Virus record (IMG/VR): IMGVR_UViG_3300045988_161114
Coordinates: 96,001 to 160,000 of that record
Source: a virus
Direction: 5' to 3' (one strand)
Length of the DNA: 64,000 bases
Shown: positions 1-64,000 of the stretch, piece after piece
Position numbering within the stretch: the stretch's first letter is position 1
How the letters are laid out: each line of letters begins with the position of its first letter
Position numbers and translations under genes: made by a program
Notes under the pieces: model-generated
Told to the model about the DNA's origin: nothing
The model's input: the letters and a program-made list of their open reading frames with translations, nothing else
Databases searched by the model: none

Positions 1-200
1 CTAGGCATCCACATATGTCCCTTAAGCAATACATCGTCCCAAAGATATCCTATTCCATCACAATGAGGGCAGTCTGATCTACCCTCATTTGATATATTAT
101 TCCAGCATGAGCATTTTTCTTTAGAACCATCCTTCATCCTGACTTTTCTATAGATATACGTCTCGCCCTTTTTGACAAACTCTCCACCAGAAAATAGCAT
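1..200 (-). CDS. partial CDS, N-terminal 66 codons (continues past window start); Cys-rich zinc-finger-like protein
   Basis: Hand translation from ATG 200-198: MLFSGGEFVKKGETYIYRKVRMKDGSKEKCSCWNNISNEGRSDCPHCDGIGYLWDD..., open to nt 1. Starts 19 nt after the stop of the upstream gene. CxC...CxxCxGxG motif. Confidence 0.45.
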   Translation of the reverse strand, partial: MLFSGGEFVKKGETYIYRKVRMKDGSKEKCSCWNNISNEGRSDCPHCDGIGYLWDDVLLKGHMWMP

Positions 201-219
201 TTGGAATTCATGTCTTAGG

Positions 220-891
220 TCAATTTCTTGTATAAAGGGGCTCTGATTCGTTGCCATATCCGTATCCAGTCTTATATAATTTACCGTCAGATTCCAATAA
301 TTTATTTGCACCTATAGGCATTTTACTTAAAAATTTAGGACTATGCCACAATCTATTACTAGATTTGTTACCACAGTTATTTTCACCTTTAACGAATCCC
401 ATAGCTTTGACTCTAGACATATCATCTATTGCAGATAATATAGAATCGGCACATTCTTTTGCTTCATCACCTATCTTGGAGTTATTATTGCCGGAGTTAG
501 AGGATTTTGTTCTTTCTACAGTAAAGTCTCCAAGAATCTTTTTAACAGACTCATTCTTAGAAGATGTACCGTATAGTAGATTTGCTACATCAGATACTAT
601 TGCACATATTACATAATCTCTACATATGGCATATATTTCTTCATCTGTCAGTTTAAGTCTTTTTCTTTTTATGTAATTACTTATCCAAACAGATTTTCTA
701 AATATCATTTCATTTAAGCGGATTATAAAATCCTCAGAAAATGATACTTCGCTAGGGAAAGATAGCTCTATATCTCTTATTGATGCAAAAAATGGATTAA
801 GATCAAAGTCAAAAATTACATTTGTAAGGGTAGCTTTTGTATCATCTTTAAACCCTATAGATATAGAATTTATAATCATTCTATTATTCAT
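220..891 (-). CDS. hypothetical virion/tail-module protein (223 aa)
   Basis: Long ORF in the co-directional late operon; 4-nt overlap with the upstream gene. No motif recognised. Confidence 0.65.
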   Translation of the reverse strand: MNNRMIINSISIGFKDDTKATLTNVIFDFDLNPFFASIRDIELSFPSEVSFSEDFIIRLNEMIFRKSVWISNYIKRKRLKLTDEEIYAICRDYVICAIVSDVANLLYGTSSKNESVKKILGDFTVERTKSSNSGNNNSKIGDEAKECADSILSAIDDMSRVKAMGFVKGENNCGNKSSNRLWHSPKFLSKMPIGANKLLESDGKLYKTGYGYGNESEPLYTRN

Positions 892-2228
892 TCATCTTCC
901 TCATATATTATTGTAACGTAAACTTTCCCACTTTTTACCATTAATGAATAGCTATCTACATCTACATATACCAAACTGTTAGAGTAAGTCTTGAAATCTG
1001 ACATATTCAACTTAACAGTCGTTCTTGGAAGATTATATACATTATATAGCTGATCTTCTATACCTTCTTTTATTGTATTTTTAAATTCCTCAAACTCGCT
1101 ATCAGAATATGAATCTTTTTTCTTTATGCCAGAATAGTATATCATCTTGCTTAAAACAGGTTCGGATCTTAATTTAAATTTTGACCCATTCATATGTTTT
1201 ATGGAGTCGAGATAGTAATAGTAATTGCTTCGAGTATTTGATTCGTATGTAGACTTATCGTTTGTATAATTTCTAATGTACCCTCTTCTTGGCATAGCGG
1301 GAACAAGGTCTCTACTCAAATCAAGTTTTCTTGTTGAAAATATTCCAAATGTACCACTATCACCACCATCAGTTCTTAATCCTGCAAGAAGACAGTGTTT
1401 CGCATCACCTTTATATTTATAATCTAAACCCCAAAAAGTCTTATTACTTATGGTATAAATTTTTCTTCCAGTAGATGTCCCTAATAAATATTTCTCGAAG
1501 ATTGTGCCTGCAAGATTATAGTCGTCATGTATATGCACATTGCTATCAGGGTTATATGTATATTCTGGACCCTTTATAAAAAACGCTTCTCTACCTGCCT
1601 CTTGTATTTTTTTATTTTCTAATTCTAATAATTTTTCTGCAGGAATGTCATCAGAATATGTTTCATATAATTTTATATACTCGTCTACATAATCATGCCT
1701 AAATGTTTTAGGTAGCAAGTCTTTTATATTGGAAGTCTCTGCATTGACATAATCTAAAGATGCAAATAATGTCTTTGTATTTATTTTTCCGTATAGATAT
1801 AAGGAATTTTCATTTGCAACTATATCTGCATACACCTCGATATCATTATAATATCCGAAATGCATCCAAATTTCGCCAATTCTAATTTCACTACTAGGGA
1901 TATCCAGCTGGTCGCATACAAATTGTAGATGCTTGTCTTTTGTCCACCCTTTAATATCAAAGTCTGATAGTATAGTAGTTCTTTTACTATATATTTTTCC
2001 TGATGGTGGGGCGTACATAAGCATAGTTGGTAAAACAGATCTCAATACAGATATCGTAAACTCCTCATTATCATATGAATATCTGACATTAATTTTACCA
2101 TATTCTAATGATTCATCCGGATTACTACTTATTATTTTTATATCTGACGCAGGTATACCCTTTAAAGATGCAATAGAGTATTTTAAATAATCTTTTGTAT
2201 CTATATCCCTACTTATATATTCTTCCAT
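888..2228 (-). CDS. hypothetical virion/tail-module protein (446 aa)
   Basis: Long ORF, tightly packed in the late operon. No motif recognised. Confidence 0.7.
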   Translation of the reverse strand: MEEYISRDIDTKDYLKYSIASLKGIPASDIKIISSNPDESLEYGKINVRYSYDNEEFTISVLRSVLPTMLMYAPPSGKIYSKRTTILSDFDIKGWTKDKHLQFVCDQLDIPSSEIRIGEIWMHFGYYNDIEVYADIVANENSLYLYGKINTKTLFASLDYVNAETSNIKDLLPKTFRHDYVDEYIKLYETYSDDIPAEKLLELENKKIQEAGREAFFIKGPEYTYNPDSNVHIHDDYNLAGTIFEKYLLGTSTGRKIYTISNKTFWGLDYKYKGDAKHCLLAGLRTDGGDSGTFGIFSTRKLDLSRDLVPAMPRRGYIRNYTNDKSTYESNTRSNYYYYLDSIKHMNGSKFKLRSEPVLSKMIYYSGIKKKDSYSDSEFEEFKNTIKEGIEDQLYNVYNLPRTTVKLNMSDFKTYSNSLVYVDVDSYSLMVKSGKVYVTIIYEEDE

Positions 2229-2231
2229 ATT

Positions 2232-4166
2232 TTACCCTTTTAAGTAGTAGTAATAATCCATTACTCCATCTTTATCTGCAGTTAGTTCTTGAAATCTGCC
2301 TGTATTACCCGACTCTTTATCCAAACTATCTTTAAATTTTTGCCTAGTAAGATATCTTATATCAGCACTTATTACGGGAGATCCTCCAAATTTTGGAGTT
2401 ATGCGCTTATAAACCTCTATATCTTGGTCCCCACCTCTTTCGCAGGACGCAGAGCTGTTTATACTATAAAAGATCTTATCAAAATTGGAATTTACAGTTC
2501 TTTCCCAATCTATATTAATCTTGTCGTAAGGTAATCCATATCTATTGAATATTTCCCTTTTTATCAGTTCCTTCTCCTCTTTTATTTGGTCAGCAGAAGG
2601 GGTTGTACCTGATGTAATTTTTGCAAAATATATCGGCTTTATTGGATTTCCATATACATACATTTTACCATAATTTGAATGCGAATAATATGTTTTACTT
2701 GATTCGTCAAAAATGAAGTTACTTCCAGAATTTGACTCTTCTTGCAATATTTTTGCAGTTCCGTATGCTCTTTCTTTTTGTCTTCCTTCGTTATCAATGT
2801 ACTCCTCTCTTCTTTCAGGTTTAAAAACCTGGCCATATTTTATATTGAATAGGCCGCCATCAGTAAGACCAACTGTTACATAATCGTCAAAAAGAGTTGG
2901 AAGGTATCTTCTTGATTTTTTAAAATACTCATCTATTTCCTTTTTCTGGCTCTCATTAAATTTAGGAGGTTCATAGTCTGGTGGAGGAGGTGGGTCATAC
3001 GGACTCCTGTTTGGATTTATATACGATAAATCATCTTCACTTATAAAGCTTGGCGGAGGAACTCTATAATCTGTAGGGAATATAAAATAACCTTCCCCCT
3101 CTATATTTGAAATATAATATTCCTTGCCATCATCGCCATTAAATATATTGGCGCCCTCATAATTCAAGTCTGAATATCCATGAACATATTTTACAGATTC
3201 AGATGTTCCGTCAACAAATTTGACCCTTTGTATGTGTAATCCAGGATCAAATTGTTTTATTTTATAGTAACCATTCCTATCTGTGATATCTTTATTTTTA
3301 TTTTCAACCCATACCTTAGAGAAACCATTTTCAAGTTGTTTGAATTCCGTTATTTCATACTTGTTATTAACAGAATCTTGTATCTCACCAGTATGATATG
3401 CATCAATCATGAAGCCTATGAGTTCGTCATCTGTATTTCCGAACTCATAATTTGTAGAGTCGAAATCTGTTATATTCCCTTTTGGGAAGAATAATGGATT
3501 ATTTGCGTGTCTATGTCCATCTGCTACATGAGTGCTTTTATCTATAACTATATCTCTATCATTTTTAACAGTAATTACTACTTCAGTTGAAAAATCAAAT
3601 GGTGAACCCAATTTCTTTTCAAAATTTTCATCATTAATTGTGTATATAGGAGGAATATACCATGATTTAACAGTAAACTTGTCTTTGATGGTTTTAGCAT
3701 TGTCGTTAACTGCTTTAAATGTTACAGATGTATTGCCTTCATACTTATTACTGTAGTCTATAGATTCAACTACTATTTCATCACTAGGGATATTAACTCT
3801 ATCCGCGACCTGTTGTTTTAATTTGGTATTAATGGATTTATCATTGAATGCTGTACTGAAGTCTCCATTATCTCCATCCATGTAATTCAAAACCCAGTCG
3901 TTTTGAGACTCGCCCTCGACAGCACCCACTTCTGTTAGTGATACCCTATTATAATAGGCGACCACTCTATTTGTGTGGCCGCCTTTAGTAATCTCAACAT
4001 CAACAGCGGTATTTCTGTCTTTTTCAGAAACCTCTCTAATAGTAGATTCATCGATTCTTATATCTCCCTTTTGGAGGCCAGTTGTATCAACTATAAGCTC
4101 TAACAGATTTTCGATACCTGTTACTTTCTTATCAATTAAAATATCGCCGTTTGGTGCCTTAATCAT
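2232..4166 (-). CDS. hypothetical large tail/host-interaction module protein (644 aa)
   Basis: Long ORF with a proline linker (PYDPPPPPDYEPP) between two domains. Function inferred only from its position among distal late genes. Confidence 0.7.
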   Translation of the reverse strand: MIKAPNGDILIDKKVTGIENLLELIVDTTGLQKGDIRIDESTIREVSEKDRNTAVDVEITKGGHTNRVVAYYNRVSLTEVGAVEGESQNDWVLNYMDGDNGDFSTAFNDKSINTKLKQQVADRVNIPSDEIVVESIDYSNKYEGNTSVTFKAVNDNAKTIKDKFTVKSWYIPPIYTINDENFEKKLGSPFDFSTEVVITVKNDRDIVIDKSTHVADGHRHANNPLFFPKGNITDFDSTNYEFGNTDDELIGFMIDAYHTGEIQDSVNNKYEITEFKQLENGFSKVWVENKNKDITDRNGYYKIKQFDPGLHIQRVKFVDGTSESVKYVHGYSDLNYEGANIFNGDDGKEYYISNIEGEGYFIFPTDYRVPPPSFISEDDLSYINPNRSPYDPPPPPDYEPPKFNESQKKEIDEYFKKSRRYLPTLFDDYVTVGLTDGGLFNIKYGQVFKPERREEYIDNEGRQKERAYGTAKILQEESNSGSNFIFDESSKTYYSHSNYGKMYVYGNPIKPIYFAKITSGTTPSADQIKEEKELIKREIFNRYGLPYDKINIDWERTVNSNFDKIFYSINSSASCERGGDQDIEVYKRITPKFGGSPVISADIRYLTRQKFKDSLDKESGNTGRFQELTADKDGVMDYYYYLKG

Positions 4167-4175
4167 TTTATCACT

Positions 4176-5474
4176 CTAATTTTCTTCTTGTGCTGGAACT
4201 TCTTCGTCACGTTTCGGTTTCCTTGCTCTCTCGATTATATCTATGAGTTTTTTCTCATTTAGATATCCAGAAGGAATACGTCTAAATCCATTAGCTATAA
4301 ATTCTAATTCTTGAGCTGTATCTTCGTATATCTTATTAACATTGTGTCTAATAGTAATATTAGGAATATAACAAGATACTTTACCAGATTTAATTTTAAT
4401 AACTCTATTAAGACAGCATTCACCGTTATTTCTGATTTTAATATTCCATAATTGAGAATCAGATGGAACAATAGAAGATTTACCTATATGTATAGATTCG
4501 TCTCTTATATCTATGCGCTTGTATAATAAGTTGGCAAATATATTATGGTCATATACATTATCTGATACAAATATATTGCCCGACTCAATTCTTCTTGTAT
4601 CAACTTTCTCGGTATTGTATCTATATATAGATAAAGAAATATATGGTATTAAATCTGATATATCTACATTTACTCTTGATAGTATATTTGATATGTTTAT
4701 TACATATTTTGAATTTTCTATAGCTATCGGTGCGGTGGTAGAATCTGTAGTGAAGCAGTAATTAATAAATAGCGGCGGCATATTTAAGAATACACGTATT
4801 TTATCTTTTGATGTATCCAATTTTAATATGCTCGGATCTATTATTATTTTACCTCCAGATGCATCAACAGTATAACCCTCATTTATATTTAACAGATAAG
4901 AGTCATCGTTTCTATATTCGCTTACGAATTTATATTTAGCATCTTTTACATGTGTAGAGTTATAACTACCTATATATTTGAATTCAGACTTTTTAGTCTT
5001 CTGATAACTGTAATAATCATAATATTTGAAGCGATATACTTTACCATTTACATTATTATTTTTGTATCCTGATTTAAGTTTTACTGTACGTTTGACATAT
5101 CCTAGCTTAACTTTAAATAGGCTTCTAAATGTTAAAGTATGTCCTCTTTTGCTTGCAACACTGAAGTTATATCTAGATTTATATCTTATTCTTCTTTCTG
5201 TTAAAGAATAAGAAGTATATTCTGACAAGAATGACATCGTACGCAAGTTGCGTTTTTTATTTATATAATATATGTCACTAAACTTATATACAGTTTCGCT
5301 AAGCTTTATTCTATACTGTGTTTTAAATATTTTTTCTTTTACAGTATTGGTTTTATTGTTGTATGAGCTCCTAAAGGTTCTAACTCTGTAATTATCAAAA
5401 ACAACCTTTAAATTAAGCGAAAGAGACGGGTACCTTAGTGAACTTTTTTCATTATTCTCAAGCTTCAAATACAT
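4176..5474 (-). CDS. hypothetical virion protein (432 aa)
   Basis: Long ORF, 9 nt from the downstream gene; overlaps the upstream gene by 17 nt. Confidence 0.7.
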   Translation of the reverse strand: MYLKLENNEKSSLRYPSLSLNLKVVFDNYRVRTFRSSYNNKTNTVKEKIFKTQYRIKLSETVYKFSDIYYINKKRNLRTMSFLSEYTSYSLTERRIRYKSRYNFSVASKRGHTLTFRSLFKVKLGYVKRTVKLKSGYKNNNVNGKVYRFKYYDYYSYQKTKKSEFKYIGSYNSTHVKDAKYKFVSEYRNDDSYLLNINEGYTVDASGGKIIIDPSILKLDTSKDKIRVFLNMPPLFINYCFTTDSTTAPIAIENSKYVINISNILSRVNVDISDLIPYISLSIYRYNTEKVDTRRIESGNIFVSDNVYDHNIFANLLYKRIDIRDESIHIGKSSIVPSDSQLWNIKIRNNGECCLNRVIKIKSGKVSCYIPNITIRHNVNKIYEDTAQELEFIANGFRRIPSGYLNEKKLIDIIERARKPKRDEEVPAQEEN

Positions 5475-7110
5475 CTGTTTTGCCCCCGATTGGTCTAAAG
5501 TTTATACTTATACCAAACATATCAGCTATTTGACTTAGCCCTCCATCATACCTAGATGAAGATGGGTTAAAGTTTGTTATATAAGACATATATGAATCTT
5601 TTAATTTATCACCTATAAAGTCATCTTCAGTATATGGATTATATTGTATGCCAATTATAAAAACCATAAAAGAACCTTTAGCAAACTTATCTTTTATAAT
5701 TGATGATCCACAAAATGTAACAGAGGTATCTGCAAATGTACCCGCAGCTATTGGATTTGAAACTCCATACTCAGACATTGATGTTATACTATTGACGAAT
5801 AGACTATATAAGTTCTTATTATTATTCAATAATGTCGGAATAGTTTTTGTGTCTACCCCTTCAAATAATGGAAGCTTCGGGTTAGAATTTTTTTCATCTG
5901 CTATCCCTGAAAATGGGTCTATATAATTCCAGGGGCTAAGAGATATCATAGCCGACGCTTTAGATATATTAGATATTTTAATATCTTTAATACTTTTTAA
6001 TTCTTCATTTTTAGTATCTGGATTATAAACATTCCTACTCTTATCTGGAACGAATATATCTACGTAATAAGAACTTCCTTCTTTATATACATCATTTATA
6101 TATATAAAAAATTCTGTAGGAAGTTTAATTCTTGGCAATTTATCATATTTTAGTCCAGATAGCTGTAGGTTGGCATTTATTTCAACGCCAGGTATAGGAG
6201 TTAATACGTCTTCCTCATTACCATCGCAGTGTAATGTTGAGGCAACAGCAAATGATTTATAACCTATAGTATATTTTATAGCTTTTATAATATTATTATT
6301 ATAATTATAATAATGAGCACCACCAACTGAAACGCCGGTAATTTTCTTCTTATAGCCTAAAAATGTTACACCATTAAATGTTTTTGTCTTTTTTAGATCC
6401 TCAGAAAAGTCTTGATCAAGCTCAACCGTATTATATGCATTTACATCTATTTGTATACCTGTTGGAGCATTTTCTCCGTAATTTAGATTCCTTGATATCA
6501 TTACAGGTATCATTACTGTTCTATTTGATGTAGCTCCATCAAGTACCTTTTTGTTCCTTTTCTCTTTACTAACCATTCCGCCAGCGCCAATTTCGCTACT
6601 ATAAGTAGTCATTGCAAATTTTCGCAATAATAATGTTAACACTGTAGAAGTAATTCCAACATTTGTTTCGGAATTATAATATTCAAGTTCTTGAGGATTA
6701 GACGCCTTTATTGCCGGAGACATAAACTTATATCTAAAAAGTCTATTAGTTACTTCGTTTGCAAAGTATGATTGTCCGGATATATCTATATCTATGCCAT
6801 CAGATATAGATTCTTCAGAGTCATAACTCTTATACGTTCTGCTAAATTTAAATTTTTTAAATCCACACTCATCAGGATATCTAGGGGAATTAAAGTTATC
6901 AAATAGCCCAGATATCATACTTGATATAACTTTACCTAACTCATCCCTACCGGTTGATGATTCCCACTGTGCTAATCCATTTGCAGTTGCCCATGAATTT
7001 TCGACTCTATTTTCAAATTGGTCTAGAAGACTAGATGGCAGAAAAACATCAAAATAATCCATCACTGATTCTCTAGTGCTTCCAGAACTTCCGTACTCTA
7101 TTTCTGCCAT
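5458..7110 (-). CDS. hypothetical virion protein (550 aa)
   Basis: Long ORF in the late operon. No motif recognised. Confidence 0.7.
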   Translation of the reverse strand: MAEIEYGSSGSTRESVMDYFDVFLPSSLLDQFENRVENSWATANGLAQWESSTGRDELGKVISSMISGLFDNFNSPRYPDECGFKKFKFSRTYKSYDSEESISDGIDIDISGQSYFANEVTNRLFRYKFMSPAIKASNPQELEYYNSETNVGITSTVLTLLLRKFAMTTYSSEIGAGGMVSKEKRNKKVLDGATSNRTVMIPVMISRNLNYGENAPTGIQIDVNAYNTVELDQDFSEDLKKTKTFNGVTFLGYKKKITGVSVGGAHYYNYNNNIIKAIKYTIGYKSFAVASTLHCDGNEEDVLTPIPGVEINANLQLSGLKYDKLPRIKLPTEFFIYINDVYKEGSSYYVDIFVPDKSRNVYNPDTKNEELKSIKDIKISNISKASAMISLSPWNYIDPFSGIADEKNSNPKLPLFEGVDTKTIPTLLNNNKNLYSLFVNSITSMSEYGVSNPIAAGTFADTSVTFCGSSIIKDKFAKGSFMVFIIGIQYNPYTEDDFIGDKLKDSYMSYITNFNPSSSRYDGGLSQIADMFGISINFRPIGGKTDVFEA

Positions 7111-7126
7111 CTTTTACCCTTTTATA

Positions 7127-7648
7127 TTAATCTGAACCTATAATATTTAACTCAAACGCCTCTCTAATTTCACCAGCACCTGATACATTTTCTGCTGTAC
7201 GTTTAACCCAGATAGCGTATCTATCGCCTGCATCAAGTGTATCTAGTCTTAGAGGATTCTCTTTGGTGTATTTTTCAAATGATATTCCATCTGGAGGAGT
7301 TGTCTCTGAAGCCGCAATATTTGCGTCTGTGTTTTTAGTATCAACTTTTGCTAATGTGAATTTAGCATATGTTACACCACCGATATATATTTTCGTTCCC
7401 AAGAATGGGCCTTTATTTGGTCCAGTTGGGTTATTGTAAATATATAAACATCGGTAATCTGAAGCATTAGATGCATTGTCAGCCTGACTTACATCATCCC
7501 ATATGTCATTTAGTTTAAATGAATTTTCTGTTATTACATGAGATATTGATCCAGATTCGGCCATTTTACCACCAATAGAGTCTTTGATATTCGCAACTGC
7601 TTTATTGGTAGCACTACCGGTAGAAAGTCTTAGTTCGATATTTGCCAT
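7127..7648 (-). CDS. hypothetical virion structural protein (173 aa)
   Basis: ORF abuts the upstream gene (7649). N-terminal RLSTGSATNKAVANIKDSIGG segment resembles Gly/Ser-rich N-termini seen in podovirus structural proteins (recollection only). Confidence 0.65.
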   Translation of the reverse strand: MANIELRLSTGSATNKAVANIKDSIGGKMAESGSISHVITENSFKLNDIWDDVSQADNASNASDYRCLYIYNNPTGPNKGPFLGTKIYIGGVTYAKFTLAKVDTKNTDANIAASETTPPDGISFEKYTKENPLRLDTLDAGDRYAIWVKRTAENVSGAGEIREAFELNIIGSD

Positions 7649-9172
7649 TTATTCTCTCTTAGTTCCGTCGTATGTGGTTATAGAAATATATGCGCCGCCA
7701 TTACTTTCAATGAATTTTATTAATGACTCATTTGGGTAGTAACGTATTTTTCCATAATCCTCTGTTTTTACACCTTTGTATTCTAGGAATGTATGTGAGA
7801 ATTCTGGGAATTCTCGACCTATTGTTTTTAAATCATTACAATTAGTGTGATGATACCATAATCCGTATTTTAATATATTAGCATACTGAGGAGCTATATA
7901 TCTTTCTACATCATCGGATGTGGAGTCTCTAAATAAAAGAGTTTCTTTATCGTTATGATATATTTCTATTGAATATTGAAATCCTCCACTAGATTTAAAG
8001 TTTCTTTGGACATCAAAATCTATATAGTCCATCTCATATATAAACATTGAGAAGTGAGGATGTGAAACTTTATCTATTACATCATATGCTAGTATATTAT
8101 ATGATGGTGGATATATTATAAGTTTAAATGTTGATAATGGTATAGGATTATTTTGTTTGATAAGCTTTGTCAGCTTTGTAAGATTTACTCTTACTTTTGA
8201 ATTGCATACATAAGCCCCTGGCTTATATACTTTTTTAGACATTATTCTTTTGAGATCAAGTCCATCGTAAATTCTAGTCCACGATTGACATTGTTCGCTC
8301 ATAGACTTCCATCTTATTTGAGCACCTGCTTCAAGATATTGAGGATGTCTTATGTTAAGATCTTTTTCATAGAATTCTTTTGGTCTACTTGATTCATCAA
8401 CAAGTCTTGTTGTCCCAAAGTAAAATTCTACTGGAGAATCTTCTGTAGCCTTTGGCTTAGGTATTCCAGTTAACATTGGAGCGGTTTTACTCATATCAGA
8501 ATTGAAATTATCAGAACCTTTTTCTATGAATTGTATATCATATGCTAAGTTACATCTAAATATATTTCTTGGCGTATTCGGCATTAAATGGAATTCACCA
8601 ATATGTATATCTATATAATCATTTTCGTACTTATCTTTTTTTATTTGATCTTTGAATGAGTATGAAACTTCACCATCTGATTGTATATTGGCATGGATAG
8701 TTATAGCACAACCATTTATTGTAGATGAATTATATGAGTATCCATTTGACGACCTTAATGCATACATCTTTTCAATGTATGCTGGTTCTGTTTTCCATCT
8801 ATCTATAATAGATGCAAATGACCCATCAAATAATTCTCTATCGTTTATTATCTCATGCATGCCATATGTAGAACCTAGAGCTTCAAAGTATTTAAAGGTA
8901 TGAAATGGTTCTCTATACAAGAATGTTGTTCTCTCTACAGTCTCATATTTTGTTTTGCCATTATCCTTTTTTACTTGTTCTCGTATAAGCTCTTTTTTAA
9001 TGGCTCTTGGAGGACCTTCGAATCCTTCAAATGTAGAATGCACAGATGGTATAGCAAATGTTCCAAGAGTATTGTATACAAGTGTAGCACCAGTTTTAAA
9101 CTCTGGATCTCTCACAAGATAATTATCTCCTGCAAGTTTCTTATAATCTACTAACTCTGTCATTCTTTCCAC
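7649..9172 (-). CDS. hypothetical virion protein (507 aa)
   Basis: Long ORF; 13-nt overlap with the upstream gene. Confidence 0.7.
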   Translation of the reverse strand: MERMTELVDYKKLAGDNYLVRDPEFKTGATLVYNTLGTFAIPSVHSTFEGFEGPPRAIKKELIREQVKKDNGKTKYETVERTTFLYREPFHTFKYFEALGSTYGMHEIINDRELFDGSFASIIDRWKTEPAYIEKMYALRSSNGYSYNSSTINGCAITIHANIQSDGEVSYSFKDQIKKDKYENDYIDIHIGEFHLMPNTPRNIFRCNLAYDIQFIEKGSDNFNSDMSKTAPMLTGIPKPKATEDSPVEFYFGTTRLVDESSRPKEFYEKDLNIRHPQYLEAGAQIRWKSMSEQCQSWTRIYDGLDLKRIMSKKVYKPGAYVCNSKVRVNLTKLTKLIKQNNPIPLSTFKLIIYPPSYNILAYDVIDKVSHPHFSMFIYEMDYIDFDVQRNFKSSGGFQYSIEIYHNDKETLLFRDSTSDDVERYIAPQYANILKYGLWYHHTNCNDLKTIGREFPEFSHTFLEYKGVKTEDYGKIRYYPNESLIKFIESNGGAYISITTYDGTKRE

Positions 9173-10203
9173 CTACGTATTACATCTGGTGCACTAGGGT
9201 CAACGTTTTGTATTAATTCTATTTGTAATACTTTGCCGGCCCTTATTATAGAGAATTCTAGTATATATTTGGGCAATTCGTACAATCCCATCATTGATAG
9301 ATGATAATTGTCAAATGCTTCCATAAACTCAACATCAAATGAGTTTATATCTGTAGTGTTCTTATCTATCTCTTTGTCGAACACTATTAATGCTTTAGAT
9401 GGTTGTCGAACTTCAAGTCTGTATAAAGCAGAGCTTTTAGTTGTTCCATCTGCTGTTGTAGTTGTAGCTGCGCCTGAACCATTTAAGCCATTATAGAATT
9501 CTTTTAGATCAGATTCTCCTATTCTACCAGATGTAGATTTAGGAGTTTTATCTTCTAACGGACTTGCGGTACCAGTACCAAATTCAAGTTTAAAATCTTT
9601 ATCAAGTATTTGAGATGCTGTAACAGTTATGGATATTTCATCCCCTATATGAGGAACAAATCCATCTTTAAATGATATATCTACACCTCTTATATTTATA
9701 TCACTAGGGACTGTTATTAGTTTTGAGTTTTCTACTAATTGTCCGTCTATAGATACACTGGCTACGAATATCTTATTTGCGTCGTTAAGGAATCCTGATG
9801 AAGCCTTTATTAAAACATCCTTGTCGTTGACAGAACTTGATATAAGATTGGCATCATTGCCATTTATTTGATGAACATTAGATATACTCATTAATCCAGA
9901 GTCAATATAAAGGGCGTATTTTGAATTATCCTGTAATGCCTCTTTAGGGATAATTGTTATTACGCCATCTTTATATTCTATATCTATTTCCTCTGTTCTG
10001 AATTCATCAATTCTAAACATATCACTATATGATCTTGCATAGTGATTTAGCCCATCTTTATTATGAATTCTTTTCAGAGTTATATGTTCATTAAGCGCAT
10101 ATGGAAAGTAACTGCCAGATAATTTAAGTTTTATCGCGCCCTTTAATGGCATAAATTTTAATTCTTCTTCGGAATTTAATACTTTTAATATATTATCTGA
10201 CAT
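9160..10203 (-). CDS. hypothetical head-proximal virion protein (347 aa)
   Basis: Long ORF two genes downstream of the capsid gene. No motif recognised. Confidence 0.65.
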   Translation of the reverse strand: MSDNILKVLNSEEELKFMPLKGAIKLKLSGSYFPYALNEHITLKRIHNKDGLNHYARSYSDMFRIDEFRTEEIDIEYKDGVITIIPKEALQDNSKYALYIDSGLMSISNVHQINGNDANLISSSVNDKDVLIKASSGFLNDANKIFVASVSIDGQLVENSKLITVPSDINIRGVDISFKDGFVPHIGDEISITVTASQILDKDFKLEFGTGTASPLEDKTPKSTSGRIGESDLKEFYNGLNGSGAATTTTADGTTKSSALYRLEVRQPSKALIVFDKEIDKNTTDINSFDVEFMEAFDNYHLSMMGLYELPKYILEFSIIRAGKVLQIELIQNVDPSAPDVIRRWKE

Positions 10204-10210
10204 AATTATA

Positions 10211-10798
10211 TTACTCTTCTGATACTACTTCTTCTTGTTTTTCTTCTTGAGCTTGTTCTTCTACATGAGCATCAAGAGCAGCTAATTGTTCTTCGATTAG
10301 AGCAACAACTGTTTTACGGTTTTTAGATTCAACTTCTGCATTTAGAGCATACTCTAAAGCCTCTTTAGTTTGATATGGAGAGTTTTTCAGAGAAACAAGT
10401 GCTTGTGCGCCGGAAGCATTGATAACTTTATCAGCAACAAATGTTTCCATATCAGATTTCAATTGTTTTCTTTCCAGAATTTCAGCAGTGGTTGTTACAT
10501 TACCATTTTCATCAACAACCTCGGCATCAACAACCTCTACAGATGTTTCATTTTGAAGATGGAATACTTTGTCAGTTTCGCCATCAGAAACTTGAGCACG
10601 AAGTTCCAGAGCAATATTCATGATATCATCTGCATTTGCAGTAGACTCTAAAGTGCCAGAACGAATGTAGTGAGAGATAATCTCAAGGTCAGCAATATTC
10701 AATTTATCAGAATCGAGAACTTTTTCTTGTCCTCTTATCATAGAGAATTTTTCACCAAATAAGAATGATGAACCAACTAGTTTAATTTTTATTTGCAT
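10211..10798 (-). CDS. hypothetical protein with acidic C-terminus (195 aa)
   Basis: ORF directly after the capsid-gene terminator. C-terminal EEQAQEEKQEEVVSEE. Confidence 0.65.
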   Translation of the reverse strand: MQIKIKLVGSSFLFGEKFSMIRGQEKVLDSDKLNIADLEIISHYIRSGTLESTANADDIMNIALELRAQVSDGETDKVFHLQNETSVEVVDAEVVDENGNVTTTAEILERKQLKSDMETFVADKVINASGAQALVSLKNSPYQTKEALEYALNAEVESKNRKTVVALIEEQLAALDAHVEEQAQEEKQEEVVSEE

Positions 10799-10812
10799 AT
10801 ATTTTTAATCCA

Positions 10813-10847
10813 ATAAAAAGGGAGGTAGGGAGTAGACCCTACCTCCC
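10813..10847 (-). terminator. intrinsic terminator downstream of the major capsid gene
   Basis: Perfect 11-bp stem GGGAGGTAGGG/CCCTACCTCCC (10820-10830 / 10837-10847), 6-nt loop. On the minus strand it is followed by TTTTT (A-run 10815-10819). Confidence 0.8.
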
Positions 10848-10877
10848 AATTAGTCAATAAACACTTATGGGTTTATA

Positions 10878-12101
10878 TTAGCCTTTACGTTGAATACGTG
10901 GGATATTGCTAACAATTGCTTGTGGAGGCAGAACAATTTCGTTAGGCTCGATGCTTACGTTGCGAGCAACAGAAATAGCTTGACCTTCGTTGAAGATTGC
11001 AATACCATAGCGTTCGCGGATTTTAACCTTTTTGATGTCTCTTGCTGGGTCATCCCATTCGTCCATAGTAGGATTCTCGATAACGCACAGAGCACCAAGT
11101 TCTTTAGTATCGATCATGATAATGTCAGTAGTTTTAGCTACTGGGTCGAAGCGTACATGTGGAGATGCGATAATACGCAGACCGGCAGTTCCAGGGAAGT
11201 ATGATGGGAGTTTGAATGTGCTTTCTTGAGTACCAACACGCTCGTTAGCGGTAGGATTGAAAGCAGTGTCGCCAGACATACGTGTAGCATTACGCCAAGC
11301 TTCAGGGATAAATTTACCTTGACCAATGTTAGAATTAGGCATTGTGCTGAACCATTCGTTCAGACCACCACCTTGCAATGCATATTCGCGCAGAACTGGA
11401 TCTTTAGCAAATGTAGCCCAAGCCAATGGGTGGCACAGAATTACGTCAGGAGTAAATCCACGTTCCAGAGTTGAGGCATACATATCATACATGTCATCAG
11501 CGGTGAATGAACCATTACCAGCACCAGACAGGTCACGACCAGTTGTACGACCGATCAGAGATTGATCAGGGTTCAGGTTGTCGAATACAACAACACCGGC
11601 GTTATTAATTACGTTGAAGATGTTTTCTTCACGGGCACGAGCCATAGCTTTACCCAATTCGCGCAGAGTGTAACCAACAACATCCCATTGGTTGTTATTC
11701 AGCATTTCTTCAGTAATGCGGACAGCCAAACCGTATTTACCGATAATGGCACTTACTTGTCCACCACCGTTAGTGGTGCTGAATTCTGGATATTCTTGGC
11801 CTTCCGCCATAGAGATATCACCAACATCGATTGCGCCTAGTGTACGGAATTTAACTTCGGTAACATATGGGCCATTAAATTCGATACGTTGTAGCAATGA
11901 TTGACCGATCAGGTTAGGCTCAATGCCTTCCAAAACGACTTCCTCAATAACACGCTTCATGATTGTAGCGATGTTAGGAGTTGCCAAAGTATCTTTAATT
12001 GACATCACTTCGCCAGTGATATCACGACCGTTGTTTTTAAACAGAGAGTGCAAGGTCTGTAGTTCGTCTCTGATATTCAGTTTATCTTCTGTTGTAGACA
12101 T
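10878..12101 (-). CDS. major capsid protein, HK97-fold type (407 aa)
   Basis: Size, position after portal/protease, GC-richer (highly expressed-type) codon usage and its own terminator. The sequence pattern (LIGQSLLQRIEF..., GKYGLAVRITEEML..., GFTPDVILCHPLAW...) recalls HK97-family coat proteins. Confidence 0.8.
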   Translation of the reverse strand: MSTTEDKLNIRDELQTLHSLFKNNGRDITGEVMSIKDTLATPNIATIMKRVIEEVVLEGIEPNLIGQSLLQRIEFNGPYVTEVKFRTLGAIDVGDISMAEGQEYPEFSTTNGGGQVSAIIGKYGLAVRITEEMLNNNQWDVVGYTLRELGKAMARAREENIFNVINNAGVVVFDNLNPDQSLIGRTTGRDLSGAGNGSFTADDMYDMYASTLERGFTPDVILCHPLAWATFAKDPVLREYALQGGGLNEWFSTMPNSNIGQGKFIPEAWRNATRMSGDTAFNPTANERVGTQESTFKLPSYFPGTAGLRIIASPHVRFDPVAKTTDIIMIDTKELGALCVIENPTMDEWDDPARDIKKVKIRERYGIAIFNEGQAISVARNVSIEPNEIVLPPQAIVSNIPRIQRKG

Positions 12102-12134
12102 ATTATGTATTTTCCTAATTTACTTTTTACTATC

Positions 12135-13007
12135 TTATCTATTTATAAGGTTAATACGAACTAAGCCATAGCCACCAGAATATGATAATTTGTGACCAAC
12201 ACCATCAGTCGCACTACCAGGCATCTTATTCAATTCGCCACCACCATTAGCTGATGTGCGAACATATTTCAACATGCTATTTGCACGAGGTTTAACAACT
12301 TGTAATACTTGACCAAGGACTTTGTCGCCTGTTTTCTCTGTAGTAACGATCAAGTTAGAGTTTTTGTCGAATGTAACGAAATCACCAGGTTTAACTGTTG
12401 TGAAGTCAGCGATTGTACCAGTGCCAGCCATAGGGCCTTTGGCAGCAATGAATGCAGCAATACCAGCCATAGGGGCTTTGGCGTAAACATCATCGCTTTC
12501 AACAATAGGCAATTCAATTACATAGTCAGTAGTGAATGTTACACGGTTTTGATAATTCAAGTTTTGGAAGTTCAGATCCAATGGATTAATACCATCACCG
12601 CCTGGGTTGCGCAGATAGTCGAAGAATGCAACACCAACTGGTGCAGAGACAGTAATGCCAGCAGCTTTCATTTTATCAGCAACTTTTTCGCCAGCTACAA
12701 CAGCTTTGCCATCTGGACCAATAACGCCTTCTTGTACATCAACTACAGTATAAGTAGCTTCAGAATCTAGGATACCAGCTGGAACCAAGTAACCATTGCT
12801 ATCAAATGCAACAACTTTACCAGTTGATACAACTACATGGGTGTATACTTCTTCGCCCTTGCCACGAACAAATGGCAGGTAAGGGGCAGGCATAAACTGA
12901 CCTGCAGGGTGCATACCCTCAGAGAACATCACCGCTGGGGTCTGCCAGTCACCTTTATTGTAGTGTTTTGTGTTTTGTTTTTTATTAATAGAATATGGTG
13001 AAAACAT
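12135..13007 (-). CDS. abundant head-associated protein (decoration/auxiliary capsid protein candidate, 290 aa)
   Basis: Lies between the protease/scaffold and the capsid gene, where lambda-like decoration genes sit. Shares the GC-richer codon usage of the capsid gene. Confidence 0.4.
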   Translation of the reverse strand: MFSPYSINKKQNTKHYNKGDWQTPAVMFSEGMHPAGQFMPAPYLPFVRGKGEEVYTHVVVSTGKVVAFDSNGYLVPAGILDSEATYTVVDVQEGVIGPDGKAVVAGEKVADKMKAAGITVSAPVGVAFFDYLRNPGGDGINPLDLNFQNLNYQNRVTFTTDYVIELPIVESDDVYAKAPMAGIAAFIAAKGPMAGTGTIADFTTVKPGDFVTFDKNSNLIVTTEKTGDKVLGQVLQVVKPRANSMLKYVRTSANGGGELNKMPGSATDGVGHKLSYSGGYGLVRINLINR

Positions 13008-13034
13008 ATTTTAAAACTCCGCTATTAGTAGCTA

Positions 13035-14678
13035 TTATGCATTAATTTTTGCATTGCGTTTAAATTGTAAAGCTTTTGTTAGGCCCTGCTCTTTAAGAAC
13101 TCGTTTGTATTCTGCTTCAAGTTCTTTTTTATCCTTAAAGACTAAATTCTGTTCGTCTTTAATTTGGTGTTCAGCTTCGCCTTTTTCTTTACCAGTATCT
13201 GTTTGCCCTTCGCCATCAACGGAGTCTGTAATTGTCAGCCCATCTTTAGGAAGAGTATTTTTCTCTTGAGAGTCTTCTACTTTAGTACCCTCTGCATCTT
13301 TAACATCTGTATTCTCTTTTATTTCTTTTTGTTGAGAATCTTTGATGTCTTGTAATTTATCCATCAGAGAATCAATTGATCTTTCTTTCAATCTCTCTAT
13401 TTTATCAGAGTCTTCAATTTTATCAAGAGCTGAAATTTGAGAAATTAATGAATCACGAAGTTGTGTTTCAAGTTCAATTACTTTGCTTGAAAGAATTTGA
13501 TTTTCTTTTGCCAATGCTTTTGTTCTTGCACTTTGATATGAGCTAGCTTTGATACCAAGAGAGTCTTGAATTTTAGCAACCACTAGGTCAGCTAATGCGC
13601 TAGTGTCGATACTGTCTTTAACAACTACTTTTGGCTCTTCAGTTACTTTAGCTCCCTCAATTACAGAGACGTAATCTGTTACACCAAGCTCAGACAGTTT
13701 TTCATCTATAAGCTGCAAGATACTTTGTTTATCTTCTGAATCTTCAATTTTTGTAATGAAGAAATCTTTAGCCAATGATGCGCTTAAAGCATCAGAAATC
13801 GGGAATGACTGTTCTTCGATAAAGATATAATTTGATTTATCTTTGATATCTGTAGGACATACAAAGTCTTTGATCCCTAATTCCTTAGCGTGGTCTACAA
13901 GGATGTCATTTGATTTATCAAGTTCGTCCAGTTTTACCATTGTTGTATTGCCTTGTGTTAATGTTTCAAAATCTAATATTGATAAATACGATCTATGCTC
14001 TTCGGCGTCTCGTATTAATGTTGATACTGCTTTTTTATCTGCAGGGACATCTACATATGATACATGTTCAAAAACCATATCTCCACCGATGTAGAAGCAT
14101 GGCTCGCCATTGTACTTGGCTCCCCTCATATGCCTGTGGCCATTTTTAACACTTTCACCACAAATAGAACATATAGCAGATTTAGCATTACCGCCAACAG
14201 ATACAGAAACATATTTGTTGTCTAATATCTTATTAATAGCGTCTGGATCTGTAATCTTTGCTATAAGCTCAACATGACCCAACCCCTTATAATCACTCTT
14301 TCTGTAATTAGGGCTTTTTATAAAATCTTTTATTTCTTTGATGGAATTCTTGCTAACAGGATTAAGAAGTTTTTCCGGAGCATCACTATAGGATATATAA
14401 TTAGCTTCAATTACACGGCCAAGAGTTTCCGAATCATCTAAATGATCTCTTGTAACTCTTTTAGCATATGGACGTATAAAACTCTTAGCGCCGCTGCTCA
14501 TTCCATATGGAGAATAATACCAGTAGTTCCCATTTACTTTACCGGAATGTGTTGCCTCCATTTTAACGGTGACACTTTTCAACTTCCCGGATTTTAGAGA
14601 GTCTTGAATTTTTACTTCTAGATCTCTATCTATATCTACTATAGTTGGGATACCTAACTTTTCTGAAAACTGATTCAA
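13035..14678 (-). CDS. prohead protease (HK97/S78-like) fused to a coiled-coil scaffold-like C-terminal half (547 aa)
   Basis: Motifs VTRDHLDDSETLGRV (His), YVSVSVGG (Ser) and EHVSYVDVPAD resemble prohead serine proteases. The C-terminal ~250 aa is acidic and heptad-rich. 4-nt overlap with the portal gene. Confidence 0.6.
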   Translation of the reverse strand: MNQFSEKLGIPTIVDIDRDLEVKIQDSLKSGKLKSVTVKMEATHSGKVNGNYWYYSPYGMSSGAKSFIRPYAKRVTRDHLDDSETLGRVIEANYISYSDAPEKLLNPVSKNSIKEIKDFIKSPNYRKSDYKGLGHVELIAKITDPDAINKILDNKYVSVSVGGNAKSAICSICGESVKNGHRHMRGAKYNGEPCFYIGGDMVFEHVSYVDVPADKKAVSTLIRDAEEHRSYLSILDFETLTQGNTTMVKLDELDKSNDILVDHAKELGIKDFVCPTDIKDKSNYIFIEEQSFPISDALSASLAKDFFITKIEDSEDKQSILQLIDEKLSELGVTDYVSVIEGAKVTEEPKVVVKDSIDTSALADLVVAKIQDSLGIKASSYQSARTKALAKENQILSSKVIELETQLRDSLISQISALDKIEDSDKIERLKERSIDSLMDKLQDIKDSQQKEIKENTDVKDAEGTKVEDSQEKNTLPKDGLTITDSVDGEGQTDTGKEKGEAEHQIKDEQNLVFKDKKELEAEYKRVLKEQGLTKALQFKRNAKINA

Positions 14679-16459
14679 ACTAAGTCCCCTAATGTAATAT
14701 ACGTGTCAAATAGGATATTGTCAATATCCTTTATTGTATTTTCGCTATCTCTTAACTCTGATATTTCTAATGCTGCAAGAGAACTTATATCATCTATTAT
14801 ATTATCTGAAAATATATTCGTCTTGTCAATGCTGCATTTTAAATAATTTGATATTGTTTGAGAAGTTATGTTAATATCGTTTCTGGATTTAACAATACTA
14901 TCTAACAATTCTATTGGGGAGCATAATTCTAAAGAATCAGTATATTGGTTAGATGGAGATACTTTTGACTTAGTAGCGGATTTACTTCCATCACTCTTTG
15001 TAGAGTTTCCGGAACTATTCGTTTCCTTTGCAGAAGCTGCTGCTGTTTTAGCAGATATTCTAGTAGACTCTGCTGAAGCCTTATTTAAGTCAACCTCTGT
15101 AGGAGGCAGTATATATTCTTTTTCTTTACCAATATTTTTTATTTGCTCTTCAGATAGCTCTCTATATCCATTCTCTTTTCTTGCTTCATTGAATGTCAAT
15201 AGTCCACTATTAAACATATTTAATATGTGTGATTCTGATTTTATTTGTGAATCTTGATCAACATTATTGAATTCAAATGATACAAGGTCTTCGTCAGATA
15301 TTTCATATTCGGCAGCGTACATTCCAGATTCTACAAGAAGCGGCTTAAAGAATCTTTGTGTAATAAAGTCTGCAATTACATGTTGCATATTTATTACTGC
15401 TTCTTTTAATGTCTGTGATACTATCTGTCCTGTTGCTTTGCCAGATGAATCACCTATACCCATATCTAGGTCTGAAACACCAAGTCCAAGCATTACTCTA
15501 TCTTTGAAATATTCTAGGTATGTCTCAACACGAAGAGCTAATGATTCTGCACCTATAGCCTTTATCTCAACTCTTTCGTTTGTAGTTACACCACCGTAAT
15601 CGTCCAAATCAGACATAACACTAGTCATAGAAGCCACTTCATCTTCGCCGTTACTTAATATAGTTGCAGGTTTAGACTCTGTACCAACTTTGACGTGGAT
15701 AAGTGGGAACAGGGACTTATATATTAATGTTTCTACTGATTCTTCGATTCTTCTCAATGCCATTATGTCGTCTTTTACAGACTCTAATGGCGGCGTACCC
15801 ATAGTAAACCCTGTACGTTTATTATAGGTTAGGTGAGCAATCTTTTCAGGTTTAAAGATCCTAAAGTTGTTAGAATCTATATATTGCCTATATACAGATA
15901 TTTCACCATTTGGCTTTATCTTCCGCTGCATTGACTCAGTTGGAAGATTGAACCATCCAGCTATAGGTTCAATTTCGTTACCATCTATAGATACAGTTTT
16001 ACCATTGGATTTGTCTTTATCTCTAACAAGGACGACGTATGCATTATGAAACATAATAAGGTTATTTGTCAATTCCTCAACAAATGACTTAAATGTAACA
16101 CCTGATACATATTCTATCTCGCGCAATCTTTGCTTGATATATTCTATGTTTGCATCGTTATTTGATTTAAAGAAATATCCGTTTTTAAATATAAGAGCAC
16201 GTTTTCTTTCAAATGCCCTAGCAACAATTGCTTCTGTATCTATTATTCTAGAATATTCAAAGAGGTCATATTCATGACCTCTGTATCCAGATTCATCATT
16301 CCTATAATATCTTCTAGACCCAAAATATGAATATCCTGGAGTATCTAGTCTTCTTTTAGGAATCTTATTAGCAGTCTTTACAGCATTGGAAAATATTTTT
16401 CTATCACCAATAGGTAGATAATTAGTCTCCATTATGATGTGAGCGTCTAATGCGTCCAT
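14675..16459 (-). CDS. portal protein candidate (594 aa)
   Basis: Size and position immediately upstream of protease/scaffold and capsid genes. No specific motif verified. Confidence 0.6.
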   Translation of the reverse strand: MDALDAHIIMETNYLPIGDRKIFSNAVKTANKIPKRRLDTPGYSYFGSRRYYRNDESGYRGHEYDLFEYSRIIDTEAIVARAFERKRALIFKNGYFFKSNNDANIEYIKQRLREIEYVSGVTFKSFVEELTNNLIMFHNAYVVLVRDKDKSNGKTVSIDGNEIEPIAGWFNLPTESMQRKIKPNGEISVYRQYIDSNNFRIFKPEKIAHLTYNKRTGFTMGTPPLESVKDDIMALRRIEESVETLIYKSLFPLIHVKVGTESKPATILSNGEDEVASMTSVMSDLDDYGGVTTNERVEIKAIGAESLALRVETYLEYFKDRVMLGLGVSDLDMGIGDSSGKATGQIVSQTLKEAVINMQHVIADFITQRFFKPLLVESGMYAAEYEISDEDLVSFEFNNVDQDSQIKSESHILNMFNSGLLTFNEARKENGYRELSEEQIKNIGKEKEYILPPTEVDLNKASAESTRISAKTAAASAKETNSSGNSTKSDGSKSATKSKVSPSNQYTDSLELCSPIELLDSIVKSRNDINITSQTISNYLKCSIDKTNIFSDNIIDDISSLAALEISELRDSENTIKDIDNILFDTYITLGDLV

Positions 16460-18354
16460 TAAATATCTCCGCCAAGGTTGTTTAATATATTGCTTAACTC
16501 TTCATCACTAGCACAATCTAACATATTGATGCCGAGGTTTTTACCTGGGGACAATGTTGCAACGATATTACGAACAGATTCACTTTCTTGTCTAGGAGTT
16601 ATATCTTCTGTGCCGTTTGTAGTTATAGCAGTTGTTGTACCATCAGGATTTGTAACGGTATTTGAAGTAGGAAGACTTGGAGTCTTCTTATTTATAAGCT
16701 TGTTAATATAGTCATCATTTACAAAGATTATATCAGCTTCTGTTTTAGGATTTTTAACTGTGCCGTCATATTTGTTTATTAATGATATGATGTTTTTGAT
16801 ATGATCTGGCAAATCCCATCCATCATCATCACGTATAGGCACTATCATTTTGTCATCTGGCGGCGTAGTGAACTTATCTTCAGGAGTTATTGTTATTGTC
16901 CATCCGCCATTATCTAACCCAGGTATATTGTCAGTAGGTATGCCGTGGTCAACTATCTCTTTTATTATATTAGGGATTTTTACAGAATTTGTAAAGTCCT
17001 CAAGATTACATGAGTAAAATGATAAGTTGTTCGGATTAGAATCTTTATTCTTATTGTCTTTGTCAACTATAAATGCAGTAGGGTTACCTTTGTCATCTGT
17101 CAGGATTTCAACATCACTTTCTATTGTTTCTGCAATTATAGATCCTATGTTCTCAACAGAAAGATTTCCGGCTATATCGCTTACGTCATTGTCGTTTAAA
17201 GCATTGCTTCCATCTACAGGAGTGTTACATAGTTTTTCATATGCACTCTTACCAGCCTTAAATCTTATTATATATCTTAGCAGATTAGCTAATGCCATCA
17301 ATTCTGATATATTGGACAAATAATTAGATATTGATATACCAGACCTAGATGGTTCACATGAATAATGATTTAGCAATGCTGCCAATTCAGCTATGCTGTT
17401 ATTCAATGACTCAACACTCTTATTAATTGTATTCTTGAGTGGAGCAAATGTTTCTTCTGCATACGATTGAATAGAGGATGTAGCAGTATTAGAAAGATTA
17501 TTCACCCTTGAAGAATAAGCGTCTCTAATTGTAGCAGTTTGTTTCTTAAGATTCGTATCATATGCGCCATTAAGAAACTCTTCACTTACACCAAGTTTTT
17601 TAAGATCTTCAGATGAAGACTGTCTTATATTTTCTGGTGTTGGCAACTGATTTATTATGGAATCTATTGCATCCAGTATGCACAATACAGGAGTTAGCGC
17701 GAATCTTGCTAGTATAGCTATATTTTTTACTAAAGCCTCTATTATAGCAGACAATATACCATTTATGAAAGCTGCTATAGTTATTCTTGGTAGATTAATG
17801 TTAGACATTAATTTAACTATTGCCGCTAGTATTAAAGATAAAAGCTTTAAAAGATCAGGTATGCATAGGTATGAAAAGAAATATGAGTATTGGCATATGT
17901 TAGATTTTTTATATTTAAACATATGTTCAAATTGACTAAGTGCTGACTGTATATCAGCTATAAGTCTGTCAAATATACCAGAAAAGTCAAACTTAGGTTT
18001 AGGAATAGAACAGTTAAAACAATCGTTACTAACTTTTCTTATAGCAGATGCAACTGCAGCATTTGTTATGCCATTTTCAGTTGTGTTACCACTGTCATTT
18101 TGATCATTTTGGTTTTCATCTTGTCTACTATTTTTGGAATCATCATCTATTAAAGATGCTGAATTCACTGCACTATCTATATAATCTGTTATCTGATTAT
18201 GTAAATTGTCTAACTCTATATATAAAGATGCTGGAACCTGAATTAAGCATCCATTTTCTTGCAAAGCTTTTGCAAAGTGGTCAACAATTTGTTGTGCATA
18301 TGCAGTAGCGTATGCTGTGTTGTCCGTAGAGGACACTTTTCTTTCTAATTCCAT
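16459..18354 (-). CDS. hypothetical protein with a central hydrophobic segment (631 aa); internal virion/ejection protein candidate
   Basis: Long ORF between terminase and portal. ~70-aa hydrophobic stretch (YFFSYLCIPDLLKLLSLILAAIVKL...ILARFALTPVLCILDAI). Confidence 0.65.
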   Translation of the reverse strand: MELERKVSSTDNTAYATAYAQQIVDHFAKALQENGCLIQVPASLYIELDNLHNQITDYIDSAVNSASLIDDDSKNSRQDENQNDQNDSGNTTENGITNAAVASAIRKVSNDCFNCSIPKPKFDFSGIFDRLIADIQSALSQFEHMFKYKKSNICQYSYFFSYLCIPDLLKLLSLILAAIVKLMSNINLPRITIAAFINGILSAIIEALVKNIAILARFALTPVLCILDAIDSIINQLPTPENIRQSSSEDLKKLGVSEEFLNGAYDTNLKKQTATIRDAYSSRVNNLSNTATSSIQSYAEETFAPLKNTINKSVESLNNSIAELAALLNHYSCEPSRSGISISNYLSNISELMALANLLRYIIRFKAGKSAYEKLCNTPVDGSNALNDNDVSDIAGNLSVENIGSIIAETIESDVEILTDDKGNPTAFIVDKDNKNKDSNPNNLSFYSCNLEDFTNSVKIPNIIKEIVDHGIPTDNIPGLDNGGWTITITPEDKFTTPPDDKMIVPIRDDDGWDLPDHIKNIISLINKYDGTVKNPKTEADIIFVNDDYINKLINKKTPSLPTSNTVTNPDGTTTAITTNGTEDITPRQESESVRNIVATLSPGKNLGINMLDCASDEELSNILNNLGGDI

Positions 18355-18362
18355 AAAATTCC

Positions 18363-18944
18363 TTATACTACATTAGGTGTTAGGTATGGCGGTATTGTAG
18401 GTGTTGCCGCCTGAGGATTAATTATAGATCTTCTTGCTCTTGGCGTAGCATCACCTATAGTTCCTGATCCTACAACTATTGTATTAACTAAATTCGTTGT
18501 TGCTCCAGATGTATTTGAGTATTGATTTGGAATTGTCCCAGTTTGCCAATTAACACCAGATGGTTCTTCTGGAACTTGAGTCTGAAGCATATCATTTGGC
18601 ATAGTAGACCGTTGTGCTTCCACTAGGGTAGTTAGAGGAACAGGCCCGGTTGGTCCATATGCATGAGGATGAAAGTGTGGAGGAATAGTATGCACATGCT
18701 GTGGTATTGTATGTGTATGAGGTGTAATACCATGAGTATGTTTGGCTAATGCTGCGCCCTGCTTAGTAAGCTTTTCCTCTATTGATGACATCCATTTTGT
18801 CAGGTTTTCCATGAAAGTTGTAAAGTCTTGATGATTTACAAAATCTTCTGCCATAAATGGATATATTCTCATATACAACTCTGCTCTATGTTGAGCAGTT
18901 ATACTGTTCTGAGTTAAATCTGTAAATAATGTAGCATCTGTCAT
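18363..18944 (-). CDS. HxH-heptad repeat protein (193 aa), metal-binding fibre/spike-like
   Basis: aa 69-94 = HTHGITP HTHTIPQ HVHTIPP HFHPH (nt 18663-18740), four 7-residue HxH repeats. Confidence 0.7.
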   Translation of the reverse strand: MTDATLFTDLTQNSITAQHRAELYMRIYPFMAEDFVNHQDFTTFMENLTKWMSSIEEKLTKQGAALAKHTHGITPHTHTIPQHVHTIPPHFHPHAYGPTGPVPLTTLVEAQRSTMPNDMLQTQVPEEPSGVNWQTGTIPNQYSNTSGATTNLVNTIVVGSGTIGDATPRARRSIINPQAATPTIPPYLTPNVV

Positions 18945-19222
18945 TTTATTAGTTCAGAGGCTTTAGCTGCCCCAGCCTTATAAACAACCCTCATGCATTG
19001 TGTTACCATTTCGAAGGTTATATATGCCTTACCATCTACTACCTTATCACTACCGAATAATGACACTATTGCTGTTATTATTTCAGGATTCTTTTCTTGT
19101 GATACAGCAACTCTTAAATCTTTTAATTTCTCGAATAACGAGGACTTAGCGTTAACTAAGTCCTCTATTATTTTCATTACATCTGATAGTTCTACTTGAT
19201 TAGAGCTCATATGAAACCTCAA
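18941..19222 (-). CDS. hypothetical small protein (93 aa)
   Basis: ORF with 4-nt overlap downstream and 23-nt overlap upstream, in the operon. Confidence 0.55.
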   Translation of the reverse strand: MRFHMSSNQVELSDVMKIIEDLVNAKSSLFEKLKDLRVAVSQEKNPEIITAIVSLFGSDKVVDGKAYITFEMVTQCMRVVYKAGAAKASELIK

Positions 19223-19619
19223 GAGGAAGGTTGTTTATAGAACCTATATCTGATTTTGCTTTTACATGTACAAAGAACGGTATTAATGAGTATGGTTGTA
19301 ATGGTCCATTTATATTTATACTATTATAATTCGGAACATCATCAAACTCATAGTGCGATGGTGTTACTGCACCAGGAAGCAATTTGATATCAAATCTACT
19401 ACTTAAAGTTTCAGATTCTATAGGCTTAATGCTAACTTTTGATAGCGATTTAGATGAAACTGCAATCATCAGTTTGTGTACTATTGGGCCATATGAATTG
19501 CTACTTAGAATATAGCTAGAACCAATCTCTTTTATAGTCTCATCAATTGGATCAAAATAGCATATGCCAACATCCGATTGTACTGTCTCGCTTGTAACTG
19601 TTATATTGTTAGCATCCAT
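19200..19619 (-). CDS. hypothetical protein (139 aa)
   Basis: ORF 14 nt downstream of the terminase gene. Confidence 0.6.
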   Translation of the reverse strand: MDANNITVTSETVQSDVGICYFDPIDETIKEIGSSYILSSNSYGPIVHKLMIAVSSKSLSKVSIKPIESETLSSRFDIKLLPGAVTPSHYEFDDVPNYNSININGPLQPYSLIPFFVHVKAKSDIGSINNLPLEVSYEL

Positions 19620-19633
19620 ACTTAATTTTATTC

Positions 19634-21583
19634 CTATCTATATGTTTTACTCATATTCGATCTATAATCCTTGAATTTACCATATGCACTACTTCTTGTA
19701 ATAAGTTTTCCAGCTCTACCAGAGCTTGGTTTAACTAATCCAGACCTTCCATAAAGTCTTTTAGCATCTCTGGATAATTCATCAGTTGTTTTTCTTTTCT
19801 CTATAGTAGTTTGACTATTATAACCCTTATACGTTTGTTTTTCAAAAGGCAAAATTGTGTACTCTGAATATCGTCTAGTGTCAAGGATTGACTCGTATTT
19901 CATGTGCAGTCCACATACAGCTATCATAAATGCGTCTAGGTCATGATCGCCAACCTCAGGATTTTTGGCTTCATATATCTCTCTGCCAGAAGCGTTTCTT
20001 GTTTTTACAACATAACCCTTCATTTGCTCAACAATAGGCTCAGCTAGTTTATTGTTTAGTGAGATGAGACCTTTTTCAAGCATCCTTTTTACTGTTTCTA
20101 CCATAAAGTTTTTATAGTATTTTTTACGTATTTCTCCTGTAACTACGTCTACAAGATCCAATGTAGAAGAGAAGTTTACTGGCTGTACATTTGCCAATCT
20201 TAGGTCTGGATGATCTTTTGGCAATTTACCATATGCATCTAATGCAACCAGTTTAAGTTGTTGTACGTTTGCCTCACCAAATCCTTCATCTACGAATATG
20301 AAGTCTGGGATGTATTGCCTATTTAACTCTTTTATTTTTTCTACTGCTGCTACCTGAGTCCATCCCTCTTTCCTAACATTGTCCATTGAGCATACAAAAA
20401 CCTTATCTTCCTTTTTAGAGTATGCAACTATACATATGCGCGTACCAACTTTATCGGCGTTCCAGTCACATCCAAGTATAAGGATATAGTCTTGCCTATT
20501 CATAAGTACATCTGCTATAGGTGCATCAAGTTTTATTTCTTCCGCCCTTGTTATGAATTCAGTTTGGAATACTGCATTGTCAGCAACACCATACTCCGCC
20601 TGAATCTCTTGGATGTAACCCATTACAGAGGTTGAAGACCTTAGGTCTTTATCCATTTCATCGCTGTAGTGAGGAATAACGAATGATGGGAAATGGAACT
20701 CTTTGTACTCTTTAGAATTTGATAACTTAAATAGAATGTTCTCACCCATTGGTGTAGATGTACATGTAAACTCTGTATCCTTTTTATCCATAAGAATTGC
20801 GATTACAGAGTCGAATGCAGCCTTAGTTAAGAAGTCTGCTTCGTCTATTATTAGCCAGTTAGCACCTTGACCACGAATTGAGCCACCATCATTACCAGCA
20901 GTAAATGCTTTTAGTGTAGAACCGTTTTTTAACGTTATCTTTTGATATGGTGATGCAACAGATTGAGATACTAAAGAACTCCATGATCCAATTTCTGGAT
21001 TTATTTTTCTTAATAGTTTTCTAACTGTGTCTGTTATCTCTTTTGCTTGTGATTCAAATGGGGTCACTACAAGGATTTGGTAGTTTTCATTCTTAACTAA
21101 TCTATCAACAATATCTATTGCTAGTCCAAATGTTTTACCGGCGCGTCGTCCGCATCGAATAGTTTTCTTCTTAGCGGAACATACAACCATCATTTCCTGA
21201 TGCCATCTTCTTGCAAACAGTCTTTTATCTGGGTCTTCCTGATCTATATCTATATTGGCGTCTGCCCAAGCATACGGATTCTTTGTTTGCTCTATTTTAC
21301 CAAGCTCTTCGTCTGAGAAGTTAGCTTTTAATTCATCAGGCATTTTACCTATTATAGTTTTAGGACCGCTACATTCTATTGTTATAGCCCCATACTTTTT
21401 GATTTGGTTCATCTGACAGATTCTACACATCTCTTTTGGATCAGTATTATAATTCTTTTTCTTCAGATAATCTTTCCAGTATGTTTCGTAAAGACCTAAT
21501 ATACTGCTAGCAACCTTATCGTCTGGAACATCTATTTCAGGACTATTAATTTTACTTTCATCAACTATTGGTATTACACCCAT
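19634..21583 (-). CDS. terL: terminase large subunit (649 aa)
   Basis: Walker A RCGRRAGKTFG and Walker B NWLIIDEADF, with a C-terminal nuclease-sized domain. Typical size and position ahead of the portal. Confidence 0.88.
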   Translation of the reverse strand: MGVIPIVDESKINSPEIDVPDDKVASSILGLYETYWKDYLKKKNYNTDPKEMCRICQMNQIKKYGAITIECSGPKTIIGKMPDELKANFSDEELGKIEQTKNPYAWADANIDIDQEDPDKRLFARRWHQEMMVVCSAKKKTIRCGRRAGKTFGLAIDIVDRLVKNENYQILVVTPFESQAKEITDTVRKLLRKINPEIGSWSSLVSQSVASPYQKITLKNGSTLKAFTAGNDGGSIRGQGANWLIIDEADFLTKAAFDSVIAILMDKKDTEFTCTSTPMGENILFKLSNSKEYKEFHFPSFVIPHYSDEMDKDLRSSTSVMGYIQEIQAEYGVADNAVFQTEFITRAEEIKLDAPIADVLMNRQDYILILGCDWNADKVGTRICIVAYSKKEDKVFVCSMDNVRKEGWTQVAAVEKIKELNRQYIPDFIFVDEGFGEANVQQLKLVALDAYGKLPKDHPDLRLANVQPVNFSSTLDLVDVVTGEIRKKYYKNFMVETVKRMLEKGLISLNNKLAEPIVEQMKGYVVKTRNASGREIYEAKNPEVGDHDLDAFMIAVCGLHMKYESILDTRRYSEYTILPFEKQTYKGYNSQTTIEKRKTTDELSRDAKRLYGRSGLVKPSSGRAGKLITRSSAYGKFKDYRSNMSKTYR

Positions 21584-22698
21584 TAGTATATTCCTTTTAA
21601 TATAGAAGCCTCATTACCCATTATATATGCTTTGTCATTTAGGGAGGATTTACTTAATGCGGCCATAGCTTTTTGTCTGCTTGTTAGAAGATGATTTGTA
21701 TTTACGGATATATCGCCAGTCATATCATTTCTATACAAAGCATTCTTTACTCTATTGATTGAGTTATTCTGGTCTGCAGCCGTTTTAAACAGGTCTACAG
21801 CGGCGTCTACAGCCATTGTAGCTCCTAACCCTGCTGCTAGTCCGCCAACAGTTCCTACGGCCATCTTGAGGCCTCCACGGGCCTTGCTGAGCATTCCTAA
21901 TGTCTGACCCTGTTTTGAGAACTTAGGAACTAATGATGTTGCAGCATGTGTTAGCTCTTTACCAACCCTAAATCCATAAGTGCCGGCTGCTAATGATAGT
22001 GCCATTCCAGCAACACTAGTAACAGCATTATCTGTAAGTGTTGATTCTTTATCCCCAGTTAAATATGGTAATGCCTCTGAACCAGCAAATACTGCTCCAA
22101 CAAGAGGTGCAAATCCTGCAAATGCTTTATCCAGAACTCTCACACTTTTTGATGCCATAATTTTCTTTTGGTGTGCGGTTGCTAAACCTATTGAGTTCAT
22201 CAGGTCATCTTTTAGTCCTGCACCAGATGCAAATGCTGCTGCTCTATTAAGGTGTGTTCCCACACCTGAAGTTGCAAATGCTTCGTAAGATGGCATCATA
22301 TACATGTTAGCTATACCACCCCCAGACTTAGGAGATGTAAGTATATCAAAGTCTTTATTCCCATGACCTAGCCATCTTTGAGTAAACGTTTGTTCCCTGG
22401 CGGCAGATCTAGACCTTATTTTCATCACATCTTCTATATTAGATATGCCTGACTTTTTGATTTTGTCATATTCTGACCTCAAGTCATCGAATCCGCCTGT
22501 TATCTTTCTTGCATCAAATCTAAGTCCAGTATTTAATGAGCCGTTATTGTCAACTTTAAATATAGTCTTGGCGTAATCAAGATTCTTTTTATATGATGCG
22601 CCTCTACCAGTTTGATCCCATTGCAGATCTATTTGTTCGGCTTTCGTCTGGAAGGATTTAGATTTTCTCTGTTTCAGTGTTTCATTATTAGTATTCAT
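21583..22698 (-). CDS. hypothetical protein with Gly/Ala-rich hydrophobic C-terminal half (371 aa)
   Basis: Long ORF. The C-terminal 200 aa is rich in G/A small-xxx-small repeats (AGMALSLAAGTYG..., GGLAAGLGATMAV). Confidence 0.65.
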   Translation of the reverse strand: MNTNNETLKQRKSKSFQTKAEQIDLQWDQTGRGASYKKNLDYAKTIFKVDNNGSLNTGLRFDARKITGGFDDLRSEYDKIKKSGISNIEDVMKIRSRSAAREQTFTQRWLGHGNKDFDILTSPKSGGGIANMYMMPSYEAFATSGVGTHLNRAAAFASGAGLKDDLMNSIGLATAHQKKIMASKSVRVLDKAFAGFAPLVGAVFAGSEALPYLTGDKESTLTDNAVTSVAGMALSLAAGTYGFRVGKELTHAATSLVPKFSKQGQTLGMLSKARGGLKMAVGTVGGLAAGLGATMAVDAAVDLFKTAADQNNSINRVKNALYRNDMTGDISVNTNHLLTSRQKAMAALSKSSLNDKAYIMGNEASILKGIY

Positions 22699-24361
22699 AG
22701 TGCTTATTACGTTCCTCCCAGTTTGCTTTGCCTACGCCAGCAGGCATAGATGCATAATCCAATGAATGGAATTGTCTTATTGTTGGGTCTGCATACTGTC
22801 TCTGTCTCAATCTTTGCTGATCTTCTCTTATTGCCTTAACCTTTAGGTCGTCATCATATGAATCCATAGATGCATACAGTCCTAGTGCAGCAACACCTAG
22901 TCCTAATACTCCATAACCCTTTTTAAAGTTGTCTGGAAGAAGTTCTCCTAAAACTGGGACATTTTTTATCTTAGTGTCGTATACCTTTTCTGCACCTTTT
23001 ATAAATTCTTTTTTAGGATCTTTCTTATTGGATTCTTCTATAAAAGCTCTTATATCAGATATGATAGTTTTACCAAGCAGGATAGATTCAACTGCGTCAT
23101 CGGCAATATTGGATATATTATCTATTGATGCCATGTCTGCATTTTTGATTATATCTATAAAATCATCTATATTGCCGTTTGACCTTTTCCATGCATCATC
23201 AAGATGTCTCTTTGCTGTAGTGTTGCCATACTTGTCAACCTCCTCCATAACTCGTTTTATGGACTCCTCTTTTGAGTCAGCATGTATATATTTGGGTACG
23301 GATATATTAGATTCTTCATTTGTTATATTATCGACTATGGTTATAACTGTATCACCAGCTCTACGTCTTGCATCAAATCTACCTGTCTCTTTATACTTCT
23401 GAATGTTTGATTTTAGGACTTTCATCCCCATAACTTCTCTAAGGTATGGCTCAGCTTCTCTCATTCTTGTAAATATATCTTTTGTTTCACTAGAGATATT
23501 CCCAGAAATAAGTTCTTCTCTTATAACATTCATGCGCTTAAAGATGGCATACTGCTGTCTTGCATCAGACATTGCTCCGTGTACCTCTTCCTCACCAAGC
23601 ATTAATTTTGAAAGGAAGTCTACATTATGACCAATTTTTGCATAAGACGTCGGAACTTTACCCTGTGCAGCAGCTTTTGTCAAAGTAGCTGCTGTAAAGT
23701 CCATAAGGTCTGCGACATAGAATCTGTTTTGTCCGGCAGGCATAGAAGATATCCTTCTATCTATCTTCTTATATGCTTCAATAACCCTATCGTAAGCCTT
23801 ATCACTAGCCCCTAGTGTCGTAGCATTTTTGGCTTCTTGTAAATGTCTACTTACCTCGGCAGGCCTGTATAATTGGTTAACTCTTTCACCGTTATACATT
23901 TGTGATTCTATCATATTAGCATGTATTGATAACTTATCAGATTCTGGTATTGATGATAGCCATCTTCTTTCGAATTGAGAGTTCTGAATAAGTATCATAC
24001 CTCTCTTGTTGCCGCCATTGCCAAATATATCCTCGTTGATATGTTTATGTATGTCAAATTGTCTGGAATGTCTATTATCAGATTCAAAGTATTTTCTTAC
24101 TGTTTCATTTGTATTGTAGAAATCTTTATCTTTTAAAGCATTCCATTCAGCTTTTTTATCTATTGAATTGTCAGGATCATAAAAGAATTCTTTGGCGATG
24201 CTATTGCCATTATTAGTGCCGTATGCACCAATGGACCAGACTCTTCCTTTACCAACAGTTCTTGTTACGCCATTATATTCTGACGTGATACTTCCGTTTG
24301 GGGTAAGAGATGTAGTCTCTATATCGAAAGATGTTATATATCGCCATAGATCATTGTTCAT
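22688..24361 (-). CDS. DEDDh (DnaQ-like) 3'-5' exonuclease domain protein with C-terminal hydrophobic anchor (557 aa)
   Basis: ExoI SFDIETTSL (D13, E15), ExoII QNSQFERRWL, ExoIII VHGAMSDARQ (H261-x4-D266). C-terminal GYGVLGLGVAALGLYASM. Confidence 0.7.
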   Translation of the reverse strand: MNNDLWRYITSFDIETTSLTPNGSITSEYNGVTRTVGKGRVWSIGAYGTNNGNSIAKEFFYDPDNSIDKKAEWNALKDKDFYNTNETVRKYFESDNRHSRQFDIHKHINEDIFGNGGNKRGMILIQNSQFERRWLSSIPESDKLSIHANMIESQMYNGERVNQLYRPAEVSRHLQEAKNATTLGASDKAYDRVIEAYKKIDRRISSMPAGQNRFYVADLMDFTAATLTKAAAQGKVPTSYAKIGHNVDFLSKLMLGEEEVHGAMSDARQQYAIFKRMNVIREELISGNISSETKDIFTRMREAEPYLREVMGMKVLKSNIQKYKETGRFDARRRAGDTVITIVDNITNEESNISVPKYIHADSKEESIKRVMEEVDKYGNTTAKRHLDDAWKRSNGNIDDFIDIIKNADMASIDNISNIADDAVESILLGKTIISDIRAFIEESNKKDPKKEFIKGAEKVYDTKIKNVPVLGELLPDNFKKGYGVLGLGVAALGLYASMDSYDDDLKVKAIREDQQRLRQRQYADPTIRQFHSLDYASMPAGVGKANWEERNKHYEY

Positions 24362-24804
24362 TTTATTTTATCCAGTATAGCTAAATATTCTTTATTATTT
24401 TTGAATAAATCATTTTCTGTTACGAATCTGAAGGACATATTTTTGCCTGTAGATTTTATTTTTCTTACCGCGGCCCTTGCTTTTAATTGCACATTTGGAT
24501 CCTTGAGCATTATAGTTGGTTTAACCTCACAAAGTTCCATTCTTCCGTCTTTGTACAATACAAGTACATCTGGAATGTATGTACGCTTCTTTAGGTCTAC
24601 ATCTACATATCGTATCTCTATTGGTTCTGAGAGATATTTAATTACATTAGGATCGGATTCTAGCTGTTCAAAGAAGGCATATTCATATGCTGAGCGGTAT
24701 TTCATATAAGATCTGTTCTTTACAGATTTATACATACCGCTTTTGTACATATCATTTTTATTGAAATATATTCCGTTATTTTTCTTGCTCTTTTTTCTTG
24801 GCAT
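24358..24804 (-). CDS. TnsA-N-like PD-(D/E)xK endonuclease (148 aa)
   Basis: YRSAYEYAFFEQLESDPNVIKYLSEPIEIRY followed by YIPDVLVLYKDGRMELCEVKP (D...ExK). Overlaps both neighbouring genes. Confidence 0.55.
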   Translation of the reverse strand: MPRKKSKKNNGIYFNKNDMYKSGMYKSVKNRSYMKYRSAYEYAFFEQLESDPNVIKYLSEPIEIRYVDVDLKKRTYIPDVLVLYKDGRMELCEVKPTIMLKDPNVQLKARAAVRKIKSTGKNMSFRFVTENDLFKNNKEYLAILDKIK

Positions 24805-26164
24805 TTAAGAGCTCCTGAATTGCTGGATCTACATATCCATTGCCGCTTGATGCTCCGACACTTTTTAATATCATTTCAATCTTAGATGACAGTGAAGCCA
24901 TTTCTGATGTCATACCACTTTGAATAGTGTCAACTGCTACTTTTGCTGCATCTTTTCTAGTTGCCATCAGCGTTTCTAATATTTTAAGGCGATTCTTTTT
25001 AATGCGTTCTTTTATATTAAAATACTTAGATACGTCTTCTTTTATTATTTGTCCACCATTTGCATCAAAACCATAGAAATCTTCTTGAGACATATTTTGA
25101 TCTTGAAGAGCTAACATAAGTGTTGCTCTCCTTTCATACAGATCAAGTTCAGACAATTCAGATATCAGATGCATTTCAGTTATTCTACTAGGATCAGCAT
25201 TGAATTCGTCTAGATATCCTTCTATTGATTGTCTTAGATATGTTTGTTCATATATACATTGTGATCCTATTGGGGCTTTATTAATCTTATTAAGTTCACA
25301 GTTGTGAACTAAGATACCATTTGCAAAGAAATTAGAATTCAGATTCACAGTTATGTCGTATACATCTTCTATTCCTGAATATTCGATACTCACTATTTCA
25401 GATTCTAGAAGATCTCCATATTGATTTACATTTTCAATATTTGTTTCTAATTCCTCATTGTAAAATAAATCAGTTACTAAAACCTTATGTCCTACTTCTA
25501 AACCATCATCAATAGAGATATATGAATATACATCTCCGTTAAAAGCATAGAATAAATGATTTGTTGTAACTTTTAAAGAATGACCGTGTTCAGTAACAAC
25601 AGTGTAGACTTCTTGTCTACCTGTTGGTATAACTGATCCTATAACTATATCACTACGGATTTCTTGTGTTTTAGTATCAAAGCTATATATTTTATCTTTG
25701 TCTACTATATCGGTTATCTTTTTAGCTATTCCATATCTCATAGATACTAGTGTATCACCAGTTACACATGTTTCAGCAAATGGACATTTAGAACCTCTAC
25801 ATATCATTGGTGCTGCTGCTGTTACACCTCCAGAAGTCATTTTAGCAATACTTTTATTAAGATTCTTTGCTTCATCTTCTGTTAATGCAATATGTTTATA
25901 TTGATCTTCATCAATATCAAATGCTCTTAAGTAATTTGTTTTGGTTAGTTTATCACCACTAACAGCTATTGCTTGTGATGATAACAAAATTGGAATTGTT
26001 TTACTAGTATCACTACCAGAGGATATGGATTTCATTTTATCTTCTAAAACAGATTCTACAACTGTTTTACTTTTATTAGAATTTGTCAGTTGTTCTGACA
26101 AATTGAATACAGTATCTAGTTCCGATTTAGGAATTCCTTTACCATAATTGAATTCATTATTCAT
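24776..26164 (-). CDS. intein-containing Cys4 zinc-ribbon protein, first gene of the packaging operon (462 aa precursor, ~306 aa spliced); small-terminase-like role only guessed
   Basis: Extein junction ...MICRGSKCPFAET | CELNKINKAPIGSQCIYEQ... The gene heads the terminase-containing operon. Confidence 0.75.
   Translation of the reverse strand: MNNEFNYGKGIPKSELDTVFNLSEQLTNSNKSKTVVESVLEDKMKSISSGSDTSKTIPILLSSQAIAVSGDKLTKTNYLRAFDIDEDQYKHIALTEDEAKNLNKSIAKMTSGGVTAAAPMICRGSKCPFAETCVTGDTLVSMRYGIAKKITDIVDKDKIYSFDTKTQEIRSDIVIGSVIPTGRQEVYTVVTEHGHSLKVTTNHLFYAFNGDVYSYISIDDGLEVGHKVLVTDLFYNEELETNIENVNQYGDLLESEIVSIEYSGIEDVYDITVNLNSNFFANGILVHNCELNKINKAPIGSQCIYEQTYLRQSIEGYLDEFNADPSRITEMHLISELSELDLYERRATLMLALQDQNMSQEDFYGFDANGGQIIKEDVSKYFNIKERIKKNRLKILETLMATRKDAAKVAVDTIQSGMTSEMASLSSKIEMILKSVGASSGNGYVDPAIQELLNAKKKEQEK
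25301..25768 (-). mobile_element. mini-intein (156 aa, no homing-endonuclease domain)
   Basis: Starts CVTGDTLVSM (Cys1, aa 133, codon 25766-25768 checked). Block B KVTTNHLFY. Ends EDVYDITV...NFFANGILVHN followed by +1 Cys (codon 25298-25300). Confidence 0.85.
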
Positions 26165-26388
26165 ATTTTTTCCTATTGTTAAATATCTTATAATCTTTTA
26201 GAAATGTTATTAAAATAACTAATAATAAATAAAAAGCTGTAAATGATATAAGTAAGTCTCGTTATTTAATAAGACATTCCATTTAAGCTTATAATCTTTT
26301 TAATATAGTATACAATATTTATATTTTTTAAACAATATATTTATTTATATTTTTTAATATGATCCCATATTTTCTTGTAGTGTATTAT

Positions 26389-26417
26389 AACACTGCGTTC
26401 TTGTGGAACGCTGTGTT
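26389..26417. promoter_or_regulatory. 12-bp imperfect hairpin in the late-operon upstream region
   Basis: AACACTGCGTTC ttgtg GAACGCTGTGTT (one T-T mismatch), flanked by DNA of ~10% GC. Confidence 0.5.
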
Positions 26418-26479
26418 TAAAAATTTAAAAATGTTTAGACATCTGTTGAAGAATTGTTTAAAATAGATGTATACATTTT

Positions 26480-27120
26480 TAATAGATACAATTAGGCCTA
26501 GCAAAGCAAGGCTTTCATCTAAAAAGATATAGCTGTATCTGCCATGTTATTCCCAGTTCCACTTTCGTAACTTCCTTTGCGATTATCAAGCAGTGATCCA
26601 AATGATCATCAGAAGTAAGCTTTTACACTTTGTCGTGTCTTAACTAACAGGATATTGATTACTCCAAGTGTCGTTATTTCGCAACACTCTGTTAAGTTCT
26701 GGTTCATTATATTTATAGTCGAGCAACTTTTATAAGTTGCTAGGTTATATCTCATTGCACTATCTATATAACCCTAAAGTTGTCTGTCTGACCATACGGC
26801 TCGATTTCGAGGATAATCCGTTATTTGCAACAGGTCATTATTTTTATACTGCCCAACTTTCATAACTCTTTATGTATTACTTTTTGTAAGGGAGCTTACA
26901 CAGGGAGAATTACGCTACTTCAACAAACAGTTTTTCGATACCTCCCTAGCTAGGCTTGCCCACATCTTGGGAGATCATTATACTTTCGCTACCGGCCTCT
27001 ACCGATTATTCTATGAGTTACTTGGTATAAGGTCAACTCTCTTTTAGTTCCGATGCCGTAGTTTATCCCGACTAGATACTAACCTCAACGAGTTAACAGA
27101 GCGAATTATACTCTCATTTT
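26480..27120. ncRNA. candidate large structured non-coding RNA or cis element (ORF-free GC-normal island); strand unresolved, minus weakly favoured
   Basis: The track shows no ORF of 60 aa or more in any frame. Sampled lines are 38-53% GC against ~10% in the flanks. Local hairpins include AGCAACTT ttat AAGTTGCT (26722-26741) and 26667-26688 (G-U only if read on the minus strand). Confidence 0.3.
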
Positions 27121-27155
27121 ATACAGTTGTGTGTTAAGGAAGTGTAAAAAATAAT

Positions 27156-27171
27156 GTAAAAATATTTTTAC
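27156..27171. promoter_or_regulatory. perfect 16-nt palindrome, operator-like
   Basis: GTAAAAATATTTTTAC, overlapping a direct repeat TGTAAAAA (27143-27150 / 27155-27162). Lies 43 nt upstream of the sigma70-like -35. Confidence 0.45.
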
Positions 27172-27213
27172 ATATACTAAAAATAAGTGGTTGTTTTTAA
27201 ATATAAAAAAGTT

Positions 27214-27242
27214 TTGACTTTTTATAAAAACATAGGTATAAT
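27214..27242 (+). promoter_or_regulatory. near-consensus sigma70-type promoter
   Basis: TTGACT (27214-27219), 17-nt spacer, TATAAT (27237-27242). Lies 55 nt upstream of ATG 27298, which has an AAGGA RBS. Confidence 0.7.
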
Positions 27243-27297
27243 TCAAATCTTAGTCACCACAAAGAAGATTATTATTTTTTATTTAAGGATTTAAATT

Positions 27298-28125
27298 ATG
27301 CGTTTTGGCAATACTTACGAAGACAGAATTTTCTTTCACCAACCAGAAAGACTGACATTTTACAACCTACAAAATACTTGTGCACTGTGCCGTACCGGCC
27401 GCACTATGGTAACAACCCATAAAAAATATGGTAACATTGTTGACATCTGGGGCTCAAACGATTACTGTACAGGATACCTGTCAAATGCTTTTGTAAACAT
27501 GCAAAAGAAAGACTATAACGAAAAAGTATATAAACTAGAAATATACCCTGTAGTGTACATGGTTTCAGAAGAGGAAAGAAAATCAATGGCAGGTATTGAA
27601 GAACTTGAAAACAAATATATTCTTAATTCTGCATTGATGGTTTATAGATCTGGAAAACATCCTCAATACAATGTATCGGTAGCTAAAACAGATTATAATC
27701 ATGTTAAGGTAAAAATGAATTACAACGTAATTCTAGAGCAATCACTAGATGGTGTTGTATTACCGCTACGAGAACTGATAGCAAGGATGACAGTATCAGC
27801 GATCAACTACAATAGAGCGATTAAGTTTATTCCTCATCAAGATATGATTATTGAACTGTGTATACCACAATCTGTTATGGATGAGATCAAAATGGAGCAA
27901 GACAGTGAACAAACAGACTTCGATAGTGAAGCGTTACTGATAAAACTTCTTGCGAATGTTCTTGGTTCTGATTTTGGAAGCTTCTCAAATAAATTCAATA
28001 GAGATAAATTCAAGATCAAAATAATCGATGACTCAACCGAAGTAAAAGCCGAAAATAATTTACCGGCAGTGTACAGAGAATTGATTGATGTATATCGCGG
28101 ATCATTCGTTTCAAATCCTCTATAA
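27298..28125 (+). CDS. hypothetical protein (275 aa), probably host-RNAP-transcribed
   Basis: ORF with RBS, preceded by a consensus promoter and followed by a hairpin terminator. Confidence 0.75.
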   Translation: MRFGNTYEDRIFFHQPERLTFYNLQNTCALCRTGRTMVTTHKKYGNIVDIWGSNDYCTGYLSNAFVNMQKKDYNEKVYKLEIYPVVYMVSEEERKSMAGIEELENKYILNSALMVYRSGKHPQYNVSVAKTDYNHVKVKMNYNVILEQSLDGVVLPLRELIARMTVSAINYNRAIKFIPHQDMIIELCIPQSVMDEIKMEQDSEQTDFDSEALLIKLLANVLGSDFGSFSNKFNRDKFKIKIIDDSTEVKAENNLPAVYRELIDVYRGSFVSNPL

Positions 28126-28131
28126 AAGTAG

Positions 28132-28162
28132 AAAGCCCTAGCTTCTGTGCTAGGGCTTTTTT
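28132..28162. terminator. bidirectional intrinsic terminator between convergent genes
   Basis: AAAGCCCTAGC ttctgt GCTAGGGCTTT, with A-run and T-run flanks. Confidence 0.8.
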
Positions 28163-28649
28163 ATGGCTTAATCCATGTTATTTTCAATGTATTATCACCA
28201 GACTCTTCTATATACTTCAAAAGATACCCTAAGGCCTCGAACCCATCAATAGGTTCATAGAATCCTCTGGAATCAAACTTGGTACTCGCGCCTATAAGGA
28301 TAAATCTACCATAAATCTTATCTATTCCGTCTGCGGCAACTGGTAAAAAACAATGTCCAGTTCTATCTGTAGACTTAACTTTAGCCCTTAAGCATACGCC
28401 TAGTGATTCATTAAATATGAATGGATATCTCTTTCCGTTAACAGGGGATTTTTCAATGGAGATGGTATATGAACCATCTTTTATACATGATAAACCCGTA
28501 ATACCATTCGGTGAATCATTATTGTAGTCCCAAGGAGACTCAAGTGTATAGATGTAGACATCCTTACCAGAAAGATTCAGCTTAATGCGTCCATGTACGC
28601 CATACTCTCGCGCGATTGCATGGTTTTGTTTCAATCTTTCTAATATCAT
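28161..28649 (-). CDS. hypothetical protein (162 aa)
   Basis: ORF at the end of the minus-strand membrane-protein block. No catalytic motif recognised. Confidence 0.6.
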   Translation of the reverse strand: MILERLKQNHAIAREYGVHGRIKLNLSGKDVYIYTLESPWDYNNDSPNGITGLSCIKDGSYTISIEKSPVNGKRYPFIFNESLGVCLRAKVKSTDRTGHCFLPVAADGIDKIYGRFILIGASTKFDSRGFYEPIDGFEALGYLLKYIEESGDNTLKITWIKP

Positions 28650-29038
28650 TTTTTGTCATCCATAGTATCTTCGATCTTTTCTACGGACTTCTTCATAGAT
28701 TCAAGCCTTTTATCAAACTTGTCAAGATTTTTCATCTCTCTTAATTGTAATTTGATAGAATCTAAATCACTACGAATGGCACTAAATTTACTCTTTATAT
28801 CTCTTTCGCTATACCTTCTTATAGTTTCTATATCCATCCTATTGCTAGATGACATAGATATCATATCTTTAATCATGTCTTCTGTTTCTACAATTCTTAA
28901 CTCCAATTTAGAAATGTTTTCGTTAAGAGCGTTATACTTTGTATCAACATAATAATTAGCGGATATGTTTGCAATTAAAATTACAAGAGAAGATAGCGTC
29001 AAAAATATGTGGTTACACCATATTTTTCTGCAATCCAT
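28646..29038 (-). CDS. N-terminal TM + coiled-coil protein (130 aa)
   Basis: HIFLTLSSLVILIANISA hydrophobic segment, then a heptad-rich Lys/Glu region. 4-nt overlap with the next gene. Confidence 0.6.
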   Translation of the reverse strand: MDCRKIWCNHIFLTLSSLVILIANISANYYVDTKYNALNENISKLELRIVETEDMIKDMISMSSSNRMDIETIRRYSERDIKSKFSAIRSDLDSIKLQLREMKNLDKFDKRLESMKKSVEKIEDTMDDKK

Positions 29039-29066
29039 TTAAACTCCCTAAGTTCTGAGTTATGAA

Positions 29067-29366
29067 TTAACTCTTATGTGGAAAATATATTGGTTCGTCT
29101 TGTGAAGTTTCCCTTTCAATAACAGGAGCATCTTCCTCAGCTGTTTCTTGTGATGTCTCATCGACAGCAGCTTTATACTTTTCATTCACAAATCTAGTTG
29201 CAACATTAGAGCCCAGATATGCCATAGAAATTGTGATAACAATATCTTTGTAGACAGTGCTATCAATTCTATTAATCAATAGGATGCTACTGACTAGTGC
29301 TATGACACTCAACGAAAAGACGAACTTTCTTGATAGAAAGTTTAGAGCATATTCTTTGATCGACAT
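29067..29366 (-). CDS. small TM protein with acidic tail (99 aa)
   Basis: FVFSLSVIALVSSILLI and ITISMAYLGSNVA hydrophobic segments. Confidence 0.55.
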   Translation of the reverse strand: MSIKEYALNFLSRKFVFSLSVIALVSSILLINRIDSTVYKDIVITISMAYLGSNVATRFVNEKYKAAVDETSQETAEEDAPVIERETSQDEPIYFPHKS

Positions 29367-29367
29367 T

Positions 29368-29694
29368 TTATCTTTCCTTCATTAAGTATTTGATATCAGA
29401 TTCATGTCTGTCAAGAATTTTTCTCATTTCGTCCATTTCTCTTTTATAGGACTCATTTTGTACAGCAGCTTCGGATCTGGTGTACATATCATTTCGAAGT
29501 TTTTGTATATCTTGTGATAACTGTGCAACCTGATTTGCAGAGTTTTGTATATTGTTGTTGATGGAAGCTAAACTCCATGTACTATATACGACAAAGCACA
29601 TCATCGACCAAAAGGTAGCAATACCAATTGTTTTAGGAATTGTCACTCCAAAAACAACATAGCCGTTGTTGTTGCTTTCTTTTGCTTCAGACAT
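29368..29694 (-). CDS. TM + coiled-coil protein (108 aa)
   Basis: IGIATFWSMMCFVVYSTWSLA hydrophobic segment, then a coiled-coil-like C-terminus. Confidence 0.6.
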   Translation of the reverse strand: MSEAKESNNNGYVVFGVTIPKTIGIATFWSMMCFVVYSTWSLASINNNIQNSANQVAQLSQDIQKLRNDMYTRSEAAVQNESYKREMDEMRKILDRHESDIKYLMKER

Positions 29695-29782
29695 TTAAAT
29701 CCCCTATCTTAGCATTGTGTTCAAAAATCATGCAAGGGATTTCATTTTGAAAAAGAGTGCGTTTGGGGTCGCATCAATACAA

Positions 29783-30370
29783 TCACACTTTCATGTTCAT
29801 ATTGGCTCTTTTCCAACCATACCCTCCTACACTCTCAGGTGCAGTCTTCCGATACATAGAGAATGAATCAAGTGCTGATTGCGAAGCAGCACGTGCCTTT
29901 TCGGAATTCTGAATCAAAGATTGTGAGAAGGACATTCTTGGTAGCTTGGAAACAATATCTTGCCCAGAGCTACGACTCATGATATGTGCACGTTGAAACG
30001 AATCCATATCAGAAATGATTCTTCCAGCAGCACCTCTCCTAAATCCTCTGAATGCACCAAATGCAGCACCAAGTGCAGCACCTGATTTCAAACCATCAAG
30101 AGTCTTATCAGTAACATCACCACCAGTAGCCATAGCAATAGCAGCATTCATGCCACCAATTGTAGCAGCCCCTGTAGTGATAGACCCTAAGAATCTTGAA
30201 CGAGATTCTGCTTGTGTGATAAAACCAGAGTTCTTAAATAGTTTTTCTGTTTGCGAAGCAGGGGTATTTAGAACCTTGTTCGCAATAACACTCATGGTTT
30301 CATCAGCTGTTGGTGCGCCACCTTTTTTAGCAAATGCACCAGTAAGTTTATTGAACAGACCCATAATCAA
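29783..30370 (-). CDS. glycine-zipper-type Gly/Ala-rich protein (195 aa)
   Basis: GSITTGAATIGGMNAAIAMATGG and GAALGAAFGAFRGF small-xxx-small repeats. Confidence 0.6.
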   Translation of the reverse strand: MIMGLFNKLTGAFAKKGGAPTADETMSVIANKVLNTPASQTEKLFKNSGFITQAESRSRFLGSITTGAATIGGMNAAIAMATGGDVTDKTLDGLKSGAALGAAFGAFRGFRRGAAGRIISDMDSFQRAHIMSRSSGQDIVSKLPRMSFSQSLIQNSEKARAASQSALDSFSMYRKTAPESVGGYGWKRANMNMKV

Positions 30371-30909
30371 ATGACTCCGTTACGTTTTAAGAAGCTCTCA
30401 AATTCCGGACCTCTGTCAAAGTCCTCTTTAGGACTTGGACTCCAGCTATTTGCAGCATTTCTTGTTTGGAAATCTTTTCTGAACAAACCTTCAAATGCTT
30501 TAGCATCTCCAGGTCCAGCCCCATCAAATGCACTAGCAAAAGCTTTGTCCATGTGTTTACTTCCTCCATTCATCCCTGAACCAGCATCAAATCCGGCCAT
30601 AGCCTCTGAAACAGCTTTCTTAGCGCCAGTTGCACTGGCAGCTAAATCACTAGCAAGGTTACGGAATCCAGTTGATTTGTGAGCAGCGTAAGCAATGCCC
30701 GCGCCGGCAATCGCACCAAAGGTGCCACCACCAACTGTACCTCCAAATGCTGTAGTGTTGTCGGACAAGATGCCATTTCCTAAGCCATAGGCTGCGCCAG
30801 CAGCGGCACCAACACCGACCCCACCTGTCCATTGTGGAGCAATTTCGGATTTACCAAGGAAGTTTTGTACTCTAGCATACATACTGAAACGTTTATTGGC
30901 GATAGCCAT
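30367..30909 (-). CDS. glycine-zipper-type Gly/Ala-rich protein (180 aa)
   Basis: GGVGVGAAAGAAYGLGNG...GGTVGGGTFGAIAGAGIAYAA. 4-nt overlap with the downstream paralogue-like gene. Confidence 0.6.
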   Translation of the reverse strand: MAIANKRFSMYARVQNFLGKSEIAPQWTGGVGVGAAAGAAYGLGNGILSDNTTAFGGTVGGGTFGAIAGAGIAYAAHKSTGFRNLASDLAASATGAKKAVSEAMAGFDAGSGMNGGSKHMDKAFASAFDGAGPGDAKAFEGLFRKDFQTRNAANSWSPSPKEDFDRGPEFESFLKRNGVI

Positions 30910-31383
30910 AAAGTACGCTCCTTGTAAGATTGAATTAAAAATTTTTCTAGATCTAGAAACACTTTTATAGTGTTTCCAATATAATACTATACATATTTGT
31001 TTTTGGGTAGACCGAAAGTGCCATTGGGGAAATATTTTTGATATATATAATTTTTGGGAGAATTTAATATTGATTTAAGGGAGAAGTGATTTATTTTGCC
31101 CCCGGGGTGATGTGAGGGAGAGAAGAAGACCGAGAGTGATAATGGATAAGCACTATAAAAATATAATTATTGAAACCTAATGTAAACACAAAATACATCT
31201 GCACTTCGACTGAGCACAATATATAAAATAAGTACATCTATTGTTAGTCTGAGCACCTGGTGTGTATTTTATGGTTTCTTGTGGAGTGGGGTATAGTCCG
31301 GGATTTGCCCCCTGGACTGTATCCATGTTATTACATCATCCACATTCATTAGATTAATTTTATTTTTATAAGGAGTAACCAAA

Positions 31384-31530
31384 ATGGTTAAATTCATCAT
31401 CGCTTTAGTAGTATTCTTCTCAGTCCTGTTTTGCGGAATTGAATCTTTAATGAGCTCATCCAAAGCAGCTGATGCATTAAGTAGTCGTAATGCAGTAATC
31501 GAATGCAAGGTTGAAGGCAATTGTAAGTAA
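31384..31530 (+). CDS. small secreted/membrane peptide (48 aa)
   Basis: AAGGAG RBS 8 nt upstream. MVKFIIALVVFFSVLFCGIES... signal-like N-terminus. Preferred over the antisense 83-aa ORF. Confidence 0.5.
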   Translation: MVKFIIALVVFFSVLFCGIESLMSSSKAADALSSRNAVIECKVEGNCK

Positions 31531-31598
31531 TTATCTTATTTTTATTAATTTATTTGTTTTTCAATTCTATTTTTTATTTTTTAAGAAAGGTTTATATT

Positions 31599-31769
31599 AT
31601 GAAAAGCCCAATCAAATTCCGTTGGATCTTGGTTATCCTGTTTGCAGTATTTATGTTTAATACTGTTAATAATAGTCTTAAACGTTCAGACTATAACCAT
31701 TGTCTTGTTACGTCTAAAATGACATCTGAGCAATGTCAATCTTTAACTGGTTATCAACTAAATAAGTAA
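31599..31769 (+). CDS. small TM protein (56 aa)
   Basis: Internal ATG with an AAGAAAGG RBS. MKSPIKFRWILVILFAVFMF... Confidence 0.5.
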   Translation: MKSPIKFRWILVILFAVFMFNTVNNSLKRSDYNHCLVTSKMTSEQCQSLTGYQLNK

Positions 31770-31784
31770 TTTAAGGAGATTAAA

Positions 31785-32120
31785 ATGGTTAAATTTGAAA
31801 ACAAAAACCAAGTAATTGATACACTGAATTCTGCTGAGCTTTGGCTTGGCATTTTCAAAGATGTTGAGGATCAATTCTATTTAAAAATGGAATGCTTTGA
31901 TGATCCAAGTCATCTTGTGATACAATTGGATTATTACTGTGATCATTGGCTTGAACCATTGCTTTATAATGCCCGATTGCGTGAGTGCATTAAATGGTTT
32001 ATTGATAATAATAAATCATTAGATGAGCTGAATGACGTTATCAATGATGCACTTATAGGTAAGACATCTTATCTAGTGCCTCGTAAACCAATAGAAGAGG
32101 ATGATGAAATCCCCTTCTAA
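31785..32120 (+). CDS. hypothetical protein (111 aa)
   Basis: TAAGGAG RBS 7 nt upstream of the ATG. Confidence 0.7.
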   Translation: MVKFENKNQVIDTLNSAELWLGIFKDVEDQFYLKMECFDDPSHLVIQLDYYCDHWLEPLLYNARLRECIKWFIDNNKSLDELNDVINDALIGKTSYLVPRKPIEEDDEIPF

Positions 32121-32251
32121 AAATAATATAGCCTTATAGAAATATAGGGCTTATTCGAAACACCCCTGTAGCATATGGGGTGTCTAGTGGAATTGACCTA
32201 CCACTACTGATGAGATTGGTCTTTTATAACTTTCTTCAAAAGGATATCAAA

Positions 32252-32989
32252 ATGAAATTAAATTTACAAAAACTCGACATCGAAAGAGAATACTTCATTG
32301 AAAAAGAGGTAATCGTTTCTATGGATGGGACAGATCCAGAATCTTACGTAAAATACGTAAGCAATCCCGGATTTATGTGGCTTTCAGACATCATAGAAAA
32401 TAAAATGCACTTTCTTCAAAAAGAAAGGGGCACTCAAAGGTATAAAGAGTATGAGTACGAAGACGATTACTACCTCTGGGATTTCTATGACAAAAGAAAT
32501 ACAGAGATGCCTCCAAGCGATGGAACTTATACATCAGTCCATTATCATGGTCTTGAAGCGTATACGGATCTAGGTTCTTTAGATGATAAAATAACTCCTA
32601 TTATCACTAAAGATGTAGTAATATGCGGGTCCGACGTTCCGATAGGTCGTGTTGGTATTGTATTCGATGGCATAATTCACCGCGCCTTTTTTGTTGATGT
32701 AATGTCACACAAGAAAGAAAGGGATTCTGTTGACAGAAGTATGTCTATAAGAGAGGATGTGTTTTATGCAATGTCTAAGGCTATTATTGGCAAACGTCAA
32801 TATATAGAGACATATTCTTCATGCAGGAATATACTTGGCATATGGGTCGAGTATTTTAAAGATGAAGAAGATGAGTTTAGTATCAGAAACATGGCAAATA
32901 AACTAAATGTTCCTATTTCTAATATTACAATACCTAATAGAGTCGGGAGACACAAAGATGGAAATGAATTAAAAAATTATCTTTTTTAA
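32252..32989 (+). CDS. hypothetical protein (245 aa from the internal ATG)
   Basis: ATG 32252 is preceded by AAAAGGA. The track ORF starts earlier at 32180 without an RBS. Confidence 0.65.
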   Translation: MKLNLQKLDIEREYFIEKEVIVSMDGTDPESYVKYVSNPGFMWLSDIIENKMHFLQKERGTQRYKEYEYEDDYYLWDFYDKRNTEMPPSDGTYTSVHYHGLEAYTDLGSLDDKITPIITKDVVICGSDVPIGRVGIVFDGIIHRAFFVDVMSHKKERDSVDRSMSIREDVFYAMSKAIIGKRQYIETYSSCRNILGIWVEYFKDEEDEFSIRNMANKLNVPISNITIPNRVGRHKDGNELKNYLF

Positions 32990-33083
32990 TAATATTAGTC
33001 CTGAGTATGACTATAAACTGCTCCTGTATATGGATGTGTATCCATACTGTTGAGTACAAAAGTACGAAACAGCTTTCTTCATG

Positions 33084-33120
33084 GGTTTATAGTACAGCCT
33101 TACTATAAACCTTTATTTTA
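33084..33120 (+). promoter_or_regulatory. 11-bp perfect hairpin + T-rich tail upstream of RNAP-A
   Basis: GGTTTATAGTA cagcct TACTATAAACC, then TTTATTTTAAC. The word ACTATAAAC also occurs at 33010-33018. Confidence 0.45.
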
Positions 33121-33145
33121 ACTTGTCTATAGAAAGGACATTATT

Positions 33146-36100
33146 ATGGCTAACACTATCAACACAATCAACTTCTTTGCTTCTCTTCCTGAAGATCGTC
33201 AAACTGCTATCAAAGAGGTGGCGAATCAACTGGTATCGGCAATTGGAACGGTTGCTACAAATGAACATAGAGATGTTAAAATCTCTGTACACGGCGTAGA
33301 GATTGCGATGCGCATTAAATCTGTATCGCGTAAAGGCAAAGCGTTTGTGACCTTTGTTAAGGGTCGCAATAACGGAGCAGCTCTTCAATTAATGGGCGCC
33401 CTTAAACTTGTAGAGGGTCGCAACTATGCAGTCAATAGGGTTCTTTGCAGTGGTTACGAGTCTTTCGTTAACAAATTCTTTATGTTAAATAAAGAAACCA
33501 CAATTGTTGAGAAGAAAAAAGAAGTTACTTTCCGTAAGGAAATCATCACTTCTGCGGAGGCATTCTTCGGTTTTGTTGTAAAATTGTCTTCCGATTCTAA
33601 AAACAAGATCGAAGATATTCTGGATGCTATGCGTCAACGTCCAGGTCTCAGATATGCGCCCGTATCACATATCATGCCGCGTGCTCAACTTGCCCAATAC
33701 CGCATTCCTGGTTGGGAGATTGAAACTGGTGAACTGGATAGCATGAATTTATCTCCAGACATCAATAGCAAGTTGGCGTCTATTGGTGCATTTAGCCAAG
33801 GCGCAGTTGATTCTATGGCTGCAGTGTTCGACAATGATATGACATACAGCATCAATGATAGCACTAAGTCAATCGCCCGTTTTGGATTGAATCCATCTGA
33901 ACATAAATCAGTATCTATAGGCGTTAAAAAAGTTGCAGTCATTGTAGGTGTCGATATGCCAGAAGGTTACAATCGTCTCAACGATAGCATCTATACTTCT
34001 ATTGTTGGCGGTGCTATACATGCCAACAAAAATGAGTACCTGAAATATGGTGCTGTCCGCGTCATCTCTGAGAACCATGCAAAAGGCGTGGCTGCCTTTA
34101 TTGGTGATGAGTTTGAGGCTGCTGCTAAAGAACTTGGCGTTCAATACATCACAGGCAAATTAAAATCCAAGTCTGTAGGCTTAGGATATAATCTTGTTAG
34201 CAATGGTAAAAGCCTGAAGGAGTTTATCATTGACCTGTACAACGATGCTGAATTCCGGGCTGAGGTAAACAACACTCTGGCTTCTTTTGTTAAAGAGGTT
34301 AAGATTGGCGGGCTTGTTTATAAAGTTATCATTATCAACGAAGAGCTGCATGTAACTTCTTTCTATTCCCTGGAGGGATGGGAATATACTGAGAAGTTCC
34401 TGAACAAGCAAGAGGATATCAAATCTCATGCCTCTATTGATGAGGCTGAGTTTGAATTATTGGGTGTTGAACAAATCGACGAGGATTCTTTATCCGAAGA
34501 GGAAATCGAGACTCTGAATGCTAGCAGCGTTATGAAATTGTTTATTGAAAGCATCAAAACCAACCCTGATTTCAAAGTAGGGGAAGAATTGCTTAATATG
34601 AAACGCGAAGGCCTGATCACTAAGAGCAAGAAAGTGGGCCGTATCTCTCTGTTGACCCTTGATTCTATTAAAGATCAATTTGGCGAAGAAGCCCTGAAGT
34701 CCTTCTTGGAGGCAAACATTGATAACTCATACCTGGTTGAGTCATCTATTATGACCAAAGACCTCTCTCCTCGTATTTATGAAGAGGGTGAAATCAAGTT
34801 CATCTTGAAAGAACTGTTTGATGATAGCATTGCTTATGCGGGTAACGGAACTCTGAAGGCAGGGAACTTTAAGTCTTATGGCAAGGACAAACAAATGATC
34901 TCCAACACGATCGATCGTTTGCTTAATGGTGATTCTTCAATTGGTTGGGTTGGTCTGACCAATACGGGGTTTACTATTGAGTTTGCTGGATACGATTTTG
35001 TGTTCCCAGCATGGGGCAAACTTAAAGGCCAGATCATTCTTCCTAATGAGGATGATTTGAGTGAGGGCCTTATTGGTGGCAAGCTGGTGGGCACTTTGAT
35101 GTCTATCTACCAAATGATCAAGTTCCAAAACAATAAAGGTGCTGTATTGACCTATGCCAAACATATGTTGACCTTAGAGCAACTGTTCTTGGGTAGCCGC
35201 ATTACCAAGATGCGTATGTCTAATAATGCGAACATGATACTGGTTCCACAAACAAAAGATCTGGTAAATGTATACACTACAAACAAGACTGTCCGCAAAG
35301 GTATCCAAGAAGATGGTCAGCTTGGCTATATCAAATACCCAGAATTGATGCTGCAATCATTCAAGTTGGTTAGCGCCAAGTCTGATACACCGTTCTGGAC
35401 ATCTTCTGAAGAATATTCTATTTTTGATATCCTGGAGGAGTCTGTTCTTCGCATTCCTCCAATGCTTGCTTTGTCCAACCAAGACGATTTCGACGGTGAT
35501 AGAGCCACCGTTTTCTTTGCTAAAGGTCTTGATGGTTACGATACCTGGACAACTGAACATACTCTTGGGAAAGATAATCTGATTGGTGCGTATCAGGCTG
35601 CATATGTTGCAGATGAAGAAGAGTCTTTGTTAAAAGGTTTGGATGTTATCAATGATAGCACTATTAAGTGCTATCCTGTTGAGGAGTTCCAAAGTGGTGT
35701 AGAAAAACTGGTTAAAGCTAAGCAGGATACCGGGAAATATACCAATGCCTTGGTTCAATCAATTCCACTGTTCGAAGCCATGACTGCTTTGAAAGACGGT
35801 TTATCTAAAGAAGAGGCACGTATTGCTATTGCCTCTATGGGTGTTGCCGTACAGAACGGTGCAATTTCACAAATGAAGCATGAGAATAGGGGTTATTCAC
35901 TTATCGATATGATGTACCTGTTCTCAGCTTCTGAGCGTAATGCACACGACGACTCTATCTCTTTGGCTGATGCTTGGGAAGAGGCAATTGAGTCTACAGT
36001 CGGCAACAAGGAAATGGCACGTCGCATCTCCACAATTATTGCTGAGAAGGCTCCACGTATCATCGAGCACAGCAACATGGTCAAACTTGGCAAAGTATAC

Positions 36101-36496
36101 AGTGAGGGTGAGTACGATTACTACAACCACTTCGGTACAAGAGCTACAGGTCTGGCTTTGTCTCGTATGGGGTTTGGCTCATACATGCAAAACCTTAATG
36201 GTGTGATCTATTCCTCTATTGATGGAACCGAAGAGGAAATCAAAGATTATGTAGATGCTACAATGTCTATTGGTCGTACATTTGATGACTTCTTCAAAGT
36301 GGTTGAGTCTCGTGGTACTAAGCACTCTACTGCTCCCAAAGCCAGCATCTACGGAGCAATAGGTATGTTCTTTGAAGCTGCCGAGAAAGCTGCCAAATCA
36401 TTGAAAGCTATCCAAGCAATCAATGTGTTTGCTGAGCGTGAGGCCTCTTCAACTGTTGAGGAACAAGCTTCAGCCTTGAATGACATGGGCTTCTAA
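33146..36496 (+). CDS. single-chain two-barrel (beta-like + beta'-like) RNA polymerase candidate A (1116 aa)
   Basis: Beta-like GAVRVISENHAKGVAAF (aa ~303-317). Beta'-like IKYPELMLQSF...VLRIPPMLALSNQDDFDGDRATVFF, with the Asp triad at nt 35486-35500. RBS AGAAAGGA. Confidence 0.7.
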   Translation: MANTINTINFFASLPEDRQTAIKEVANQLVSAIGTVATNEHRDVKISVHGVEIAMRIKSVSRKGKAFVTFVKGRNNGAALQLMGALKLVEGRNYAVNRVLCSGYESFVNKFFMLNKETTIVEKKKEVTFRKEIITSAEAFFGFVVKLSSDSKNKIEDILDAMRQRPGLRYAPVSHIMPRAQLAQYRIPGWEIETGELDSMNLSPDINSKLASIGAFSQGAVDSMAAVFDNDMTYSINDSTKSIARFGLNPSEHKSVSIGVKKVAVIVGVDMPEGYNRLNDSIYTSIVGGAIHANKNEYLKYGAVRVISENHAKGVAAFIGDEFEAAAKELGVQYITGKLKSKSVGLGYNLVSNGKSLKEFIIDLYNDAEFRAEVNNTLASFVKEVKIGGLVYKVIIINEELHVTSFYSLEGWEYTEKFLNKQEDIKSHASIDEAEFELLGVEQIDEDSLSEEEIETLNASSVMKLFIESIKTNPDFKVGEELLNMKREGLITKSKKVGRISLLTLDSIKDQFGEEALKSFLEANIDNSYLVESSIMTKDLSPRIYEEGEIKFILKELFDDSIAYAGNGTLKAGNFKSYGKDKQMISNTIDRLLNGDSSIGWVGLTNTGFTIEFAGYDFVFPAWGKLKGQIILPNEDDLSEGLIGGKLVGTLMSIYQMIKFQNNKGAVLTYAKHMLTLEQLFLGSRITKMRMSNNANMILVPQTKDLVNVYTTNKTVRKGIQEDGQLGYIKYPELMLQSFKLVSAKSDTPFWTSSEEYSIFDILEESVLRIPPMLALSNQDDFDGDRATVFFAKGLDGYDTWTTEHTLGKDNLIGAYQAAYVADEEESLLKGLDVINDSTIKCYPVEEFQSGVEKLVKAKQDTGKYTNALVQSIPLFEAMTALKDGLSKEEARIAIASMGVAVQNGAISQMKHENRGYSLIDMMYLFSASERNAHDDSISLADAWEEAIESTVGNKEMARRISTIIAEKAPRIIEHSNMVKLGKVYSEGEYDYYNHFGTRATGLALSRMGFGSYMQNLNGVIYSSIDGTEEEIKDYVDATMSIGRTFDDFFKVVESRGTKHSTAPKASIYGAIGMFFEAAEKAAKSLKAIQAINVFAEREASSTVEEQASALNDMGF

Positions 36497-36521
36497 GACT
36501 CCGTACCAACAAAAGAACAAA

Positions 36522-36580
36522 GACACTACCGCTCCGTTACAAATTACTGTAGCGGAAAAGTAGTGTCGATTCTTTTGTGA
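36522..36580 (+). repeat. hairpin + T-tract cassette copy 1
   Basis: GACACTAC(CCGCT...AGCGG)...GTAGTGTC, then GATTCTTTTGTGA. Starts 26 nt after the RNAP-A stop. Confidence 0.6.
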
Positions 36581-36631
36581 GAACTTACTAAGGTTTCTAG
36601 TGAGATCATTAGTATGTACACTGTTTATTTA

Positions 36632-36683
36632 AAAGTGCCGGCACTCTTAAGGGTGAGTGTCGACACTTTAATGATTATTTTGT
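36632..36683 (+). repeat. hairpin + T-rich cassette copy 2
   Basis: AAAGTGCCGGCACT / AGTGTCGACACTTT (14 bp, 1 mismatch, 1 G-T). 33 nt upstream of ATG 36702. Confidence 0.6.
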
Positions 36684-36701
36684 TAACCCTTGGAGAGTAT
36701 T

Positions 36702-37040
36702 ATGAACTACAACAAATTATTGAAGAAAGACCTTATCGCGTTACTGGTGAAGAAAGAGTCTGAGGTACAGGCTCTGACTAACAAGGTTGAGGAACTGACC
36801 TTGGCTTTACAACGTAATACCGGTGTTATGGAACAACGACCTTTGATTGAATCCAATGCTCGTGAAGAGGTTTTGACGTTCGTTCAGAAACGGGATTTGT
36901 TGTTCCGTTTCCAAAGGGCATTTGGTACCAAGTTGTATGATACTAGAATCAGTACTAATGGTGCTGAATGGCGTAGGAAAGGGGGTACATATGATACTCC
37001 GTGGAATCCTATTACTGAAGATACTTTTACTGGTAGGTAA
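36702..37040 (+). CDS. hypothetical early protein (112 aa)
   Basis: TTGGAG RBS + 6 nt + ATG. The track start 36690 is the TTG of the RBS. Confidence 0.7.
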   Translation: MNYNKLLKKDLIALLVKKESEVQALTNKVEELTLALQRNTGVMEQRPLIESNAREEVLTFVQKRDLLFRFQRAFGTKLYDTRISTNGAEWRRKGGTYDTPWNPITEDTFTGR

Positions 37041-37050
37041 AGCACTAGAG

Positions 37051-37088
37051 ATCGGCGCATTAATATGTGTGTGTCGATTTCTTTTTGA
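37051..37088 (+). repeat. hairpin + T-tract cassette copy 3
   Basis: ATCGGCGC / GTGTCGAT (8 bp, 2 G-T), then TTCTTTTTGA. Confidence 0.65.
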
Positions 37089-37122
37089 GGTTTTATACCT
37101 TGTGTGAGTGTAAGTAACTTTA

Positions 37123-37168
37123 TCGGCACCTTAAGCTTTACGGCTTTCGGTGTCGACTCTTTTTTGAT
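37123..37168 (+). repeat. hairpin + T-tract cassette copy 4
   Basis: TCGGCACC / GGTGTCGA, 18-nt loop, then CTCTTTTTTGAT. 38 nt upstream of ATG 37194. Confidence 0.65.
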
Positions 37169-37193
37169 ATTAACTTTTTTAATGGAGATTGCT

Positions 37194-37394
37194 ATGTTTG
37201 TTCCTCATGTCAACTTTGCCAACACTGAAGTCTTAACAGCATACTTTGAAGAAAATGATCCCTTTGTAGAGATTAAAGAATACCAAGGGTACGTTAAAGC
37301 AGTTGATACCGAAACCGGTGAACGTGCTTTTTGGGTTAAAGGTCTTAATGGATTCTTAACATTCGATAGCAGTAATGCATCTTATTGCTGCTAA
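37194..37394 (+). CDS. hypothetical early protein (66 aa)
   Basis: ATGGAG RBS-like sequence + ATG 37194. The upstream part of the track ORF covers cassettes. Confidence 0.6.
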   Translation: MFVPHVNFANTEVLTAYFEENDPFVEIKEYQGYVKAVDTETGERAFWVKGLNGFLTFDSSNASYCC

Positions 37395-37400
37395 TATTGG

Positions 37401-37437
37401 AATCGGCATCTATTGTAGGTGTCGATTTCTTTTTGAT
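37401..37437 (+). repeat. hairpin + T-tract cassette copy 5
   Basis: AATCGGCATC / GGTGTCGATT (10 bp, 2 G-T), then TCTTTTTGAT. Confidence 0.65.
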
Positions 37438-37473
37438 TATTTTTTTAACTTTTATGGCTATAGGAGGCCCCAA

Positions 37474-37830
37474 ATGAAATACATCCCTACTAAAAACATG
37501 TTCCAAATTTGGAATAACCCTGAAGAACGCAAAAAATTTGAGGACGCAGCACATGATGAAGCTAAAGAAAACTTCATTGCTGAACTCAAAGAAGAGGGCT
37601 ATAAATCTGTTGAAGAGTACAAAGACTACCTGCGCGGATATAGCAGTGCAGATCTGTTCCATGATGTACTCGAATACCGTGAAGAACGGGACAGAGAGGA
37701 TGATTTATCTAACCATCCAGATATCAGCCCGGAACAAAGTTTCCGCCATATGGTTTCATGTTTTGAGCATATCATTAACATCGATATCCATAATGACATC
37801 ATCGAACAGTTAGACAGATTAGGTAAATAA
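37474..37830 (+). CDS. hypothetical early protein (118 aa)
   Basis: AGGAGG RBS 6 nt upstream of ATG 37474. Confidence 0.7.
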   Translation: MKYIPTKNMFQIWNNPEERKKFEDAAHDEAKENFIAELKEEGYKSVEEYKDYLRGYSSADLFHDVLEYREERDREDDLSNHPDISPEQSFRHMVSCFEHIINIDIHNDIIEQLDRLGK

Positions 37831-37840
37831 CAATCTATAA

Positions 37841-37873
37841 GAGTCGGCACATAAAGTGTCGATTCTTTTTTGA
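37841..37873 (+). repeat. hairpin + T-tract cassette copy 6
   Basis: GAGTCGGCAC ataaa GTGTCGATTC, then TTTTTTGA. Confidence 0.7.
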
Positions 37874-37906
37874 GTAAAACCTTTTATACGGAGAAAGGAA
37901 TCCAAA

Positions 37907-38140
37907 ATGTTTGTTGTAGACAAAAAGGACTTTGATGTCCAACTTAAAAACAAAATTCAGGAGTGTATTAATAATCCTGAATTACAAGATATTATGCATG
38001 CAGATAATGGTAATTCTGTTATCTGCGGCTTTGGATACGTACAAGTCATCAATACAGATGGCGATGTATTGTATCAAGTTAATCATACGGGGATGGATGT
38101 GGTAGCTGATATTCGTAAGATTTGCGGTATCACTTACTAA
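37907..38140 (+). CDS. hypothetical early protein (77 aa)
   Basis: GGAGAAAGGA RBS region upstream of the ATG. Confidence 0.7.
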   Translation: MFVVDKKDFDVQLKNKIQECINNPELQDIMHADNGNSVICGFGYVQVINTDGDVLYQVNHTGMDVVADIRKICGITY

Positions 38141-38146
38141 TACAGA

Positions 38147-38180
38147 AGAGTCGGCGCTTTTAGTGTCGATTCTTTTTTGA
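38147..38180 (+). repeat. hairpin + T-tract cassette copy 7
   Basis: AGAGTCGGCGC tttta GTGTCGATTCT (2 G-T), then TTTTTTGA. Confidence 0.7.
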
Positions 38181-38248
38181 AGAAAGTTGTTTTTCATAGG
38201 ATTAGTGTCGACGGGGTCCCTTTTCTCCGCCTGCTCTTCGTAGTGAAA

Positions 38249-38289
38249 GTCGCCACACCTCCCTAGGGCAGTGTCGACTTCTTTTTGAT
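38249..38289 (+). repeat. hairpin + T-tract cassette copy 8
   Basis: GTCG(CC)ACAC / GTGTCGAC, then TTCTTTTTGAT. An orphan TAGTGTCGAC half-site lies at 38203-38212. Confidence 0.6.
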
Positions 38290-38319
38290 TATTAACCATG
38301 TCTTAGAAAGGACAGCACC

Positions 38320-38697
38320 ATGAAAATCATTTTCTCACCTAAAGAAGTATCCGCCGCAAAAGAATTCAAATCTAAATTCTTTAGTCTGATTGAAAAGACC
38401 GCTGAAAAGGTTTGCATTGTAACCGGTAAAGATCCGAAACTGGCTAAGACTAAAGCCAAAGAATTCTTGAATAAGGATATTGTTACAGTATCAAATGAAG
38501 AATCTGGTGCATCTATTGTTGAAGTAGATGAAAAATGGGTTACTGGTTTCATTGATAAATTTGGTGAAACTGTTTATGCTTGGATTGATGTTGGTTTCAA
38601 TGTCATGGTATCCTGTTTACCATTGGCCAATATCGCATTCTTTAAGCAAAAAGAGCTTGGTGAACACATGAAACAGTTGAACAAAAAAGATTACTAA
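38320..38697 (+). CDS. hypothetical early protein (125 aa)
   Basis: AGAAAGGA RBS upstream of the ATG. Confidence 0.7.
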   Translation: MKIIFSPKEVSAAKEFKSKFFSLIEKTAEKVCIVTGKDPKLAKTKAKEFLNKDIVTVSNEESGASIVEVDEKWVTGFIDKFGETVYAWIDVGFNVMVSCLPLANIAFFKQKELGEHMKQLNKKDY

Positions 38698-38705
38698 TTT
38701 GAATC

Positions 38706-38749
38706 ATCGGCACTAGACAAATTAACGTTTAGTGTCGATTTTTTATTGA
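38706..38749 (+). repeat. hairpin + T-tract cassette copy 9
   Basis: ATCGGCACT / AGTGTCGAT, ~16-nt loop, then TTTTTATTGA. Confidence 0.65.
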
Positions 38750-38775
38750 AAGCCATCTAATAGAAAGGAAATGAT

Positions 38776-39711
38776 ATGGCCGACAAAGCAAAAGCTGCGA
38801 GAAAGCAGTTGCATAATATTGCAAACGGTATTAAGAATGCCGCGAAAGGTTATGCTGCTGCTATTGATCAGTCAGTTAAAAAACTCAATGAAGAAAAGGT
38901 TATCGCCGGCTTTATTGAGTACAAAACAGTAGCACACGAATACATTAAAAATGGTGTACTCGATACGGATCCATACGATGTTATGGATGAAACTAAACCC
39001 GAAACCAAACTTGGCAATGTTGCCGATTCAATTTTCACCAATTACAAGGAAGCCATCATGAAAACCGTAAACGCTAAAAACTTCAAATCTCAACAAGTTC
39101 TGGACGCTGAAATGAAAGAAATCAGCAAACTGGACGAATCCGGTGTACTGTTGCTGCACTCTGCTGTTGTGAAAGCCAACAAGGAATATATGGCCAACCA
39201 AAGCGAAGAAAACAAGGTACGTCTGTATGTTGAAGTTCGCAAATACATCCGTGCTGTTGCTCACTTTGGTACTAATGATATTACCGGTATCACTATTGCT
39301 CAAAGCAATATGGAAGCTGTGAATGAGGTTGCTTCTGATATTTTGTCAGAATTGAAGATGAATGTCAGCACTCATGAAGAAGCTGAAGCTATTGTAGAAT
39401 CCGTTAAAGATTCTATTAAGCAAACTCCTGAAGCCGTTAAGAAAGGCTGGACAGGTTCTATTATGGTCGGCCTCACCAAGGTTGGCGGTCTGTTGTGGGA
39501 CTTTGCCAAAGGTGTTGTATGCTATGTTTATAATGGCGCTAAGAAAGTAATTGGTTCCATTATCAAAGTATCTGCGCTGGCATTGTCTTGTATCATCGAT
39601 CTGCTGGACGCCGCTACTACCAAAGACTTTGGTGCTAGTGGTGCCAAAGGCATCATCCGTAAAGGTATGGTTGCCATGACTAATGTCGAAGAAGAAGCTG
39701 TTGCAGCATGA
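38776..39711 (+). CDS. hypothetical early protein with hydrophobic C-terminus (311 aa)
   Basis: AGAAAGGAAA RBS. GC-richer codon usage. C-terminal IMVGLTKVGGLLWDF...SALALSCIIDLL. Confidence 0.75.
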   Translation: MADKAKAARKQLHNIANGIKNAAKGYAAAIDQSVKKLNEEKVIAGFIEYKTVAHEYIKNGVLDTDPYDVMDETKPETKLGNVADSIFTNYKEAIMKTVNAKNFKSQQVLDAEMKEISKLDESGVLLLHSAVVKANKEYMANQSEENKVRLYVEVRKYIRAVAHFGTNDITGITIAQSNMEAVNEVASDILSELKMNVSTHEEAEAIVESVKDSIKQTPEAVKKGWTGSIMVGLTKVGGLLWDFAKGVVCYVYNGAKKVIGSIIKVSALALSCIIDLLDAATTKDFGASGAKGIIRKGMVAMTNVEEEAVAA

Positions 39712-39980
39712 TATATGCAGACGCTTCTGAAGTTGGCAAAGGTGTATTCTTAATTGGATACATCTCTGCTAACAATAGCAAAAGGGCTTATAAGCGCATT
39801 AAAGCAAAAGACAATAATGTTGCAGAAAGAGCCGCAATTGAATTTGCTTTACAGAATAGCGATGGGGAAGTTGTTGCTAGTGACAGTTTAAACAATGTTA
39901 CTGGTATTAATAACCCACAGGTTGTGTTTGTTCCTCGTAGCAATAACTTGGCAGACCTGTACATCAAAAGCTGTAAATAG
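39708..39980 (+). CDS. minimal RNase H-like (DEDD) protein (90 aa)
   Basis: IYADAS...NNVAERAAIEFAL...VASDSLNNV...PRSNNLADLY reproduces the D-E-D-D motif order of RNase H. ATGA overlap with the upstream gene. Confidence 0.5.
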   Translation: MIYADASEVGKGVFLIGYISANNSKRAYKRIKAKDNNVAERAAIEFALQNSDGEVVASDSLNNVTGINNPQVVFVPRSNNLADLYIKSCK

Positions 39981-39985
39981 AAATA

Positions 39986-40027
39986 AAGATCGACACTCCA
40001 TCATAGTGAGTGTCGATTTTTTATTGA
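39986..40027 (+). repeat. hairpin + T-tract cassette copy 10
   Basis: AAGATCGACACTC / GAGTGTCGATTT (5' arm fully complementary, no wobble at the core), then TTTTATTGA. Confidence 0.7.
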
Positions 40028-40093
40028 GGATAATGTTGTCCTCATTAACGGGTATTCGCCCACTTTTATTCTATTTTAAAAAAGGATCTTAAA

Positions 40094-41533
40094 ATGAACC
40101 AACAAGCAAACTTTGAAATCAACCCAGCTCGCATCATCTCTGTTGTACGCAACAACCCTGAAGACTTCCATGAAGTATCCGGTACTGTATACATGCCACG
40201 TCCTGAAAATCGTCGTGTGATTTACAGCATCAACCGCCGCGATACTGATAACGGTCCGGTATTCAGTGTTTACCGTACTCAGAATGTAATGGTGCCTGCG
40301 CCTTACAGCAATACCCGTAATGCCCGTGCTACCGGTTGGGTTATGGCAAATGCCGATGACCATTGGTCTGTAGCACAAAAAGGTGCTGTTGACTTTGTTA
40401 ACACTCCTGTTGGTGACCATAACCACTGGGCAATGGAAACAGCTCTGAAAAGCGATGTTTTCAATGCAATGTCAGTACAAGGTCAATGGACTTATACTTT
40501 TGTATGTCCGTCCGATGCAGTAAAACAGTCAGAGTATGACGTTATCAACCGTAATGCTTTGGCCATTTTGGGTTTGCAGTCTCAAAAAGAAAACCTGTCT
40601 ACAATGAACAGCCAATATGTTCACAATACCGGTGAAATCCGTACTATTGAAAAGGCAATGAATGTTAATGCCATCAATCAGCGTATGGAAGAACTGTACA
40701 AAGAATATTTGGTTCAAGTTGCTAAACTGGTCAAAGAAGAAAAACTGTTTAAAGGTGTAGCGATTTATGCTAACCGCGACACCCTTTTACCGATCGCATT
40801 GCCAGAACTTGGTGCTGGTTACGGTCGTGTTGGTAGCACAGCAAAAGACTTGTGGGAAAACACTTTGTTCCCTGCAAGCCGCGTAATTGCTGGTTTATTT
40901 ATGGTAGGTAAAGCAACAGTCAATATGGCTGATGTTGATCCTTTGCATTCTGACTTCACCTGCGGTATTCAAGTTACCCAAAACAGCGAGACACAATATA
41001 CTCGCCGCATTGTTGAAGTAACTAATCCTCAAGGTAATAAGATTGCAATCCGTACTACTTTGTATGATAACAATCGTGGCAATAGCAATAGCCGTCCTGA
41101 AGCCTTTGAACGTGGTATCACTAGCAATCCTGCTATTATTTACCAAGCCGGTAACCGTGTAACTATGGAAAGCCGTATTCAAGGTCAAGGACAGCCCTGG
41201 GTTACTGTACCGAATATCGTGATTTCCGAATACATCTTCGACCGCGCTGGTAGTGGTGTTGCCGCTCCTGTCGTATCAGAAGACTTCGATATGTTTGCTG
41301 CTCCTGTAGCGACTGTTGAAGAAGTTGAAGAAATCGATATCAACAAGATCGAAACAGTAAGCTCTGAAGCTCCGAAAGAGCAAACAGGTGTACAAGCAGC
41401 ACGTGCACGTCGTTTGGCTCGTGGTACTAAACAGGCTGCTGAAGAAAAAGAATCAACCCAAACAGTTGATGAATTGCTCTCCGGCGCTGATGGTACTGTA
41501 GATCAAGGTGAACAAGAAGAACCTGCTGCTTAA
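40094..41533 (+). CDS. abundant-type early protein with acidic C-terminal tail (479 aa); function unknown
   Basis: AAAAGGA RBS. GC-richer codon usage. The C-terminus is acidic (EEVEEIDINK...GEQEEPAA). Followed by a canonical terminator. Confidence 0.75.
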   Translation: MNQQANFEINPARIISVVRNNPEDFHEVSGTVYMPRPENRRVIYSINRRDTDNGPVFSVYRTQNVMVPAPYSNTRNARATGWVMANADDHWSVAQKGAVDFVNTPVGDHNHWAMETALKSDVFNAMSVQGQWTYTFVCPSDAVKQSEYDVINRNALAILGLQSQKENLSTMNSQYVHNTGEIRTIEKAMNVNAINQRMEELYKEYLVQVAKLVKEEKLFKGVAIYANRDTLLPIALPELGAGYGRVGSTAKDLWENTLFPASRVIAGLFMVGKATVNMADVDPLHSDFTCGIQVTQNSETQYTRRIVEVTNPQGNKIAIRTTLYDNNRGNSNSRPEAFERGITSNPAIIYQAGNRVTMESRIQGQGQPWVTVPNIVISEYIFDRAGSGVAAPVVSEDFDMFAAPVATVEEVEEIDINKIETVSSEAPKEQTGVQAARARRLARGTKQAAEEKESTQTVDELLSGADGTVDQGEQEEPAA

Positions 41534-41548
41534 TGTAGTAAAAGAAAA

Positions 41549-41577
41549 GGTCCCACTTTTAGGAGTGGGATCTTTTT
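41549..41577 (+). terminator. intrinsic terminator
   Basis: GGTCCCACT tttagg AGTGGGATC + TTTTT. Confidence 0.8.
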
Positions 41578-41607
41578 ATGATTAAATTCTTGTTGGAGGT
41601 AATAAAA

Positions 41608-41949
41608 ATGGATATTAAAGATATCAATGTTGGCCAAATCGTTGTAGATAAATTCGGGAATGAATACGAAGTTATCGACACTGATATATCCCAGTGTATT
41701 GCAAAATTGAAATGCACCAAGTTTGTAACAGAAAGTCGTACAGATCCTGTTTTTAAATTTGACAGGCTCGGTAAAGTACTTTGGGTTGGTTCAAATGGTG
41801 TATATCCAGGATATGATGTTACCTCAGATATTCTTATTCAAACGTTAAAATTAAAGGTCGGCAATAAAAATTCGGATAACGAACTTGAAGAGCTTAAAAA
41901 GCGAGTAGAGCGTTTAGAGAAATTAGTTGGCGTAACTAATTTGAGTTAA
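41608..41949 (+). CDS. hypothetical protein (113 aa)
   Basis: TTGGAGG RBS + ATG 41608. C-terminal coiled-coil-like ELEELKKRVERLEKLV. Confidence 0.7.
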   Translation: MDIKDINVGQIVVDKFGNEYEVIDTDISQCIAKLKCTKFVTESRTDPVFKFDRLGKVLWVGSNGVYPGYDVTSDILIQTLKLKVGNKNSDNELEELKKRVERLEKLVGVTNLS

Positions 41950-42085
41950 CAATCATAAAAGAGTATGATTTTATATCATTTCTTATGGCTATTATTGTTA
42001 TACTATCAACAATAGGAATATTGTATATATTAGAGGCGGTAATAACTTTATTATTTAAGTTTCTTTTTTGTGTAGAGGTGTTGAT

Positions 42086-42346
42086 ATGTTTGTATTTGGA
42101 AGTGTTTGGGATTACTTGCTATATAATTCAATTGTAAATAATCCTATCGGATTGTTATACATAATTGGGTTGGTAGTATATACAGCGCTTATAGTAGTTA
42201 ATCTATCCGCCGCCGTTGATAAGATTAAGTGGTTTAAGAAACGACAAAATAGTCAAATCTTTATCACAATACTAATACTAATCTCTATTGTATTAGGACA
42301 TATAGCAACTGTATTAACAGGTAAGCTAATTTCTGTCCTGATATAG
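42086..42346 (+). CDS. two-TM membrane protein (86 aa)
   Basis: GAGGTG RBS + ATG 42086. Two hydrophobic segments. Confidence 0.55.
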   Translation: MFVFGSVWDYLLYNSIVNNPIGLLYIIGLVVYTALIVVNLSAAVDKIKWFKKRQNSQIFITILILISIVLGHIATVLTGKLISVLI

Positions 42347-42349
42347 AAA

Positions 42350-43620
42350 GCAATACAATACGGGGCGAGCGTAAGCGAGCCACTTTACCAATAAAGATTA
42401 CAACAATACAGTGTCTATTATTTTTTGAGCATAAAAGATACTGGCTGCGATTTTATATATCGTTGTATACATATATATAAGTGAATTAAAAGCAATAGAA
42501 GAATAAATAGTATGTTTATATATAAGGTACAATACAGGTATATATAACAGTAATACAATAGATAGATAAATAGCACATGTCCGGCGCGGCATGTGTTGTA
42601 ATAAGTACAGTTATGAATAGTACAGATACGACAAAATTACCGAATACTATAGATAAGTATACGGCGGGCGCTCCTATTTAAAGGATTCGTTAAAAAATTA
42701 AGTTGTTCACTAAGTGTATATACCAATAAATACAATAAGAAATAGTATATTACTAGGGATTATATCAAGCATACTGTATATGCTAATACCCACCGTGACC
42801 ACACGATGTCGCTGGGGACGTAACCTTACAGCTTCACAGCCCAATTCAGGAACCAAGCATTGCTTATATAGTACACTTATTAGATATAAAACGCCGCTAA
42901 TAAGTATAATACCTCTGTAGTGTATAAATAAATATACATTGACAAAGAACCCTTTAAAAAGAATACAACAAGCACTGATGCGATACAGGAAATATAGAAT
43001 AAGAAAAGGGATAAATTCTAATATATGTATGCCTTTCCATGCACTTAAGGAGTTTATAGTCTCTCCAGTAGGACTACTCTCTAACAATATATATAAGTAT
43101 AGTATATATAGTATAAGAATGCAATCCCTTAATTTTAAAATTGTACTGATATCAGTTGTAGATGTAATTATTTTGACATCTAAAGCCACAGAGTGGCTTG
43201 TATTGTATCATCTTTTTGATCGCTGTACCAGGTACATGTATCTTAAACTTCTTTAATTGGTATTTAGTATATAAGGAATACACTAAGTGTATTCAGTATT
43301 AAAAGTATATTTAGAATTTTAAAATATAGATTACATTTCATAGTATTAAATAATTATATAAATTGCTGTAGTGTATTCTTATATATGTATATATGTGTAT
43401 ATGGTATTGTTTTATTGTATTAGGGCTATTTGTTAATAGCCTTTATTGTATTTTTATTTATTTATTCTTATATAGGTGTTTTTTATTATGATTAGTGTAG
43501 ATTTAATTGTTGCTTTATTGTTTTATGTTTGTTCTATTTTTATTGTATATTTTATTTTATGTACAATTGATCAATAGAGAAATAAGTGGCGCGGGTATAT
43601 GTATATATCACTGTAGTGCT
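42350..43620. other. ORF-poor, cassette-free AT-rich block with TATA/GTATA-type low complexity and isolated GC islands; origin or genome-end candidate
   Basis: Only compositionally odd (Y/I/L-rich) ORFs overlapping on both strands. Words ATAAGTATA, TATATATAAG and AATACAATA recur. GC islands: GCGAGCgtaaGCGAGC (42366), CACATGtccGGCGCGGCATGTG (42575), GGCGGGCGC (42663), GGCGCGGG (43589). Confidence 0.35.
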
Positions 43621-43626
43621 TTATTT

Positions 43627-43658
43627 AAATATCGACTTTAGTGTCGATATTTTATTGA
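43627..43658 (+). repeat. hairpin + T-tract cassette copy 11
   Basis: AAATATCGAC tttagt GTCGATATTT, then TATTGA. 33 nt upstream of ATG 43685. Confidence 0.7.
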
Positions 43659-43684
43659 TTTATTTTTATTAGTTTGGAGTAATT

Positions 43685-43807
43685 ATGCCACTATTTATTG
43701 AGTTAGTTCAAATTCTTTTAATTGTTATTGTTCTTTTTTGCATATTTTGTATGATTATCTTGACTTGTATTATTATTAAAAGTTTATATGATATTTATTT
43801 TAAATAA
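43685..43807 (+). CDS. hydrophobic peptide (40 aa)
   Basis: TTTGGAG RBS + 6 nt + ATG, directly after cassette 11. MPLFIELVQILLIVIVLFCIFCMIILTCIIIKSLYDIYFK. Confidence 0.55.
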   Translation: MPLFIELVQILLIVIVLFCIFCMIILTCIIIKSLYDIYFK

Positions 43808-43834
43808 CAAGAATATATTTGAATGGCAATATAT

Positions 43835-43867
43835 AAGGTCGGCACAATAGTGTCGACTTTTTATTGA
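43835..43867 (+). repeat. hairpin + T-tract cassette copy 12
   Basis: AAGGTCGGCAC aata GTGTCGACTTT, then TTATTGA. Confidence 0.7.
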
Positions 43868-43892
43868 TTAAATTTTATCCTGCGGGTCTATT

Positions 43893-43967
43893 ATGATTAA
43901 GTTCATAGAAAATATGACATTGAATCAATACATGAAATTCTATGTCTTCCTTATTTTATTAATCTAA
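43893..43967 (+). CDS. possible 24-aa peptide
   Basis: ATG lies 33 nt after cassette 12, the usual spacing, but there is no clear RBS. MIKFIENMTLNQYMKFYVFLILLI. Confidence 0.25.
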   Translation: MIKFIENMTLNQYMKFYVFLILLI

Positions 43968-43980
43968 GAAAGGGTTAATT

Positions 43981-44094
43981 ATGGGACTTGAAACAGCTAT
44001 TACAGTATACATGTCTGTACTGTTTGTCATCATGTTTTTAGGATGGTTAGCATTTACTGTCCTGGAAGGTTTTTTATTACAAAAGAAAGGATAA
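43981..44094 (+). CDS. hydrophobic peptide (37 aa)
   Basis: GAAAGGG RBS. MGLETAITVYMSVLFVIMFLGWLAFTVLEGFLLQKKG. Confidence 0.5.
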   Translation: MGLETAITVYMSVLFVIMFLGWLAFTVLEGFLLQKKG

Positions 44095-44097
44095 GTC

Positions 44098-44460
44098 ATG
44101 ATTGGGCTTATTGTATTTGGATCACTAGTGACTAGTGTTGCCATTATTTCTATTTTGGCTAAGGCATCGCCGAAATTATTAAAACGTGTATTGGGATATG
44201 AAGCCTATGTTGATTTAGCATTTTCATTGCTGATTGGTATGGCTTGCGGTTTTTCTGGTACTATGTCCGGTTTCGTAATTGGTGCAGCTACTGGTCTGAT
44301 TTTTGGTGTTACTCTTTTTATTCTTGCGCGGGTTTATGGTTATGCTTGTTATGAAAAGCAGGAAGATGGTACCTATAAATGGGTTGAATATGAACCCAAG
44401 TTCAAGATCTCCAATTGGCTGTCTAAATATACCAATAAAAATATTGGTAAGTTTGCATAA
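44098..44460 (+). CDS. multi-TM membrane protein (120 aa)
   Basis: AAAGGA RBS. Three hydrophobic segments. Confidence 0.7.
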   Translation: MIGLIVFGSLVTSVAIISILAKASPKLLKRVLGYEAYVDLAFSLLIGMACGFSGTMSGFVIGAATGLIFGVTLFILARVYGYACYEKQEDGTYKWVEYEPKFKISNWLSKYTNKNIGKFA

Positions 44461-44523
44461 GGTTTCATCATGACATTTTATCTTTTGTATTTGTTTTTAA
44501 TTTCCATCTTTTAAGGTGAAAGT

Positions 44524-44766
44524 ATGAAAAAGTATTTCATTGGTGCATCAACTATTGCACTTGCTCGTCTGCTTTATAAGAAAGATGGTAATATCTCTCT
44601 TACTAAAGTTTGTGCTATTCTTGGCATTTCTGTTTTTGTTATTTTGTATGCCCCGGGCGTACTTGAATTTTTTGTAACATTAGCAGTATTAGCTGTTTTT
44701 GGCTATGTTGCTTTTGGTATTGTTAAAGCTGTTATGGACGGCAGCTTGTCAAAAATTTCTAAATGA
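44524..44766 (+). CDS. two-TM membrane protein (80 aa)
   Basis: AAGGTGAAAG RBS. Hydrophobic segments CAILGISVFVILYAPGV and LAVLAVFGYVAFGIV. Confidence 0.7.
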   Translation: MKKYFIGASTIALARLLYKKDGNISLTKVCAILGISVFVILYAPGVLEFFVTLAVLAVFGYVAFGIVKAVMDGSLSKISK

Positions 44767-44815
44767 TAATTTCTCATTAATGATATATCATTTATATTTT
44801 GATCTTAAAGTTTTT

Positions 44816-44847
44816 GGAAATCGACCTTAGTGTCGATTTCTTTTTGA
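44816..44847 (+). repeat. hairpin + T-tract cassette copy 13
   Basis: GGAAATCGAC cttagt GTCGATTTC, then TTTTTGA. 39 nt upstream of ATG 44880. Confidence 0.7.
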
Positions 44848-44879
44848 TTATTTTTATTTTAATAGAAAAGGATTTTGTT

Positions 44880-45095
44880 ATGCTTCCATTTGATTATAAA
44901 AAAGCTTTGAGTGGCCGTCATTTATGCAAGCTTAAGAATGGTATGTATGCAATTTTATATGCCGATATAAGCAATGATCCTCGTATTCCTAATGAACATG
45001 AATCCCCTTTATTAGGTATCGTATTTAACCTTGATAAAGTGTCATATCCTCAGCATTGGACTCTTTCAGGTAGATTTAAAGTCAATAGTGATTAA
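44880..45095 (+). CDS. hypothetical protein (71 aa)
   Basis: AAAAGGA RBS + ATG 44880. Ends at a TAA that is in frame with the next ORF. Confidence 0.6.
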   Translation: MLPFDYKKALSGRHLCKLKNGMYAILYADISNDPRIPNEHESPLLGIVFNLDKVSYPQHWTLSGRFKVNSD

Positions 45096-45125
45096 AACAT
45101 TATTGGAATTCTTGACCCCCATGAA

Positions 45126-45329
45126 TTGGACACTGTTGATGCGATCAGAATTTTAAAAGAGGCTTGCAAATCTAAAATGCCGGTACAATGGGATGGCTGT
45201 CTAATTGATAAGCCTCTTACTGTTGAAGAAGTGTATCCTAGTGGAAATTTTAAGCTGTCTTTTGGTAAATGGGTATATAATACCGACGGAAGCGAACTTC
45301 CGAATATTCGTATTGTTCATAAGGAGTAA
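45126..45329 (+). CDS. ORF in frame with the preceding gene; no ATG or RBS (67 codons)
   Basis: Same frame as 44880-45095, separated by a single TAA (45093-45095) plus 10 sense codons. TTG start only. Confidence 0.35.
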   Translation: MDTVDAIRILKEACKSKMPVQWDGCLIDKPLTVEEVYPSGNFKLSFGKWVYNTDGSELPNIRIVHKE

Positions 45330-45331
45330 CT

Positions 45332-45481
45332 ATGGTTGCACGTCCCAATTTAAAAATTCCACTACTGACAGTGCTCTCATTGATTCTGAAAAAGTATCTG
45401 ATGCTGGCGTTAAATCTGATCCTCGTGATGAATCAAATTTTGATAAACCTAAGGACGGTACATTTATTAAGCCTGAAATGA
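45332..45481 (+). CDS. alternative 49-aa hydrophobic ORF
   Basis: Best RBS in the region (AAGGAG + 5 nt + ATG). Its TGA overlaps ATG 45478 (ATGA). It conflicts with the hydrophilic reading of the overlapping frame. Confidence 0.35.
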   Translation: MVARPNLKIPLLTVLSLILKKYLMLALNLILVMNQILINLRTVHLLSLK

Positions 45482-45801
45482 TTGTTGATTTTCATGGCAA
45501 ATATTTTGTTACAGATCGTGGAATACAGGTTTATGTAGATGCCAGATATTGTCATCATAAATGGCGGTATGAAGGCAGCTCTATACAGAAAGGTAAAGAA
45601 AAATTTGACATTTGGGATGTTAATGGATATTCTCCTGATTCTGGTACTATTGTTGGTTTTAGTGATAGCAGCAAATACAATGCAGCGCATTGGGATGTTC
45701 CTAAGCATTGGAAAGAATATACCGATTACCATAAAACTGATTGGGAAGAAATTGGGTTTCTTGAACACAAGAAACGCCAAGAGCGTTACTCCATGAATTG
45801 A
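45478..45801 (+). CDS. hypothetical protein (107 aa core; the frame is open upstream to 45205)
   Basis: MIVDFHGKYFVTDRGIQVYVDARYCHHKWRYEG... The start is ambiguous. Confidence 0.55.
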   Translation: MIVDFHGKYFVTDRGIQVYVDARYCHHKWRYEGSSIQKGKEKFDIWDVNGYSPDSGTIVGFSDSSKYNAAHWDVPKHWKEYTDYHKTDWEEIGFLEHKKRQERYSMN

Positions 45802-45805
45802 TTAT

Positions 45806-45840
45806 AAAAGTTGACACAATAGTGTCAACTTTTTTTTTGG
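45806..45840 (+). repeat. hairpin + T-tract cassette copy 14 (compensatory variant)
   Basis: AAAAGTTGACAC aata GTGTCAACTTTT + TTTTTGG. TCGA is changed to TCAA with a matching TTGA in the 5' arm. Confidence 0.75.
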
Positions 45841-45862
45841 TTAAAATATTTTGGAGTCTATC

Positions 45863-46366
45863 ATGGATTTAATTGAAACTATCAAAGAAATGAATAAAGA
45901 AATGGCTGAAAAGTTTCCTGAAATAAATTATGGAGGCTGCGGTAAATCATCTTTTACTTTGTTTAATCTTCTTTCAAAGATAAAAGGTGTATCAAATGTT
46001 GGCATATCAGTAACTTGGTATAGAGATAATCATGATTGCGGTTATAATAAAATTCGTAAAATAAAAATTACAGACGATAATGTTATGCGCTGTATCGATA
46101 GCCACGATTGGGATCATATTATGGTTAAATTCAAATATAATGGAAAAGTTTATTATGTCGATCCATTAAGAATTGTTCATGTAAAAGATCTCAAATCTAA
46201 TAATTTAAATGCTCATTATGGCACTGTCAATGCTAATAGTATTATATATATTATCCGTAAATCAGGCGTTATTTGGAATTGGATATGGACTTCTGTTAAA
46301 AAAGATAATGAAGCCCGTCTTGTTATGAAAAAGTATTTGAGACCACATTTTAAGAAAGGAAAATAA
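45863..46366 (+). CDS. hypothetical protein (167 aa)
   Basis: TTGGAG RBS + 6 nt + ATG 45863. Confidence 0.7.
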   Translation: MDLIETIKEMNKEMAEKFPEINYGGCGKSSFTLFNLLSKIKGVSNVGISVTWYRDNHDCGYNKIRKIKITDDNVMRCIDSHDWDHIMVKFKYNGKVYYVDPLRIVHVKDLKSNNLNAHYGTVNANSIIYIIRKSGVIWNWIWTSVKKDNEARLVMKKYLRPHFKKGK

Positions 46367-46367
46367 A

Positions 46368-46793
46368 ATGTCACCAGAAAAGTTTAATTTCTTTTATCGG
46401 ACTAATATCAAGTCCTATGAAAGATTTCTATCGACTATCAAGTTGAGCAATAAAATATTTGCTCAGCAAGAAAAAGCTTTGAATAAAGTATACTTTAGTC
46501 CTGCAAACTTTTTATACCCTAAATTATGGTTTAATTATTCTTTAAGTAATGATCTTTACTTTTTGAATAATGGTTTGTATTTTGAATCTCTGAAAATGAT
46601 CGAATATTTTGGAATTAGTGATGATAATCCTATTCCAAAATGTGACTTGAAAGCATTTATGCTTAGTGAGAACATTTCAAAGAATGCTAAAGGACGTATG
46701 CGTCACTTTTATGATATTCTTTGCCGCATTCATAATGAAATTCAAAGATTTAAATCTTTTAAATTTGATTGCTATCCAGAATCCTGGTTCTGA
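46368..46793 (+). CDS. hypothetical protein (141 aa)
   Basis: AAAGGAAAATAAAATG: RBS and start abut the previous stop. Confidence 0.7.
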   Translation: MSPEKFNFFYRTNIKSYERFLSTIKLSNKIFAQQEKALNKVYFSPANFLYPKLWFNYSLSNDLYFLNNGLYFESLKMIEYFGISDDNPIPKCDLKAFMLSENISKNAKGRMRHFYDILCRIHNEIQRFKSFKFDCYPESWF

Positions 46794-46800
46794 TTTAAAA

Positions 46801-46833
46801 ATGTTCGGCACATTAGTGTCGAATATTTTTTGA
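46801..46833 (+). repeat. hairpin + T-tract cassette copy 15
   Basis: ATGTTCGGCAC atta GTGTCGAATAT, then TTTTTGA. Confidence 0.7.
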
Positions 46834-46860
46834 TTAAAATCATTTTATTTGGAGTATGGT

Positions 46861-47172
46861 ATGTCTAGTTTTAAAAAGTTTGCAGTAGAATCATTGATTC
46901 CTGCTGTTATTACTGGTGTTTTTGCCATTGCTATTTTGGGTTTGCTTTTCTATTGGGCTTTAAATGCTACGCCGCGCCCGAAAGATAAAAAAGACAATCC
47001 AGTAAAACTTGAAAAAGTTGAAAAGCCTTTAACTGGAGTAAAGAACCATTTTTCTATTGATGGTTATAAATTCACTTCAACAAATGTTTGCATTGATGGT
47101 AAACAAATTCTTTTTGTACAGCAATTTGCAAAAGATTTTGTTGTACTTAACCTTAATGAACCCTGTAAATAA
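46861..47172 (+). CDS. N-terminal TM protein (103 aa)
   Basis: TTTGGAG RBS + ATG 46861. LIPAVITGVFAIAILGLLFYWAL. Confidence 0.7.
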   Translation: MSSFKKFAVESLIPAVITGVFAIAILGLLFYWALNATPRPKDKKDNPVKLEKVEKPLTGVKNHFSIDGYKFTSTNVCIDGKQILFVQQFAKDFVVLNLNEPCK

Positions 47173-47184
47173 CGGAGACTTTAA

Positions 47185-47520
47185 ATGAAAAAATTGGCTA
47201 TCGTAATTGCCGCATCTTTCGTATTAACTGCCTGTAACCCTTTTAAAGGCGAAACAAATAATCGTATGTATATCAATTCAAATTATTGGATTGAATCATA
47301 TGTTGATCATGATAAAACTGTCTATCAAGAATGTGTAAATGATATGGTTCCCGGCAAAGAGGCAAAAGCTTTGTGCCGCCCAATTGACAAATCTCATTTT
47401 GAAGATATGCAATATCAGCATATTAATCACTCTATTGAGATGTCTAAAGCTGTAGATCGCAAAAATGATCGTGCAATTACAGCATTGGAACAATTGCCTG
47501 ATAAAAAGGCTTCTGAATAA
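47185..47520 (+). CDS. lipoprotein (111 aa)
   Basis: MKKLAIVIAASFVLTAC: signal peptide with lipobox L-T-A-C. ACGGAG RBS. Confidence 0.75.
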   Translation: MKKLAIVIAASFVLTACNPFKGETNNRMYINSNYWIESYVDHDKTVYQECVNDMVPGKEAKALCRPIDKSHFEDMQYQHINHSIEMSKAVDRKNDRAITALEQLPDKKASE

Positions 47521-47530
47521 AAGTTAAAAA

Positions 47531-47565
47531 TAATCGGCGCGATATTAGTGTCGATTATTTTTTGA
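47531..47565 (+). repeat. hairpin + T-tract cassette copy 16
   Basis: TAATCGGCGC gatatta GTGTCGATTA (2 G-T), then TTTTTTGA. Confidence 0.7.
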
Positions 47566-47588
47566 TTAAATTTTTTGGAATTTTTATC

Positions 47589-47915
47589 ATGAAATTTGTT
47601 TTTAAATCTACTTCGGAGTATGAAAAGAATGCTCCAGTATATGCTGTTCGTGTTTTTACACCAATTCAATCTGGTGTAACAGATGAAGACATTGATTGGC
47701 TTTTGTTTGAATCTTCAAAAGATCGTGATACTTATATTAAGTGTCACAAAGAGTCAATAGATTCCTATTTGAAATCATTGTCTGTAGAAGACCCTGAAAC
47801 TGAAGTGTTAACAACATGCCAACGGGCACATAAATTTGATACTACCATGAGTATTGAAAATTGTAAGAAATATATTGGCTATACGCCGCAATTTATTATT
47901 TCTTCTGTTGCTTAA
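47589..47915 (+). CDS. hypothetical protein (108 aa)
   Basis: TTTGGAA + ATG 47589, 32 nt after cassette 16. Confidence 0.65.
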   Translation: MKFVFKSTSEYEKNAPVYAVRVFTPIQSGVTDEDIDWLLFESSKDRDTYIKCHKESIDSYLKSLSVEDPETEVLTTCQRAHKFDTTMSIENCKKYIGYTPQFIISSVA

Positions 47916-47940
47916 TAATGCTATTTAATTGGAGACTAAA

Positions 47941-48195
47941 ATGGCATTTAAAATATGGTCTTTCCCCAAAAGCTATAATCCTATGCTCGGCAATATAAGC
48001 TATAAGGAATTTAATGCTTTTATGGAAAAAATTAAAAAACATCAATTAGAATACTTTACTTTAGGTAGTGCATTCTATATTGAATTCAAAATTGATAAGT
48101 TGTGCCCAAACGACGTACAGCTTCGAAAAGTTTTGTATTCTTTAAATGGTGGTCGCGCCATAGACTTTATTAAGTCTAACTTCAATTTAATTTAG
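47941..48195 (+). CDS. hypothetical protein (84 aa)
   Basis: TTGGAG RBS + 6 nt + ATG 47941. Confidence 0.7.
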   Translation: MAFKIWSFPKSYNPMLGNISYKEFNAFMEKIKKHQLEYFTLGSAFYIEFKIDKLCPNDVQLRKVLYSLNGGRAIDFIKSNFNLI

Positions 48196-48208
48196 AAAGG
48201 GCTTTAAA

Positions 48209-48724
48209 ATGAAAGCACAAAAAATTCAATTAAGTGTGGGCATGAATAAATATATGCCTTTGGAAATTGTTACTCATACTGGGAACAAAGGTTTCATTGG
48301 ATCTATTCTTTCAGATGGCCAAGTCGCTATGGCAATTGGCTTTGTTTATTCAAAAACTCATGGTAAGATGCCTGTAGCATGGAATATGTATGGTGAATCT
48401 ACCGATCGTGTTTCAGCACTCGGCCTTGGCGATATTAAGCCAACTAAAGATCTCTGTATTAAAGAAATTATTACAAAGATTCCCAAAGAGCCAAAAGAAA
48501 CTGACGTTTTCAAACAAGCATTTGGTGCAATTAGCAAAGCTAATGGTGCCGAATCTAAAGCTGAAAAAAATCATTCAATTGACACTTTGCCTCAAGAAAT
48601 TCAGGCTCATTTGTCTGAATTATTTAGCAAATTAGGCGATGGTGTTGAAGTTAAAGCGTACATGGTGGATTCAGAAGGTAATCTTGTTAGCCTTGATAAA
48701 CCTGAAAACGAAACCGTACACTGA
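48209..48724 (+). CDS. hypothetical protein (171 aa)
   Basis: AGAAAGGG RBS upstream of the ATG. Confidence 0.7.
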   Translation: MKAQKIQLSVGMNKYMPLEIVTHTGNKGFIGSILSDGQVAMAIGFVYSKTHGKMPVAWNMYGESTDRVSALGLGDIKPTKDLCIKEIITKIPKEPKETDVFKQAFGAISKANGAESKAEKNHSIDTLPQEIQAHLSELFSKLGDGVEVKAYMVDSEGNLVSLDKPENETVH

Positions 48725-48814
48725 AACAGATCGTAAGTGAAAAAACAACAAAATGGACTAACGCCACATCGTTGGTACGATTAGCTTCCATTTGAGATTT
48801 CCGATAGATAGGTT

Positions 48815-48859
48815 TGTGCGTTTTCCTTAAAAACGTACACCTCCATTTCTTTTTTTTGA
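48815..48859 (+). repeat. hairpin + T-tract cassette copy 17 (variant arms)
   Basis: TGTGCGTTTT cctta AAAACGTACA (10 bp, 1 G-T), then CCTCCATTTCTTTTTTTTGA. 38 nt upstream of ATG 48877. Confidence 0.55.
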
Positions 48860-48876
48860 AAGTTTATTTATTTAAA

Positions 48877-49218
48877 ATGACTCAAACTAAAAAGGCCAAA
48901 GCACACGTTCGACGTGCCTTTGACCACAAATCTAAATCTAAACCTAAATTTGATGGCATTAAAGTGCCGAAAGTTGGTGATGATTTGATTATTGACATCA
49001 AACCTGTTTTGGATCAATTTGGTCCGACTGGTGTATATGAAAAATGCACTGGTAAAGGCGTTGGTGATGAAATTCTGACACGTAAGATTGTTTCGGTTGT
49101 TCAAATCGGAACTAAGCGCTTCGCAGTACGCGATTTTGCGCGTGAATTCTGGGTTGTGTACCCTAAAGGTGGTGCATGGTACCCGGATAAAAACCAACGT
49201 GTTCATTACGAAAATTAA
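48877..49218 (+). CDS. basic protein (113 aa), nucleic-acid-binding candidate
   Basis: MTQTKKAKAHVRRAFDHKSKSKPKFDG... GC-richer codon usage. Internal ATG 48877. Confidence 0.6.
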   Translation: MTQTKKAKAHVRRAFDHKSKSKPKFDGIKVPKVGDDLIIDIKPVLDQFGPTGVYEKCTGKGVGDEILTRKIVSVVQIGTKRFAVRDFAREFWVVYPKGGAWYPDKNQRVHYEN

Positions 49219-49528
49219 TGCATTAAATTGCATAAATTGACGTAAAAAGCAATCAAAATTTGTATGCATCTATTTATATCGGGTTTACATTCGGTATAAG
49301 TGGTGCATACAAAAACAAAACTTTGTAGAATATTGAAATATAAAGAAATATTCTTATGTAAAAGTTTATTAAGAAGTGTATGCAATTTAAATAGCTCAAT
49401 AAGCATGTAGTCATGCATCGGGTATATCAAACGACTTTTTTAACTGGGCCAAAGCATATTTTGTGTACATTTCTTAATGAGCTTTTGCTCATTTATTGCC
49501 GTAAAGGTGATATTTATTAAGATCGTTT

Positions 49529-49560
49529 GGACGCGGGTTCGACTCCCGCCAACTCCACCA
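49529..49560 (+). ncRNA. ssrA: tmRNA acceptor-piece 3' end (T-arm + acceptor 3' strand + ACCA)
   Basis: GGAC GCGGG TTCGACT CCCGC CAACTCC ACCA, nearly identical to the E. coli SsrA 3' end as I recall it. Confidence 0.85.
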
Positions 49561-49677
49561 AAAGACATTTCAAAGATGTTGATACTCTGAAAAGAGTTAG
49601 CGATTCCATATAGCCTATTTTTAACCCTATTACATTATTGCGATTGAGTTAAAATGTCTTATGAGATGTCTTCTGAT

Positions 49678-49760
49678 GGGGTTGTAATGGAATTCGACAG
49701 GCGGTGAATAGGGATATTGCTCGGCACGAGTTGCTTCGTAAAAGCAAAATTAAAATAAAT
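49678..49760 (+). ncRNA. ssrA: tmRNA coding-piece 5' region (acceptor 5' strand, D-analog, PK1-like)
   Basis: GGGGTTG pairs 7/7 with CAACTCC, including G3-U. TAATGGAATTCGAC. UUGCUU...GUAAAAGCAA pseudoknot-like pairing. Confidence 0.75.
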
Positions 49761-49799
49761 GCAAACGATGATGTTTACATGGTACGCGCCGCTGCCTAA
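49761..49799 (+). other. tmRNA tag reading frame ANDDVYMVRAAA + UAA
   Basis: AAAAUAAAU|GCA AAC GAU GAU GUU UAC AUG GUA CGC GCC GCU GCC UAA. Same context as the E. coli resume codon (..AUAGUC|GCA AAC GAC..). Confidence 0.6.
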
Positions 49800-50032
49800 T
49801 TTAGGTAGTTGAGCATAAATGTACAGGGTTTGGACAGTACCTGGTAACAGAAACTGTCCGAGAATTCTAACACTGCGGCTAGTGCACAGTGAGTTTCGTA
49901 ATCGTCTACGATTGGGTAGAGCTGGAATCGTAACCAGCAATTATAAAAGAGTAAATATGTTTGGGCATACCTAGTAACCAACTAGTGAAATTTAAACAAG
50001 CATATATTTTGTGGAAATAACTTAACCATATA

Positions 50033-50052
50033 TCGGTATATACCGACTTTTT
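50033..50052 (+). terminator. weak hairpin + T-run, possible end of the tmRNA transcript
   Basis: TCGGT atat ACCGA, then CTTTTT. Confidence 0.4.
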
Positions 50053-50781
50053 GCATGAGTTTTAAATACCTTAAGAATCGAATTTTGTGGTGACTACTTA
50101 CAGAATTTAAGGTTTCAGGACATGTTTACTCCTTTATGATTCAACCCCCCGCAGCTCTAAGGTGTTTCAACCTTAAATTGATGGTGCATACCATTGTCCT
50201 TTCTTGACAGCATAGCAATTTATATTAGTTGCTATTTGGCTCATCAGCAACGGAAAGACGGCCTGATGAAAACAAATTTATGTAGTACGTCTTACCTGTA
50301 GTATACCCTAAGACGTGCTATTAAATCAACTGTACTAGGCAAGCTAGGATGAGCTGAATGCAGTTGTAAAACCTTGGGTAGTCCTAGAAATCCAGCTATG
50401 GGTTGACCAAAAATAGCATTTATGGTAATAATGGGTCCGTCTCCTGCCCTGAGCCATACGACCAATGATATCATTAAGGCATTCGATATTATGTCGTTAA
50501 ACTACTATACTTATTGCGTAGTAGAAAGAAATGCCTAGATCGCTATAAAATGCGATCGAATCGTTAAACCTTGCCGAGGTACTATATCGGCCCTTCTAGG
50601 ATGAAGAGCTACATCCTAGTATGTGTTCATTGATGTGATAGGCCCTACCAACTTCGCCGACTCACTTATAGCTCAATCTCAGACTTGTCTGACTATTCCG
50701 TCTTTGGATTATGGACGGAAAGAGTGAGTTTACGACCGGCGATTCCGGAGTAATACCACTCTAATAATGATCCACTGAATA
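50053..50781 (+). ncRNA. candidate second large structured RNA / cis element downstream of the tmRNA (ORF-free, hairpin-dense)
   Basis: The only ORF of 60 aa or more here is one 60-aa antisense ORF (50292-50474). Stable hairpins at 50285-50318 (10 bp), 50538-50557, 50596-50619 (8 bp) and 50696-50720 (7 bp). Confidence 0.3.
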
Positions 50782-50825
50782 GCGTCGGCGCACTTTATGT
50801 GACGCCGGCGCATTCTTTATTTAAT
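50782..50825 (+). repeat. hairpin + T-rich cassette copy 18 (GC-rich variant)
   Basis: GCGTCGGCGCAC tttat GTG(A)CGCCGGCGC (12 bp, 1 bulge), then ATTCTTTATTTAATT. Confidence 0.55.
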
Positions 50826-50886
50826 TAATTTATACAAGATGCTATTTTATTGGTATTTTATATAAATTCTTTATTGAGGAATAATA

Positions 50887-51078
50887 ATGGTTGTATGTGT
50901 TTGTAATAATGTTAGCACCAACACGATCAATAAAGATTATATTGATTTAAATAAAAGTGTTGATGATCTTATTATTGACACAGGTGCAACTATGTGTTGT
51001 GGAAAATGTGCTGATTATATTAATTGTATGTTTTCTGAAAAAGTTTTGTTAGTGCCATCTCTCCAACTGGACTCCTAA
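50887..51078 (+). CDS. bfd: BFD-like [2Fe-2S]-binding protein (63 aa)
   Basis: MVVCVCNNVSTNTI...GATMCCGKCADYI matches the CxC...CxxC pattern and spacing of bacterioferritin-associated ferredoxin. GAGGA RBS. Confidence 0.7.
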   Translation: MVVCVCNNVSTNTINKDYIDLNKSVDDLIIDTGATMCCGKCADYINCMFSEKVLLVPSLQLDS

Positions 51079-51173
51079 GGGTATGATGTTCTGCCCTCAT
51101 ATGGTATTATCATATGTTGCCTATTTTTAATAGGAAGAACAAATTCTTTTTTAATCATTATGGAGGATTAAAG

Positions 51174-51590
51174 TTGAAGAAGAAAATACTTGCTATACTA
51201 TTAGCACTACCATCTGTTAGTTTTGCCAAAGAAATTAAATGTTTATCAGAAATGGCTTACTATGAGGCTCGCGGCGAAGGCACTCATGGTATAAAAGTTG
51301 TTACAGATGTAATGTTTAATAGAATGAAAAGCAATCAATTCCCTGATGGAGTTTGTGCTAATTTTAGAAAAAGTGGTCAATATTCTACGGCTAAAATGGC
51401 CGGAGGAAGAAAAGACCAAGAGTTGTATAAAAAGGTTTCAGAACAAGTTGAATCTGAATATGCCAAATATCGTTTAGGTGATTGGCAAGACTCTACTAGT
51501 GGAAGTCTTTATTTTAATTCTAATGGATCACGTCCATCCAATAAAGTAAAATTTAAAGGGAAACGTGGAAGACATTTTCTTTATGGATAG
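51174..51590 (+). CDS. secreted SleB/CwlJ-type cell-wall hydrolase (endolysin candidate, 138 aa from TTG)
   Basis: GGAGGA + 6 nt + TTG 51174 gives the signal peptide MKKKILAILLALPSVSFA. LSEMAYYEARGEGTHGIKVVTDVMFNRMKSNQFPDGVC...GQYS is the Hydrolase_2-type motif. Confidence 0.7.
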   Translation: MKKKILAILLALPSVSFAKEIKCLSEMAYYEARGEGTHGIKVVTDVMFNRMKSNQFPDGVCANFRKSGQYSTAKMAGGRKDQELYKKVSEQVESEYAKYRLGDWQDSTSGSLYFNSNGSRPSNKVKFKGKRGRHFLYG

Positions 51591-51597
51591 TTTTAGT

Positions 51598-51632
51598 AGC
51601 CTAGCACTTATGTGTTAGGCTTTCTTGTTTTT
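51598..51632 (+). terminator. intrinsic terminator
   Basis: AGCCTAGCAC ttat GTGTTAGGCT (1 G-T) + TTCTTGTTTTT. Confidence 0.75.
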
Positions 51633-51661
51633 ACAACAATGTTCTCAGAAAGGACACAAAG

Positions 51662-54600
51662 ATGTACATTCGCTTAAAAGACATTCCAGTAATTGATGCT
51701 GATGCTACAGTTGCGGAGGTTTATGAAATTTATTCTAAACAGTTGCCACAGGATCCAAGACTTAATTGGAAACTGTTGCAAGATCGTATTGCAATGGAAA
51801 TTGTAAATGAGATTTCTGAACCGACTACAATTGAGATTCCTAAATCTTTTTATGATCTCAAATTGAATTGGCCTGAATTTTTGTTTGCAACCAAACATAT
51901 TGACAGCAGTTCTGACATTGAATTGATGAGTCATCATGAACTTATGTTTATGATGTTGTATGAACGCCTTGAATCTTTGTTCAAGTATGATCAACTCTTT
52001 ACTGAATTGATTCGCAAAGACATCAATTATGTCAAGAACCATGTATTGTATGTAACAAGTAATGCATACAATGCTGCTTTGAAAGAATCTTCTGAACTTG
52101 TTATTATTTCTCCTTATAATGAGTACAGTAAAGTTTTGACATATTTGCATCAAGATAAAGTTATGGGCGACGCATTGCCCATGTTGTTTAATCCATCCGA
52201 TCGTGCTATTAAGACTTCTGCATTATATTTTAATGTATTGCCCGGAAGTGAATCAATGCTTGCTGAATCTAATAAAATTATCATTTCTAAAAACGGTAAA
52301 GAGTTTCAGGCTCCTGGATTCCAAGTATTTAAAGATGAAAACGGTGGCTTTGTAGGTTATTCAAGTTTGTTCAAAGTTGGACAGTCTTTGCCTGCCCGTT
52401 TCAAGACTCATCTTAATGGTAATGCATTTGGTGTAAGCAATCCTTCTAAGTTCATCTTTTTACAGGATGCAATTGAAAAGGATGGTGAATTAATCACTAA
52501 GGATAATACCTTAGTTGATGCAGTAATGGTTTATAACGATATTGAATTGGAATCGTATCGTTTAGTAGGCGGCGAAATTGAAGTATCGCCTAAAGTAGGC
52601 AAAGAAATTGTGTTCACTCCTCGTCATATTGAAACTGAATTTGATGAGATTGATGTAAAAGTTGGACAGACTATTTACAGCAAAGGTGGGTACATTAAAA
52701 TTGGTTCACGTGGCGGTGAAGCAATTTATATCGAAATGGTAGACCATATTCAGGTTACTTCTATTGAAGAATCGGGATATAATGGGTCCGCCCGCATTGA
52801 TTATATTGCCTACTATAAAGCTGGTAATGCCCGTATTACAAGCCAAACTGGCTTGAAAGGTGTTACTAAAACTATGCGCAGTTGTGGCAAAATCAAGATT
52901 CATGAAGATGGCAAAGAAGATAAAATCATCGACGTGGATATTGTAGCTGGTATTAATAGCCTTAAAGGTAAAATGAATACTATTCGTCTTGCTCAAGCAG
53001 CTTTTGCATTTAAATATGGCTATTATACCAATGATAAAGATTACCTCGACAGTCTTAATGAAGAGGAAATCAATGCCGCTGTTGCGTCATTGCCTACTGC
53101 AACTTATGAAAAACGTATTAAACGTGTTGATGGTTATGATGATGAAATTATTGTAATTGAAAACGTTAAATACGGCCTGGTTCAGTATTCTTACACTGAA
53201 TTGGGTAGCCATTTTGCTAAGATTAAGAATCAAGGCATGTCATTTAATTGTTTGAAATATATTTGTCAAACAACAGATTCATCTCTTGGACAATATATTT
53301 TAGATAATTGTATTGATAAATCTGATAAGCAAATTGTTGAAGAATTGGCAAAAATCTTGTCAGATGAAGGTCATGTATTTGAATACGCTGATAATTATCC
53401 GTCATATACATTGATTGAATTGAAGTCAATGTTTAATGAACAGGACTTAATCTTGAGTCGTTCTGCTATTATTCCTACTAGCAGTAAATTGTTGGATCCT
53501 GAATTCAATAAAGGTTTCTATATCGACTTAAGTAAGGTTCGTTCTGGTACAAGTATTCGTGTACCATCTGCAGAGATTTTAAATAAATTCTGCGGTAAGC
53601 AAAATGATGGTCAATATGTATATCCAACTATGCTTATTGAATTGTCTAAAATCATTCGTGCAGCAATTGCTGGCCCTAGCCAGTATTTTACTATTGCGCC
53701 GCATCGTAATGAACGTAATCATAAGCGTCCTTCCGCATGGAATGGCTATTTGAATGCAATTAAATCAATGCTGTATCGTACTGAATTAGGTGGTCAAACT
53801 TATGTTAAATCACTTATTCAGCCAAGTCTCAAAGGTGTCAACCTTAAACAGGTTCATGATAAATATGTTCCTGAAGGCAAAGTCGTAATTCTTGATCGTA
53901 ATATTCTTGAGAGTATTCGTGAGTATATTTATGGCAAGCCTAATAATAAGACAACTGAAGAGGCAATGCTTGACCAGTTCCGTCCATTAAATGCATTTAC
54001 TTTGCGTAATCCGTTTTTATGGCGTTCACAGATGATTATTTCCCAACTTTGGGGAATTGATGAATTCAATGATTATCTTCAGGAGAATTATGGAATGACT
54101 GTCAATGATTATCTGGATGTACAGGGAAATCTGCATTGCGCTTTGATTTCTACTGAAATTGTAAGACGTAGCCATAGCGACAATGATGGCGACTTATTGC
54201 AAATTAGTTCAATACCAGGAATTGAGCAACAAGAAATGATGGCTCAATTCAAATTGGAATACTTTACTGAAGATCAAAAACAGTGGGATGAAGACTTCTT
54301 GTTGTCTGAGTATTCATCTATTGAAGATGTTGATTGGAGTAAAAAGTACGAATTGTATTATGTTCCAATTTATCCTAAGCATCCTGGTGATAATGCTTAT
54401 ATGGAATTTCTATGTTCATCAGCTATGGCTAAGAATGCAGTTGGTCCTGGTACAAATGATGCATGGGTATTTTACATGTTAGTTCAGCTGTATTATGGAC
54501 TGGCGCGTGATAATGATCCTAAATCGTATGTACCTTGGGAACGTAAACGTAAAGTACAACTTCGTATTAAAGAAGAAGACTTGTTTACTTATGACCATAT

Positions 54601-55048
54601 TTATACAATGGTTCTTGAAAATCGTGTAATTAATGCGATTAAACATGTGTCAGGTGGAGCTAGCTCTCATGCTGTCTTCTACCTCAAAAACATGACAAAA
54701 GACGACAAGAGTGTTAAAAAGGTAATTAAAAGTATCGAGAATGACTTAGGTTATTCAAGAGAAGTTGCCGTTTCTATTTGTCGTATTGTAAATTGGGCAG
54801 TTAATACCAATGCACTTGAAATGTGTAATAAGTTTTTACGCATGCACAATAAAGGTGCCCTAGTTGATCTAGGTGATGCGGATATTCAGATGTGGTTTAA
54901 ACACATTGTTGATTATACGTTCTTTGGCAGTATGCTTGCACCGATTTTTACCATTTATGGTCAAAGTCAAGGATTAATTCCTTTAGGCGAAAATGCAGAA
55001 AATAATGTGGCCGAAGTTATGGACACTTTTGACGCAATTGGTTTTTAA
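51662..55048 (+). CDS. single-chain two-barrel (beta-like + beta'-like) RNA polymerase candidate B (1128 aa)
   Basis: Beta-like AGNARITSQTGLKGVTKTM and IIDVDIVAGINSLKGKMNTIRLAQA. Beta'-like LRNPFLWRSQMIISQLW...HCALISTEIVRRSHSDNDGDLLQI, with the Asp triad at nt 54179-54193. Confidence 0.7.
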   Translation: MYIRLKDIPVIDADATVAEVYEIYSKQLPQDPRLNWKLLQDRIAMEIVNEISEPTTIEIPKSFYDLKLNWPEFLFATKHIDSSSDIELMSHHELMFMMLYERLESLFKYDQLFTELIRKDINYVKNHVLYVTSNAYNAALKESSELVIISPYNEYSKVLTYLHQDKVMGDALPMLFNPSDRAIKTSALYFNVLPGSESMLAESNKIIISKNGKEFQAPGFQVFKDENGGFVGYSSLFKVGQSLPARFKTHLNGNAFGVSNPSKFIFLQDAIEKDGELITKDNTLVDAVMVYNDIELESYRLVGGEIEVSPKVGKEIVFTPRHIETEFDEIDVKVGQTIYSKGGYIKIGSRGGEAIYIEMVDHIQVTSIEESGYNGSARIDYIAYYKAGNARITSQTGLKGVTKTMRSCGKIKIHEDGKEDKIIDVDIVAGINSLKGKMNTIRLAQAAFAFKYGYYTNDKDYLDSLNEEEINAAVASLPTATYEKRIKRVDGYDDEIIVIENVKYGLVQYSYTELGSHFAKIKNQGMSFNCLKYICQTTDSSLGQYILDNCIDKSDKQIVEELAKILSDEGHVFEYADNYPSYTLIELKSMFNEQDLILSRSAIIPTSSKLLDPEFNKGFYIDLSKVRSGTSIRVPSAEILNKFCGKQNDGQYVYPTMLIELSKIIRAAIAGPSQYFTIAPHRNERNHKRPSAWNGYLNAIKSMLYRTELGGQTYVKSLIQPSLKGVNLKQVHDKYVPEGKVVILDRNILESIREYIYGKPNNKTTEEAMLDQFRPLNAFTLRNPFLWRSQMIISQLWGIDEFNDYLQENYGMTVNDYLDVQGNLHCALISTEIVRRSHSDNDGDLLQISSIPGIEQQEMMAQFKLEYFTEDQKQWDEDFLLSEYSSIEDVDWSKKYELYYVPIYPKHPGDNAYMEFLCSSAMAKNAVGPGTNDAWVFYMLVQLYYGLARDNDPKSYVPWERKRKVQLRIKEEDLFTYDHIYTMVLENRVINAIKHVSGGASSHAVFYLKNMTKDDKSVKKVIKSIENDLGYSREVAVSICRIVNWAVNTNALEMCNKFLRMHNKGALVDLGDADIQMWFKHIVDYTFFGSMLAPIFTIYGQSQGLIPLGENAENNVAEVMDTFDAIGF

Positions 55049-55056
55049 AGCATAAG

Positions 55057-55100
55057 AAAGAGAGGCACGAAAGTGTCTCTCTTTTTATTTTTTTATTTTT
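55057..55100 (+). repeat. hairpin + T-tract cassette copy 19 / terminator after RNAP-B
   Basis: AAAGAGAGGCAC gaaa GTGTCTCTCTTT (GGCAC/GTGTC core with the same G-T), then TTATTTTTTTATTTTT. 30 nt upstream of ATG 55114. Confidence 0.75.
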
Positions 55101-55113
55101 AAAGGGAGACATT

Positions 55114-55356
55114 ATGTCAATTGTTTTTAATAAGTTGGATGTCGTTGCTACTGGTGAAAAACCATTGCAGATTATAACAGATACTGAATTTAATTCAGAA
55201 ATGGGAACTTGTTGTAGATGTCAAAAGGTTAAACCTTTATATGGTTTACCGTTTAATCGTTATGGTAGGAAATTTATTTGCTCCCAATGTTTGATTGAAT
55301 TTCAGCAATCCCGACTTCCGTTTTTAAAACTTATGCCTGTTAATTTAGGCGCATAG
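55114..55356 (+). CDS. zinc-ribbon protein (80 aa)
   Basis: AAAGGGAG RBS. CCRCQK...x19...CSQC. Confidence 0.7.
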   Translation: MSIVFNKLDVVATGEKPLQIITDTEFNSEMGTCCRCQKVKPLYGLPFNRYGRKFICSQCLIEFQQSRLPFLKLMPVNLGA

Positions 55357-55378
55357 GTTTTATTTAGAAAGGTTTGGT

Positions 55379-55771
55379 ATGGAACTTAGTCGTAAAAATT
55401 TAATTTATCGTTTTGTAAATTTGTATACAGAGCCTAATGAAAATTTCTGTATATTTGCACGTCAATTTTTTATTGGTATATTTTTAATTCTTGTCCTTAT
55501 AGCAGGAACTGCTGGAACTTTTGCATTTGCATATTTTAATGTAAATGCCATATCAGGATTCTTGTACTTTTTGAAATTCTTTTCAGTAATATCAACATTG
55601 ATCATACTTGTATTGGTTGTTATGTCTGTTTTATTTTTAGCTCTATATGTTTTGGCAGAAGGTAAAAATAAAATGGAAGAAACAGAATTTTATAAGGGAA
55701 TGTTATCAAAGATGACTCCCATTAAAAATAAGTACAGCAAATTATGTTGCAAAATCAAGTTTAAAGATTAA
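55379..55771 (+). CDS. membrane protein (130 aa)
   Basis: GAAAGG RBS. Two or three long hydrophobic segments. Confidence 0.7.
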   Translation: MELSRKNLIYRFVNLYTEPNENFCIFARQFFIGIFLILVLIAGTAGTFAFAYFNVNAISGFLYFLKFFSVISTLIILVLVVMSVLFLALYVLAEGKNKMEETEFYKGMLSKMTPIKNKYSKLCCKIKFKD

Positions 55772-55775
55772 TATA

Positions 55776-55806
55776 AAGGACCAGATATTTACTGGTCCTT
55801 CTTTTA
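55776..55806 (+). terminator. intrinsic terminator
   Basis: AAGGACCAG atattta CTGGTCCTT + CTTTTATTT. Confidence 0.75.
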
Positions 55807-55821
55807 TTTCTAGGCACTAAA

Positions 55822-56352
55822 ATGTATAAAGAGATTATTGTTTACAAAGATTGTAGTTTTGAATTGAAAATAAATGGCAACATTGTATATTCTATGTTTA
55901 TAAAAGATAAAAATGCAATGACCAGGACATATAGAGTTCTTGCTCCGCATGTTGATCGCATATGCAATATTTTGCTTTCATCAAATCTTAATGCACCATT
56001 ATTTAATATAAAGATTGATATGTTGCAACAAAGTAATACTACTGGATTAAAAGAATATTGTATTACCTTTAATTATCAAGATAAGAATTTAATCAATAAA
56101 GGGTATGGTAATCATCCGGATATTTTACTTGGTCCTCAATATTTCAGAGTAAAATCTGTTACTTGCCCAGAATTAAAAGCAGGTGAAGGAATTTTGTTTA
56201 CTTTAGGTGATAGGCTTAATCATAATTCTACAAAGTGTGTTATTCAACATGTTGCTACACAAGAAAAGCTATTCAGAACTGTAAAACGTCTTAATGAGAC
56301 ACCTGCTATTGAAATTATATTTAATCATTTGCAATATTATTCATTTGGATGA
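55822..56352 (+). CDS. tandem paralogue 1 of 4 (176 aa)
   Basis: Shares size, the N-terminal I-x-Y-x-x-x-K/x-F-x-I...I-V/I-Y-S/T-Y pattern and the C-terminal S-V-x-CPE...ILF..G motif with the next three ORFs. Confidence 0.7.
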   Translation: MYKEIIVYKDCSFELKINGNIVYSMFIKDKNAMTRTYRVLAPHVDRICNILLSSNLNAPLFNIKIDMLQQSNTTGLKEYCITFNYQDKNLINKGYGNHPDILLGPQYFRVKSVTCPELKAGEGILFTLGDRLNHNSTKCVIQHVATQEKLFRTVKRLNETPAIEIIFNHLQYYSFG

Positions 56353-56358
56353 TAAGGT

Positions 56359-56886
56359 ATGTTTGAAATAGTATATGAAGAAAATAAATATTTTGCTATA
56401 GAAAATAATTATAAAGTAATATATACATATCCTTCTAATATTAAAAATGAAGATATGGATATATCAAAACAGTATTTATATAGATTGAAATACGGTCTTG
56501 ATAATACTGAAGAATTGTCTTCTATTTTTTTAAAAATTGATTCAAATAAACCATTTTTACAATCTCTTCATTCAATTGATGGCGATCATATTAGTTTTCA
56601 AATTTTAAAGCAAAATGATTTTATTAGAGGTAGTTTTCTTTTGCCTATTTTTATAGGTAAAGAAAGATACGAAAAAATAAGTGTAGAAAGTGTTGCATGC
56701 CCTGATGTTAGTTTTAACAATATATATTTGCGTGGAACTAGCATAGATAGAGATAGAGTTAAGATATATAAAAAGATTAACCCTATTCAGGCAAAAATTG
56801 TAATGAAAATACTTGACGATTTAAATACAAAAAGTGTTCATCAGGTTTTCTTAGACTCATTAAGCGGAATGTATAAAAAGCTTTAA
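56359..56886 (+). CDS. tandem paralogue 2 of 4 (175 aa)
   Basis: MFEIVYEENKYFAIENNYKVIYTYPS...VESVACPDVSFNNIYLRGT. TAAGG RBS. Confidence 0.7.
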   Translation: MFEIVYEENKYFAIENNYKVIYTYPSNIKNEDMDISKQYLYRLKYGLDNTEELSSIFLKIDSNKPFLQSLHSIDGDHISFQILKQNDFIRGSFLLPIFIGKERYEKISVESVACPDVSFNNIYLRGTSIDRDRVKIYKKINPIQAKIVMKILDDLNTKSVHQVFLDSLSGMYKKL

Positions 56887-56897
56887 GGGAGACTATT

Positions 56898-57464
56898 GTG
56901 AGATTAGATATATTTTATAAAAAGGATAAATTCTTTTTTATAACACGAGATAAAGATATTATTTATATCTATCCTAGTGATTATATTTTGACTAAACAAG
57001 ATGTAGATACATCTATTCGGGTTTATAAAAACTATAATACGAGTGGCGACTTTTATGAATATGAAAATTTTATTAAAGCGATTTTATTTTGGGATAACAA
57101 TAAGAAGACTTTAGTTTCTAAACAATCATTTTATAAAAATAAAGATGATAAAAGTGATATAATTGAATTTGAATTAATCGAACAAGACTCTCTATTGTAC
57201 CAATTTTATTTTTCATTTGATACCGATATTGTTGGTGTAGAACGAATTATTTTTTCTTCTAGACTACATGTGGATATATATCCTTATGCTATATTTTTAA
57301 AAGGTACAAATAGTAATAATTGTGATACGAAAGCTAAGCATTACTTTTCTGATGAAAGATTAAAATCTGTCGCTAATGAAACGATAAGAGTTCTTGAATT
57401 AGCTAATAATCACCCTTTGCCTGAATTTGTATTTTTAACTTTATGTAAAGAAGCTTATAAATGA
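56898..57464 (+). CDS. tandem paralogue 3 of 4 (188 aa, GTG start)
   Basis: AAGGGAG RBS + GTG. MRLDIFYKKDKFFFITRDKDIIYIYPS... Confidence 0.65.
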   Translation: MRLDIFYKKDKFFFITRDKDIIYIYPSDYILTKQDVDTSIRVYKNYNTSGDFYEYENFIKAILFWDNNKKTLVSKQSFYKNKDDKSDIIEFELIEQDSLLYQFYFSFDTDIVGVERIIFSSRLHVDIYPYAIFLKGTNSNNCDTKAKHYFSDERLKSVANETIRVLELANNHPLPEFVFLTLCKEAYK

Positions 57465-57985
57465 GTTTTTCATTTTATGTAAAAAAGGATAAGGCATTTA
57501 AAGTAGCCTATAATGGTAAATTTATTTTTTCTTATTCCAAAGATGGGGTTGTAAATATTGAAGATTTTGATATGCAAATATTACCATCTTTTGGTTGGAG
57601 AGCTGTTACATTAATACAATTAGCTCTTAAAATGGGTATAAATGAAAAGTTTATCAATATTGGTTATCAATATGATGATTATGATGAAGGGCTTAGAATA
57701 AAAATTAATTATCAAAATGAAGCTGTTCGTGGATTATTGTTTGCATGTTATTACATTGATGGTCATAAAATTTATTTAAGATCTGCAAATAATCCTGAAA
57801 TTTCATTTGTTGGATATAATACTGTAGAATTTTTTGTAAGAGGAAAAGACCGATATGAAGATGATAGAGTAATCTTTTTGCCATGTTCTTGTGATAATGC
57901 AAGTAAAATAATTAAACATATTGATTTTCTTAATCATGCTACTATAGCTGAAATTTTATTAATGGATTTGTCAGCTAGATTTTAA
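57461..57985 (+). CDS. tandem paralogue 4 of 4 (174 aa)
   Basis: ATGA overlap with paralogue 3. MSFSFYVKKDKAFKVAYNGKFIFSYS... Confidence 0.7.
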   Translation: MSFSFYVKKDKAFKVAYNGKFIFSYSKDGVVNIEDFDMQILPSFGWRAVTLIQLALKMGINEKFINIGYQYDDYDEGLRIKINYQNEAVRGLLFACYYIDGHKIYLRSANNPEISFVGYNTVEFFVRGKDRYEDDRVIFLPCSCDNASKIIKHIDFLNHATIAEILLMDLSARF

Positions 57986-57998
57986 TAAGGATACTGTT

Positions 57999-58439
57999 AT
58001 GTCTTGTACTGTATATTTATACACAGATGGAGCATGCAAAGGCAATCCTGGTCCTGGAGGATGGGGATACCTTTTGAAATGTGGTGAAAAATCTATACAT
58101 GATTCTGGTTCTGAAAAGGACACTACGAATAATCGTATGGAATTAATGGCGGTTATTAATGGCTTATCTAAGCTTAACCAATTTTGTAATGTAATCATTT
58201 CTACTGATTCCCAATATGTTAAAAACGGAATGGAAGAATGGATACATAATTGGAAAAAGAATGGCTGGAAAGGTTCCAATAAAAAACCTGTTAAGAATGT
58301 TGATTTATGGCAAAGGCTTGATACTTTAGTTCAAAAATTTAATGTTTCTTGGGAATGGGTTAAAGGTCATTCCGGCCATACTGAAAATGAATTTGTTGAT
58401 ACTCTAGCTAGCAATGCAGCAGAATCAATTAAGGATTAA
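57999..58439 (+). CDS. rnhA: ribonuclease HI (146 aa)
   Basis: YTDGACKGNPGPGGWG...TNNRMELMA...STDSQYV...WIHNWKKNGW...KPVKNVDLWQRL...WEWVKGHSGHTENE is close to E. coli RnhA along its whole length. Confidence 0.9.
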   Translation: MSCTVYLYTDGACKGNPGPGGWGYLLKCGEKSIHDSGSEKDTTNNRMELMAVINGLSKLNQFCNVIISTDSQYVKNGMEEWIHNWKKNGWKGSNKKPVKNVDLWQRLDTLVQKFNVSWEWVKGHSGHTENEFVDTLASNAAESIKD

Positions 58440-58628
58440 TTATGTTTCGTAAATTTAAATTGTATATACTTATTAATCCTATTAATTGTATTGTTGAGTA
58501 TATTAAATATTTGAAAGGTAAGTATGCGCCGAAGAATAAATAAACATCAGTGCCAGCGTAGAAGAAATAATTGGTATATGTTGGAAAGAAAAAATAAATT
58601 GTTTTGGAAAACAAAACAATGTAGTATT

Positions 58629-58659
58629 AGCACTAAGGTTTAATACCTTAGTGCTTTTT
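58629..58659 (+). terminator. intrinsic terminator
   Basis: AGCACTAAGG tttaata CCTTAGTGCT (10 bp perfect) + TTTTT. Confidence 0.8.
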
Positions 58660-58698
58660 ATGTTTGTGAATAATATTTTTTATAAGAATAATAATAAG

Positions 58699-59970
58699 AT
58701 GGCAATAAACACTGAAGAATTAAGACCGTATGCATATACGGATAGACAAAGATTTATATTGGACGCTATTGATCAATATGGCGGACAATTGCCTGCTGCT
58801 AAAGCATTGAATATTTCAAATGGAACTGTATCATCCCATTTAGCTGCTATTAGAAGAGCTAAAGAAGAGGCAAATATAGACGAAGCAATTCGTTCTAGAA
58901 TTAATGTTAATAAAATAGCTAAGACTGCTAAAGTCCTTACTAGTGATACATATTCTTTATCTGACAAAGTAAAAGAAATTGAAGGCAAACTTTTTAAAAA
59001 AGATATGTCTAAAGCAGAATTTTTAAATTCTAAATCTTCATCTACTTTGTATGATGCAAATGGCAATGTAAAATTACAATGGATTAAAACAGATTCTAAA
59101 GAATCTGCTATTGCAGAAACGATTAAATCTGCAATGGAAGAGTTTTACAATTTTGCTAAACCGGTATCAATACCAGTAGTACCGCGCCCTATTGTTGAAA
59201 ATAAATTGTTAGCACAATATACCATTACTGATTATCATCTTGGTATGTTTGCTGATATGTTTGAAACTCATGAAGGTAAACCTTGGAATACTGATATTGC
59301 TACTGCTAAATTAGCTGAAGTATTTGACAGAATGGTTAATGCCGCTCCTTATACTGAAAGAGCTGTTATTAATATTCTAGGTGATTTCTTACACTATGAT
59401 AGTGAGAAACCCGTAACACCAGCACATGGTCATATATTAAGTGCAGATGCACGTCCTGGCAAATTAATTAGATTAGCTATTAAATTGGTTAATCATGCTG
59501 TAATGAAAGTATTAGAGAAAGCTGAAAATGTTACTCTTATAATTTCCCAAGGTAATCATGACCCAATAAGTTCCTTATGGTTACAAAATTGTTTTGCATT
59601 TATGTATTCTGAAGAAGAAAACGTAGAAGTTGTTGTAAACTCTACACCTTGGATTGCATATGAATGGGGCAACACATTACTTGCTTATCATCATGGTCAT
59701 AGAATTAAAAAGTTGAGTGATATTGCAGTTAAGATTCCTAATCTATTTGCAGTTGAATGGGGCAATACAATATATCGTTATTGCCATGTTGGTCATCACC
59801 ATCATCAACACATTGAAGAAGTTGGCGGCATAATTATTGAACGTCATCAAACACTAGCACCAAATGATGATTATGCTAGTGGAATGGGATTAACATCTCA
59901 GAGAGGTGCAAATCTTATTATTTATTCCCAAGATCATGGTGAAATTTCTAGGATGACATTCCGACCATGA
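58699..59970 (+). CDS. N-terminal HTH + calcineurin-like metallophosphoesterase (423 aa from ATG 58699)
   Basis: HTH-like PAAKALNISNGTVSSHLAAIRRA. Phosphoesterase motifs TDYHLG, LGDFLHYD, QGNHDP, YHHGH, VGHHHHQH in canonical order. Confidence 0.7.
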   Translation: MAINTEELRPYAYTDRQRFILDAIDQYGGQLPAAKALNISNGTVSSHLAAIRRAKEEANIDEAIRSRINVNKIAKTAKVLTSDTYSLSDKVKEIEGKLFKKDMSKAEFLNSKSSSTLYDANGNVKLQWIKTDSKESAIAETIKSAMEEFYNFAKPVSIPVVPRPIVENKLLAQYTITDYHLGMFADMFETHEGKPWNTDIATAKLAEVFDRMVNAAPYTERAVINILGDFLHYDSEKPVTPAHGHILSADARPGKLIRLAIKLVNHAVMKVLEKAENVTLIISQGNHDPISSLWLQNCFAFMYSEEENVEVVVNSTPWIAYEWGNTLLAYHHGHRIKKLSDIAVKIPNLFAVEWGNTIYRYCHVGHHHHQHIEEVGGIIIERHQTLAPNDDYASGMGLTSQRGANLIIYSQDHGEISRMTFRP

Positions 59971-60173
59971 AATATCAAACAACAAGTGAAGTATTGTGTT
60001 ATGATCCAAAAGAATATCCGCCGCCATTAAATACAAAAATATATTGTGTTTCAAAATATGGTGTAGGAAGACTTGGACATTGGGTTGAAGATTTTGATAT
60101 AGCATGGTATCCATTACCTAAACTACCTCAATCCGTTAAAGATTTAATTAACGAAAGATTGCTTAAAGCATAA
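59967..60173 (+). CDS. hypothetical protein (68 aa)
   Basis: ATGA overlap with the upstream gene. Confidence 0.6.
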   Translation: MKYQTTSEVLCYDPKEYPPPLNTKIYCVSKYGVGRLGHWVEDFDIAWYPLPKLPQSVKDLINERLLKA

Positions 60174-60194
60174 TCTTTTGTTCTTATTTTCAGT

Positions 60195-60226
60195 AAGCTG
60201 GTATTTAAAATGCCAGCTTTTATTTT
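60195..60226 (+). terminator. intrinsic terminator
   Basis: AAGCTGG (11-nt loop) CCAGCTT + TTATTTT. Confidence 0.65.
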
Positions 60227-60240
60227 ACTGTAATTTAAAT

Positions 60241-60507
60241 ATGATAGAATATTTATTAGGATTTTTCGTTACATTCTGTATTTTATTTGGGGCATTTATT
60301 GCAGCTTATAAAAACGGAAAAATTAAATATTATGCAAAATATAATGAAAAAGATAAGATTATAGAAATCTCATTTCTTATAGTTTGTTTTATCGTATTAT
60401 CTTTCATATGGCCATTATCAGCTTTTATTTTATTAGCTCTTTTGCTATTGTTTTTATTTTATAAAGTTATTGTCTTTATTGCAATTTCAATAGTTAAAAG
60501 GTTTTAA
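60241..60507 (+). CDS. membrane protein (88 aa)
   Basis: ATG 60241 lies after the terminator. Three hydrophobic segments. Confidence 0.6.
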   Translation: MIEYLLGFFVTFCILFGAFIAAYKNGKIKYYAKYNEKDKIIEISFLIVCFIVLSFIWPLSAFILLALLLLFLFYKVIVFIAISIVKRF

Positions 60508-60577
60508 TGTTTTATTTTAGTATAGTATTTTTATATACTATTTATTTTTCATTTCATTTTTTATAAAGGGATTAAAC

Positions 60578-62053
60578 ATGAAAAAGACTTTTATTGCATT
60601 TGCTTTAGCCGCATTTATTACTCCTGCATTTGCTGTAAATACTACTTATGGTAGTGATCAAAATGTAGACGGTAATTATAATGTAACTACTGGTCAGAAA
60701 TTGATTGTTGCTGGTCAAGGCAATACAGTAACCGGAGTAGATATTATTACTGCCGGTGATTCTAATGTAGTATCCGGTATTCATAATATTGTTGATGGTA
60801 AAATCAATGTCGTATCTGGTCATAATGCTGCTGCAAAAGGCAACATGTCTGTAGCAATCGGTCAACGCGCTGAAGCTTACAATAGCATGGTTACTGCCGT
60901 AGGTTCTGACACTAAAGGTCTTGGTGAATCATCTGTAGCTCTTGGTAAGGGTGCTACAACTGGTGAAGAAGCTAAAGCTTCTACTGCAGTAGGTCCACAT
61001 GCTACTGCTATGTCTCCTTCTGCATTTGCTGGTGCTTTACATGCTTATGCTGGTGGTGCACAATCTGTAGCATTGGGTCAAAGCAGCCAATCTATGGGTG
61101 AAAAATCTACTGCCATTGGTTCTGGTGCACAAGCTTTGGAACGCTTCTCTACTGCTGTAGGTGGCAATGCTGTTGCTACCAATCAACATGATGTCGCTTT
61201 GGGTTTCGGTTCCAAAACAACTGGTGCTGTTGGCACTGCTACATCAGAAATTAATGGTGTTAAATATGGCACTTATGCCGGTCATCGCCCTACAAGCGAA
61301 TTAAGTGTTGGTAGTGAAGGCTGGGAACGCAATGTAACCAATGTTGCAGCCGGTCGTATTACTAAAACCTCTACCGATGCCGTTAATGGCAGTCAGCTTT
61401 TCGCCGTTGCTAATCAAGTTGGTGAAAATACCAAAGGTGTTGAAGCCAATAAGAAAGCAATTGCCGAATTGGGTGATGTTGTAGCTATTAATGCCGGCAA
61501 TATTGAAGCCAATACTCAACAAATCACTACTTTGAACCATACTGTTCAACAGCAAAACACTTGGAACGAAGCTCAAGATGGTCAAATCAATGAGCTGCAT
61601 GGCAATGTTGGTGTCAATTCTGAACGTCTGGATAATCTGACTGCTCTGGTTAAAGGTATGGGTGCTAACGAAGCAATCCTGCGTAAAGAAATGCACGATC
61701 TTCGCCGTGAATCTCGTGCCGGCATTGCTGGTGCTAATGCTATTGCTGGCATTCCGCAACCACACGCTCCTGGACAAACTGCATTTGGCGTTGGTGCTGG
61801 TTATTTCAAACACGAAGGTGCAGTAGCTTTGGGCGTTTCCCACATTTCCAACTCTGGTAAGTGGGTCACCAAGGCTGGTGTCAATTTTGACACCCGTAAA
61901 AATGTTGGTGCGACAATTGGTTTGAGTTATGTATTGGGAGGCGTTCCTGTTGTAGCTCCTGCTCCTGTTGTAATTCATAAAACTGAAGTTGTTGAAAAAG
62001 TAATCGTACGTGAAGTAGCGCCGGTTCCTGCACAAGTAAAAGTGCGTCAATAA
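60578..62053 (+). CDS. trimeric autotransporter adhesin, YadA-like (491 aa)
   Basis: Signal peptide MKKTFIAFALAAFITPAFA. Head repeats (SVALG.., STAIGSGA.., STAVGGNA..). Neck ERNVTNVAAGRITKTSTDAVNGSQLFAV. Coiled-coil stalk. Anchor AGIAGANAIAGIPQ...GVGAGYFKHEGAVALGVSH...GATIGLSYVLG. Confidence 0.9.
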   Translation: MKKTFIAFALAAFITPAFAVNTTYGSDQNVDGNYNVTTGQKLIVAGQGNTVTGVDIITAGDSNVVSGIHNIVDGKINVVSGHNAAAKGNMSVAIGQRAEAYNSMVTAVGSDTKGLGESSVALGKGATTGEEAKASTAVGPHATAMSPSAFAGALHAYAGGAQSVALGQSSQSMGEKSTAIGSGAQALERFSTAVGGNAVATNQHDVALGFGSKTTGAVGTATSEINGVKYGTYAGHRPTSELSVGSEGWERNVTNVAAGRITKTSTDAVNGSQLFAVANQVGENTKGVEANKKAIAELGDVVAINAGNIEANTQQITTLNHTVQQQNTWNEAQDGQINELHGNVGVNSERLDNLTALVKGMGANEAILRKEMHDLRRESRAGIAGANAIAGIPQPHAPGQTAFGVGAGYFKHEGAVALGVSHISNSGKWVTKAGVNFDTRKNVGATIGLSYVLGGVPVVAPAPVVIHKTEVVEKVIVREVAPVPAQVKVRQ

Positions 62054-62061
62054 TAAAAATG

Positions 62062-62096
62062 AAAGCCCTAGCTCGACGCTAGGGTTTTTGTTTTTG
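62062..62096 (+). terminator. intrinsic terminator
   Basis: AAAGCCCTAGC tcgac GCTAGGGTTT + TTGTTTTT. Arms nearly identical to the terminator at 28132. Confidence 0.8.
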
Positions 62097-62203
62097 TAGC
62101 TTATTAATATTAAAGGTTTTTGAAAGTCAAAAGCTCTTGATATTAGTTATATTGATTAGAATAATAAACATAGTGTTGAAAGATTATTTTTGAAAGGTAT
62201 TAG

Positions 62204-62431
62204 ATGAGTAAATTAGATGGACTACATCCATTCCTAATTGCAATATCTGTATGGATTTTTGGAATGCTTACCGGATCATGTATCCTCATGGCAATTAATA
62301 AGTACAAAATGGGGATATCAAGAACTTACATCGCAATGGACAATCAATACCGTGCTGGCACTTGTATTGTCGTAGACTCTAATGAGTTAAGATGTAATTT
62401 TGATAAGGAAAGTATATATAAGTCTAATTGA
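62204..62431 (+). CDS. small TM protein (75 aa)
   Basis: GAAAGG RBS. LHPFLIAISVWIFGMLTGSCILMAI. Confidence 0.6.
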   Translation: MSKLDGLHPFLIAISVWIFGMLTGSCILMAINKYKMGISRTYIAMDNQYRAGTCIVVDSNELRCNFDKESIYKSN

Positions 62432-62753
62432 GAATTCTCCATTTGATTTGATTGATTCTAATGTATATAGTATGCATCCACCCCAATTAAAAATGGAAGT
62501 CGGTAATCTTATAGTGGATATATTCCGAGGATTACAAGGAATTGTTTTGACAGATTCTTTATTTATGATTCGGGAATTGTATCTTTTTACTAATGGAACT
62601 GATATTCCTGTCAAGTATATTAACATTTACTTTGATAAAGATAAATGGAATATTGAACAATCAGATTCTATTGAAAATATGAAGCATGTATCTTTGCTTA
62701 ATGAAAGTGAAGTTCAAGATGATAGATATATGAAATGTTATACTTCAATATAA
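62400..62753 (+). CDS. hypothetical protein (start uncertain: TTG 62400 or ATG 62472)
   Basis: Open frame of 117 codons. No clear RBS at either start. Confidence 0.5.
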   Translation: MIRKVYISLIENSPFDLIDSNVYSMHPPQLKMEVGNLIVDIFRGLQGIVLTDSLFMIRELYLFTNGTDIPVKYINIYFDKDKWNIEQSDSIENMKHVSLLNESEVQDDRYMKCYTSI

Positions 62754-62762
62754 GGTGTTAAA

Positions 62763-63032
62763 ATGGTTAGTAAGCTATGGGATGAAGAAGCACGTGAAGC
62801 ATATGAAAAAAAGTTGGAAAAGAAAACAGCTATTATTTTGACACTTTTTATACTTTTTATTATCTTTTCTTTTATAGCATCTTTTATCTGGATTGGTTAT
62901 TCCAAGAAAGAAATGTCAACTCCTATTGTATATACTGCTAAGAATTCTGATGGAACTATTCGTGAATGTGTTTATTTAAGAATTTCTGGAACAATAGAAT
63001 GCGACGGTAAAGTAATTAAGGAATCTAAATGA
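62763..63032 (+). CDS. TM protein (89 aa)
   Basis: TAAGGTG RBS. TAIILTLFILFIIFSFIASFIWIGY. Confidence 0.65.
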   Translation: MVSKLWDEEAREAYEKKLEKKTAIILTLFILFIIFSFIASFIWIGYSKKEMSTPIVYTAKNSDGTIRECVYLRISGTIECDGKVIKESK

Positions 63033-63733
63033 AATTGCCTGAGTATATAAATAAAGATTATCCAACTGAGAGTAACGCTTTATATTGTTTAAAAGAGATA
63101 AAATCCTGCTTGGAAAATAAAAATTCTACTACAAATATTCAAGATTATTTTGATGTAGTGGAAAATTATATCAATCATATTTCTAAGCAAAGACAAGAAA
63201 AGCGGGATTTAGAACTTAAAGAAATTTATTCTGAGGTAGTTAAAGAATATTTTACTGAGCGTACAAAATTAATTAAAAGATTAAAATCTTTTATTAGTAA
63301 AAATTCTTTATCGTCTAAAACCCTTCTTATTGGTAATAATTGGATAAGTATGACATATCCAACTTATTATGAAAATAATAATCTTGGTTATTATGAAAAT
63401 AATTGGGTTAAAAAAGAATTTGTAATACATATTCCTATATATAAGGGCTATATAAATTTTATTATTCCTATGGAAGGTAATCCCTTAGAGCTTAGCAATC
63501 CCTATAGTGTTCCAATTTTAAAAGTTGAAGCCTTTAGAGACGACTTTAAAATACCTTTATTCTCTAAAGAATATAAATGGGCTTTTGCCAGTATGGAATC
63601 TCCTTGGCTTGTATGCAATTCAATTTTGGAAAAAGTTTATGATGCTAAATCGCATCATAAACCATCAGCAGAATTTGAGGCATTAATGTCACAAATTCTT
63701 AAAAGTTATCCTGATACAAGATATCATAAATAG
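63029..63733 (+). CDS. hypothetical protein (234 aa)
   Basis: ATGA overlap with the upstream gene. Confidence 0.7.
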   Translation: MKLPEYINKDYPTESNALYCLKEIKSCLENKNSTTNIQDYFDVVENYINHISKQRQEKRDLELKEIYSEVVKEYFTERTKLIKRLKSFISKNSLSSKTLLIGNNWISMTYPTYYENNNLGYYENNWVKKEFVIHIPIYKGYINFIIPMEGNPLELSNPYSVPILKVEAFRDDFKIPLFSKEYKWAFASMESPWLVCNSILEKVYDAKSHHKPSAEFEALMSQILKSYPDTRYHK

Positions 63734-63748
63734 AATTATTTATCAATT

Positions 63749-63847
63749 ATGAATGATTTTAAAAATGAAGAAATTCCGAGATATGTTGTAATTTTAATAT
63801 TAATATGGATAGGAATTATTTTAAATTCTTGTATAATTAAATTATAA
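63749..63847 (+). CDS. possible 32-aa TM peptide
   Basis: MNDFKNEEIPRYVVILILIWIGIILNSCIIKL. No clear RBS. Confidence 0.25.
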   Translation: MNDFKNEEIPRYVVILILIWIGIILNSCIIKL

Positions 63848-63859
63848 TAGAGGTATGAA

Positions 63860-64000
63860 ATGAAGAAATGTTATTTCGTAAATGATAAAGAATATAGCTG
63901 GATAGAGCTTATAAATCTTGCATCTGATTTAGATGATGATTTTAATAATTCATATATTAAAACTACATCTAAAGCTGCTGAAGTTTTAAGAGAATCTGGT
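63860..64000 (+). CDS. partial CDS (47 codons, continues past window end)
   Basis: AGAGGT RBS + ATG 63860. Open to the end of the window. Confidence 0.55.
   Translation, partial: MKKCYFVNDKEYSWIELINLASDLDDDFNNSYIKTTSKAAEVLRESG

Follow-up and report, generated by a model that had tools for sequence, protein, structure and literature searches.

A divergent HOLDH RNA gene, apparently longer than its Rfam model, in the divergent control region of a ~180-kb human-associated phage

What maintains a noncoding segment of ordinary base composition within an extremely AT-rich control region is the question raised by this locus. In the stretch of DNA analyzed here (64,000 nt, hereafter the window), the island at 26480-27120 has a GC content of 37.6%, compared with 19.0% and 18.6% for its flanks (26165-26479 and 27121-27297, respectively) and 34.5% for the whole window. 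No ORF of at least 60 aa from a start codon overlaps the island on either strand, the longest being 48 aa. This is in agreement with the preliminary description of the locus, which was made from the sequence alone and noted an ORF-free island of normal GC content within an AT-rich control region. The segment was also described as rich in stems. All the stems named there exist and belong to the RNA presented below, but the folding energy of the island as a single sequence was no better than that of its shuffles (minus strand, z = −0.76; plus strand, z = −0.10). Stem richness is therefore not significant by itself, and the case for a structured RNA rests on comparison.

The preliminary description raised the possibility of a large structured RNA, most likely of the minus strand, and called for an Rfam scan with attention to ROOL, GOLLD, HEARO, group I/II introns and ribozymes. 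We scanned the whole window at the gathering thresholds, and the region 26100-27400 in E-value mode with E up to 10. The default run with gathering thresholds reported a tmRNA only and no HOLDH. In E-value mode, the HOLDH model (RF02997) matched 27097..26723 on the minus strand only, with 312.3 bits and an E value of 3.2e-85. The alignment is full length, covering all 391 model positions (1-391), and thus all helices and conserved blocks of the model on one strand, with a mean posterior of 0.97 and few non-standard pairs. The absence of HOLDH from the default run is explained by its score, which is 7 bits below the gathering score of 319.4 bits. The seed of RF02997 is small, with 10 sequences (PMC11702757), and this threshold is a curation cut-off derived from it, not a biological boundary. 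At E up to 10, ROOL, GOLLD, HEARO, introns and ribozymes had no match in 26100-27400, nor did any of them reach its gathering score in any part of the window. The suggestion of a minus-strand structured RNA is thus borne out by the full-length HOLDH match together with the compensatory changes in homologous loci (see below), and none of the families singled out gave a match.

HOLDH is a known ~390-nt bacterial/phage RNA family and one of the 224 motifs reported by Weinberg et al. in 2017 (PMC5737381). In the searchable literature beyond the Rfam entry, we found only this discovery paper and a table entry in a structure-prediction paper, in which a K-turn is predicted in HOLDH (PMC11702757). 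The elements of the core in the window are as follows.

26723..27097, minus strand: HOLDH RNA core of 375 nt, corresponding to Rfam RF02997 positions 1-391.
27055..27072, minus strand: invariant hairpin GUCG-GGAUAAACUA-CGGC with a 10-nt conserved loop, the same in all clades bar one loop base.
26973..26969 and 26946..26942, minus strand: CUCCC/GGGAG stem of the model, closing the loop that holds the 5' strand of a long-range helix (see below).
26907..26903 and 26894..26890 (together 26890..26907), minus strand: two unpaired CUCCCU motifs in and beside a hairpin loop, from the Rfam consensus and the alignment.
26799-26820, minus strand: hairpin of the Rfam HOLDH model closed by CGG/CCG.
26722..26741, minus strand: final hairpin in the Rfam model, AGCAACUU-AUAA-AAGUUGCU, with compensatory changes among clades (columns 3-7 with 14-18).

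The stems first noticed by eye at 26722-26741 and 26799-26820 are thus model hairpins. As for the CTCCC and GGGAG words pointed out at the same time, one CUCCC/GGGAG pair is a stem of the model, and the remaining two CUCCC words belong to the unpaired CUCCCU motifs, which are conserved across clades, the second copy being missing in one subclade. The window copy has all the conserved unpaired blocks of the family, namely the GGAUAAnCUA loop, UGAAGUAGCGUAA, CUCCCU (twice), AGUAUAAA and AGAUAG...UGAG.

To place this copy among its relatives, we searched IMG/VR and metagenome contigs with two probes, the 275-aa protein encoded next to the RNA and the invariant 18-mer of the RNA (27055..27072). 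About 45 HOLDH loci were found, nearly all on contigs of 100-189 kb. They form five sequence clades with Rfam scores from 97 to 406 bits.

Window clade (window, L007, L010): 312 bits; neighbouring protein 93-97% identical.
Canonical clade with three subclades (L011, L014, L016, L024): 375-406 bits; neighbouring protein 37-40% identical.
L132 clade (L132): 387 bits.
L176 clade, the fifth (L176, cut by the contig end): 200.7 bits.
L085 group (L085, L042, L075): 96.6 bits.

The loci L003, L005 and L181 were rejected as chance k-mer matches, and a protein-profile search of IMG/VR for extra clades returned the same loci again. In every clade with visible flanks, the RNA occupies the same slot: a homologue of the 275-aa gene, pointing rightward, lies on one side, and an intein-containing gene of ~462 aa, pointing leftward, on the other. 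The copies scoring 375-406 bits, on phage contigs of ~170-189 kb, share the genomic context of the window, and even the flanking proteins of L085 are homologous to those of the window (28% and 41% identity). RNAalifold, applied to 26 non-redundant full-length sequences, predicted 78 pairs, 30 of which show changes on both sides; most of these two-sided changes separate the window clade from the canonical sequences, so that, compared with canonical members, the window copy retains the HOLDH helices through compensatory changes. Many of the pairs are G-U and hence valid on the minus strand only. From the model match and these comparisons, we identify the island as the gene for a divergent, previously undescribed member of the known HOLDH family. 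The family is also broader than the Rfam threshold admits, which misses the clades at 312, 201 (contig-cut) and 97 bits.

The carrier is a ~180-kb human-associated phage: a human metagenome contig of 184,711 bp also encodes an identical 275-aa protein. The closest isolate by the large terminase, whose gene lies at 19634-21583, is Acinetobacter phage ME3 (40% amino-acid identity). Among 50,697 GenBank phage records, neither blastn with the window region and a canonical HOLDH nor tblastn with the 275-aa protein gave a match. The RNA was not found in the GTDB representative genomes, where all 24 matches of the 18-mer were due to chance. The locus thus ties HOLDH, an orphan RNA family, to a defined phage lineage, a fixed slot and a host-type promoter.

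This promoter was read from the aligned intergenic regions, together with that of the divergent gene.

27105..27110, minus strand: −10 box TATAAT of a promoter belonging to the RNA itself; the model's first base lies 7 nt downstream.
27214..27242, plus strand: divergent sigma70-type promoter TTGACT-17-TATAAT of the 275-aa gene, with 11/12 matches; it belongs to the context, not to the RNA.

The motif GTATAAT is invariant in 17/17 aligned intergenic regions. In clades whose RNA starts at model position 1, the −10 box lies 6-7 nt from the RNA start, and in the L085 clade the promoter is placed ~27 nt further upstream. The −35 element is poor and not recognisable in the window clade (CACACA); in the other clades, including L085, L132 and L176, whose promoters were read, it is TTGACA, TTGACT or TTGACG at a distance of 17-19 nt. 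The divergent promoter, which had already been recognized as sigma70-type at 27214, is conserved in all clades.

Conservation of the locus is not confined to the Rfam model, but runs past it to 26484. A comparison of the window with the canonical clade by nhmmer gave one alignment, from the promoter region to ~26420-26480, and a profile of the whole unit matched end to end in 41/41 loci not cut by a contig end. The part beyond the model is arranged as follows.

26711..26720, minus strand: junction motif GACUAUAAAU, directly 3' of the Rfam model (GACU.YAAAU in the canonical and window clades).
26503..26710, minus strand: clade-variable interior of the 3' domain, with a GC content of about 36% and no ORF.
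26687..26668, minus strand: hairpin GUGUUG-N8-CGACAC in the 3' domain.
26484..26495, minus strand: conserved 3' tail CUAAUUGUAUCU, within the covariance-model match; conservation ends here.

The junction has the consensus GACUAYAAAU (26720..26711) and the end block GYUAGGCCUAAYUGUAUCU (26502..26484). The 7-bp stem previously seen at 26667-26688 is the hairpin listed here at 26668-26687. Identity between the window and canonical sequences is 51-56% in the core, 25-28% in the interior of the 3' domain and 60-68% in the last 37 columns. At this low identity, the interior is not alignable between clades. In the canonical clade, it forms hairpins with compensatory changes (CCAUGG/CCAUGG, CCAAGG/CCUUGG and GAUACC/GGUAUC) and an 11-bp stem whose loop, CUUACAAUU, is conserved. 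When a covariance model was built from the 3' domain of the canonical clade, its match in the window was limited to the last ~95 nt (26572..26478; 22.9 bits, E = 0.0018), and L132 and L085 gave no match; aligning the 3' domain across clades with MAFFT proved unreliable. We therefore claim no common structure for the interior, which is not conserved between clades and might serve as a tolerated spacer instead of a functional domain. A palindrome, UAGGCCUA, in the 3' block was considered as well and is not conserved in L018 or L132.

One edge of the island matches the predicted transcription start (27097), and the other the point where the conserved 3' tail ends (26484). As judged by conservation, the unit would comprise an RNA of ~615 nt (27097..26484) and terminator hairpins, with its own promoter, and the RNA appears to be ~240 nt (about 60%) longer than the public model. 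The boundaries 27097..26484 are suitable for constructs in structure work and also define a target for deletion and expression studies.

The 3' tail is connected to the core by a helix that RNAalifold predicted from the 26 sequences and that varies between the clades as follows.

26949..26955, minus strand: 5' strand of the helix, GCCUAGC, in the loop closed by the CUCCC/GGGAG stem.
26496..26502, minus strand: 3' strand of the helix, GCUAGGC, pairing with 26955..26949.
Canonical haplotype: core GCCUAAC, 3' strand GUUAGGC.
Window haplotype: core GCCUAGC, 3' strand GCUAGGC (26955..26949 with 26502..26496).
L132 haplotype: core GCCUGGC, 3' strand GCCAGGC.

Pairs were counted in an ungapped alignment of excised segments, in which form L132 was included. 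Across 8 distinct sequences, the 7-bp helix is paired in 56/56 cells, and 2/7 pairs change on both sides. When the 3' partner was slid by 1-3 columns, pairing fell to 0-57%, and the 3' 7-mer occurs once per RNA in each clade. In L132, the core variant was read first, and its exact complement was then found once, ~30 nt from the RNA end. The Rfam model pairs part of the core strand locally (ugGG/CCua), where a two-sided change was never seen. Support for the long-range helix is thus clean but thin, coming from two variable positions in three lineages, and it indicates that the Rfam HOLDH model is truncated and misses a long-range pseudoknot. The L085 clade has neither the core segment nor the 3' 7-mer, although its 3' block is otherwise recognisable; L132 reads CACAGGCCAGGCCCUUAG where L085 reads CACAGGCCCUUAG. 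This looks like a joint loss of both helix partners. The core of L176 reads GCCUUAC, from which the 3' end is predicted to carry GUAAGGC; that contig ends before the 3' block, and contig L180 begins downstream of the RNA. Pairing of the GGAUAA loop or of the GACUAUAAAU junction with the 3' tail was also inspected by eye and was not kept in all clades.

The RNA lies upstream of the head/packaging operon and is co-oriented with it, and it is back to back with the 275-aa gene. Two hairpins follow the tail.

26419..26482, minus strand: A-U-rich stem-loop (26482..26425) followed by AUUUUU, the likely first terminator.
26389..26417, minus strand: second hairpin, ACACAGCGUUC-CACAA-GAACGCAGUGU, with the stem kept and the loop varying within the window clade.

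The region of these two hairpins, downstream of 26484, folds at z = −5.2. The second is the hairpin that had been noted earlier at 26389-26417; it has 11 pairs and one mismatch and is without a clean U-tract on the minus strand. In the canonical clade, a hairpin also follows the 3' tail, several G+C-rich hairpins lie in the spacer downstream of the RNA, and an intrinsic terminator (GGAGGUAGC-UUGA-GCUACCUCC with a U-tract) lies ~90 nt before the next gene. From the promoter, these hairpins and the intrinsic terminator, we read the RNA as its own transcription unit, probably made by the host sigma70 polymerase.

The same arrangement could be taken to mean that the RNA is a giant cis leader of the head/packaging operon, a put-like antiterminator or a sensor that gates read-through past 26482-26389 into the 462-aa gene. 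Like HK022 put and EAR, it is a structured RNA that is upstream of and co-oriented with a long operon, directly so in every clade, with terminator-like hairpins between the RNA and the gene, and a search of 26165-26390 for a strong sigma70 promoter on the minus strand found none. However, a spacer of ~320 nt with 19% GC separates the RNA from the start codon, and this spacer is unconserved whereas the RNA is conserved. The several hairpins and the full intrinsic terminator of the canonical spacer also argue against read-through. The antiterminator RNAs put and EAR are smaller than this RNA by an order of magnitude. Furthermore, both flanking genes are retained in the L178/L179 clade (at 38% and 58% identity), and the operon there follows a 266-nt spacer in which no HOLDH was found (L179 540-805; L178 3666-4000), suggesting that in these phages the RNA is dispensable or located elsewhere. 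We therefore consider a cis-acting leader unlikely.

It was also proposed in the preliminary description that a DNA-level role was equally open. The island would then act as an origin, a packaging site or a nucleoprotein site, and its RNA features would be incidental or those of a primer such as ColE1 RNA II. The divergent, AT-rich control region would suit such a site, as would the short direct repeats in the spacers of other clades (AAGTAAGACCTTA in L180 and GGATTGG in L179). In the island itself, however, the compensatory changes keep pairing and not sequence, the many G-U pairs are valid on one strand only, and the first base of the RNA is preceded by a conserved −10 box. The cumulative GC-skew minimum at ~31-32 kb is about 5 kb off and follows gene orientation, none of the ~180-kb relatives has its contig ends at the locus, and repeat searches in the spacer of the window found no family above chance. 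These observations leave the proposal unsupported, and we regard a DNA site as very improbable. That the island is a decayed protein gene or encodes small peptides is barely conceivable: its GC content resembles that of coding sequence and short minus-strand ORFs of 29-48 aa are present, but all six frames of 26480-27120 contain 10-21 stops each, no ORF is common to the clades in position or frame, indels are not multiples of three and the covariance-model match is full length (E = 3e-85).

With these alternatives weighed, the reading that the island is a HOLDH noncoding RNA gene, transcribed leftward from its own sigma70-type promoter as one unit of ~615 nt that includes the 3' domain, is very probably correct. 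Transcription by the host RNA polymerase would start at ~27097 on the minus strand and proceed through the 375-nt core and the ~240-nt 3' domain to at least 26484, ending probably at the hairpins at 26482-26389. The 7-bp helix would tie the 3' end back into the core, and the whole ~615 nt would then fold as one unit. Compared with RF02997, the RNA in the window has every helix and conserved block and lies in the same slot as the above-threshold loci; it differs in that its clade is divergent, its unit is predicted to be ~240 nt longer and the core strand would pair with the 3' end instead of locally.

We read the product as a stand-alone RNA that would act in trans. The core blocks, loops and junctions are invariant, whereas the neighbouring proteins have drifted to 28-41% identity. 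This contrast suggests a precise three-dimensional fold, as in a scaffold, a decoy or a catalyst, rather than a simple antisense regulator. The RNA's own host-type promoter, the two conserved and exposed CUCCCU motifs and the proposed locking of the 3' end to the core fit a stand-alone RNA as well. Of the possible roles, all of them speculative, we rank first a scaffold or an RNA-only assembly, by analogy with ROOL and GOLLD, which are large phage/prophage RNAs that form RNA-only cages (PMC12286853). Like these, HOLDH is phage-encoded, would reach at least 600 nt with a complex pseudoknotted fold, combines conserved and variable parts and is without a known protein partner or function. Unlike them, it has no tRNA island nearby, and the locus has no Rfam match to either family at E up to 10. 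A second speculative role is that of a decoy that would bind G-rich sequences, for instance ribosome-binding sites, and a third is that of a component linked to the adjacent head/terminase genes. In the last respect, the phi29 pRNA offers a partial parallel, as a structured phage RNA with a host-type promoter, and the RNA gene of the window lies directly upstream of a head/terminase block. The pRNA has about 120-174 nt and a fold that differs from HOLDH, and a position next to packaging genes is not known to characterise the pRNA itself; its family gave no Rfam match in the scan of the window.

We further propose, giving the idea about equal chances of being right or wrong, that the Rfam family represents the 5' two-thirds of a two-domain pseudoknotted RNA of 0.62-0.70 kb, which would be an early product of the host polymerase in ~180-kb phages and, by analogy with ROOL and GOLLD, may build a higher-order RNA assembly or RNP for host takeover or head assembly. 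If this is true, HOLDH joins ROOL and OLE in size and complexity class.

Several other features of the region and of its relatives are worth recording. The 462-aa gene (24776-26164, minus strand) is the first of the leftward operon and is split by a mini-intein (CVTGDTLV...LVHN, followed by C) inserted in a Cys-rich motif (Pfam Intein_splicing, E = 5e-15), which is present at the same site in relatives of 41-58% identity. The spliced extein of 306 aa belongs to no PHROG family and received no function from PHROGs or Pfam. Between the intein gene, whose end it overlaps, and the terminase block, a 148-aa ORF (24358-24804, minus strand) has a TnsA-like endonuclease N-terminal domain (Pfam, E = 1e-12) and a match to the PHROG "head closure". 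The 275-aa gene (27298-28125, plus strand) is a lone rightward gene, back to back with the RNA and with leftward genes on its far side. Its family is restricted to this phage lineage, with only 4 protein clusters among 5.8 billion sequences. The protein had no Pfam or PHROG match, and an AlphaFold2 model built with 5 sequences was unusable (pLDDT 40). No Pfam or PHROG match was obtained either for the ORFs at 33146-36496 (1116 aa) and 51662-55048 (1128 aa), both on the plus strand.

In the AT-rich spacer upstream of the intein gene, two exact copies of AAAGATTATAAG lie 101 nt apart on the minus strand (26187-26198 and 26288-26299). The window contains no further copy, and the count is not above chance for its whole length; the two copies are possible phage-specific promoter or operator sites. 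In L180 (fifth clade), at least five copies of AAGTAAGACCTTAyT (at 125-215, and also at 459-474, 579-599 and 753-773) occur in the spacer that separates the RNA from the intein gene; they look like iterons or operators. The 266-nt spacer of L179 carries five GGATTGG repeats. The window has no tRNA genes, and its only RNA gene other than HOLDH is a tmRNA 22 kb away. This is a permuted two-piece tmRNA gene at 49435-49890 on the plus strand (tmRNA_permuted, 115.8 bits; alpha_tmRNA, 104.8 bits), for which ARAGORN gives the tag peptide ANDDVYMVRAAA.

Follow-up and report, generated by a model that had tools for sequence, protein, structure and literature searches.

The locus studied here raises the question of whether a single phage protein of 1,116 residues, ORF A, is a two-barrel RNA polymerase (RNAP), and if so, which family it belongs to and what it does for the phage. 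A preliminary description of the window, the whole 64,000-nt stretch of DNA analyzed (positions 96,001 to 160,000 of IMG/VR record IMGVR_UViG_3300045988_161114), had proposed that ORF A holds a beta-like and a beta'-like barrel in one chain. To our knowledge, single-subunit two-barrel RNAPs are rare, and those characterized are YonO, crAss gp66, and P23-45 gp64/gp96. These enzymes are models for the ancestor of cellular RNAPs and eukaryotic RNAi polymerases.

The source phage of ORF A is uncultivated, comes from the human gut, and has a genome of ~185 kb; a protein identical to ORF A (P0001) is present on 184.7-kb human-gut contigs. ORF A starts with ATG. The gene and the quoted motifs all lie where the preliminary description had put them, and the codons of the Asp triad are as it had read them (Table 1).

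Table 1. Positions of ORF A, its predicted elements, and neighboring features in the window
Feature	Position (nt)	Strand	ORF A residues	Basis or remark
ORF A, single-chain two-barrel polymerase candidate	33146..36496	+	1-1116	ORF list; stop codon included
Shine-Dalgarno-like GAAAGGA	33132..33138	+		Read off sequence; 7 nt 5' of ATG
Terminator-like hairpin and T-run just 5' of ORF A	33083..33112	+		Consensus scan
Beta-like barrel (DPBB-B)	33806..34165 (approximate bounds)	+	~221-340	AF2, pLDDT 84-97
GAVRVISENHAKGVAAF	34049-34099		302-318	
Basic active-site motif R305-V-I-S-E-N-H-A-K313-G-V315	34058..34090	+	305-315	R305 and K313 invariant (46 sequences)
Beta'-like barrel (DPBB-A)	35228..35515	+	~695-790	AF2 strands; hhalign A-versus-B coverage
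IKYPELMLQSF			729-739	
I729-K-Y-P-E-L-M735	35330..35350	+	729-735	Counterpart of beta' N-R-A-P-T-L-H
VLRIPPMLALSNQDDFDGDRATVFF			767-791	
N778-Q-D-D-F-D-G-D-R786	35477..35503	+	778-786	Metal-binding Asp triad D781/D783/D785
DFDGD (GATTTCGACGGTGAT)	35486-35500		781-785	Codons verified
Bridge-helix candidate, 35 residues	35678..35782	+	845-879	AF2 helix
Trigger-loop N-terminal helix candidate	35807..35881	+	888-912	AF2 helix
Hairpin plus U-tract elements, ~15, sense strand, in gaps between small genes	36563..47570	+		
ORF B, 1,128-aa remote paralogue of ORF A	51662..55048	+		
Exonuclease or polymerase-exonuclease-like gene	22688-24361			

Active-site motifs and their conservation

Compared with a published structure-based alignment, the segment from R305 to V315 is the counterpart of beta K-x-x-(A/S)-x-x-x-x-K-G-V, QDE-1 SAKGMW, and gp64 AWKGVIV, and its KG motif aligns with beta4 of DPBB-B in the published DPBB-B alignment. 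Within a 12-sequence alignment reaching down to ~26% identity, the invariant residues were R305, S308, H311, K313, G314, and V315 in the N-terminal motif; I729, K730, P732, L734, and M735; N778, D780, D781, D783, G784, D785, and R786; and Q903, M910, K911, and H912. When 46 sequences were aligned, the family of the second polymerase candidate, ORF B, included, R305, K313, K340, P621, P732, and D781 were invariant, and at least 90% conservation was seen for D783, G784, and D785 as well as for L734, K859, G863, and K911. All full-length superfamily members, in three subgroups, kept DxDGD, and catalytic-site residues were invariant across lineages with as little as 13 to 26% identity. Judged on this conservation, the motifs of ORF A are more than chance matches.

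Predicted structure and fold searches

An AlphaFold2 (AF2) model of ORF A was made with the 46-sequence alignment as input (pLDDT 73.5, pTM 0.73, core 80 to 97); with 12 sequences instead, pLDDT was 35. The model is poorly defined at the termini (residues 1-220 and 920-1116). DPBB-B has a strand/helix pattern running E226-E336, in which predicted strands 304-308 and 313-317 (pLDDT >90) carry R305 and K313. DPBB-A has strands E695-701, E725-729, E739-745, E767-770, and E786-790, and the loop with the Asp triad lies between the last two of these. The bridge-helix candidate carries A858-K859...G863-x-x-T866-N867, of which K859, G863, T866, and N867 are conserved, and its G-x-x-T-N resembles, at the motif level in a published alignment, the bridge helices of QDE-1 (LGMCTNY) and gp66 (GVGITAN). 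The trigger-loop helix candidate ends in M910-K911-H912, comparable at the same level to QDE-1 VDQSKG and gp64 VDRKRD. The KG(V), DxDGD, and GxxTN motifs and the trigger-loop K of ORF A agree with those in the structure-based alignment published for gp96, gp64, QDE-1, gp66, and beta/beta', and the order of elements is DPBB-B, connector, DPBB-A, bridge-helix candidate, and trigger-loop candidate. Both barrels are in the one chain, with K313 (DPBB-B) N-terminal to D781 (DPBB-A); this order, which the preliminary description had read from the motifs, is supported by motif conservation, the Foldseek matches of the AF2 model, and the motif-level mapping of the bridge-helix and trigger-loop signatures. 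E. coli beta and beta' together have 2,749 aa, and ORF A, described as less than half of that size, comes to ~41%.

The preliminary description had also proposed a Foldseek comparison of a predicted structure, and this retrieved two-barrel RNAPs, with QDE-1 and gp64 on top. In the PDB, QDE-1 (7y7p) came first (E 3.8e-4 and 5.3e-4, probability 0.97 to 0.98), followed by the P23-45-type gp64 RNAP (8f72_B, probability 0.92), and of the 47 matches after these, some 45 were beta', Rpb1, vaccinia Rpo147, Pol IV, or crAss gp66 chains. Only two PDB matches had an E value of <1e-3, and global TM-scores were low (0.2 to 0.26); beta' chains match the model locally, e.g., 7khi_D over 145 columns (rmsd 4.9, probability 0.85). 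At the top of the BFVD matches stood uncharacterized phage proteins, with E values of 1.8e-6 and 3.2e-5. The latter match (probability 1.0) is a protein of Acinetobacter phage vB_AbaM_ME3, and from its length it is probably gp152. A "minor tail protein" was also among the top BFVD matches, and then came nudivirus, baculovirus, and giant-virus RNAP subunits; YonO was absent from the top 50. For this predicted structure, then, the significant or top matches in both the PDB and BFVD were almost exclusively two-barrel RNAPs.

Sequence searches and family placement

ORF A had no match in Pfam (even at E <= 10), PHROGs, PDB sequences (phmmer/hmmsearch), or 50,697 annotated phages, and 29 distant relatives had no match in Pfam. 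The positive control for Pfam RdRP, 0305phi8-36 gp99, scored 67.6 bits (E 1.2e-18). Across Pfam, PHROGs, PDB phmmer/hmmsearch, and hhalign against YonO and gp99, no profile method linked ORF A to a characterized polymerase. The hhalign comparison with gp99 was not significant (E 0.11) and set R-x-P-x-I and DTDGD opposite K-x-P-x-L and DFDGD. Only 39 clusters among 1.84 billion representative proteins match the ORF A family, which is found on human gut and HMP/IMG-VR phage contigs of ~100 to 190 kb, and all of its public copies are labeled "hypothetical."

Membership of ORF A in named families was examined case by case. For the YonO family it failed: hhalign of the superfamily profile (46 sequences) against YonO gave a probability of 0.2% and aligned just the 15-residue Asp loop, and tblastn with YonO found 40 phage records, none from the ORF A lineage. 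It also failed for Pfam RdRP (PF05183; QDE-1/RDR), with nothing at E <= 10. The crAss gp66 family was rejected on the 1,116-aa length of ORF A, its strand opposite to the structural block, and the phage's TerL, which is nearest to those of ME3 (40% identity) and 0305phi8-36 and not to crAss-like phages. ORF A lacks the Rpb1/Rpb2 Pfam domains and has both barrels in a single chain, which sets it apart from multisubunit beta/beta'; for the PolD DP2 type, no PolD chain was among the top 50 PDB matches of the model in Foldseek. The preliminary description had likewise been unable to assign ORF A to a named family. ORF A is very probably a member of the single-subunit two-barrel RNAP superfamily and belongs to a new, unannotated sequence family that databases do not recognize.

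Genomic context and paralogue B

The same AGAAAGGACA stands before ORF A and before ORF B. The hairpin just 5' of ORF A suggests that the gene may be insulated from the small genes upstream. ORF A lies outside the structural block and on the opposite strand, and its GC3 (41.8%) reaches the level seen in the capsid gene. As the preliminary description had it, ORF A is GC-richer than ORF B, but its figure of ~47%, from a sampled line of ORF A, did not hold over the whole gene (42.1%, versus 35.2% for ORF B, whose GC3 is 27.3%).

ORF B carries the motifs R391-ITSQTGL-K399-GV, R782-N-P-F-L-W, and S839-D-N-D-G-D844. It had been called a paralogue of ORF A, and this stands at the profile level only (hhalign 94.8%, with the match spanning the beta'-like barrel); BLASTP detected no similarity between the two (best E = 1.3). 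A second phage clade keeps both A and B in the same gene order, with identities of only ~27% for A and ~45% for B. The ME3 ortholog of ORF B is gp152 plus gp154, annotated as hypothetical and interrupted by an endonuclease gene; tblastn gave 28.5% identity (E 1e-64), and the B profile gave E values of 1e-223 and 5e-88. ME3 is a myovirus that the ORF A phage resembles in TerL and structural-gene order, and no ORF A ortholog turned up in the ~128 kb of ME3 scanned; B is the copy conserved in ME3, and A is confined to gut/oral clades.

The cassette family said to begin right after the ORF A stop does so 67 nt on, with the first of the hairpin elements. Their consensus is (A/G)TCGGCAC-N4-9-GTGTCGAy-TTCTTTTTTGA, they are RNA-level in character, and the family is common to both phage clades; the GTGTCG hairpin motif is absent from the scanned ~128 kb of ME3. 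Terminator-like hairpins are enriched around ORF A (27 observed versus 11 +/- 3.6 expected), and sigma70-like promoters are not (77 found versus 75.5 expected). The elements may be linked to A or B, and they resemble ordinary intrinsic terminators, which host RNAP could read.

Proposed function and alternatives

Because motif conservation, predicted-structure matches, and the motif-level mapping of bridge helix and trigger loop all support a two-barrel reading, we consider ORF A to be probably (at roughly 0.77) a catalytically competent single-subunit two-barrel RNAP in the clade of QDE-1-type RdRPs, YonO, gp66, and gp64/gp96. For such an enzyme, we infer catalysis, a DNA template, a role and timing in phage transcription, and which polymerase reads the hairpins. 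In the N-terminal barrel, R305, K313, and probably K340 would keep the RNA 3' end and the incoming NTP in place; in the C-terminal barrel, D781/D783/D785 would chelate the catalytic Mg2+; and the long bridge helix and the trigger-loop-like helix ending in K911 would complete the active center. ORF A would most likely transcribe a portion of the phage genome, with DNA as template and no need of a sigma factor, and with paralogue B it may run a temporal transcription program that depends on host RNAP only in part or not at all. With low confidence, we place it as a non-virion enzyme in its own transcription unit, heading a rightward gene block, over the next 11 kb of which the hairpin plus U-tract elements could be signals at which a phage polymerase terminates and/or re-initiates. 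Also tentative is a sigma-less A+B two-polymerase system that would make these abundant human gut/oral phages of ~185 kb largely independent of host RNAP, and in which one enzyme directly recognizes the conserved GUGUCG hairpin plus U-tract as a sequence-specific terminator and/or re-initiation signal; we regard this as possible but doubtful.

QDE-1, the best structural match of ORF A, also uses RNA and ssDNA as templates. ORF A might have the two-barrel fold and yet work like QDE-1 on RNA or ssDNA instead of as a dsDNA transcriptase. It could then synthesize primers for replication, or produce dsRNA or antisense RNA that serves in regulation or counter-defense. This would fit the far better activity of crAss gp66 on ssDNA than on dsDNA in vitro (bioRxiv 10.1101/2020.03.07.982082), the presence of a second polymerase, B, that could do the genuine transcription, and the retention of B in ME3 while A is limited to gut/oral clades. 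We think it unlikely, given that the characterized phage members (YonO, gp66, gp64, and gp96) all transcribe phage genes (PMC5467207, PMC10770324), that leading a gene block marked by conserved transcription signals is a position suited to a transcriptase, and that nothing points to RNA templates in a dsDNA phage.

Far less probable is a two-barrel DNA polymerase (PolD DP2-like) or other nucleotidyl transferase. Two DPBB barrels, a KG motif, and an acidic loop (DGDED) are also found in PolD, and motifs alone do not separate the two enzyme types, but RNAP chains dominate the top 50 PDB matches to the exclusion of PolD, and ORF A has candidates for the bridge-helix/trigger-loop signatures that RNAPs share and PolD does not (PMC10770324). 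The window has an exonuclease or polymerase-exonuclease-like gene, and genes for the Pol III alpha and beta subunits occur in the related phage 0305phi8-36. It is just as improbable that the motifs arose by chance or are remnants in a protein that is structural or noncatalytic in some other way. The lack of matches in curated families and the capsid-like GC3, possibly the mark of an abundant structural protein, would agree with a non-enzyme, but invariance of catalytic-site residues down to 13 to 26% identity is unexpected for a relic; the fold matches are polymerase specific, the gene is outside the structural block on the other strand, and functional orthologs show no motif loss.

Comparison with known polymerases

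QDE-1 (PF05183; PDB 2J7N, 7Y7P) resembles ORF A in being one polypeptide in which DPBB-B precedes DPBB-A, in its metal loop of the form D-[FY]-D-G-D, in a KG motif located on beta4 of DPBB-B, and in a bridge-helix G-x-x-T-N like that of the ORF A candidate helix, and as the best Foldseek match (E 4e-4) it aligns over ~1,200 columns at 10 to 11% identity. Unlike ORF A, it is eukaryotic and belongs to PF05183, and the spacing of the basic residues of ORF A (R305 to K313, 8 residues) is nearer to that of cellular beta. Cellular and jumbo-phage beta/beta' share the K-x8-KGV, (N)RxPxLH-like, and NxDFDGD motifs with ORF A, whose RATVF strand stands opposite QMAVH, but they take ~2,750 aa in two subunits; no evidence was seen of a sigma factor, or of alpha or omega subunits, to go with ORF A.

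P23-45 and P74-26 also have single-subunit two-barrel RNAPs, as two deeply diverged paralogues per genome (PDB 8F72), and sequence-conserved terminator motifs associated with the phage RNAP (PMC10770324). Their gp96 carries the same DFDGD as ORF A. In contrast, the non-virion RNAP gp64 is much smaller, the virion RNAP gp96 is TMP-fused while ORFs A and B are neither tail-fused nor in the structural block, there is no sequence similarity to ORF A, and the source genome is that of a thermophilic siphovirus and not of a ~185-kb gut/oral phage with ME3-like TerL and structural order. YonO of SPbeta is, like ORF A, a ~100-kDa single-chain phage protein with a DxDGD loop (QFDNDGD) and no known sigma factor; it is a DNA-dependent RNAP that transcribes a defined block of phage genes (PMC5467207). 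The 1,218-aa gp99 of 0305phi8-36 (ABS83659.1), annotated as a single-subunit RdRP-like RNAP and called "YonO-like" (PMC7824862), is detected by Pfam RdRP, whereas ORFs A and B are not. Its lineage is related, with a TerL, portal, and MCP module common to ME3 and the ORF A window, and gp99 heads a long block of early/replication genes just as ORF A is at a block head. The gp66 protein of crAss-like phi14:2 (PDB 6VR4; Foldseek E 1.0) is also a single chain with two barrels, and its bridge helix G-x-x-I-T-A-N resembles G-K-Y-T-N of ORF A, but it is a virion-packaged protein of 2,180 aa whose gene lies beside tail genes. As with the phages carrying ORF A, abundant human-gut viruses are found among crAss-like phages; the ORF A phage itself is not crAss-like.

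Taken together, the ORF A family adds a compact (~1,100 aa) branch that sequence searches miss, and ORFs A and B can now receive annotation. The conserved A/B pair suggests a division of labor, as between the virion and non-virion RNAPs of phiKZ-like phages and of P23-45, and cultured ME3 is an experimental entry point to the B-type enzyme. The hairpins are a candidate cis-element family that is directly testable, and a small sigma-independent RNAP could serve as a tool. If true, the A+B reading would mean a new promoter/terminator logic for two-barrel RNAPs, and the A lineage would be an unsampled deep branch that helps to reconstruct the single-subunit ancestor of cellular RNAPs.

Coding sequence and composition of gene A

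A, the single-chain two-barrel RNA polymerase (RNAP) candidate, has a ribosome-binding site, GAAAGGA, that lies 7 nt 5' of its start codon. All of the motif strings that the preliminary description quoted for A were found where it had placed them. Its GC value for A, ~47%, was too high, the whole gene having 42.1% GC and a GC3 of 41.8%; the ~35% given for B, the remote paralogue of 1,128 aa, agrees with a measured 35.2% (GC3, 27.3%). The GC3 of A is the maximum in the window, where the major capsid gene has 0.368, and could reflect either high expression, through codon bias, or a separate origin. GC3 is also elevated in two other ORFs, and the window contains a GC-richer island. Terminator-like hairpins precede both A and B, with identical AGAAAGGACA ribosome-binding contexts 5' of each gene, and this arrangement suggests that A and B may each form an insulated transcription unit.

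Coordinates of the features discussed. Plain positions are window nucleotides; L001 and L009 are second-clade loci with a ~27%-identical A ortholog and a ~45%-identical B ortholog, respectively, and L006 is the locus of Acinetobacter phage vB_AbaM_ME3 (ME3).
Feature	Position	Strand	Detail
Gene A	33146..36496	+	ATG start; 1,116 aa
A motif GAVRVISENHAKGVAAF	residues 302-318		
A motif IKYPELMLQSF	residues 729-739		
A motif VLRIPPMLALSNQDDFDGDRATVFF	residues 767-791		
A motif DFDGD	residues 781-785; nt 35486-35500		
A model, beta-rich module	residues 226-336		AlphaFold2; bears R305 and K313
A model, second beta-rich module	residues 695-790		AlphaFold2; Asp loop between strands 767-770 and 786-790
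A model, 35-residue helix	residues 845-879		AlphaFold2; next helix terminates at K911
Gene B	51662..55048	+	1,128 aa
Terminator-like hairpin before A	33083-33112		
Terminator-like hairpin before B	51593-51628		
GC-richer island	~33000-42000		39-42% GC vs 34.5% for the whole window
ORF with elevated GC3	38776-39711		GC3 0.388
ORF with elevated GC3	40094-41533		GC3 0.344
Structural genes	220-26164	-	major head protein, portal, large terminase, other structural proteins
RNase_T-like/DNA-polymerase-exonuclease-like ORF	22688-24361		
Intein/Hint splicing domain ORF	24776-26164	-	Pfam Intein_splicing, E 5e-15
Intein ORF, second clade	L001 2220-3548		
Gly/Ala-rich protein pair	29783-30909	-	195 and 180 aa; GC2 > 0.5
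Phage lysozyme gene, second clade	L001 5953-6450		
Hairpin elements	36563-47570	+	~15 copies
Hairpin elements, second clade	L001 13529-22574; L009 692-9951	sense	
DNA-repair-type exonuclease	58651-59970	+	PHROG 704, E 2e-98; N-terminal HTH-like segment
YadA-like adhesin	60578-62053	+	head repeats, stalk, membrane anchor (Pfam E 6e-16 for anchor)
YadA-like adhesin, second clade	L009 16336-18129		downstream of B ortholog
HATPase_c and rIIB-like proteins, second clade	L009 13524-16272		directly after B ortholog; HATPase_c protein of 669 aa
ME3 gp152 and gp154	NC_041884 222114-226849; L006 8052-12787		B ortholog

Distribution and conserved residues of the A family

The identical A protein and 48 relatives with 85 to 89% identity occur on ~177- to 186-kb human-gut metagenome contigs, and seven clusters that are 27 to 30% identical to A (1,136 to 1,296 aa) lie on other phage contigs of ~100 to 185 kb, including contigs from HMP samples. 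Such A relatives are present at 24 loci in IMG/VR. When 1.84 billion representative proteins were searched exhaustively with a profile, only 39 clusters were returned at E <= 1e-3, and every source that names a member calls it "hypothetical protein." Scanning 185,579 bacterial and archaeal species (one genome each) with the A profile gave no relative and therefore no clue to a prophage or host. Using A itself as the query, we obtained no match in Pfam (E <= 10), PHROGs, PDB sequences (phmmer), or 50,697 phage records (tblastn). Profiles of its distant relatives gave no RNAP match in Pfam, PHROGs, or PDB sequences, returning an RNase H fusion in one member and otherwise noise, and tblastn of the distant members P0079 and P0091 found nothing in the phage records.

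In a 12-sequence alignment of A relatives, the invariant residues are R305, S308, H311, K313, G314, and V315 in the beta-like part; I729, K730, P732, L734, M735, N778, D780, D781, D783, G784, D785, and R786 in the beta'-like part; and K859, G863, N867, Q903, M910, K911, and H912 C-terminal of the Asp loop. In the 46-sequence superfamily alignment, which includes the B family and has distant members with 13 to 26% identity to A, six residues are invariant (R305, K313, K340, P621, P732, and D781) and ten more are at least 90% conserved (G259, G302, L734, D783, G784, D785, E824, K859, G863, and K911). Every full-length superfamily member keeps DxDGD, in one of three flavours: NQDDxDGDR in the A clade, HSDxDGDL in the B clade, and HQNDxDGD in a third group. 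Judged from these alignments, conservation in the A family falls exactly at the sites that a two-barrel polymerase would require.

Predicted structure of A and comparison with solved enzymes

AlphaFold2 gave an unusable model of A with the shallow 12-sequence alignment (pLDDT, 35), and the model used here was built with the superfamily alignment (pLDDT, 73.5; pTM, 0.73). Local pLDDT was 84 to 97 for residues 220 to 420 and mostly 75 to 92 for residues 690 to 920. The layout of A had been likened to that of YonO, crAss-like gp66, and QDE-1, and a Foldseek search of the PDB with the model retrieved two-barrel RNAPs: QDE-1 (7y7p; E 3.8e-4 and 5.3e-4, probability 0.97 and 0.98), the Thermus-phage gp64 RNAP (8f72_B; E 0.036, probability 0.92), and, as nearly all of the remaining matches listed, chains of bacterial beta', vaccinia Rpo147, Pol II Rpb1, Pol IV, and crAss gp66 (6vr4). 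In BFVD, the two best matches were phage proteins without characterisation, A0A7R7G2L5 (E 1.8e-6) and one from ME3 (E 3.2e-5, probability 1.0); the third was a "minor tail protein," which is reminiscent of the tape-measure-fused RNAP of P23-45, and further matches were RNAP subunits of nudiviruses, baculoviruses (LEF-9), poxviruses, and giant viruses. Judged from its length, the ME3 match is probably gp152. We also considered gp036 (1,603 aa, tail module), which has neither DxDGD nor an HMM match, and gp152 fits better. Global TM-scores to the Foldseek matches were low (0.2 to 0.26), as is expected in multi-domain proteins with mobile clamps, and the matches should be read with this reservation.

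We take DFDGD-RATVF of A to correspond to DFDGD-QMAVH in beta' of cellular RNAP, IKYPELM to NRAPTLH, and R305-x8-K313 to K1065-x8-K1073 of beta. Further motifs were compared by means of the supplementary structure-based alignments of PMC10770324. Strand beta4 of the beta-like double-psi beta-barrel (DPBB-B) reads HAKGVAA in A and GLKGVT in B, alongside SAKGMW in QDE-1, AWKGVIV in gp64, and GLKGTVIV in gp96; the bridge helix reads LGMCTNY in QDE-1 and GVGITAN in gp66, alongside the candidates TGKYTNA in A and VGPGTND in B; and the trigger-loop N-terminus reads VDQSKG in QDE-1 and VDRKRD in gp64 (PMC10770324), alongside the candidates SQMKHE in A and NAIKHV in B. The single-chain layout claimed for A is borne out in the model, which runs from DPBB-B through a connector to the beta'-like barrel (DPBB-A), the putative bridge helix, and the putative trigger loop, the order of the single-subunit clade. 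The expected DPBB resemblance did not appear in searches of Pfam, PHROGs, and PDB sequences but did appear with Foldseek, and the AlphaFold2 model shows A with a two-barrel RNAP fold.

Paralogue B and phage ME3

The proposed paralogy of A and B does not hold at the BLAST level, where the best E-value is 1.3, but it does at the profile level: the two families align over 347 columns with 94.8% probability (E 5e-8), a region in which the Asp loop, the putative bridge helix, and the MKH/IKH motif all fall. The B family keeps R391, K399, R782-x-P784-x-L786, and S839-D-x-D-G-D, and B has a complete catalytic motif set of its own. In the cultured phage ME3, the B ortholog is gp152 plus gp154, split by the endonuclease gene gp153 (28.5% identity to B by tblastn, E 1e-64; B-profile E 1e-223 and 5e-88); these genes are annotated as hypothetical or endonuclease, and the interruption could represent an intron, or else the insertion of a homing endonuclease, in an RNAP gene. 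The ~128 kb of ME3 scanned (nt 1-50,000 and 160,001-234,900) yielded no A ortholog. The two second-clade loci overlap collinearly at 75 to 80% nucleotide identity, and therefore the two clades share the arrangement of A followed by B. Purifying selection has evidently acted on both genes for a long time. In the second clade, a HATPase_c protein and an rIIB-like protein directly follow the B ortholog.

Phage lineage and genomic context

The window comes from the genome of a tailed phage. A crAss-like "Zeta" grouping had been considered on the grounds of size, gut/oral origin, and an intein. However, the large terminase has its closest match in the Acinetobacter jumbo myovirus ME3 (40% identity), followed by Moorella phage MTATph1 and Bacillus phage 0305phi8-36, and the structural gene order parallels that of ME3, which together rule this grouping out. 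A divergent switch near 31 kb starts a rightward block, in which A is the first large gene, and the 27%-identical A ortholog has a matching position and downstream gene order.

Among the rightward-block genes scanned, only the exonuclease and the YadA-like trimeric autotransporter adhesin could be annotated confidently. A phage-borne adhesin of this kind is a hint of a diderm host and perhaps of lysogeny-independent surface remodelling. On the minus strand, the intein ORF adjoins the RNase_T-like ORF, and both are kept in the second clade. Two adjacent small proteins, very Gly/Ala-rich and with glycine-zipper-like stretches, may be lysis or membrane proteins; the equivalent second-clade region adjoins the phage lysozyme gene.

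Hairpin elements downstream of A

The preliminary description had a cassette family starting right after the A stop codon, and the first element indeed lies 67 nt past it. The window elements, each a hairpin plus U-tract with the consensus (A/G)TCGGCAC-loop-GTGTCGAy-TTCTTTTTTGA, occupy gaps between small genes, 15 to 80 nt 5' of the next start codon. The same family follows the A ortholog in the second clade as CCGGCGC-loop-GTGTCGGT-nTTTTATGR, with one copy 50 nt 5' of the B ortholog; every copy lies on the sense strand. That the stems are real is supported by covariation, T-A in the window being C-G in L001 and the window copy at 45822 reading TTGACAC/GTGTCAA, by the presence of G.U pairs, and by RNA folding, which gave -11.4 kcal/mol for the sense versus -6.7 kcal/mol for the antisense strand (n = 28, Wilcoxon p = 7e-5). 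Within 30.5-50 kb we found an excess of terminator-like sites (27 versus 11 +/- 3.6) but no excess of sigma70-like promoters (77 versus 75.5). The ME3 and SPbeta loci searched lack the motif. As read from these sequences, the elements are RNA-level and terminator-like. Because the 3' arm was kept across clades while the proteins drifted to 27% identity, it may well be recognised sequence-specifically. A precedent exists in P23-45, whose virion RNAP is linked to a conserved 26-nt terminator motif. The elements are candidate phage-RNAP terminator/promoter cassettes, and we hypothesize that A or B reads them.

Relation to named families and proposed function

A was initially described as unassignable to a named family, and it stays so after comparison with YonO, Pfam RdRP, and PHROGs, all without a match. 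With hhalign, the superfamily profile aligned the correct motifs of the single sequences of YonO and 0305phi8-36 gp99 without reaching significance: in YonO the Asp loop alone (probability, 0.2%) and in gp99 both R-x-P-x-I and DTDGD. A tblastn search with YonO found SPbeta-like, Clostridium, Enterocloster, and Thomasclavelia phages and no member of A's lineage. Iyer et al. list gp99 as a YonO-like single-subunit RNAP (PMC7824862); it matches Pfam RdRP (E 1.2e-18), and A, B, and ME3 gp152/gp154 do not. Sequence and model together place A in the two-barrel superfamily and the single-subunit clade; because only the Asp loop aligns with YonO and the RdRP match of gp99 is not shared by A or B, it falls outside every named family.

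In the mechanism that we propose, Mg2+ bound by D781, D783, and D785 would allow A to polymerise RNA on a DNA template, with R305 and K313 (and K340) as likely NTP contacts. By analogy with its characterised phage relatives YonO, gp66, gp64, and gp96, which act without sigma (PMC5467207; PMC10770324; bioRxiv 10.1101/2020.03.07.982082), A would also act without sigma. A non-virion enzyme is mildly favoured because A, which heads the rightward block, is not in the structural block, and because the 0305phi8-36 record carries virion mass-spectrometry notes for other proteins and none for gp99. The kind of enzyme is already known; the A family is new to the databases, annotations, and literature searched, in which we found no prior description, a comparison that does not extend to the alignments of the 23 RNAP families in PMC10770324. 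Taken together, motifs and predicted fold make it probable, at roughly three chances in four, that A functions as a two-barrel RNA polymerase and serves phage transcription.

Follow-up and report, generated by a model that had tools for sequence, protein, structure and literature searches.

A recurrent early-region cassette of an uncultured phage as a putative fusion of an intrinsic terminator and a phage RNA polymerase promoter

Introduction

Between the small early genes of an uncultured phage of ~180 kb, which encodes two unusual single-chain RNA polymerases, lies a repeated signal of 40-60 bases. Most likely, an RNA hairpin in this signal terminates one transcript, and a conserved 18-base motif overlapping the hairpin is where the next one begins. 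We somewhat favor reading each cassette as the fusion of two elements, an intrinsic terminator and a promoter that a phage two-barrel RNA polymerase would recognize, a reading drawn from sequence comparison and from analogy with the PeSLs of T4-type phages. It builds on what was directly observed: how conservation is distributed, the pairing on the sense strand, hairpins and motifs that are placed separately in relatives, junctions that are chimeric, and the fold of the polymerase. The repeats also double as breakpoints in gene gain and loss.

The window, the whole stretch of 64,000 nucleotides that was analyzed, holds both polymerase genes:

33146..36496, + strand: RNAP-A, 1116 aa, invariant NQDDFDGDR motif; outside the cassette zone
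51662..55048, + strand: RNAP-B, 1128 aa, single-chain two-barrel RNA polymerase, motif SHSDNDGD

Their labeling as RNA polymerase genes in a first-pass annotation of this DNA is well founded. The predicted RNAP-B model (pLDDT 85.5) matches large subunits of multisubunit RNA polymerases, with Foldseek returning the Pol III second-largest subunit (E 8e-6) and, more weakly (E 2e-3 to 0.2), bacterial beta', ASFV RPB1 and the phiKZ nvRNAP. The RNAP-A family is a distant paralogue of RNAP-B with the invariant DFDGD aligned (hhalign probability 95%, E 2.7e-8), and RNAP-A is a candidate virion polymerase.

The cassette family and its extent

Allowing up to three mismatches, the 19-nt consensus AGTGTCGAYTTYTTTTTGA has 17 matches, 16 of them on the + strand at 36562-47565, where shuffled sequence predicts 0.09; the 7-mer GTGTCGA occurs 18 times on the + strand, and 16 of these fall within the 11-kb cassette stretch. 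The recurring family described in the first-pass annotation is therefore real and far rarer in shuffles, while its count of at least 19 copies shrinks to about 16. These are 14 full copies (hairpin, GTGTCGA, T-rich spacer and TGA) together with one lacking the T tract (36657) and one with a variant core and no TGA (45822); two further copies are partial (38205, core only; 42411, GTGTCTA without a hairpin). All lie on the + strand, and bit scores are from the covariance model:

36522..36580, +: cassette 1, first of a tandem pair; nested hairpin, outer stem GACACTAC/GTAGTGTC, dG -23.7; core GTGTCGA at 36563, 67 nt past the RNAP-A stop; spacer TTCTTTTG, then TGA; compensatory TAC/GTA to TCT/AGA in the L010 orthologue
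36639..36674, +: cassette 2, start-proximal; hairpin CGGCACUC/GAGUGUCG, core at 36657; non-T-rich spacer CACTTTAA, TGA 29 nt ahead of the ATG at 36703; 33.7 bits, outside the training set
37049..37088, +: cassette 3, stop-proximal; TCGGCGC/GTGTCGA, core at 37071
37123..37167, +: cassette 4, start-proximal; TCGGCAC/GTGTCGA, core at 37150; structured loop, 20 nt between arms
37400..37436, +: cassette 5; core at 37419, 13-bp stem
37841..37873, +: cassette 6; core at 37856, 58.9 bits
38148..38180, +: cassette 7, stop-proximal; core at 38163, 57.8 bits
38205..38211, +: partial copy; lone GTGTCGA between cassettes 7 and 9, no T tract, no TGA
38247..38288, +: cassette 9, start-proximal; core at 38271, interrupted stem, 26.6 bits
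38706..38749, +: cassette 10; core at 38732, 13-bp stem
39987..40027, +: cassette 11; TCGACAC/GTGTCGA (5' arm TCGGCAC in orthologues), core at 40010, next ATG 78 nt on
42411..42428, +: hairpin-less variant; GTGTCTA-TTATTTTT-TGA heading a 1.2-kb AT-rich non-coding stretch; kept in L010, two flanking positions differing
43629..43658, +: cassette 13; ATCGAC/GTCGAT stem, core at 43641
43836..43867, +: cassette 14; core at 43850, 59.2 bits
44818..44847, +: cassette 15; core at 44830
45806..45839, +: cassette 16, variant; perfect 12-bp stem AAAAGTTGACAC/GTGTCAACTTTT, then T9; no TGA at +15
46802..46833, +: cassette 17; core at 46816, 63.6 bits
47531..47565, +: cassette 18, last family member; TCGGCGC/GTGTCGA (5' arm TCGACAC in orthologues), core at 47548, 66.2 bits

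A covariance model, the check that the annotation had proposed, gave strong matches only on the + strand between 36.6 and 47.6 kb and no credible cassette in the minus-strand structural operon, where none had been noticed earlier, or past 55.5 kb. The region is also enriched in terminator-like hairpins at large (30, vs 10.5 +/- 3 in shuffles). Three hairpins had been or might be taken for cassettes but are generic terminators:

41545..41588, +: generic intrinsic terminator after a 479-aa gene; GGUCCCACU/AGUGGGAUC plus U run, dG -18.6
51598..51631, +: hairpin plus T run just upstream of the RNAP-B gene; CCTAGCAC/GTGTTAGG
55055..55095, +: generic intrinsic terminator 7 nt past the RNAP-B stop; 14-bp stem plus T run, dG -20.3

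The first (41551) shares only the downstream TGATTAAAT with the family (21.3 bits, E 0.06); the second, which got no score from the covariance model, keeps its hairpin and has lost the motif at a position that full cassettes occupy in clade II relatives; the third, previously counted as the last copy, was rejected as a sequence member (20.1 bits, E 0.11). Because all three lack the core motif, the family stops at 47.6 kb and not at 55.1 kb. An element near 48.8 kb was likewise rejected.

Nor does a cassette stand at almost every early gene, as had been thought: the transcription units that cassettes bound hold 1-4 genes each, and tandem cassettes with no gene between them occur. Intergenic DNA consists of a cassette and a ribosome-binding site, the hairpin and U tract lying 21-35 nt past stop codons. 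In start-proximal copies the next start codon comes 35-50 nt after the 3' arm, and for 40010 it comes 78 nt after it; the earlier figures were 30-47 nt and, for one copy, 74 nt. For the upstream members of tandem pairs the distance is 109-151 nt. Sigma-70 promoters at the cassettes are unsupported, such sites not being enriched (81 vs 85.7 expected), and no other promoter-like motif is visible in the 11-kb region.

RNA pairing and asymmetric constraint

The invariant part of the cassette is the 18-nt block GTGTCGA-N8(T-rich)-TGA. Over 20 orthologous pairs its core diverges by 0.7%, its spacer by 2.5% and its TGA by 3.3%, as against 15% for the 5' arm together with the loop and 21% for the sequence downstream. 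Stems are 7-14 bp long with loops of 3-36 nt, some structures being nested, and have dG values of -7 to -24 kcal/mol, with 5-7 U directly after them in most copies. In the 16 short-loop copies, 100% of the cells of the 10-bp stem pair, a figure that falls to 28-50% if the partner is shifted by 1-3 columns. The core stem varies only on its 5' side, by G<->A exchanges opposite a fixed T (flips between G·U and A-U), and this 3' T is never C, though C would strengthen the stem. Selection hence acts on the sequence of the 3' arm itself, but on the 5' arm only through its pairing with the 3' arm; the earlier proposal that both arms are under sequence selection does not hold for the 5' arm. The wobble pairs are C·A mismatches on the template strand and are tolerated only on the sense strand, so the hairpin is an RNA hairpin; the annotation had read the same G-U pairs as evidence of a strand- or RNA-level function.

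One true double compensation, cited in the annotation, proves genuine: at the variant cassette 16 (45806, core position 45822) the window has TTGACAC/GTGTCAA where the L003 orthologue (2996) has TCGACA/GTGTCGA plus TGA. Compensation maintains pairing even at the motif-decayed sites 45822 and 51598, indicating selection for the hairpin on the sense strand independently of the motif; cassette 16 itself looks like a terminator preserved by double compensatory change while its motif decayed. Stem stability, U tract, sense-strand G·U pairs and compensation together support the intrinsic terminator, one of the roles first suggested, as half of the element.

A sense-strand hairpin with G·U pairs and conserved sequence directly 3' of the stem might equally belong to a processing or stabilizer element, at which a host or phage endonuclease would cut a long polycistronic RNA in the single-stranded U-rich/TGA segment and the 3' hairpins would protect the resulting mRNAs; the T7 early RNase III sites likewise lie between cistrons. 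We hold this to be improbable, since RNase III-type sites, also raised in the annotation, are unsupported because stems of 7-14 bp are too short; besides, hairpin-less copies in relatives have no protective structure, an upstream promoter and 11 kb of read-through across efficient-looking U-tract hairpins would be needed, and no dedicated nuclease was identified.

Motif without hairpin in relatives

Nearly every copy in the window has a hairpin, so the separation of the two modules comes from relatives. In clade II relatives, where identity is 45% for RNAP-B and about 28% for RNAP-A, GTGTCGG-N8-YGR occurs at fixed spacing on the coding strand, and in the 140-kb and 181-kb relatives all strict matches lie within the same early region. 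After removal of orthologous duplicates, 15 of 19 hairpin-bearing clade II copies lie 15-45 nt after a stop codon, compared with none of the 15 hairpin-less ones (Fisher p = 2e-6), 11 of which lie 15-55 nt ahead of a start codon, distances somewhat blurred by automatic gene calls, a few of which put starts inside the motif. Spacers are T-richer where there is a hairpin (5.7 vs 4.6 T, p = 0.003). The motif, on this comparison, outlives the hairpin in clade II, and several hairpin-bearing copies distant from start codons nonetheless retain YGR. In clade II a full cassette precedes the RNAP-B gene itself, as one would expect if a polymerase delivered with the virion transcribed this gene early; in clade I the gene lacks the motif, so the scheme is not the same in both clades.

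Hairpin-dependent promoters in the N4 sense, another early suggestion, would make the hairpin part of the promoter and not a terminator, being recognized as extruded DNA. That would suit a phage that encodes its own RNA polymerases and a clade I element with a nearly constant hairpin and one sequence-conserved arm, but loop lengths of 3-36 nt and nested folds do not allow a cruciform to extrude, each G·T pair of the + strand corresponds to a C·A mismatch on the template, the motif stands in relatives with no hairpin at all, and the phage polymerases are two-barrel enzymes, not the T7-like N4 type; we judge such promoters very improbable.

More substantial, though still unlikely in our estimate, is the view that the cassettes are terminators or attenuators only, their 3' arm, U tract and TGA forming a polymerase-specific termination or pause signal of the phiKZ type and promoters lying elsewhere, with later read-through by antitermination possibly timing delayed-early expression. 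The clade II form CGG-N8-YG also fits the G(-10)Y(-1)G(+1) elemental pause consensus of multisubunit RNA polymerases, which would suit a pause or termination role, and the hairpin-plus-U-tract anatomy past stop codons and the compensation at motif-decayed sites point the same way. Moreover, phiKZ and 201phi2-1 have a sequence-conserved terminator motif (PMC10914365, PMC11512511) and P23-45 a 26-nt motif at seven termination sites (PMC10770324), so that, conserved terminators being known in phages with their own RNA polymerases, conservation alone is no proof of a promoter. Against this stand the hairpin-less copies of relatives, which have non-U-rich spacers and lie 24-52 nt before starts, never at the terminator position; the 5' arm, unconserved here whereas both arms are conserved in the phiKZ motif; the want of any other promoter-like motif or sigma-70 enrichment; and the narrow motif-to-ATG distance, which termination leaves unexplained. 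Furthermore, if no promoters intervened, a series of about 15 hairpins of terminator grade, 14 of which have a U tract, would silence distal genes in the 11-kb region unless antitermination were invoked ad hoc. What best explains the conservation of the 3' arm, spacer and TGA is that they act as a promoter.

A proposed mechanism and its known counterparts

In the terminator-promoter fusion that we prefer, each cassette would carry two signals with partly common sequence. The first would be an 18-nt DNA motif, GTGTCG(A/G), an 8-nt pyrimidine/T-rich spacer and (T/C)G(A/G), acting as promoter for one of the phage's single-chain two-barrel RNA polymerases, with initiation at or beside the conserved G, per the Y(-1)R(+1) rule, and a resulting 5' UTR of 25-40 nt that contains the ribosome-binding site. 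The second would be an intrinsic terminator acting on the transcript from upstream, in which the freely evolving 5' arm would pair in RNA with the promoter's GTGTCGA and the T-rich spacer would furnish the U tract. Because the two overlap, one transcript would end within a few nucleotides of the beginning of the next, and the early region would be divided into insulated units of 1-4 genes. Promoter activity, start site, the identity of the reading polymerase and termination itself are what we infer here.

An 18-nt block identical at every junction would also offer recombination a stretch of homology through which gene modules can be gained or lost. L010 lacks the window genes 37196-37394 and 38320-38697, with both junctions inside the conserved block, and has a chimeric cassette at each indel, with cassettes 4 (left) and 5 (right) as parents at the first and 9 (left) and 10 (right) at the second; L011 has an extra gene between the counterparts of cassettes 3 and 4. 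Chimeric cassettes at indel junctions, and tandem cassettes with no gene between, would also be produced by a selfish or recently amplified repeat, in which similarity reflects copying (gene conversion or a mobile mini-element) and not transcriptional function. We find that scarcely credible, given that conservation of the block among orthologues exceeds that of the 5' arm, loop and flanks 6-30-fold, that the block is still present in clades with polymerase identities of 28-45%, and that it keeps strict orientation and position relative to genes.

The proposed fusion has counterparts in known systems. Phage P23-45 has two two-barrel RNA polymerases and short conserved promoter motifs (PMC10770324). 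Experiments have validated the PeSLs of T4-type phages as cassettes that are promoter and terminator at once, with G-T pairs in stem-loops that overlap the promoter (PMC2839356, PMC4122927). The chimeric cassettes at gene indels in L010, where shuffling is PeSL-like, lend support to the analogy.

A repeat family confined to the early block

The DNA between the two RNA polymerase genes of this phage carries a real, well-delimited regulatory repeat, a cassette made up of a hairpin, the core GTGTCGA, a T-rich 8-nt spacer and TGA. Cassettes are named here by the start of their core, and the elements under discussion are the following:

33146-36496, + strand: gene for RNAP-A
36563-47548, + strand: the cassettes, among which 36657, 38205, 42411 and 45822 are partial or variant copies
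41551, 51598 and 55055: hairpin and T-run elements that the first-pass annotation had counted in
51662-55048, + strand: gene for RNAP-B

GTGTCGA occurs 18 times on the + strand of the window, 16 of these at 36563-47548, and a 19-nt consensus (up to three mismatches) finds 16 + strand matches in the same stretch against 0.09 expected. The minimum-free-energy fold pairs the 3′ arm with an upstream arm in all copies but 42411, with 36657 and 38205 partial or atypical. When the 16 short-loop copies are aligned, 100% of the cells of the 10-bp stem are paired, as against 28-50% in slid controls, and there is covariation at three outer stem pairs. A covariance model built from this alignment, as the first-pass annotation had proposed, scores 26-66 bits at 14 sites, all on the + strand and confined to 36.6-47.6 kb; 41551 and 55055 reach no more than about 21 bits with it (E at least 0.06), and it has no credible match in the late, structural operon or past 55.5 kb. 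The annotation had described at least 19 conserved cassettes over 36522-55100, punctuating almost every early gene. The family it recognized is real, with about 16 members and an end at 47.6 kb; 41551, 51598 and 55055 are ordinary terminators without the core, and what the cassettes delimit are units of one to four tightly packed genes.

All 16 copies fall within 11 kb of short ORFs, the two largest of which have no match in Pfam or PHROGs. Strict matches in a 140-kb and a 181-kb relative lie only within the corresponding early block, the behaviour expected of a single temporal class of promoters, and a pattern scan of 185,579 bacterial genomes yielded only single chance-level matches, with no pointer to the host. 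About half of the matching IMG/VR rows were single matches in unrelated-looking contigs and were left out of the analysis.

The phage, its relatives and its two polymerases

Capsid, portal and terminase are encoded on the minus strand (0.2-26 kb of the window). At the DNA level the region matches none of 50,697 phage records (megablast); the capsid protein shares 30-35% identity with those of Acinetobacter phage ME3, a Moorella phage and Bacillus phage 0305phi8-36, the last of which has a YonO-like single-chain polymerase (PMC7824862). Close relatives were found on metagenomic contigs of 140-186 kb.

RNAP-B carries the motif SHSDNDGD and gives a confident AF2 model (pLDDT 85.5), for which the best PDB structure matches come without exception from the large subunits of multisubunit RNA polymerases: the second-largest subunit of Pol III at the top (E 8e-6) and, more weakly (E 2e-3 to 0.2), bacterial beta′, ASFV RPB1 and phiKZ nvRNAP. 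RNAP-A has the motif NQDDFDGDR, invariant in its family, and the two families align by hhalign with 95% probability (E 2.7e-8, 344 columns) and their metal-binding motifs in register. Since the AF2 model of RNAP-A (pLDDT 39.7) is unusable, the identity of this protein as a polymerase rests on that alignment and on the invariant DFDGD. With RNAP-B placed by its fold and RNAP-A by this route, the label of two RNAP genes in the first-pass annotation stands, and so does the assignment of both as single-chain two-barrel polymerases that are distant paralogues, like the pair in Thermus phage P23-45 (PMC10770324). Neither polymerase, nor any of the large early proteins, matches a family in Pfam or PHROGs, and PDB sequence searches, including one with a profile of the RNAP-A family, gave no match.

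From clade to clade, identity falls to 25-29% for RNAP-A and is 45-47% for RNAP-B (proteins P0002-P0008 and P0071-P0077). The two polymerases thus differ in evolutionary rate; the motif changes by one base between clades (GTGTCGA versus GTGTCGG). In ME3 (L031 8052-12787), the RNAP-B homologue is found in separate ORFs, ME3_309 and ME3_307, and since RefSeq annotates an ORF of the inserted segment as an endonuclease, the polymerase gene may harbour an intron or homing element.

Selection on sequence and on pairing

The information content of the aligned cassettes lies in GTGTCGA, the T-rich spacer and TGA, with nearly none upstream of the core. Variation in the stem is limited to the 5′ arm, where G and A replace one another facing a fixed T (GU in nine copies and AU in seven at one pair, AU in ten and GU in four at another), and orthologous cassettes show repeated flips between TCGGCAC and TCGACAC in this arm with the 3′ arm unchanged. 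Over 20 orthologous pairs, divergence is 0.7% in the core, 2.5% in the spacer and 3.3% in TGA, as against 15% in the 30 nt upstream and 21% downstream; the T's of the 3′ arm never turn to C, though G-C pairs would give more stability. Selection thus acts on the sequence of the 3′ arm, spacer and TGA, but on the 5′ arm only as the complement of the 3′ arm, and the tolerance of G·U implies that the helix forms on the sense strand, hence in RNA.

Two sites bear on the hairpin itself. The variant copy 45822, which has also lost its TGA, pairs a GTGTCAA core with a TTGACAC 5′ arm, and its orthologue in the relative L003 has GTGTCGA/TCGACA, which makes the change a genuine double compensation. Clade II relatives (below) have a full cassette ahead of the RNAP-B gene, where the window retains a 9-10-bp hairpin (CCTAGCAC/GTGTTAGG) from which the motif is gone. 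Judged from such comparisons, the hairpin is selected in its own right, beyond the motif.

The stems (predicted dG -7 to -24 kcal/mol) are sense-strand stem-loops followed directly on the 3′ side by a U tract, as in intrinsic terminators; 5-7 U follow, with 5-7 T among the 9 nt 3′ of the stem in every copy but 36657. Terminator-like sites are enriched three-fold in the region (30 versus 10.5 expected). The role of intrinsic terminator, one of those raised in the first-pass annotation, is thereby supported as one half of the element. RNase III processing, another, is not: sites of the T7 early type are double-stranded RNA of roughly two helical turns, usually interrupted by an internal loop, and stems of 7-14 bp are too short for that.

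The motif without its hairpin

The two halves of the cassette can be told apart in clade II, the relatives (L004, L006, L007, L012, L029 and L030) in which RNAP-B shares 45% and RNAP-A about 28% identity with its counterpart in the window. Their motif, GTGTCGG-N8-YGR, lies on the coding strand of the corresponding early region; in the first four clade II loci examined, TGA or TGG stands exactly at +15 in 20 of 27 + strand GTGTCGG copies. About half of the clade II copies have no 5′ arm. For placement, orthologous duplicates were collapsed to 34 clusters and hairpins were scored by minimum-free-energy fold. Among the 19 clusters with a hairpin, 15 lie 15-45 nt past a stop codon and eight lie 15-55 nt ahead of a start, with a mean of 5.7 T in the spacer; the corresponding figures for the 15 without a hairpin are none, 11 and 4.6. 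The two groups differ in stop-proximal placement (Fisher p = 2e-6) and in spacer T count (p = 0.003), which indicates that hairpin and U tract travel together and track gene ends and that the bare motif tracks starts. Start-proximal copies have their TGA or TGG 24-52 nt ahead of ATG, 24 nt being the commonest distance from TGA/TGG to the start codon.

Tandem pairs in the window (36563/36657, 37071/37150 and 38163/38271) divide in a similar manner, one copy of each adjoining a stop and the other having its TGA 29-32 nt ahead of ATG. The motif is thus short, of fixed spacing, kept between two clades, and oriented with and near downstream genes, as a promoter for a phage polymerase would be. Among more distant relatives, L008 (RNAP-B 38% identical), L009 (27%) and the cultured phage ME3 have no GTGTCG motif, and a k-mer search for a replacement in these three gave peaks only for ribosome-binding sites and an 11-nt tandem repeat. 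The latter is an iteron-like array of about eight copies (CTTTAGGAATA) at L009 2027-2125, in a non-coding gap of the early region.

Termination, initiation or both

Sigma-70-like sites show no enrichment (81 found, 85.7 expected). A reading of the terminal TTGA as a sigma-70 -35 box was rejected on this ground and because it would put the -10 at the start codon or past it, with none conserved downstream of TTGA in the cassettes; an extended -10 (TGnTTAAAT) fits only a few copies, and the A at -11 is missing. Two individual sigma-70 sites deserve mention:

27214-27242, + strand: TTGACT, 17 nt, TATAAT, in the gap from which the structural operon and the + strand genes diverge
45801-45828, minus strand: TTGACA, 16 nt, TATAAT, a perfect 12/12 consensus yielded by the variant cassette GTGTCAA/TTGACAC, antisense to gene 45333-45801

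The first, the single strong + strand site in an intergenic gap, lies outside the cassette block and may be an entry point for the host polymerase; the gene downstream of it encodes a 275-aa protein found in all relatives and without a family match. The second is the sole 12/12 site in the window.

With no sigma-70 signal in the block, and intergenic DNA there made up of just a cassette and a ribosome-binding site, we lean, on sequence grounds, towards a dual function in which an intrinsic terminator and a phage-polymerase promoter share sequence. The 18-nt block would be the promoter, with transcription starting near its conserved G, which fits the Y(-1)R(+1) rule for transcription starts, and the 5′ arm would turn the upstream half of this promoter and the T-rich spacer into an intrinsic terminator of the preceding transcript. 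Were transcription not restarted at each of them, some 15 successive terminators would silence the distal genes, which argues for the promoter half. In clade II the RNAP-B gene stands behind a cassette, so that RNAP-B would be an early product; RNAP-A, whose gene is outside the block, would then be the candidate for an injected enzyme.

The main rival, serious but in our view less likely, is that the cassettes are terminators only, their conserved sequence being specific to the polymerase that they stop. Such a role could draw on the likeness of the clade II CGG-N8-YG to the elemental pause consensus of multisubunit RNA polymerases. Conserved terminators are documented in phiKZ and 201phi2-1 (PMC10914365, PMC11512511), as is a 26-nt motif common to seven termination sites of P23-45 (PMC10770324). 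It fits poorly, however, with start-adjacent copies that have no hairpin and are not U-rich, with an unconserved 5′ arm, with the restriction of copies to one block and with the lack of any other visible promoter in the region.

Other features of the genome

Several features around the cassettes merit note:

24776-26164, minus strand: last gene of the minus-strand operon, with homologues that have Hint/intein-splicing domains (precomputed Pfam for relatives; L010 2479-3867, L029 2220-3548)
42430-43620: AT-rich stretch with no convincing ORF and with degenerate direct and inverted repeats
49435-49890, + strand: permuted (two-piece) tmRNA with tag peptide ANDDVYMVRAAA (ARAGORN)
60578-62053, + strand: YadA-like trimeric autotransporter adhesin with head, stalk and membrane-anchor domains

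The tmRNA (Rfam RF04321, 115.8 bits; RF01849, 104.8 bits) lies in a stretch of about 1.7 kb (49.2-50.9 kb) without convincing ORFs, at the end of which is a GC-rich hairpin (about 50783-50815). Two clade II loci, L004 and L007, also have an adhesin, and the neighbour of 24776-26164 has a TnsA-like endonuclease N-terminal domain (precomputed Pfam for relatives). The AT-rich stretch has counterparts in clade II:

L006: 300-2450
L007: 1240-2720
L029: 18900-20350
L012: 19030-20880

These stretches (1.2-1.9 kb, 24-32% GC) are headed by a copy of the motif in every relative, the copy in the window being the hairpin-less GTGTCTA at 42411, and may correspond to a replication origin or to a non-coding RNA made early.

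How the cassettes compare with known systems

The closest analogue of the cassettes, as judged from their organization, is the promoter-early stem-loop (PeSL) of the T4-type phages RB49, phi1, PST and nt-1 (PMC2839356, PMC4122927). There too, the small orphan genes of a plastic early region are separated, and transcriptionally insulated, by conserved composite promoter/terminator cassettes that take up the intergenic gaps, the stem-loop may overlap the promoter and has G-T pairs, and gene insertions and deletions between close relatives have their junctions inside cassettes. In the relative L010, window genes 37196-37394 and 38320-38697 are absent and each site is occupied by a single chimeric cassette that joins the left half of the upstream window cassette to the right half of the downstream one (37150/37419 and 38271/38732); in the relative L011, the orthologues of 37071 and 37150 are separated by an additional gene. 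The PeSL promoter, however, is a canonical sigma-70 -35/-10 pair read by the host polymerase, whereas the cassettes have, in place of such a pair, the 18-nt block GTGTCGR-N8-YGR, whose presumed reader is a two-barrel RNA polymerase of the phage; their overlap is fixed, the upstream half of the motif always being the 3′ arm, and they share no sequence homology with PeSLs. Because the sigma-70 promoter that defines PeSLs is absent, the cassette is an analogue and not a member of that class.

Thermus phage P23-45 likewise has two distant paralogous two-barrel RNA polymerases, short conserved motifs that mark early transcription units, and a class of conserved-sequence terminators near the early genome end (PMC10770324). 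In contrast, its virion polymerase is a fusion with the tape-measure protein, its AT-rich promoter motif is not described as part of a hairpin, its promoter and terminator motifs are separate (PMC10770324), and there is no detectable sequence similarity between its polymerases and those described here. The jumbo phages phiKZ and 201phi2-1, which also have their own RNA polymerases, contain dozens of terminators with a common motif, a hairpin followed by a T-rich tail, in a similar range of stem stabilities (PMC10914365, PMC11512511). In phiKZ, however, both arms are conserved (CCYCCCC...GGGRRGG) and terminators occur genome-wide on both strands, whereas here only the 3′ arm is fixed and the 5′ arm varies, all copies share a strand and sit within an 11-kb part of the early region, and hairpin-free versions of the motif are found beside start codons; the cassettes therefore do not match the phiKZ type.

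Hairpin promoters like those of N4 had been suggested in the first-pass annotation. The hairpins recognized by the N4 virion RNAP, three only, have a stem of 5-7 bp and a 3-nt loop and act on the template strand. The likeness is in small conserved-sequence hairpins ahead of early genes of a phage that supplies its own RNA polymerase (PMC4496689), but the N4 enzyme is a T7-like protein of 3,500 aa, and the suggestion fails on loop size (3-36 nt here), on strand, the G·T pairs of the + strand being C·A mismatches on the template so that the wobble pairs fit the sense strand only, and on the hairpin-less copies with which relatives make do.

A more distant parallel is found in the gene-end/gene-start signals used by the virus-encoded polymerases of non-segmented negative-strand RNA viruses and of vaccinia early genes. 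There, as in the cassettes, a U-tract stop is followed directly by a conserved start at each gene junction, an analogy only, given their other polymerases and templates. By this analogy, the polymerase could stop at the hairpin and U tract and re-initiate a few nucleotides downstream without leaving the DNA, which we regard as a long shot; if true, it would amount to stop-start transcription in a DNA phage by a new family of sigma-less single-chain two-barrel RNA polymerases, and would provide the first defined promoter consensus for that family and a compact orthogonal expression part.

Set against these systems, a composite terminator/promoter cassette that also works as a recombination linker belongs to a known kind. 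What is new, as far as sequence can tell, is its putative non-sigma-70 motif, its pairing with two uncharacterized two-barrel polymerases, and the apparent identity of the promoter half with the 3′ arm of the terminator. Hardly any promoters are known for single-chain two-barrel RNA polymerases of the YonO-like and crAss-like kinds: that of YonO is undefined (PMC5467207), and no motif was found for the early genes of crAss-like phi14:2 (bioRxiv 10.1101/2020.03.07.982082). An 18-nt candidate promoter in two clades, with two candidate polymerases, makes promoter recognition by such minimal enzymes testable with recombinant protein and synthetic DNA, and the motif can already serve annotation as a marker of transcription-unit boundaries in a widespread group of uncultured phages of about 180 kb. 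The fusion of promoter and terminator, together with cassette-mediated gene shuffling, would have originated here independently of the T4-type PeSLs and with a non-sigma-70 signal, a sign that the plastic early regions of large phages may follow a common design.
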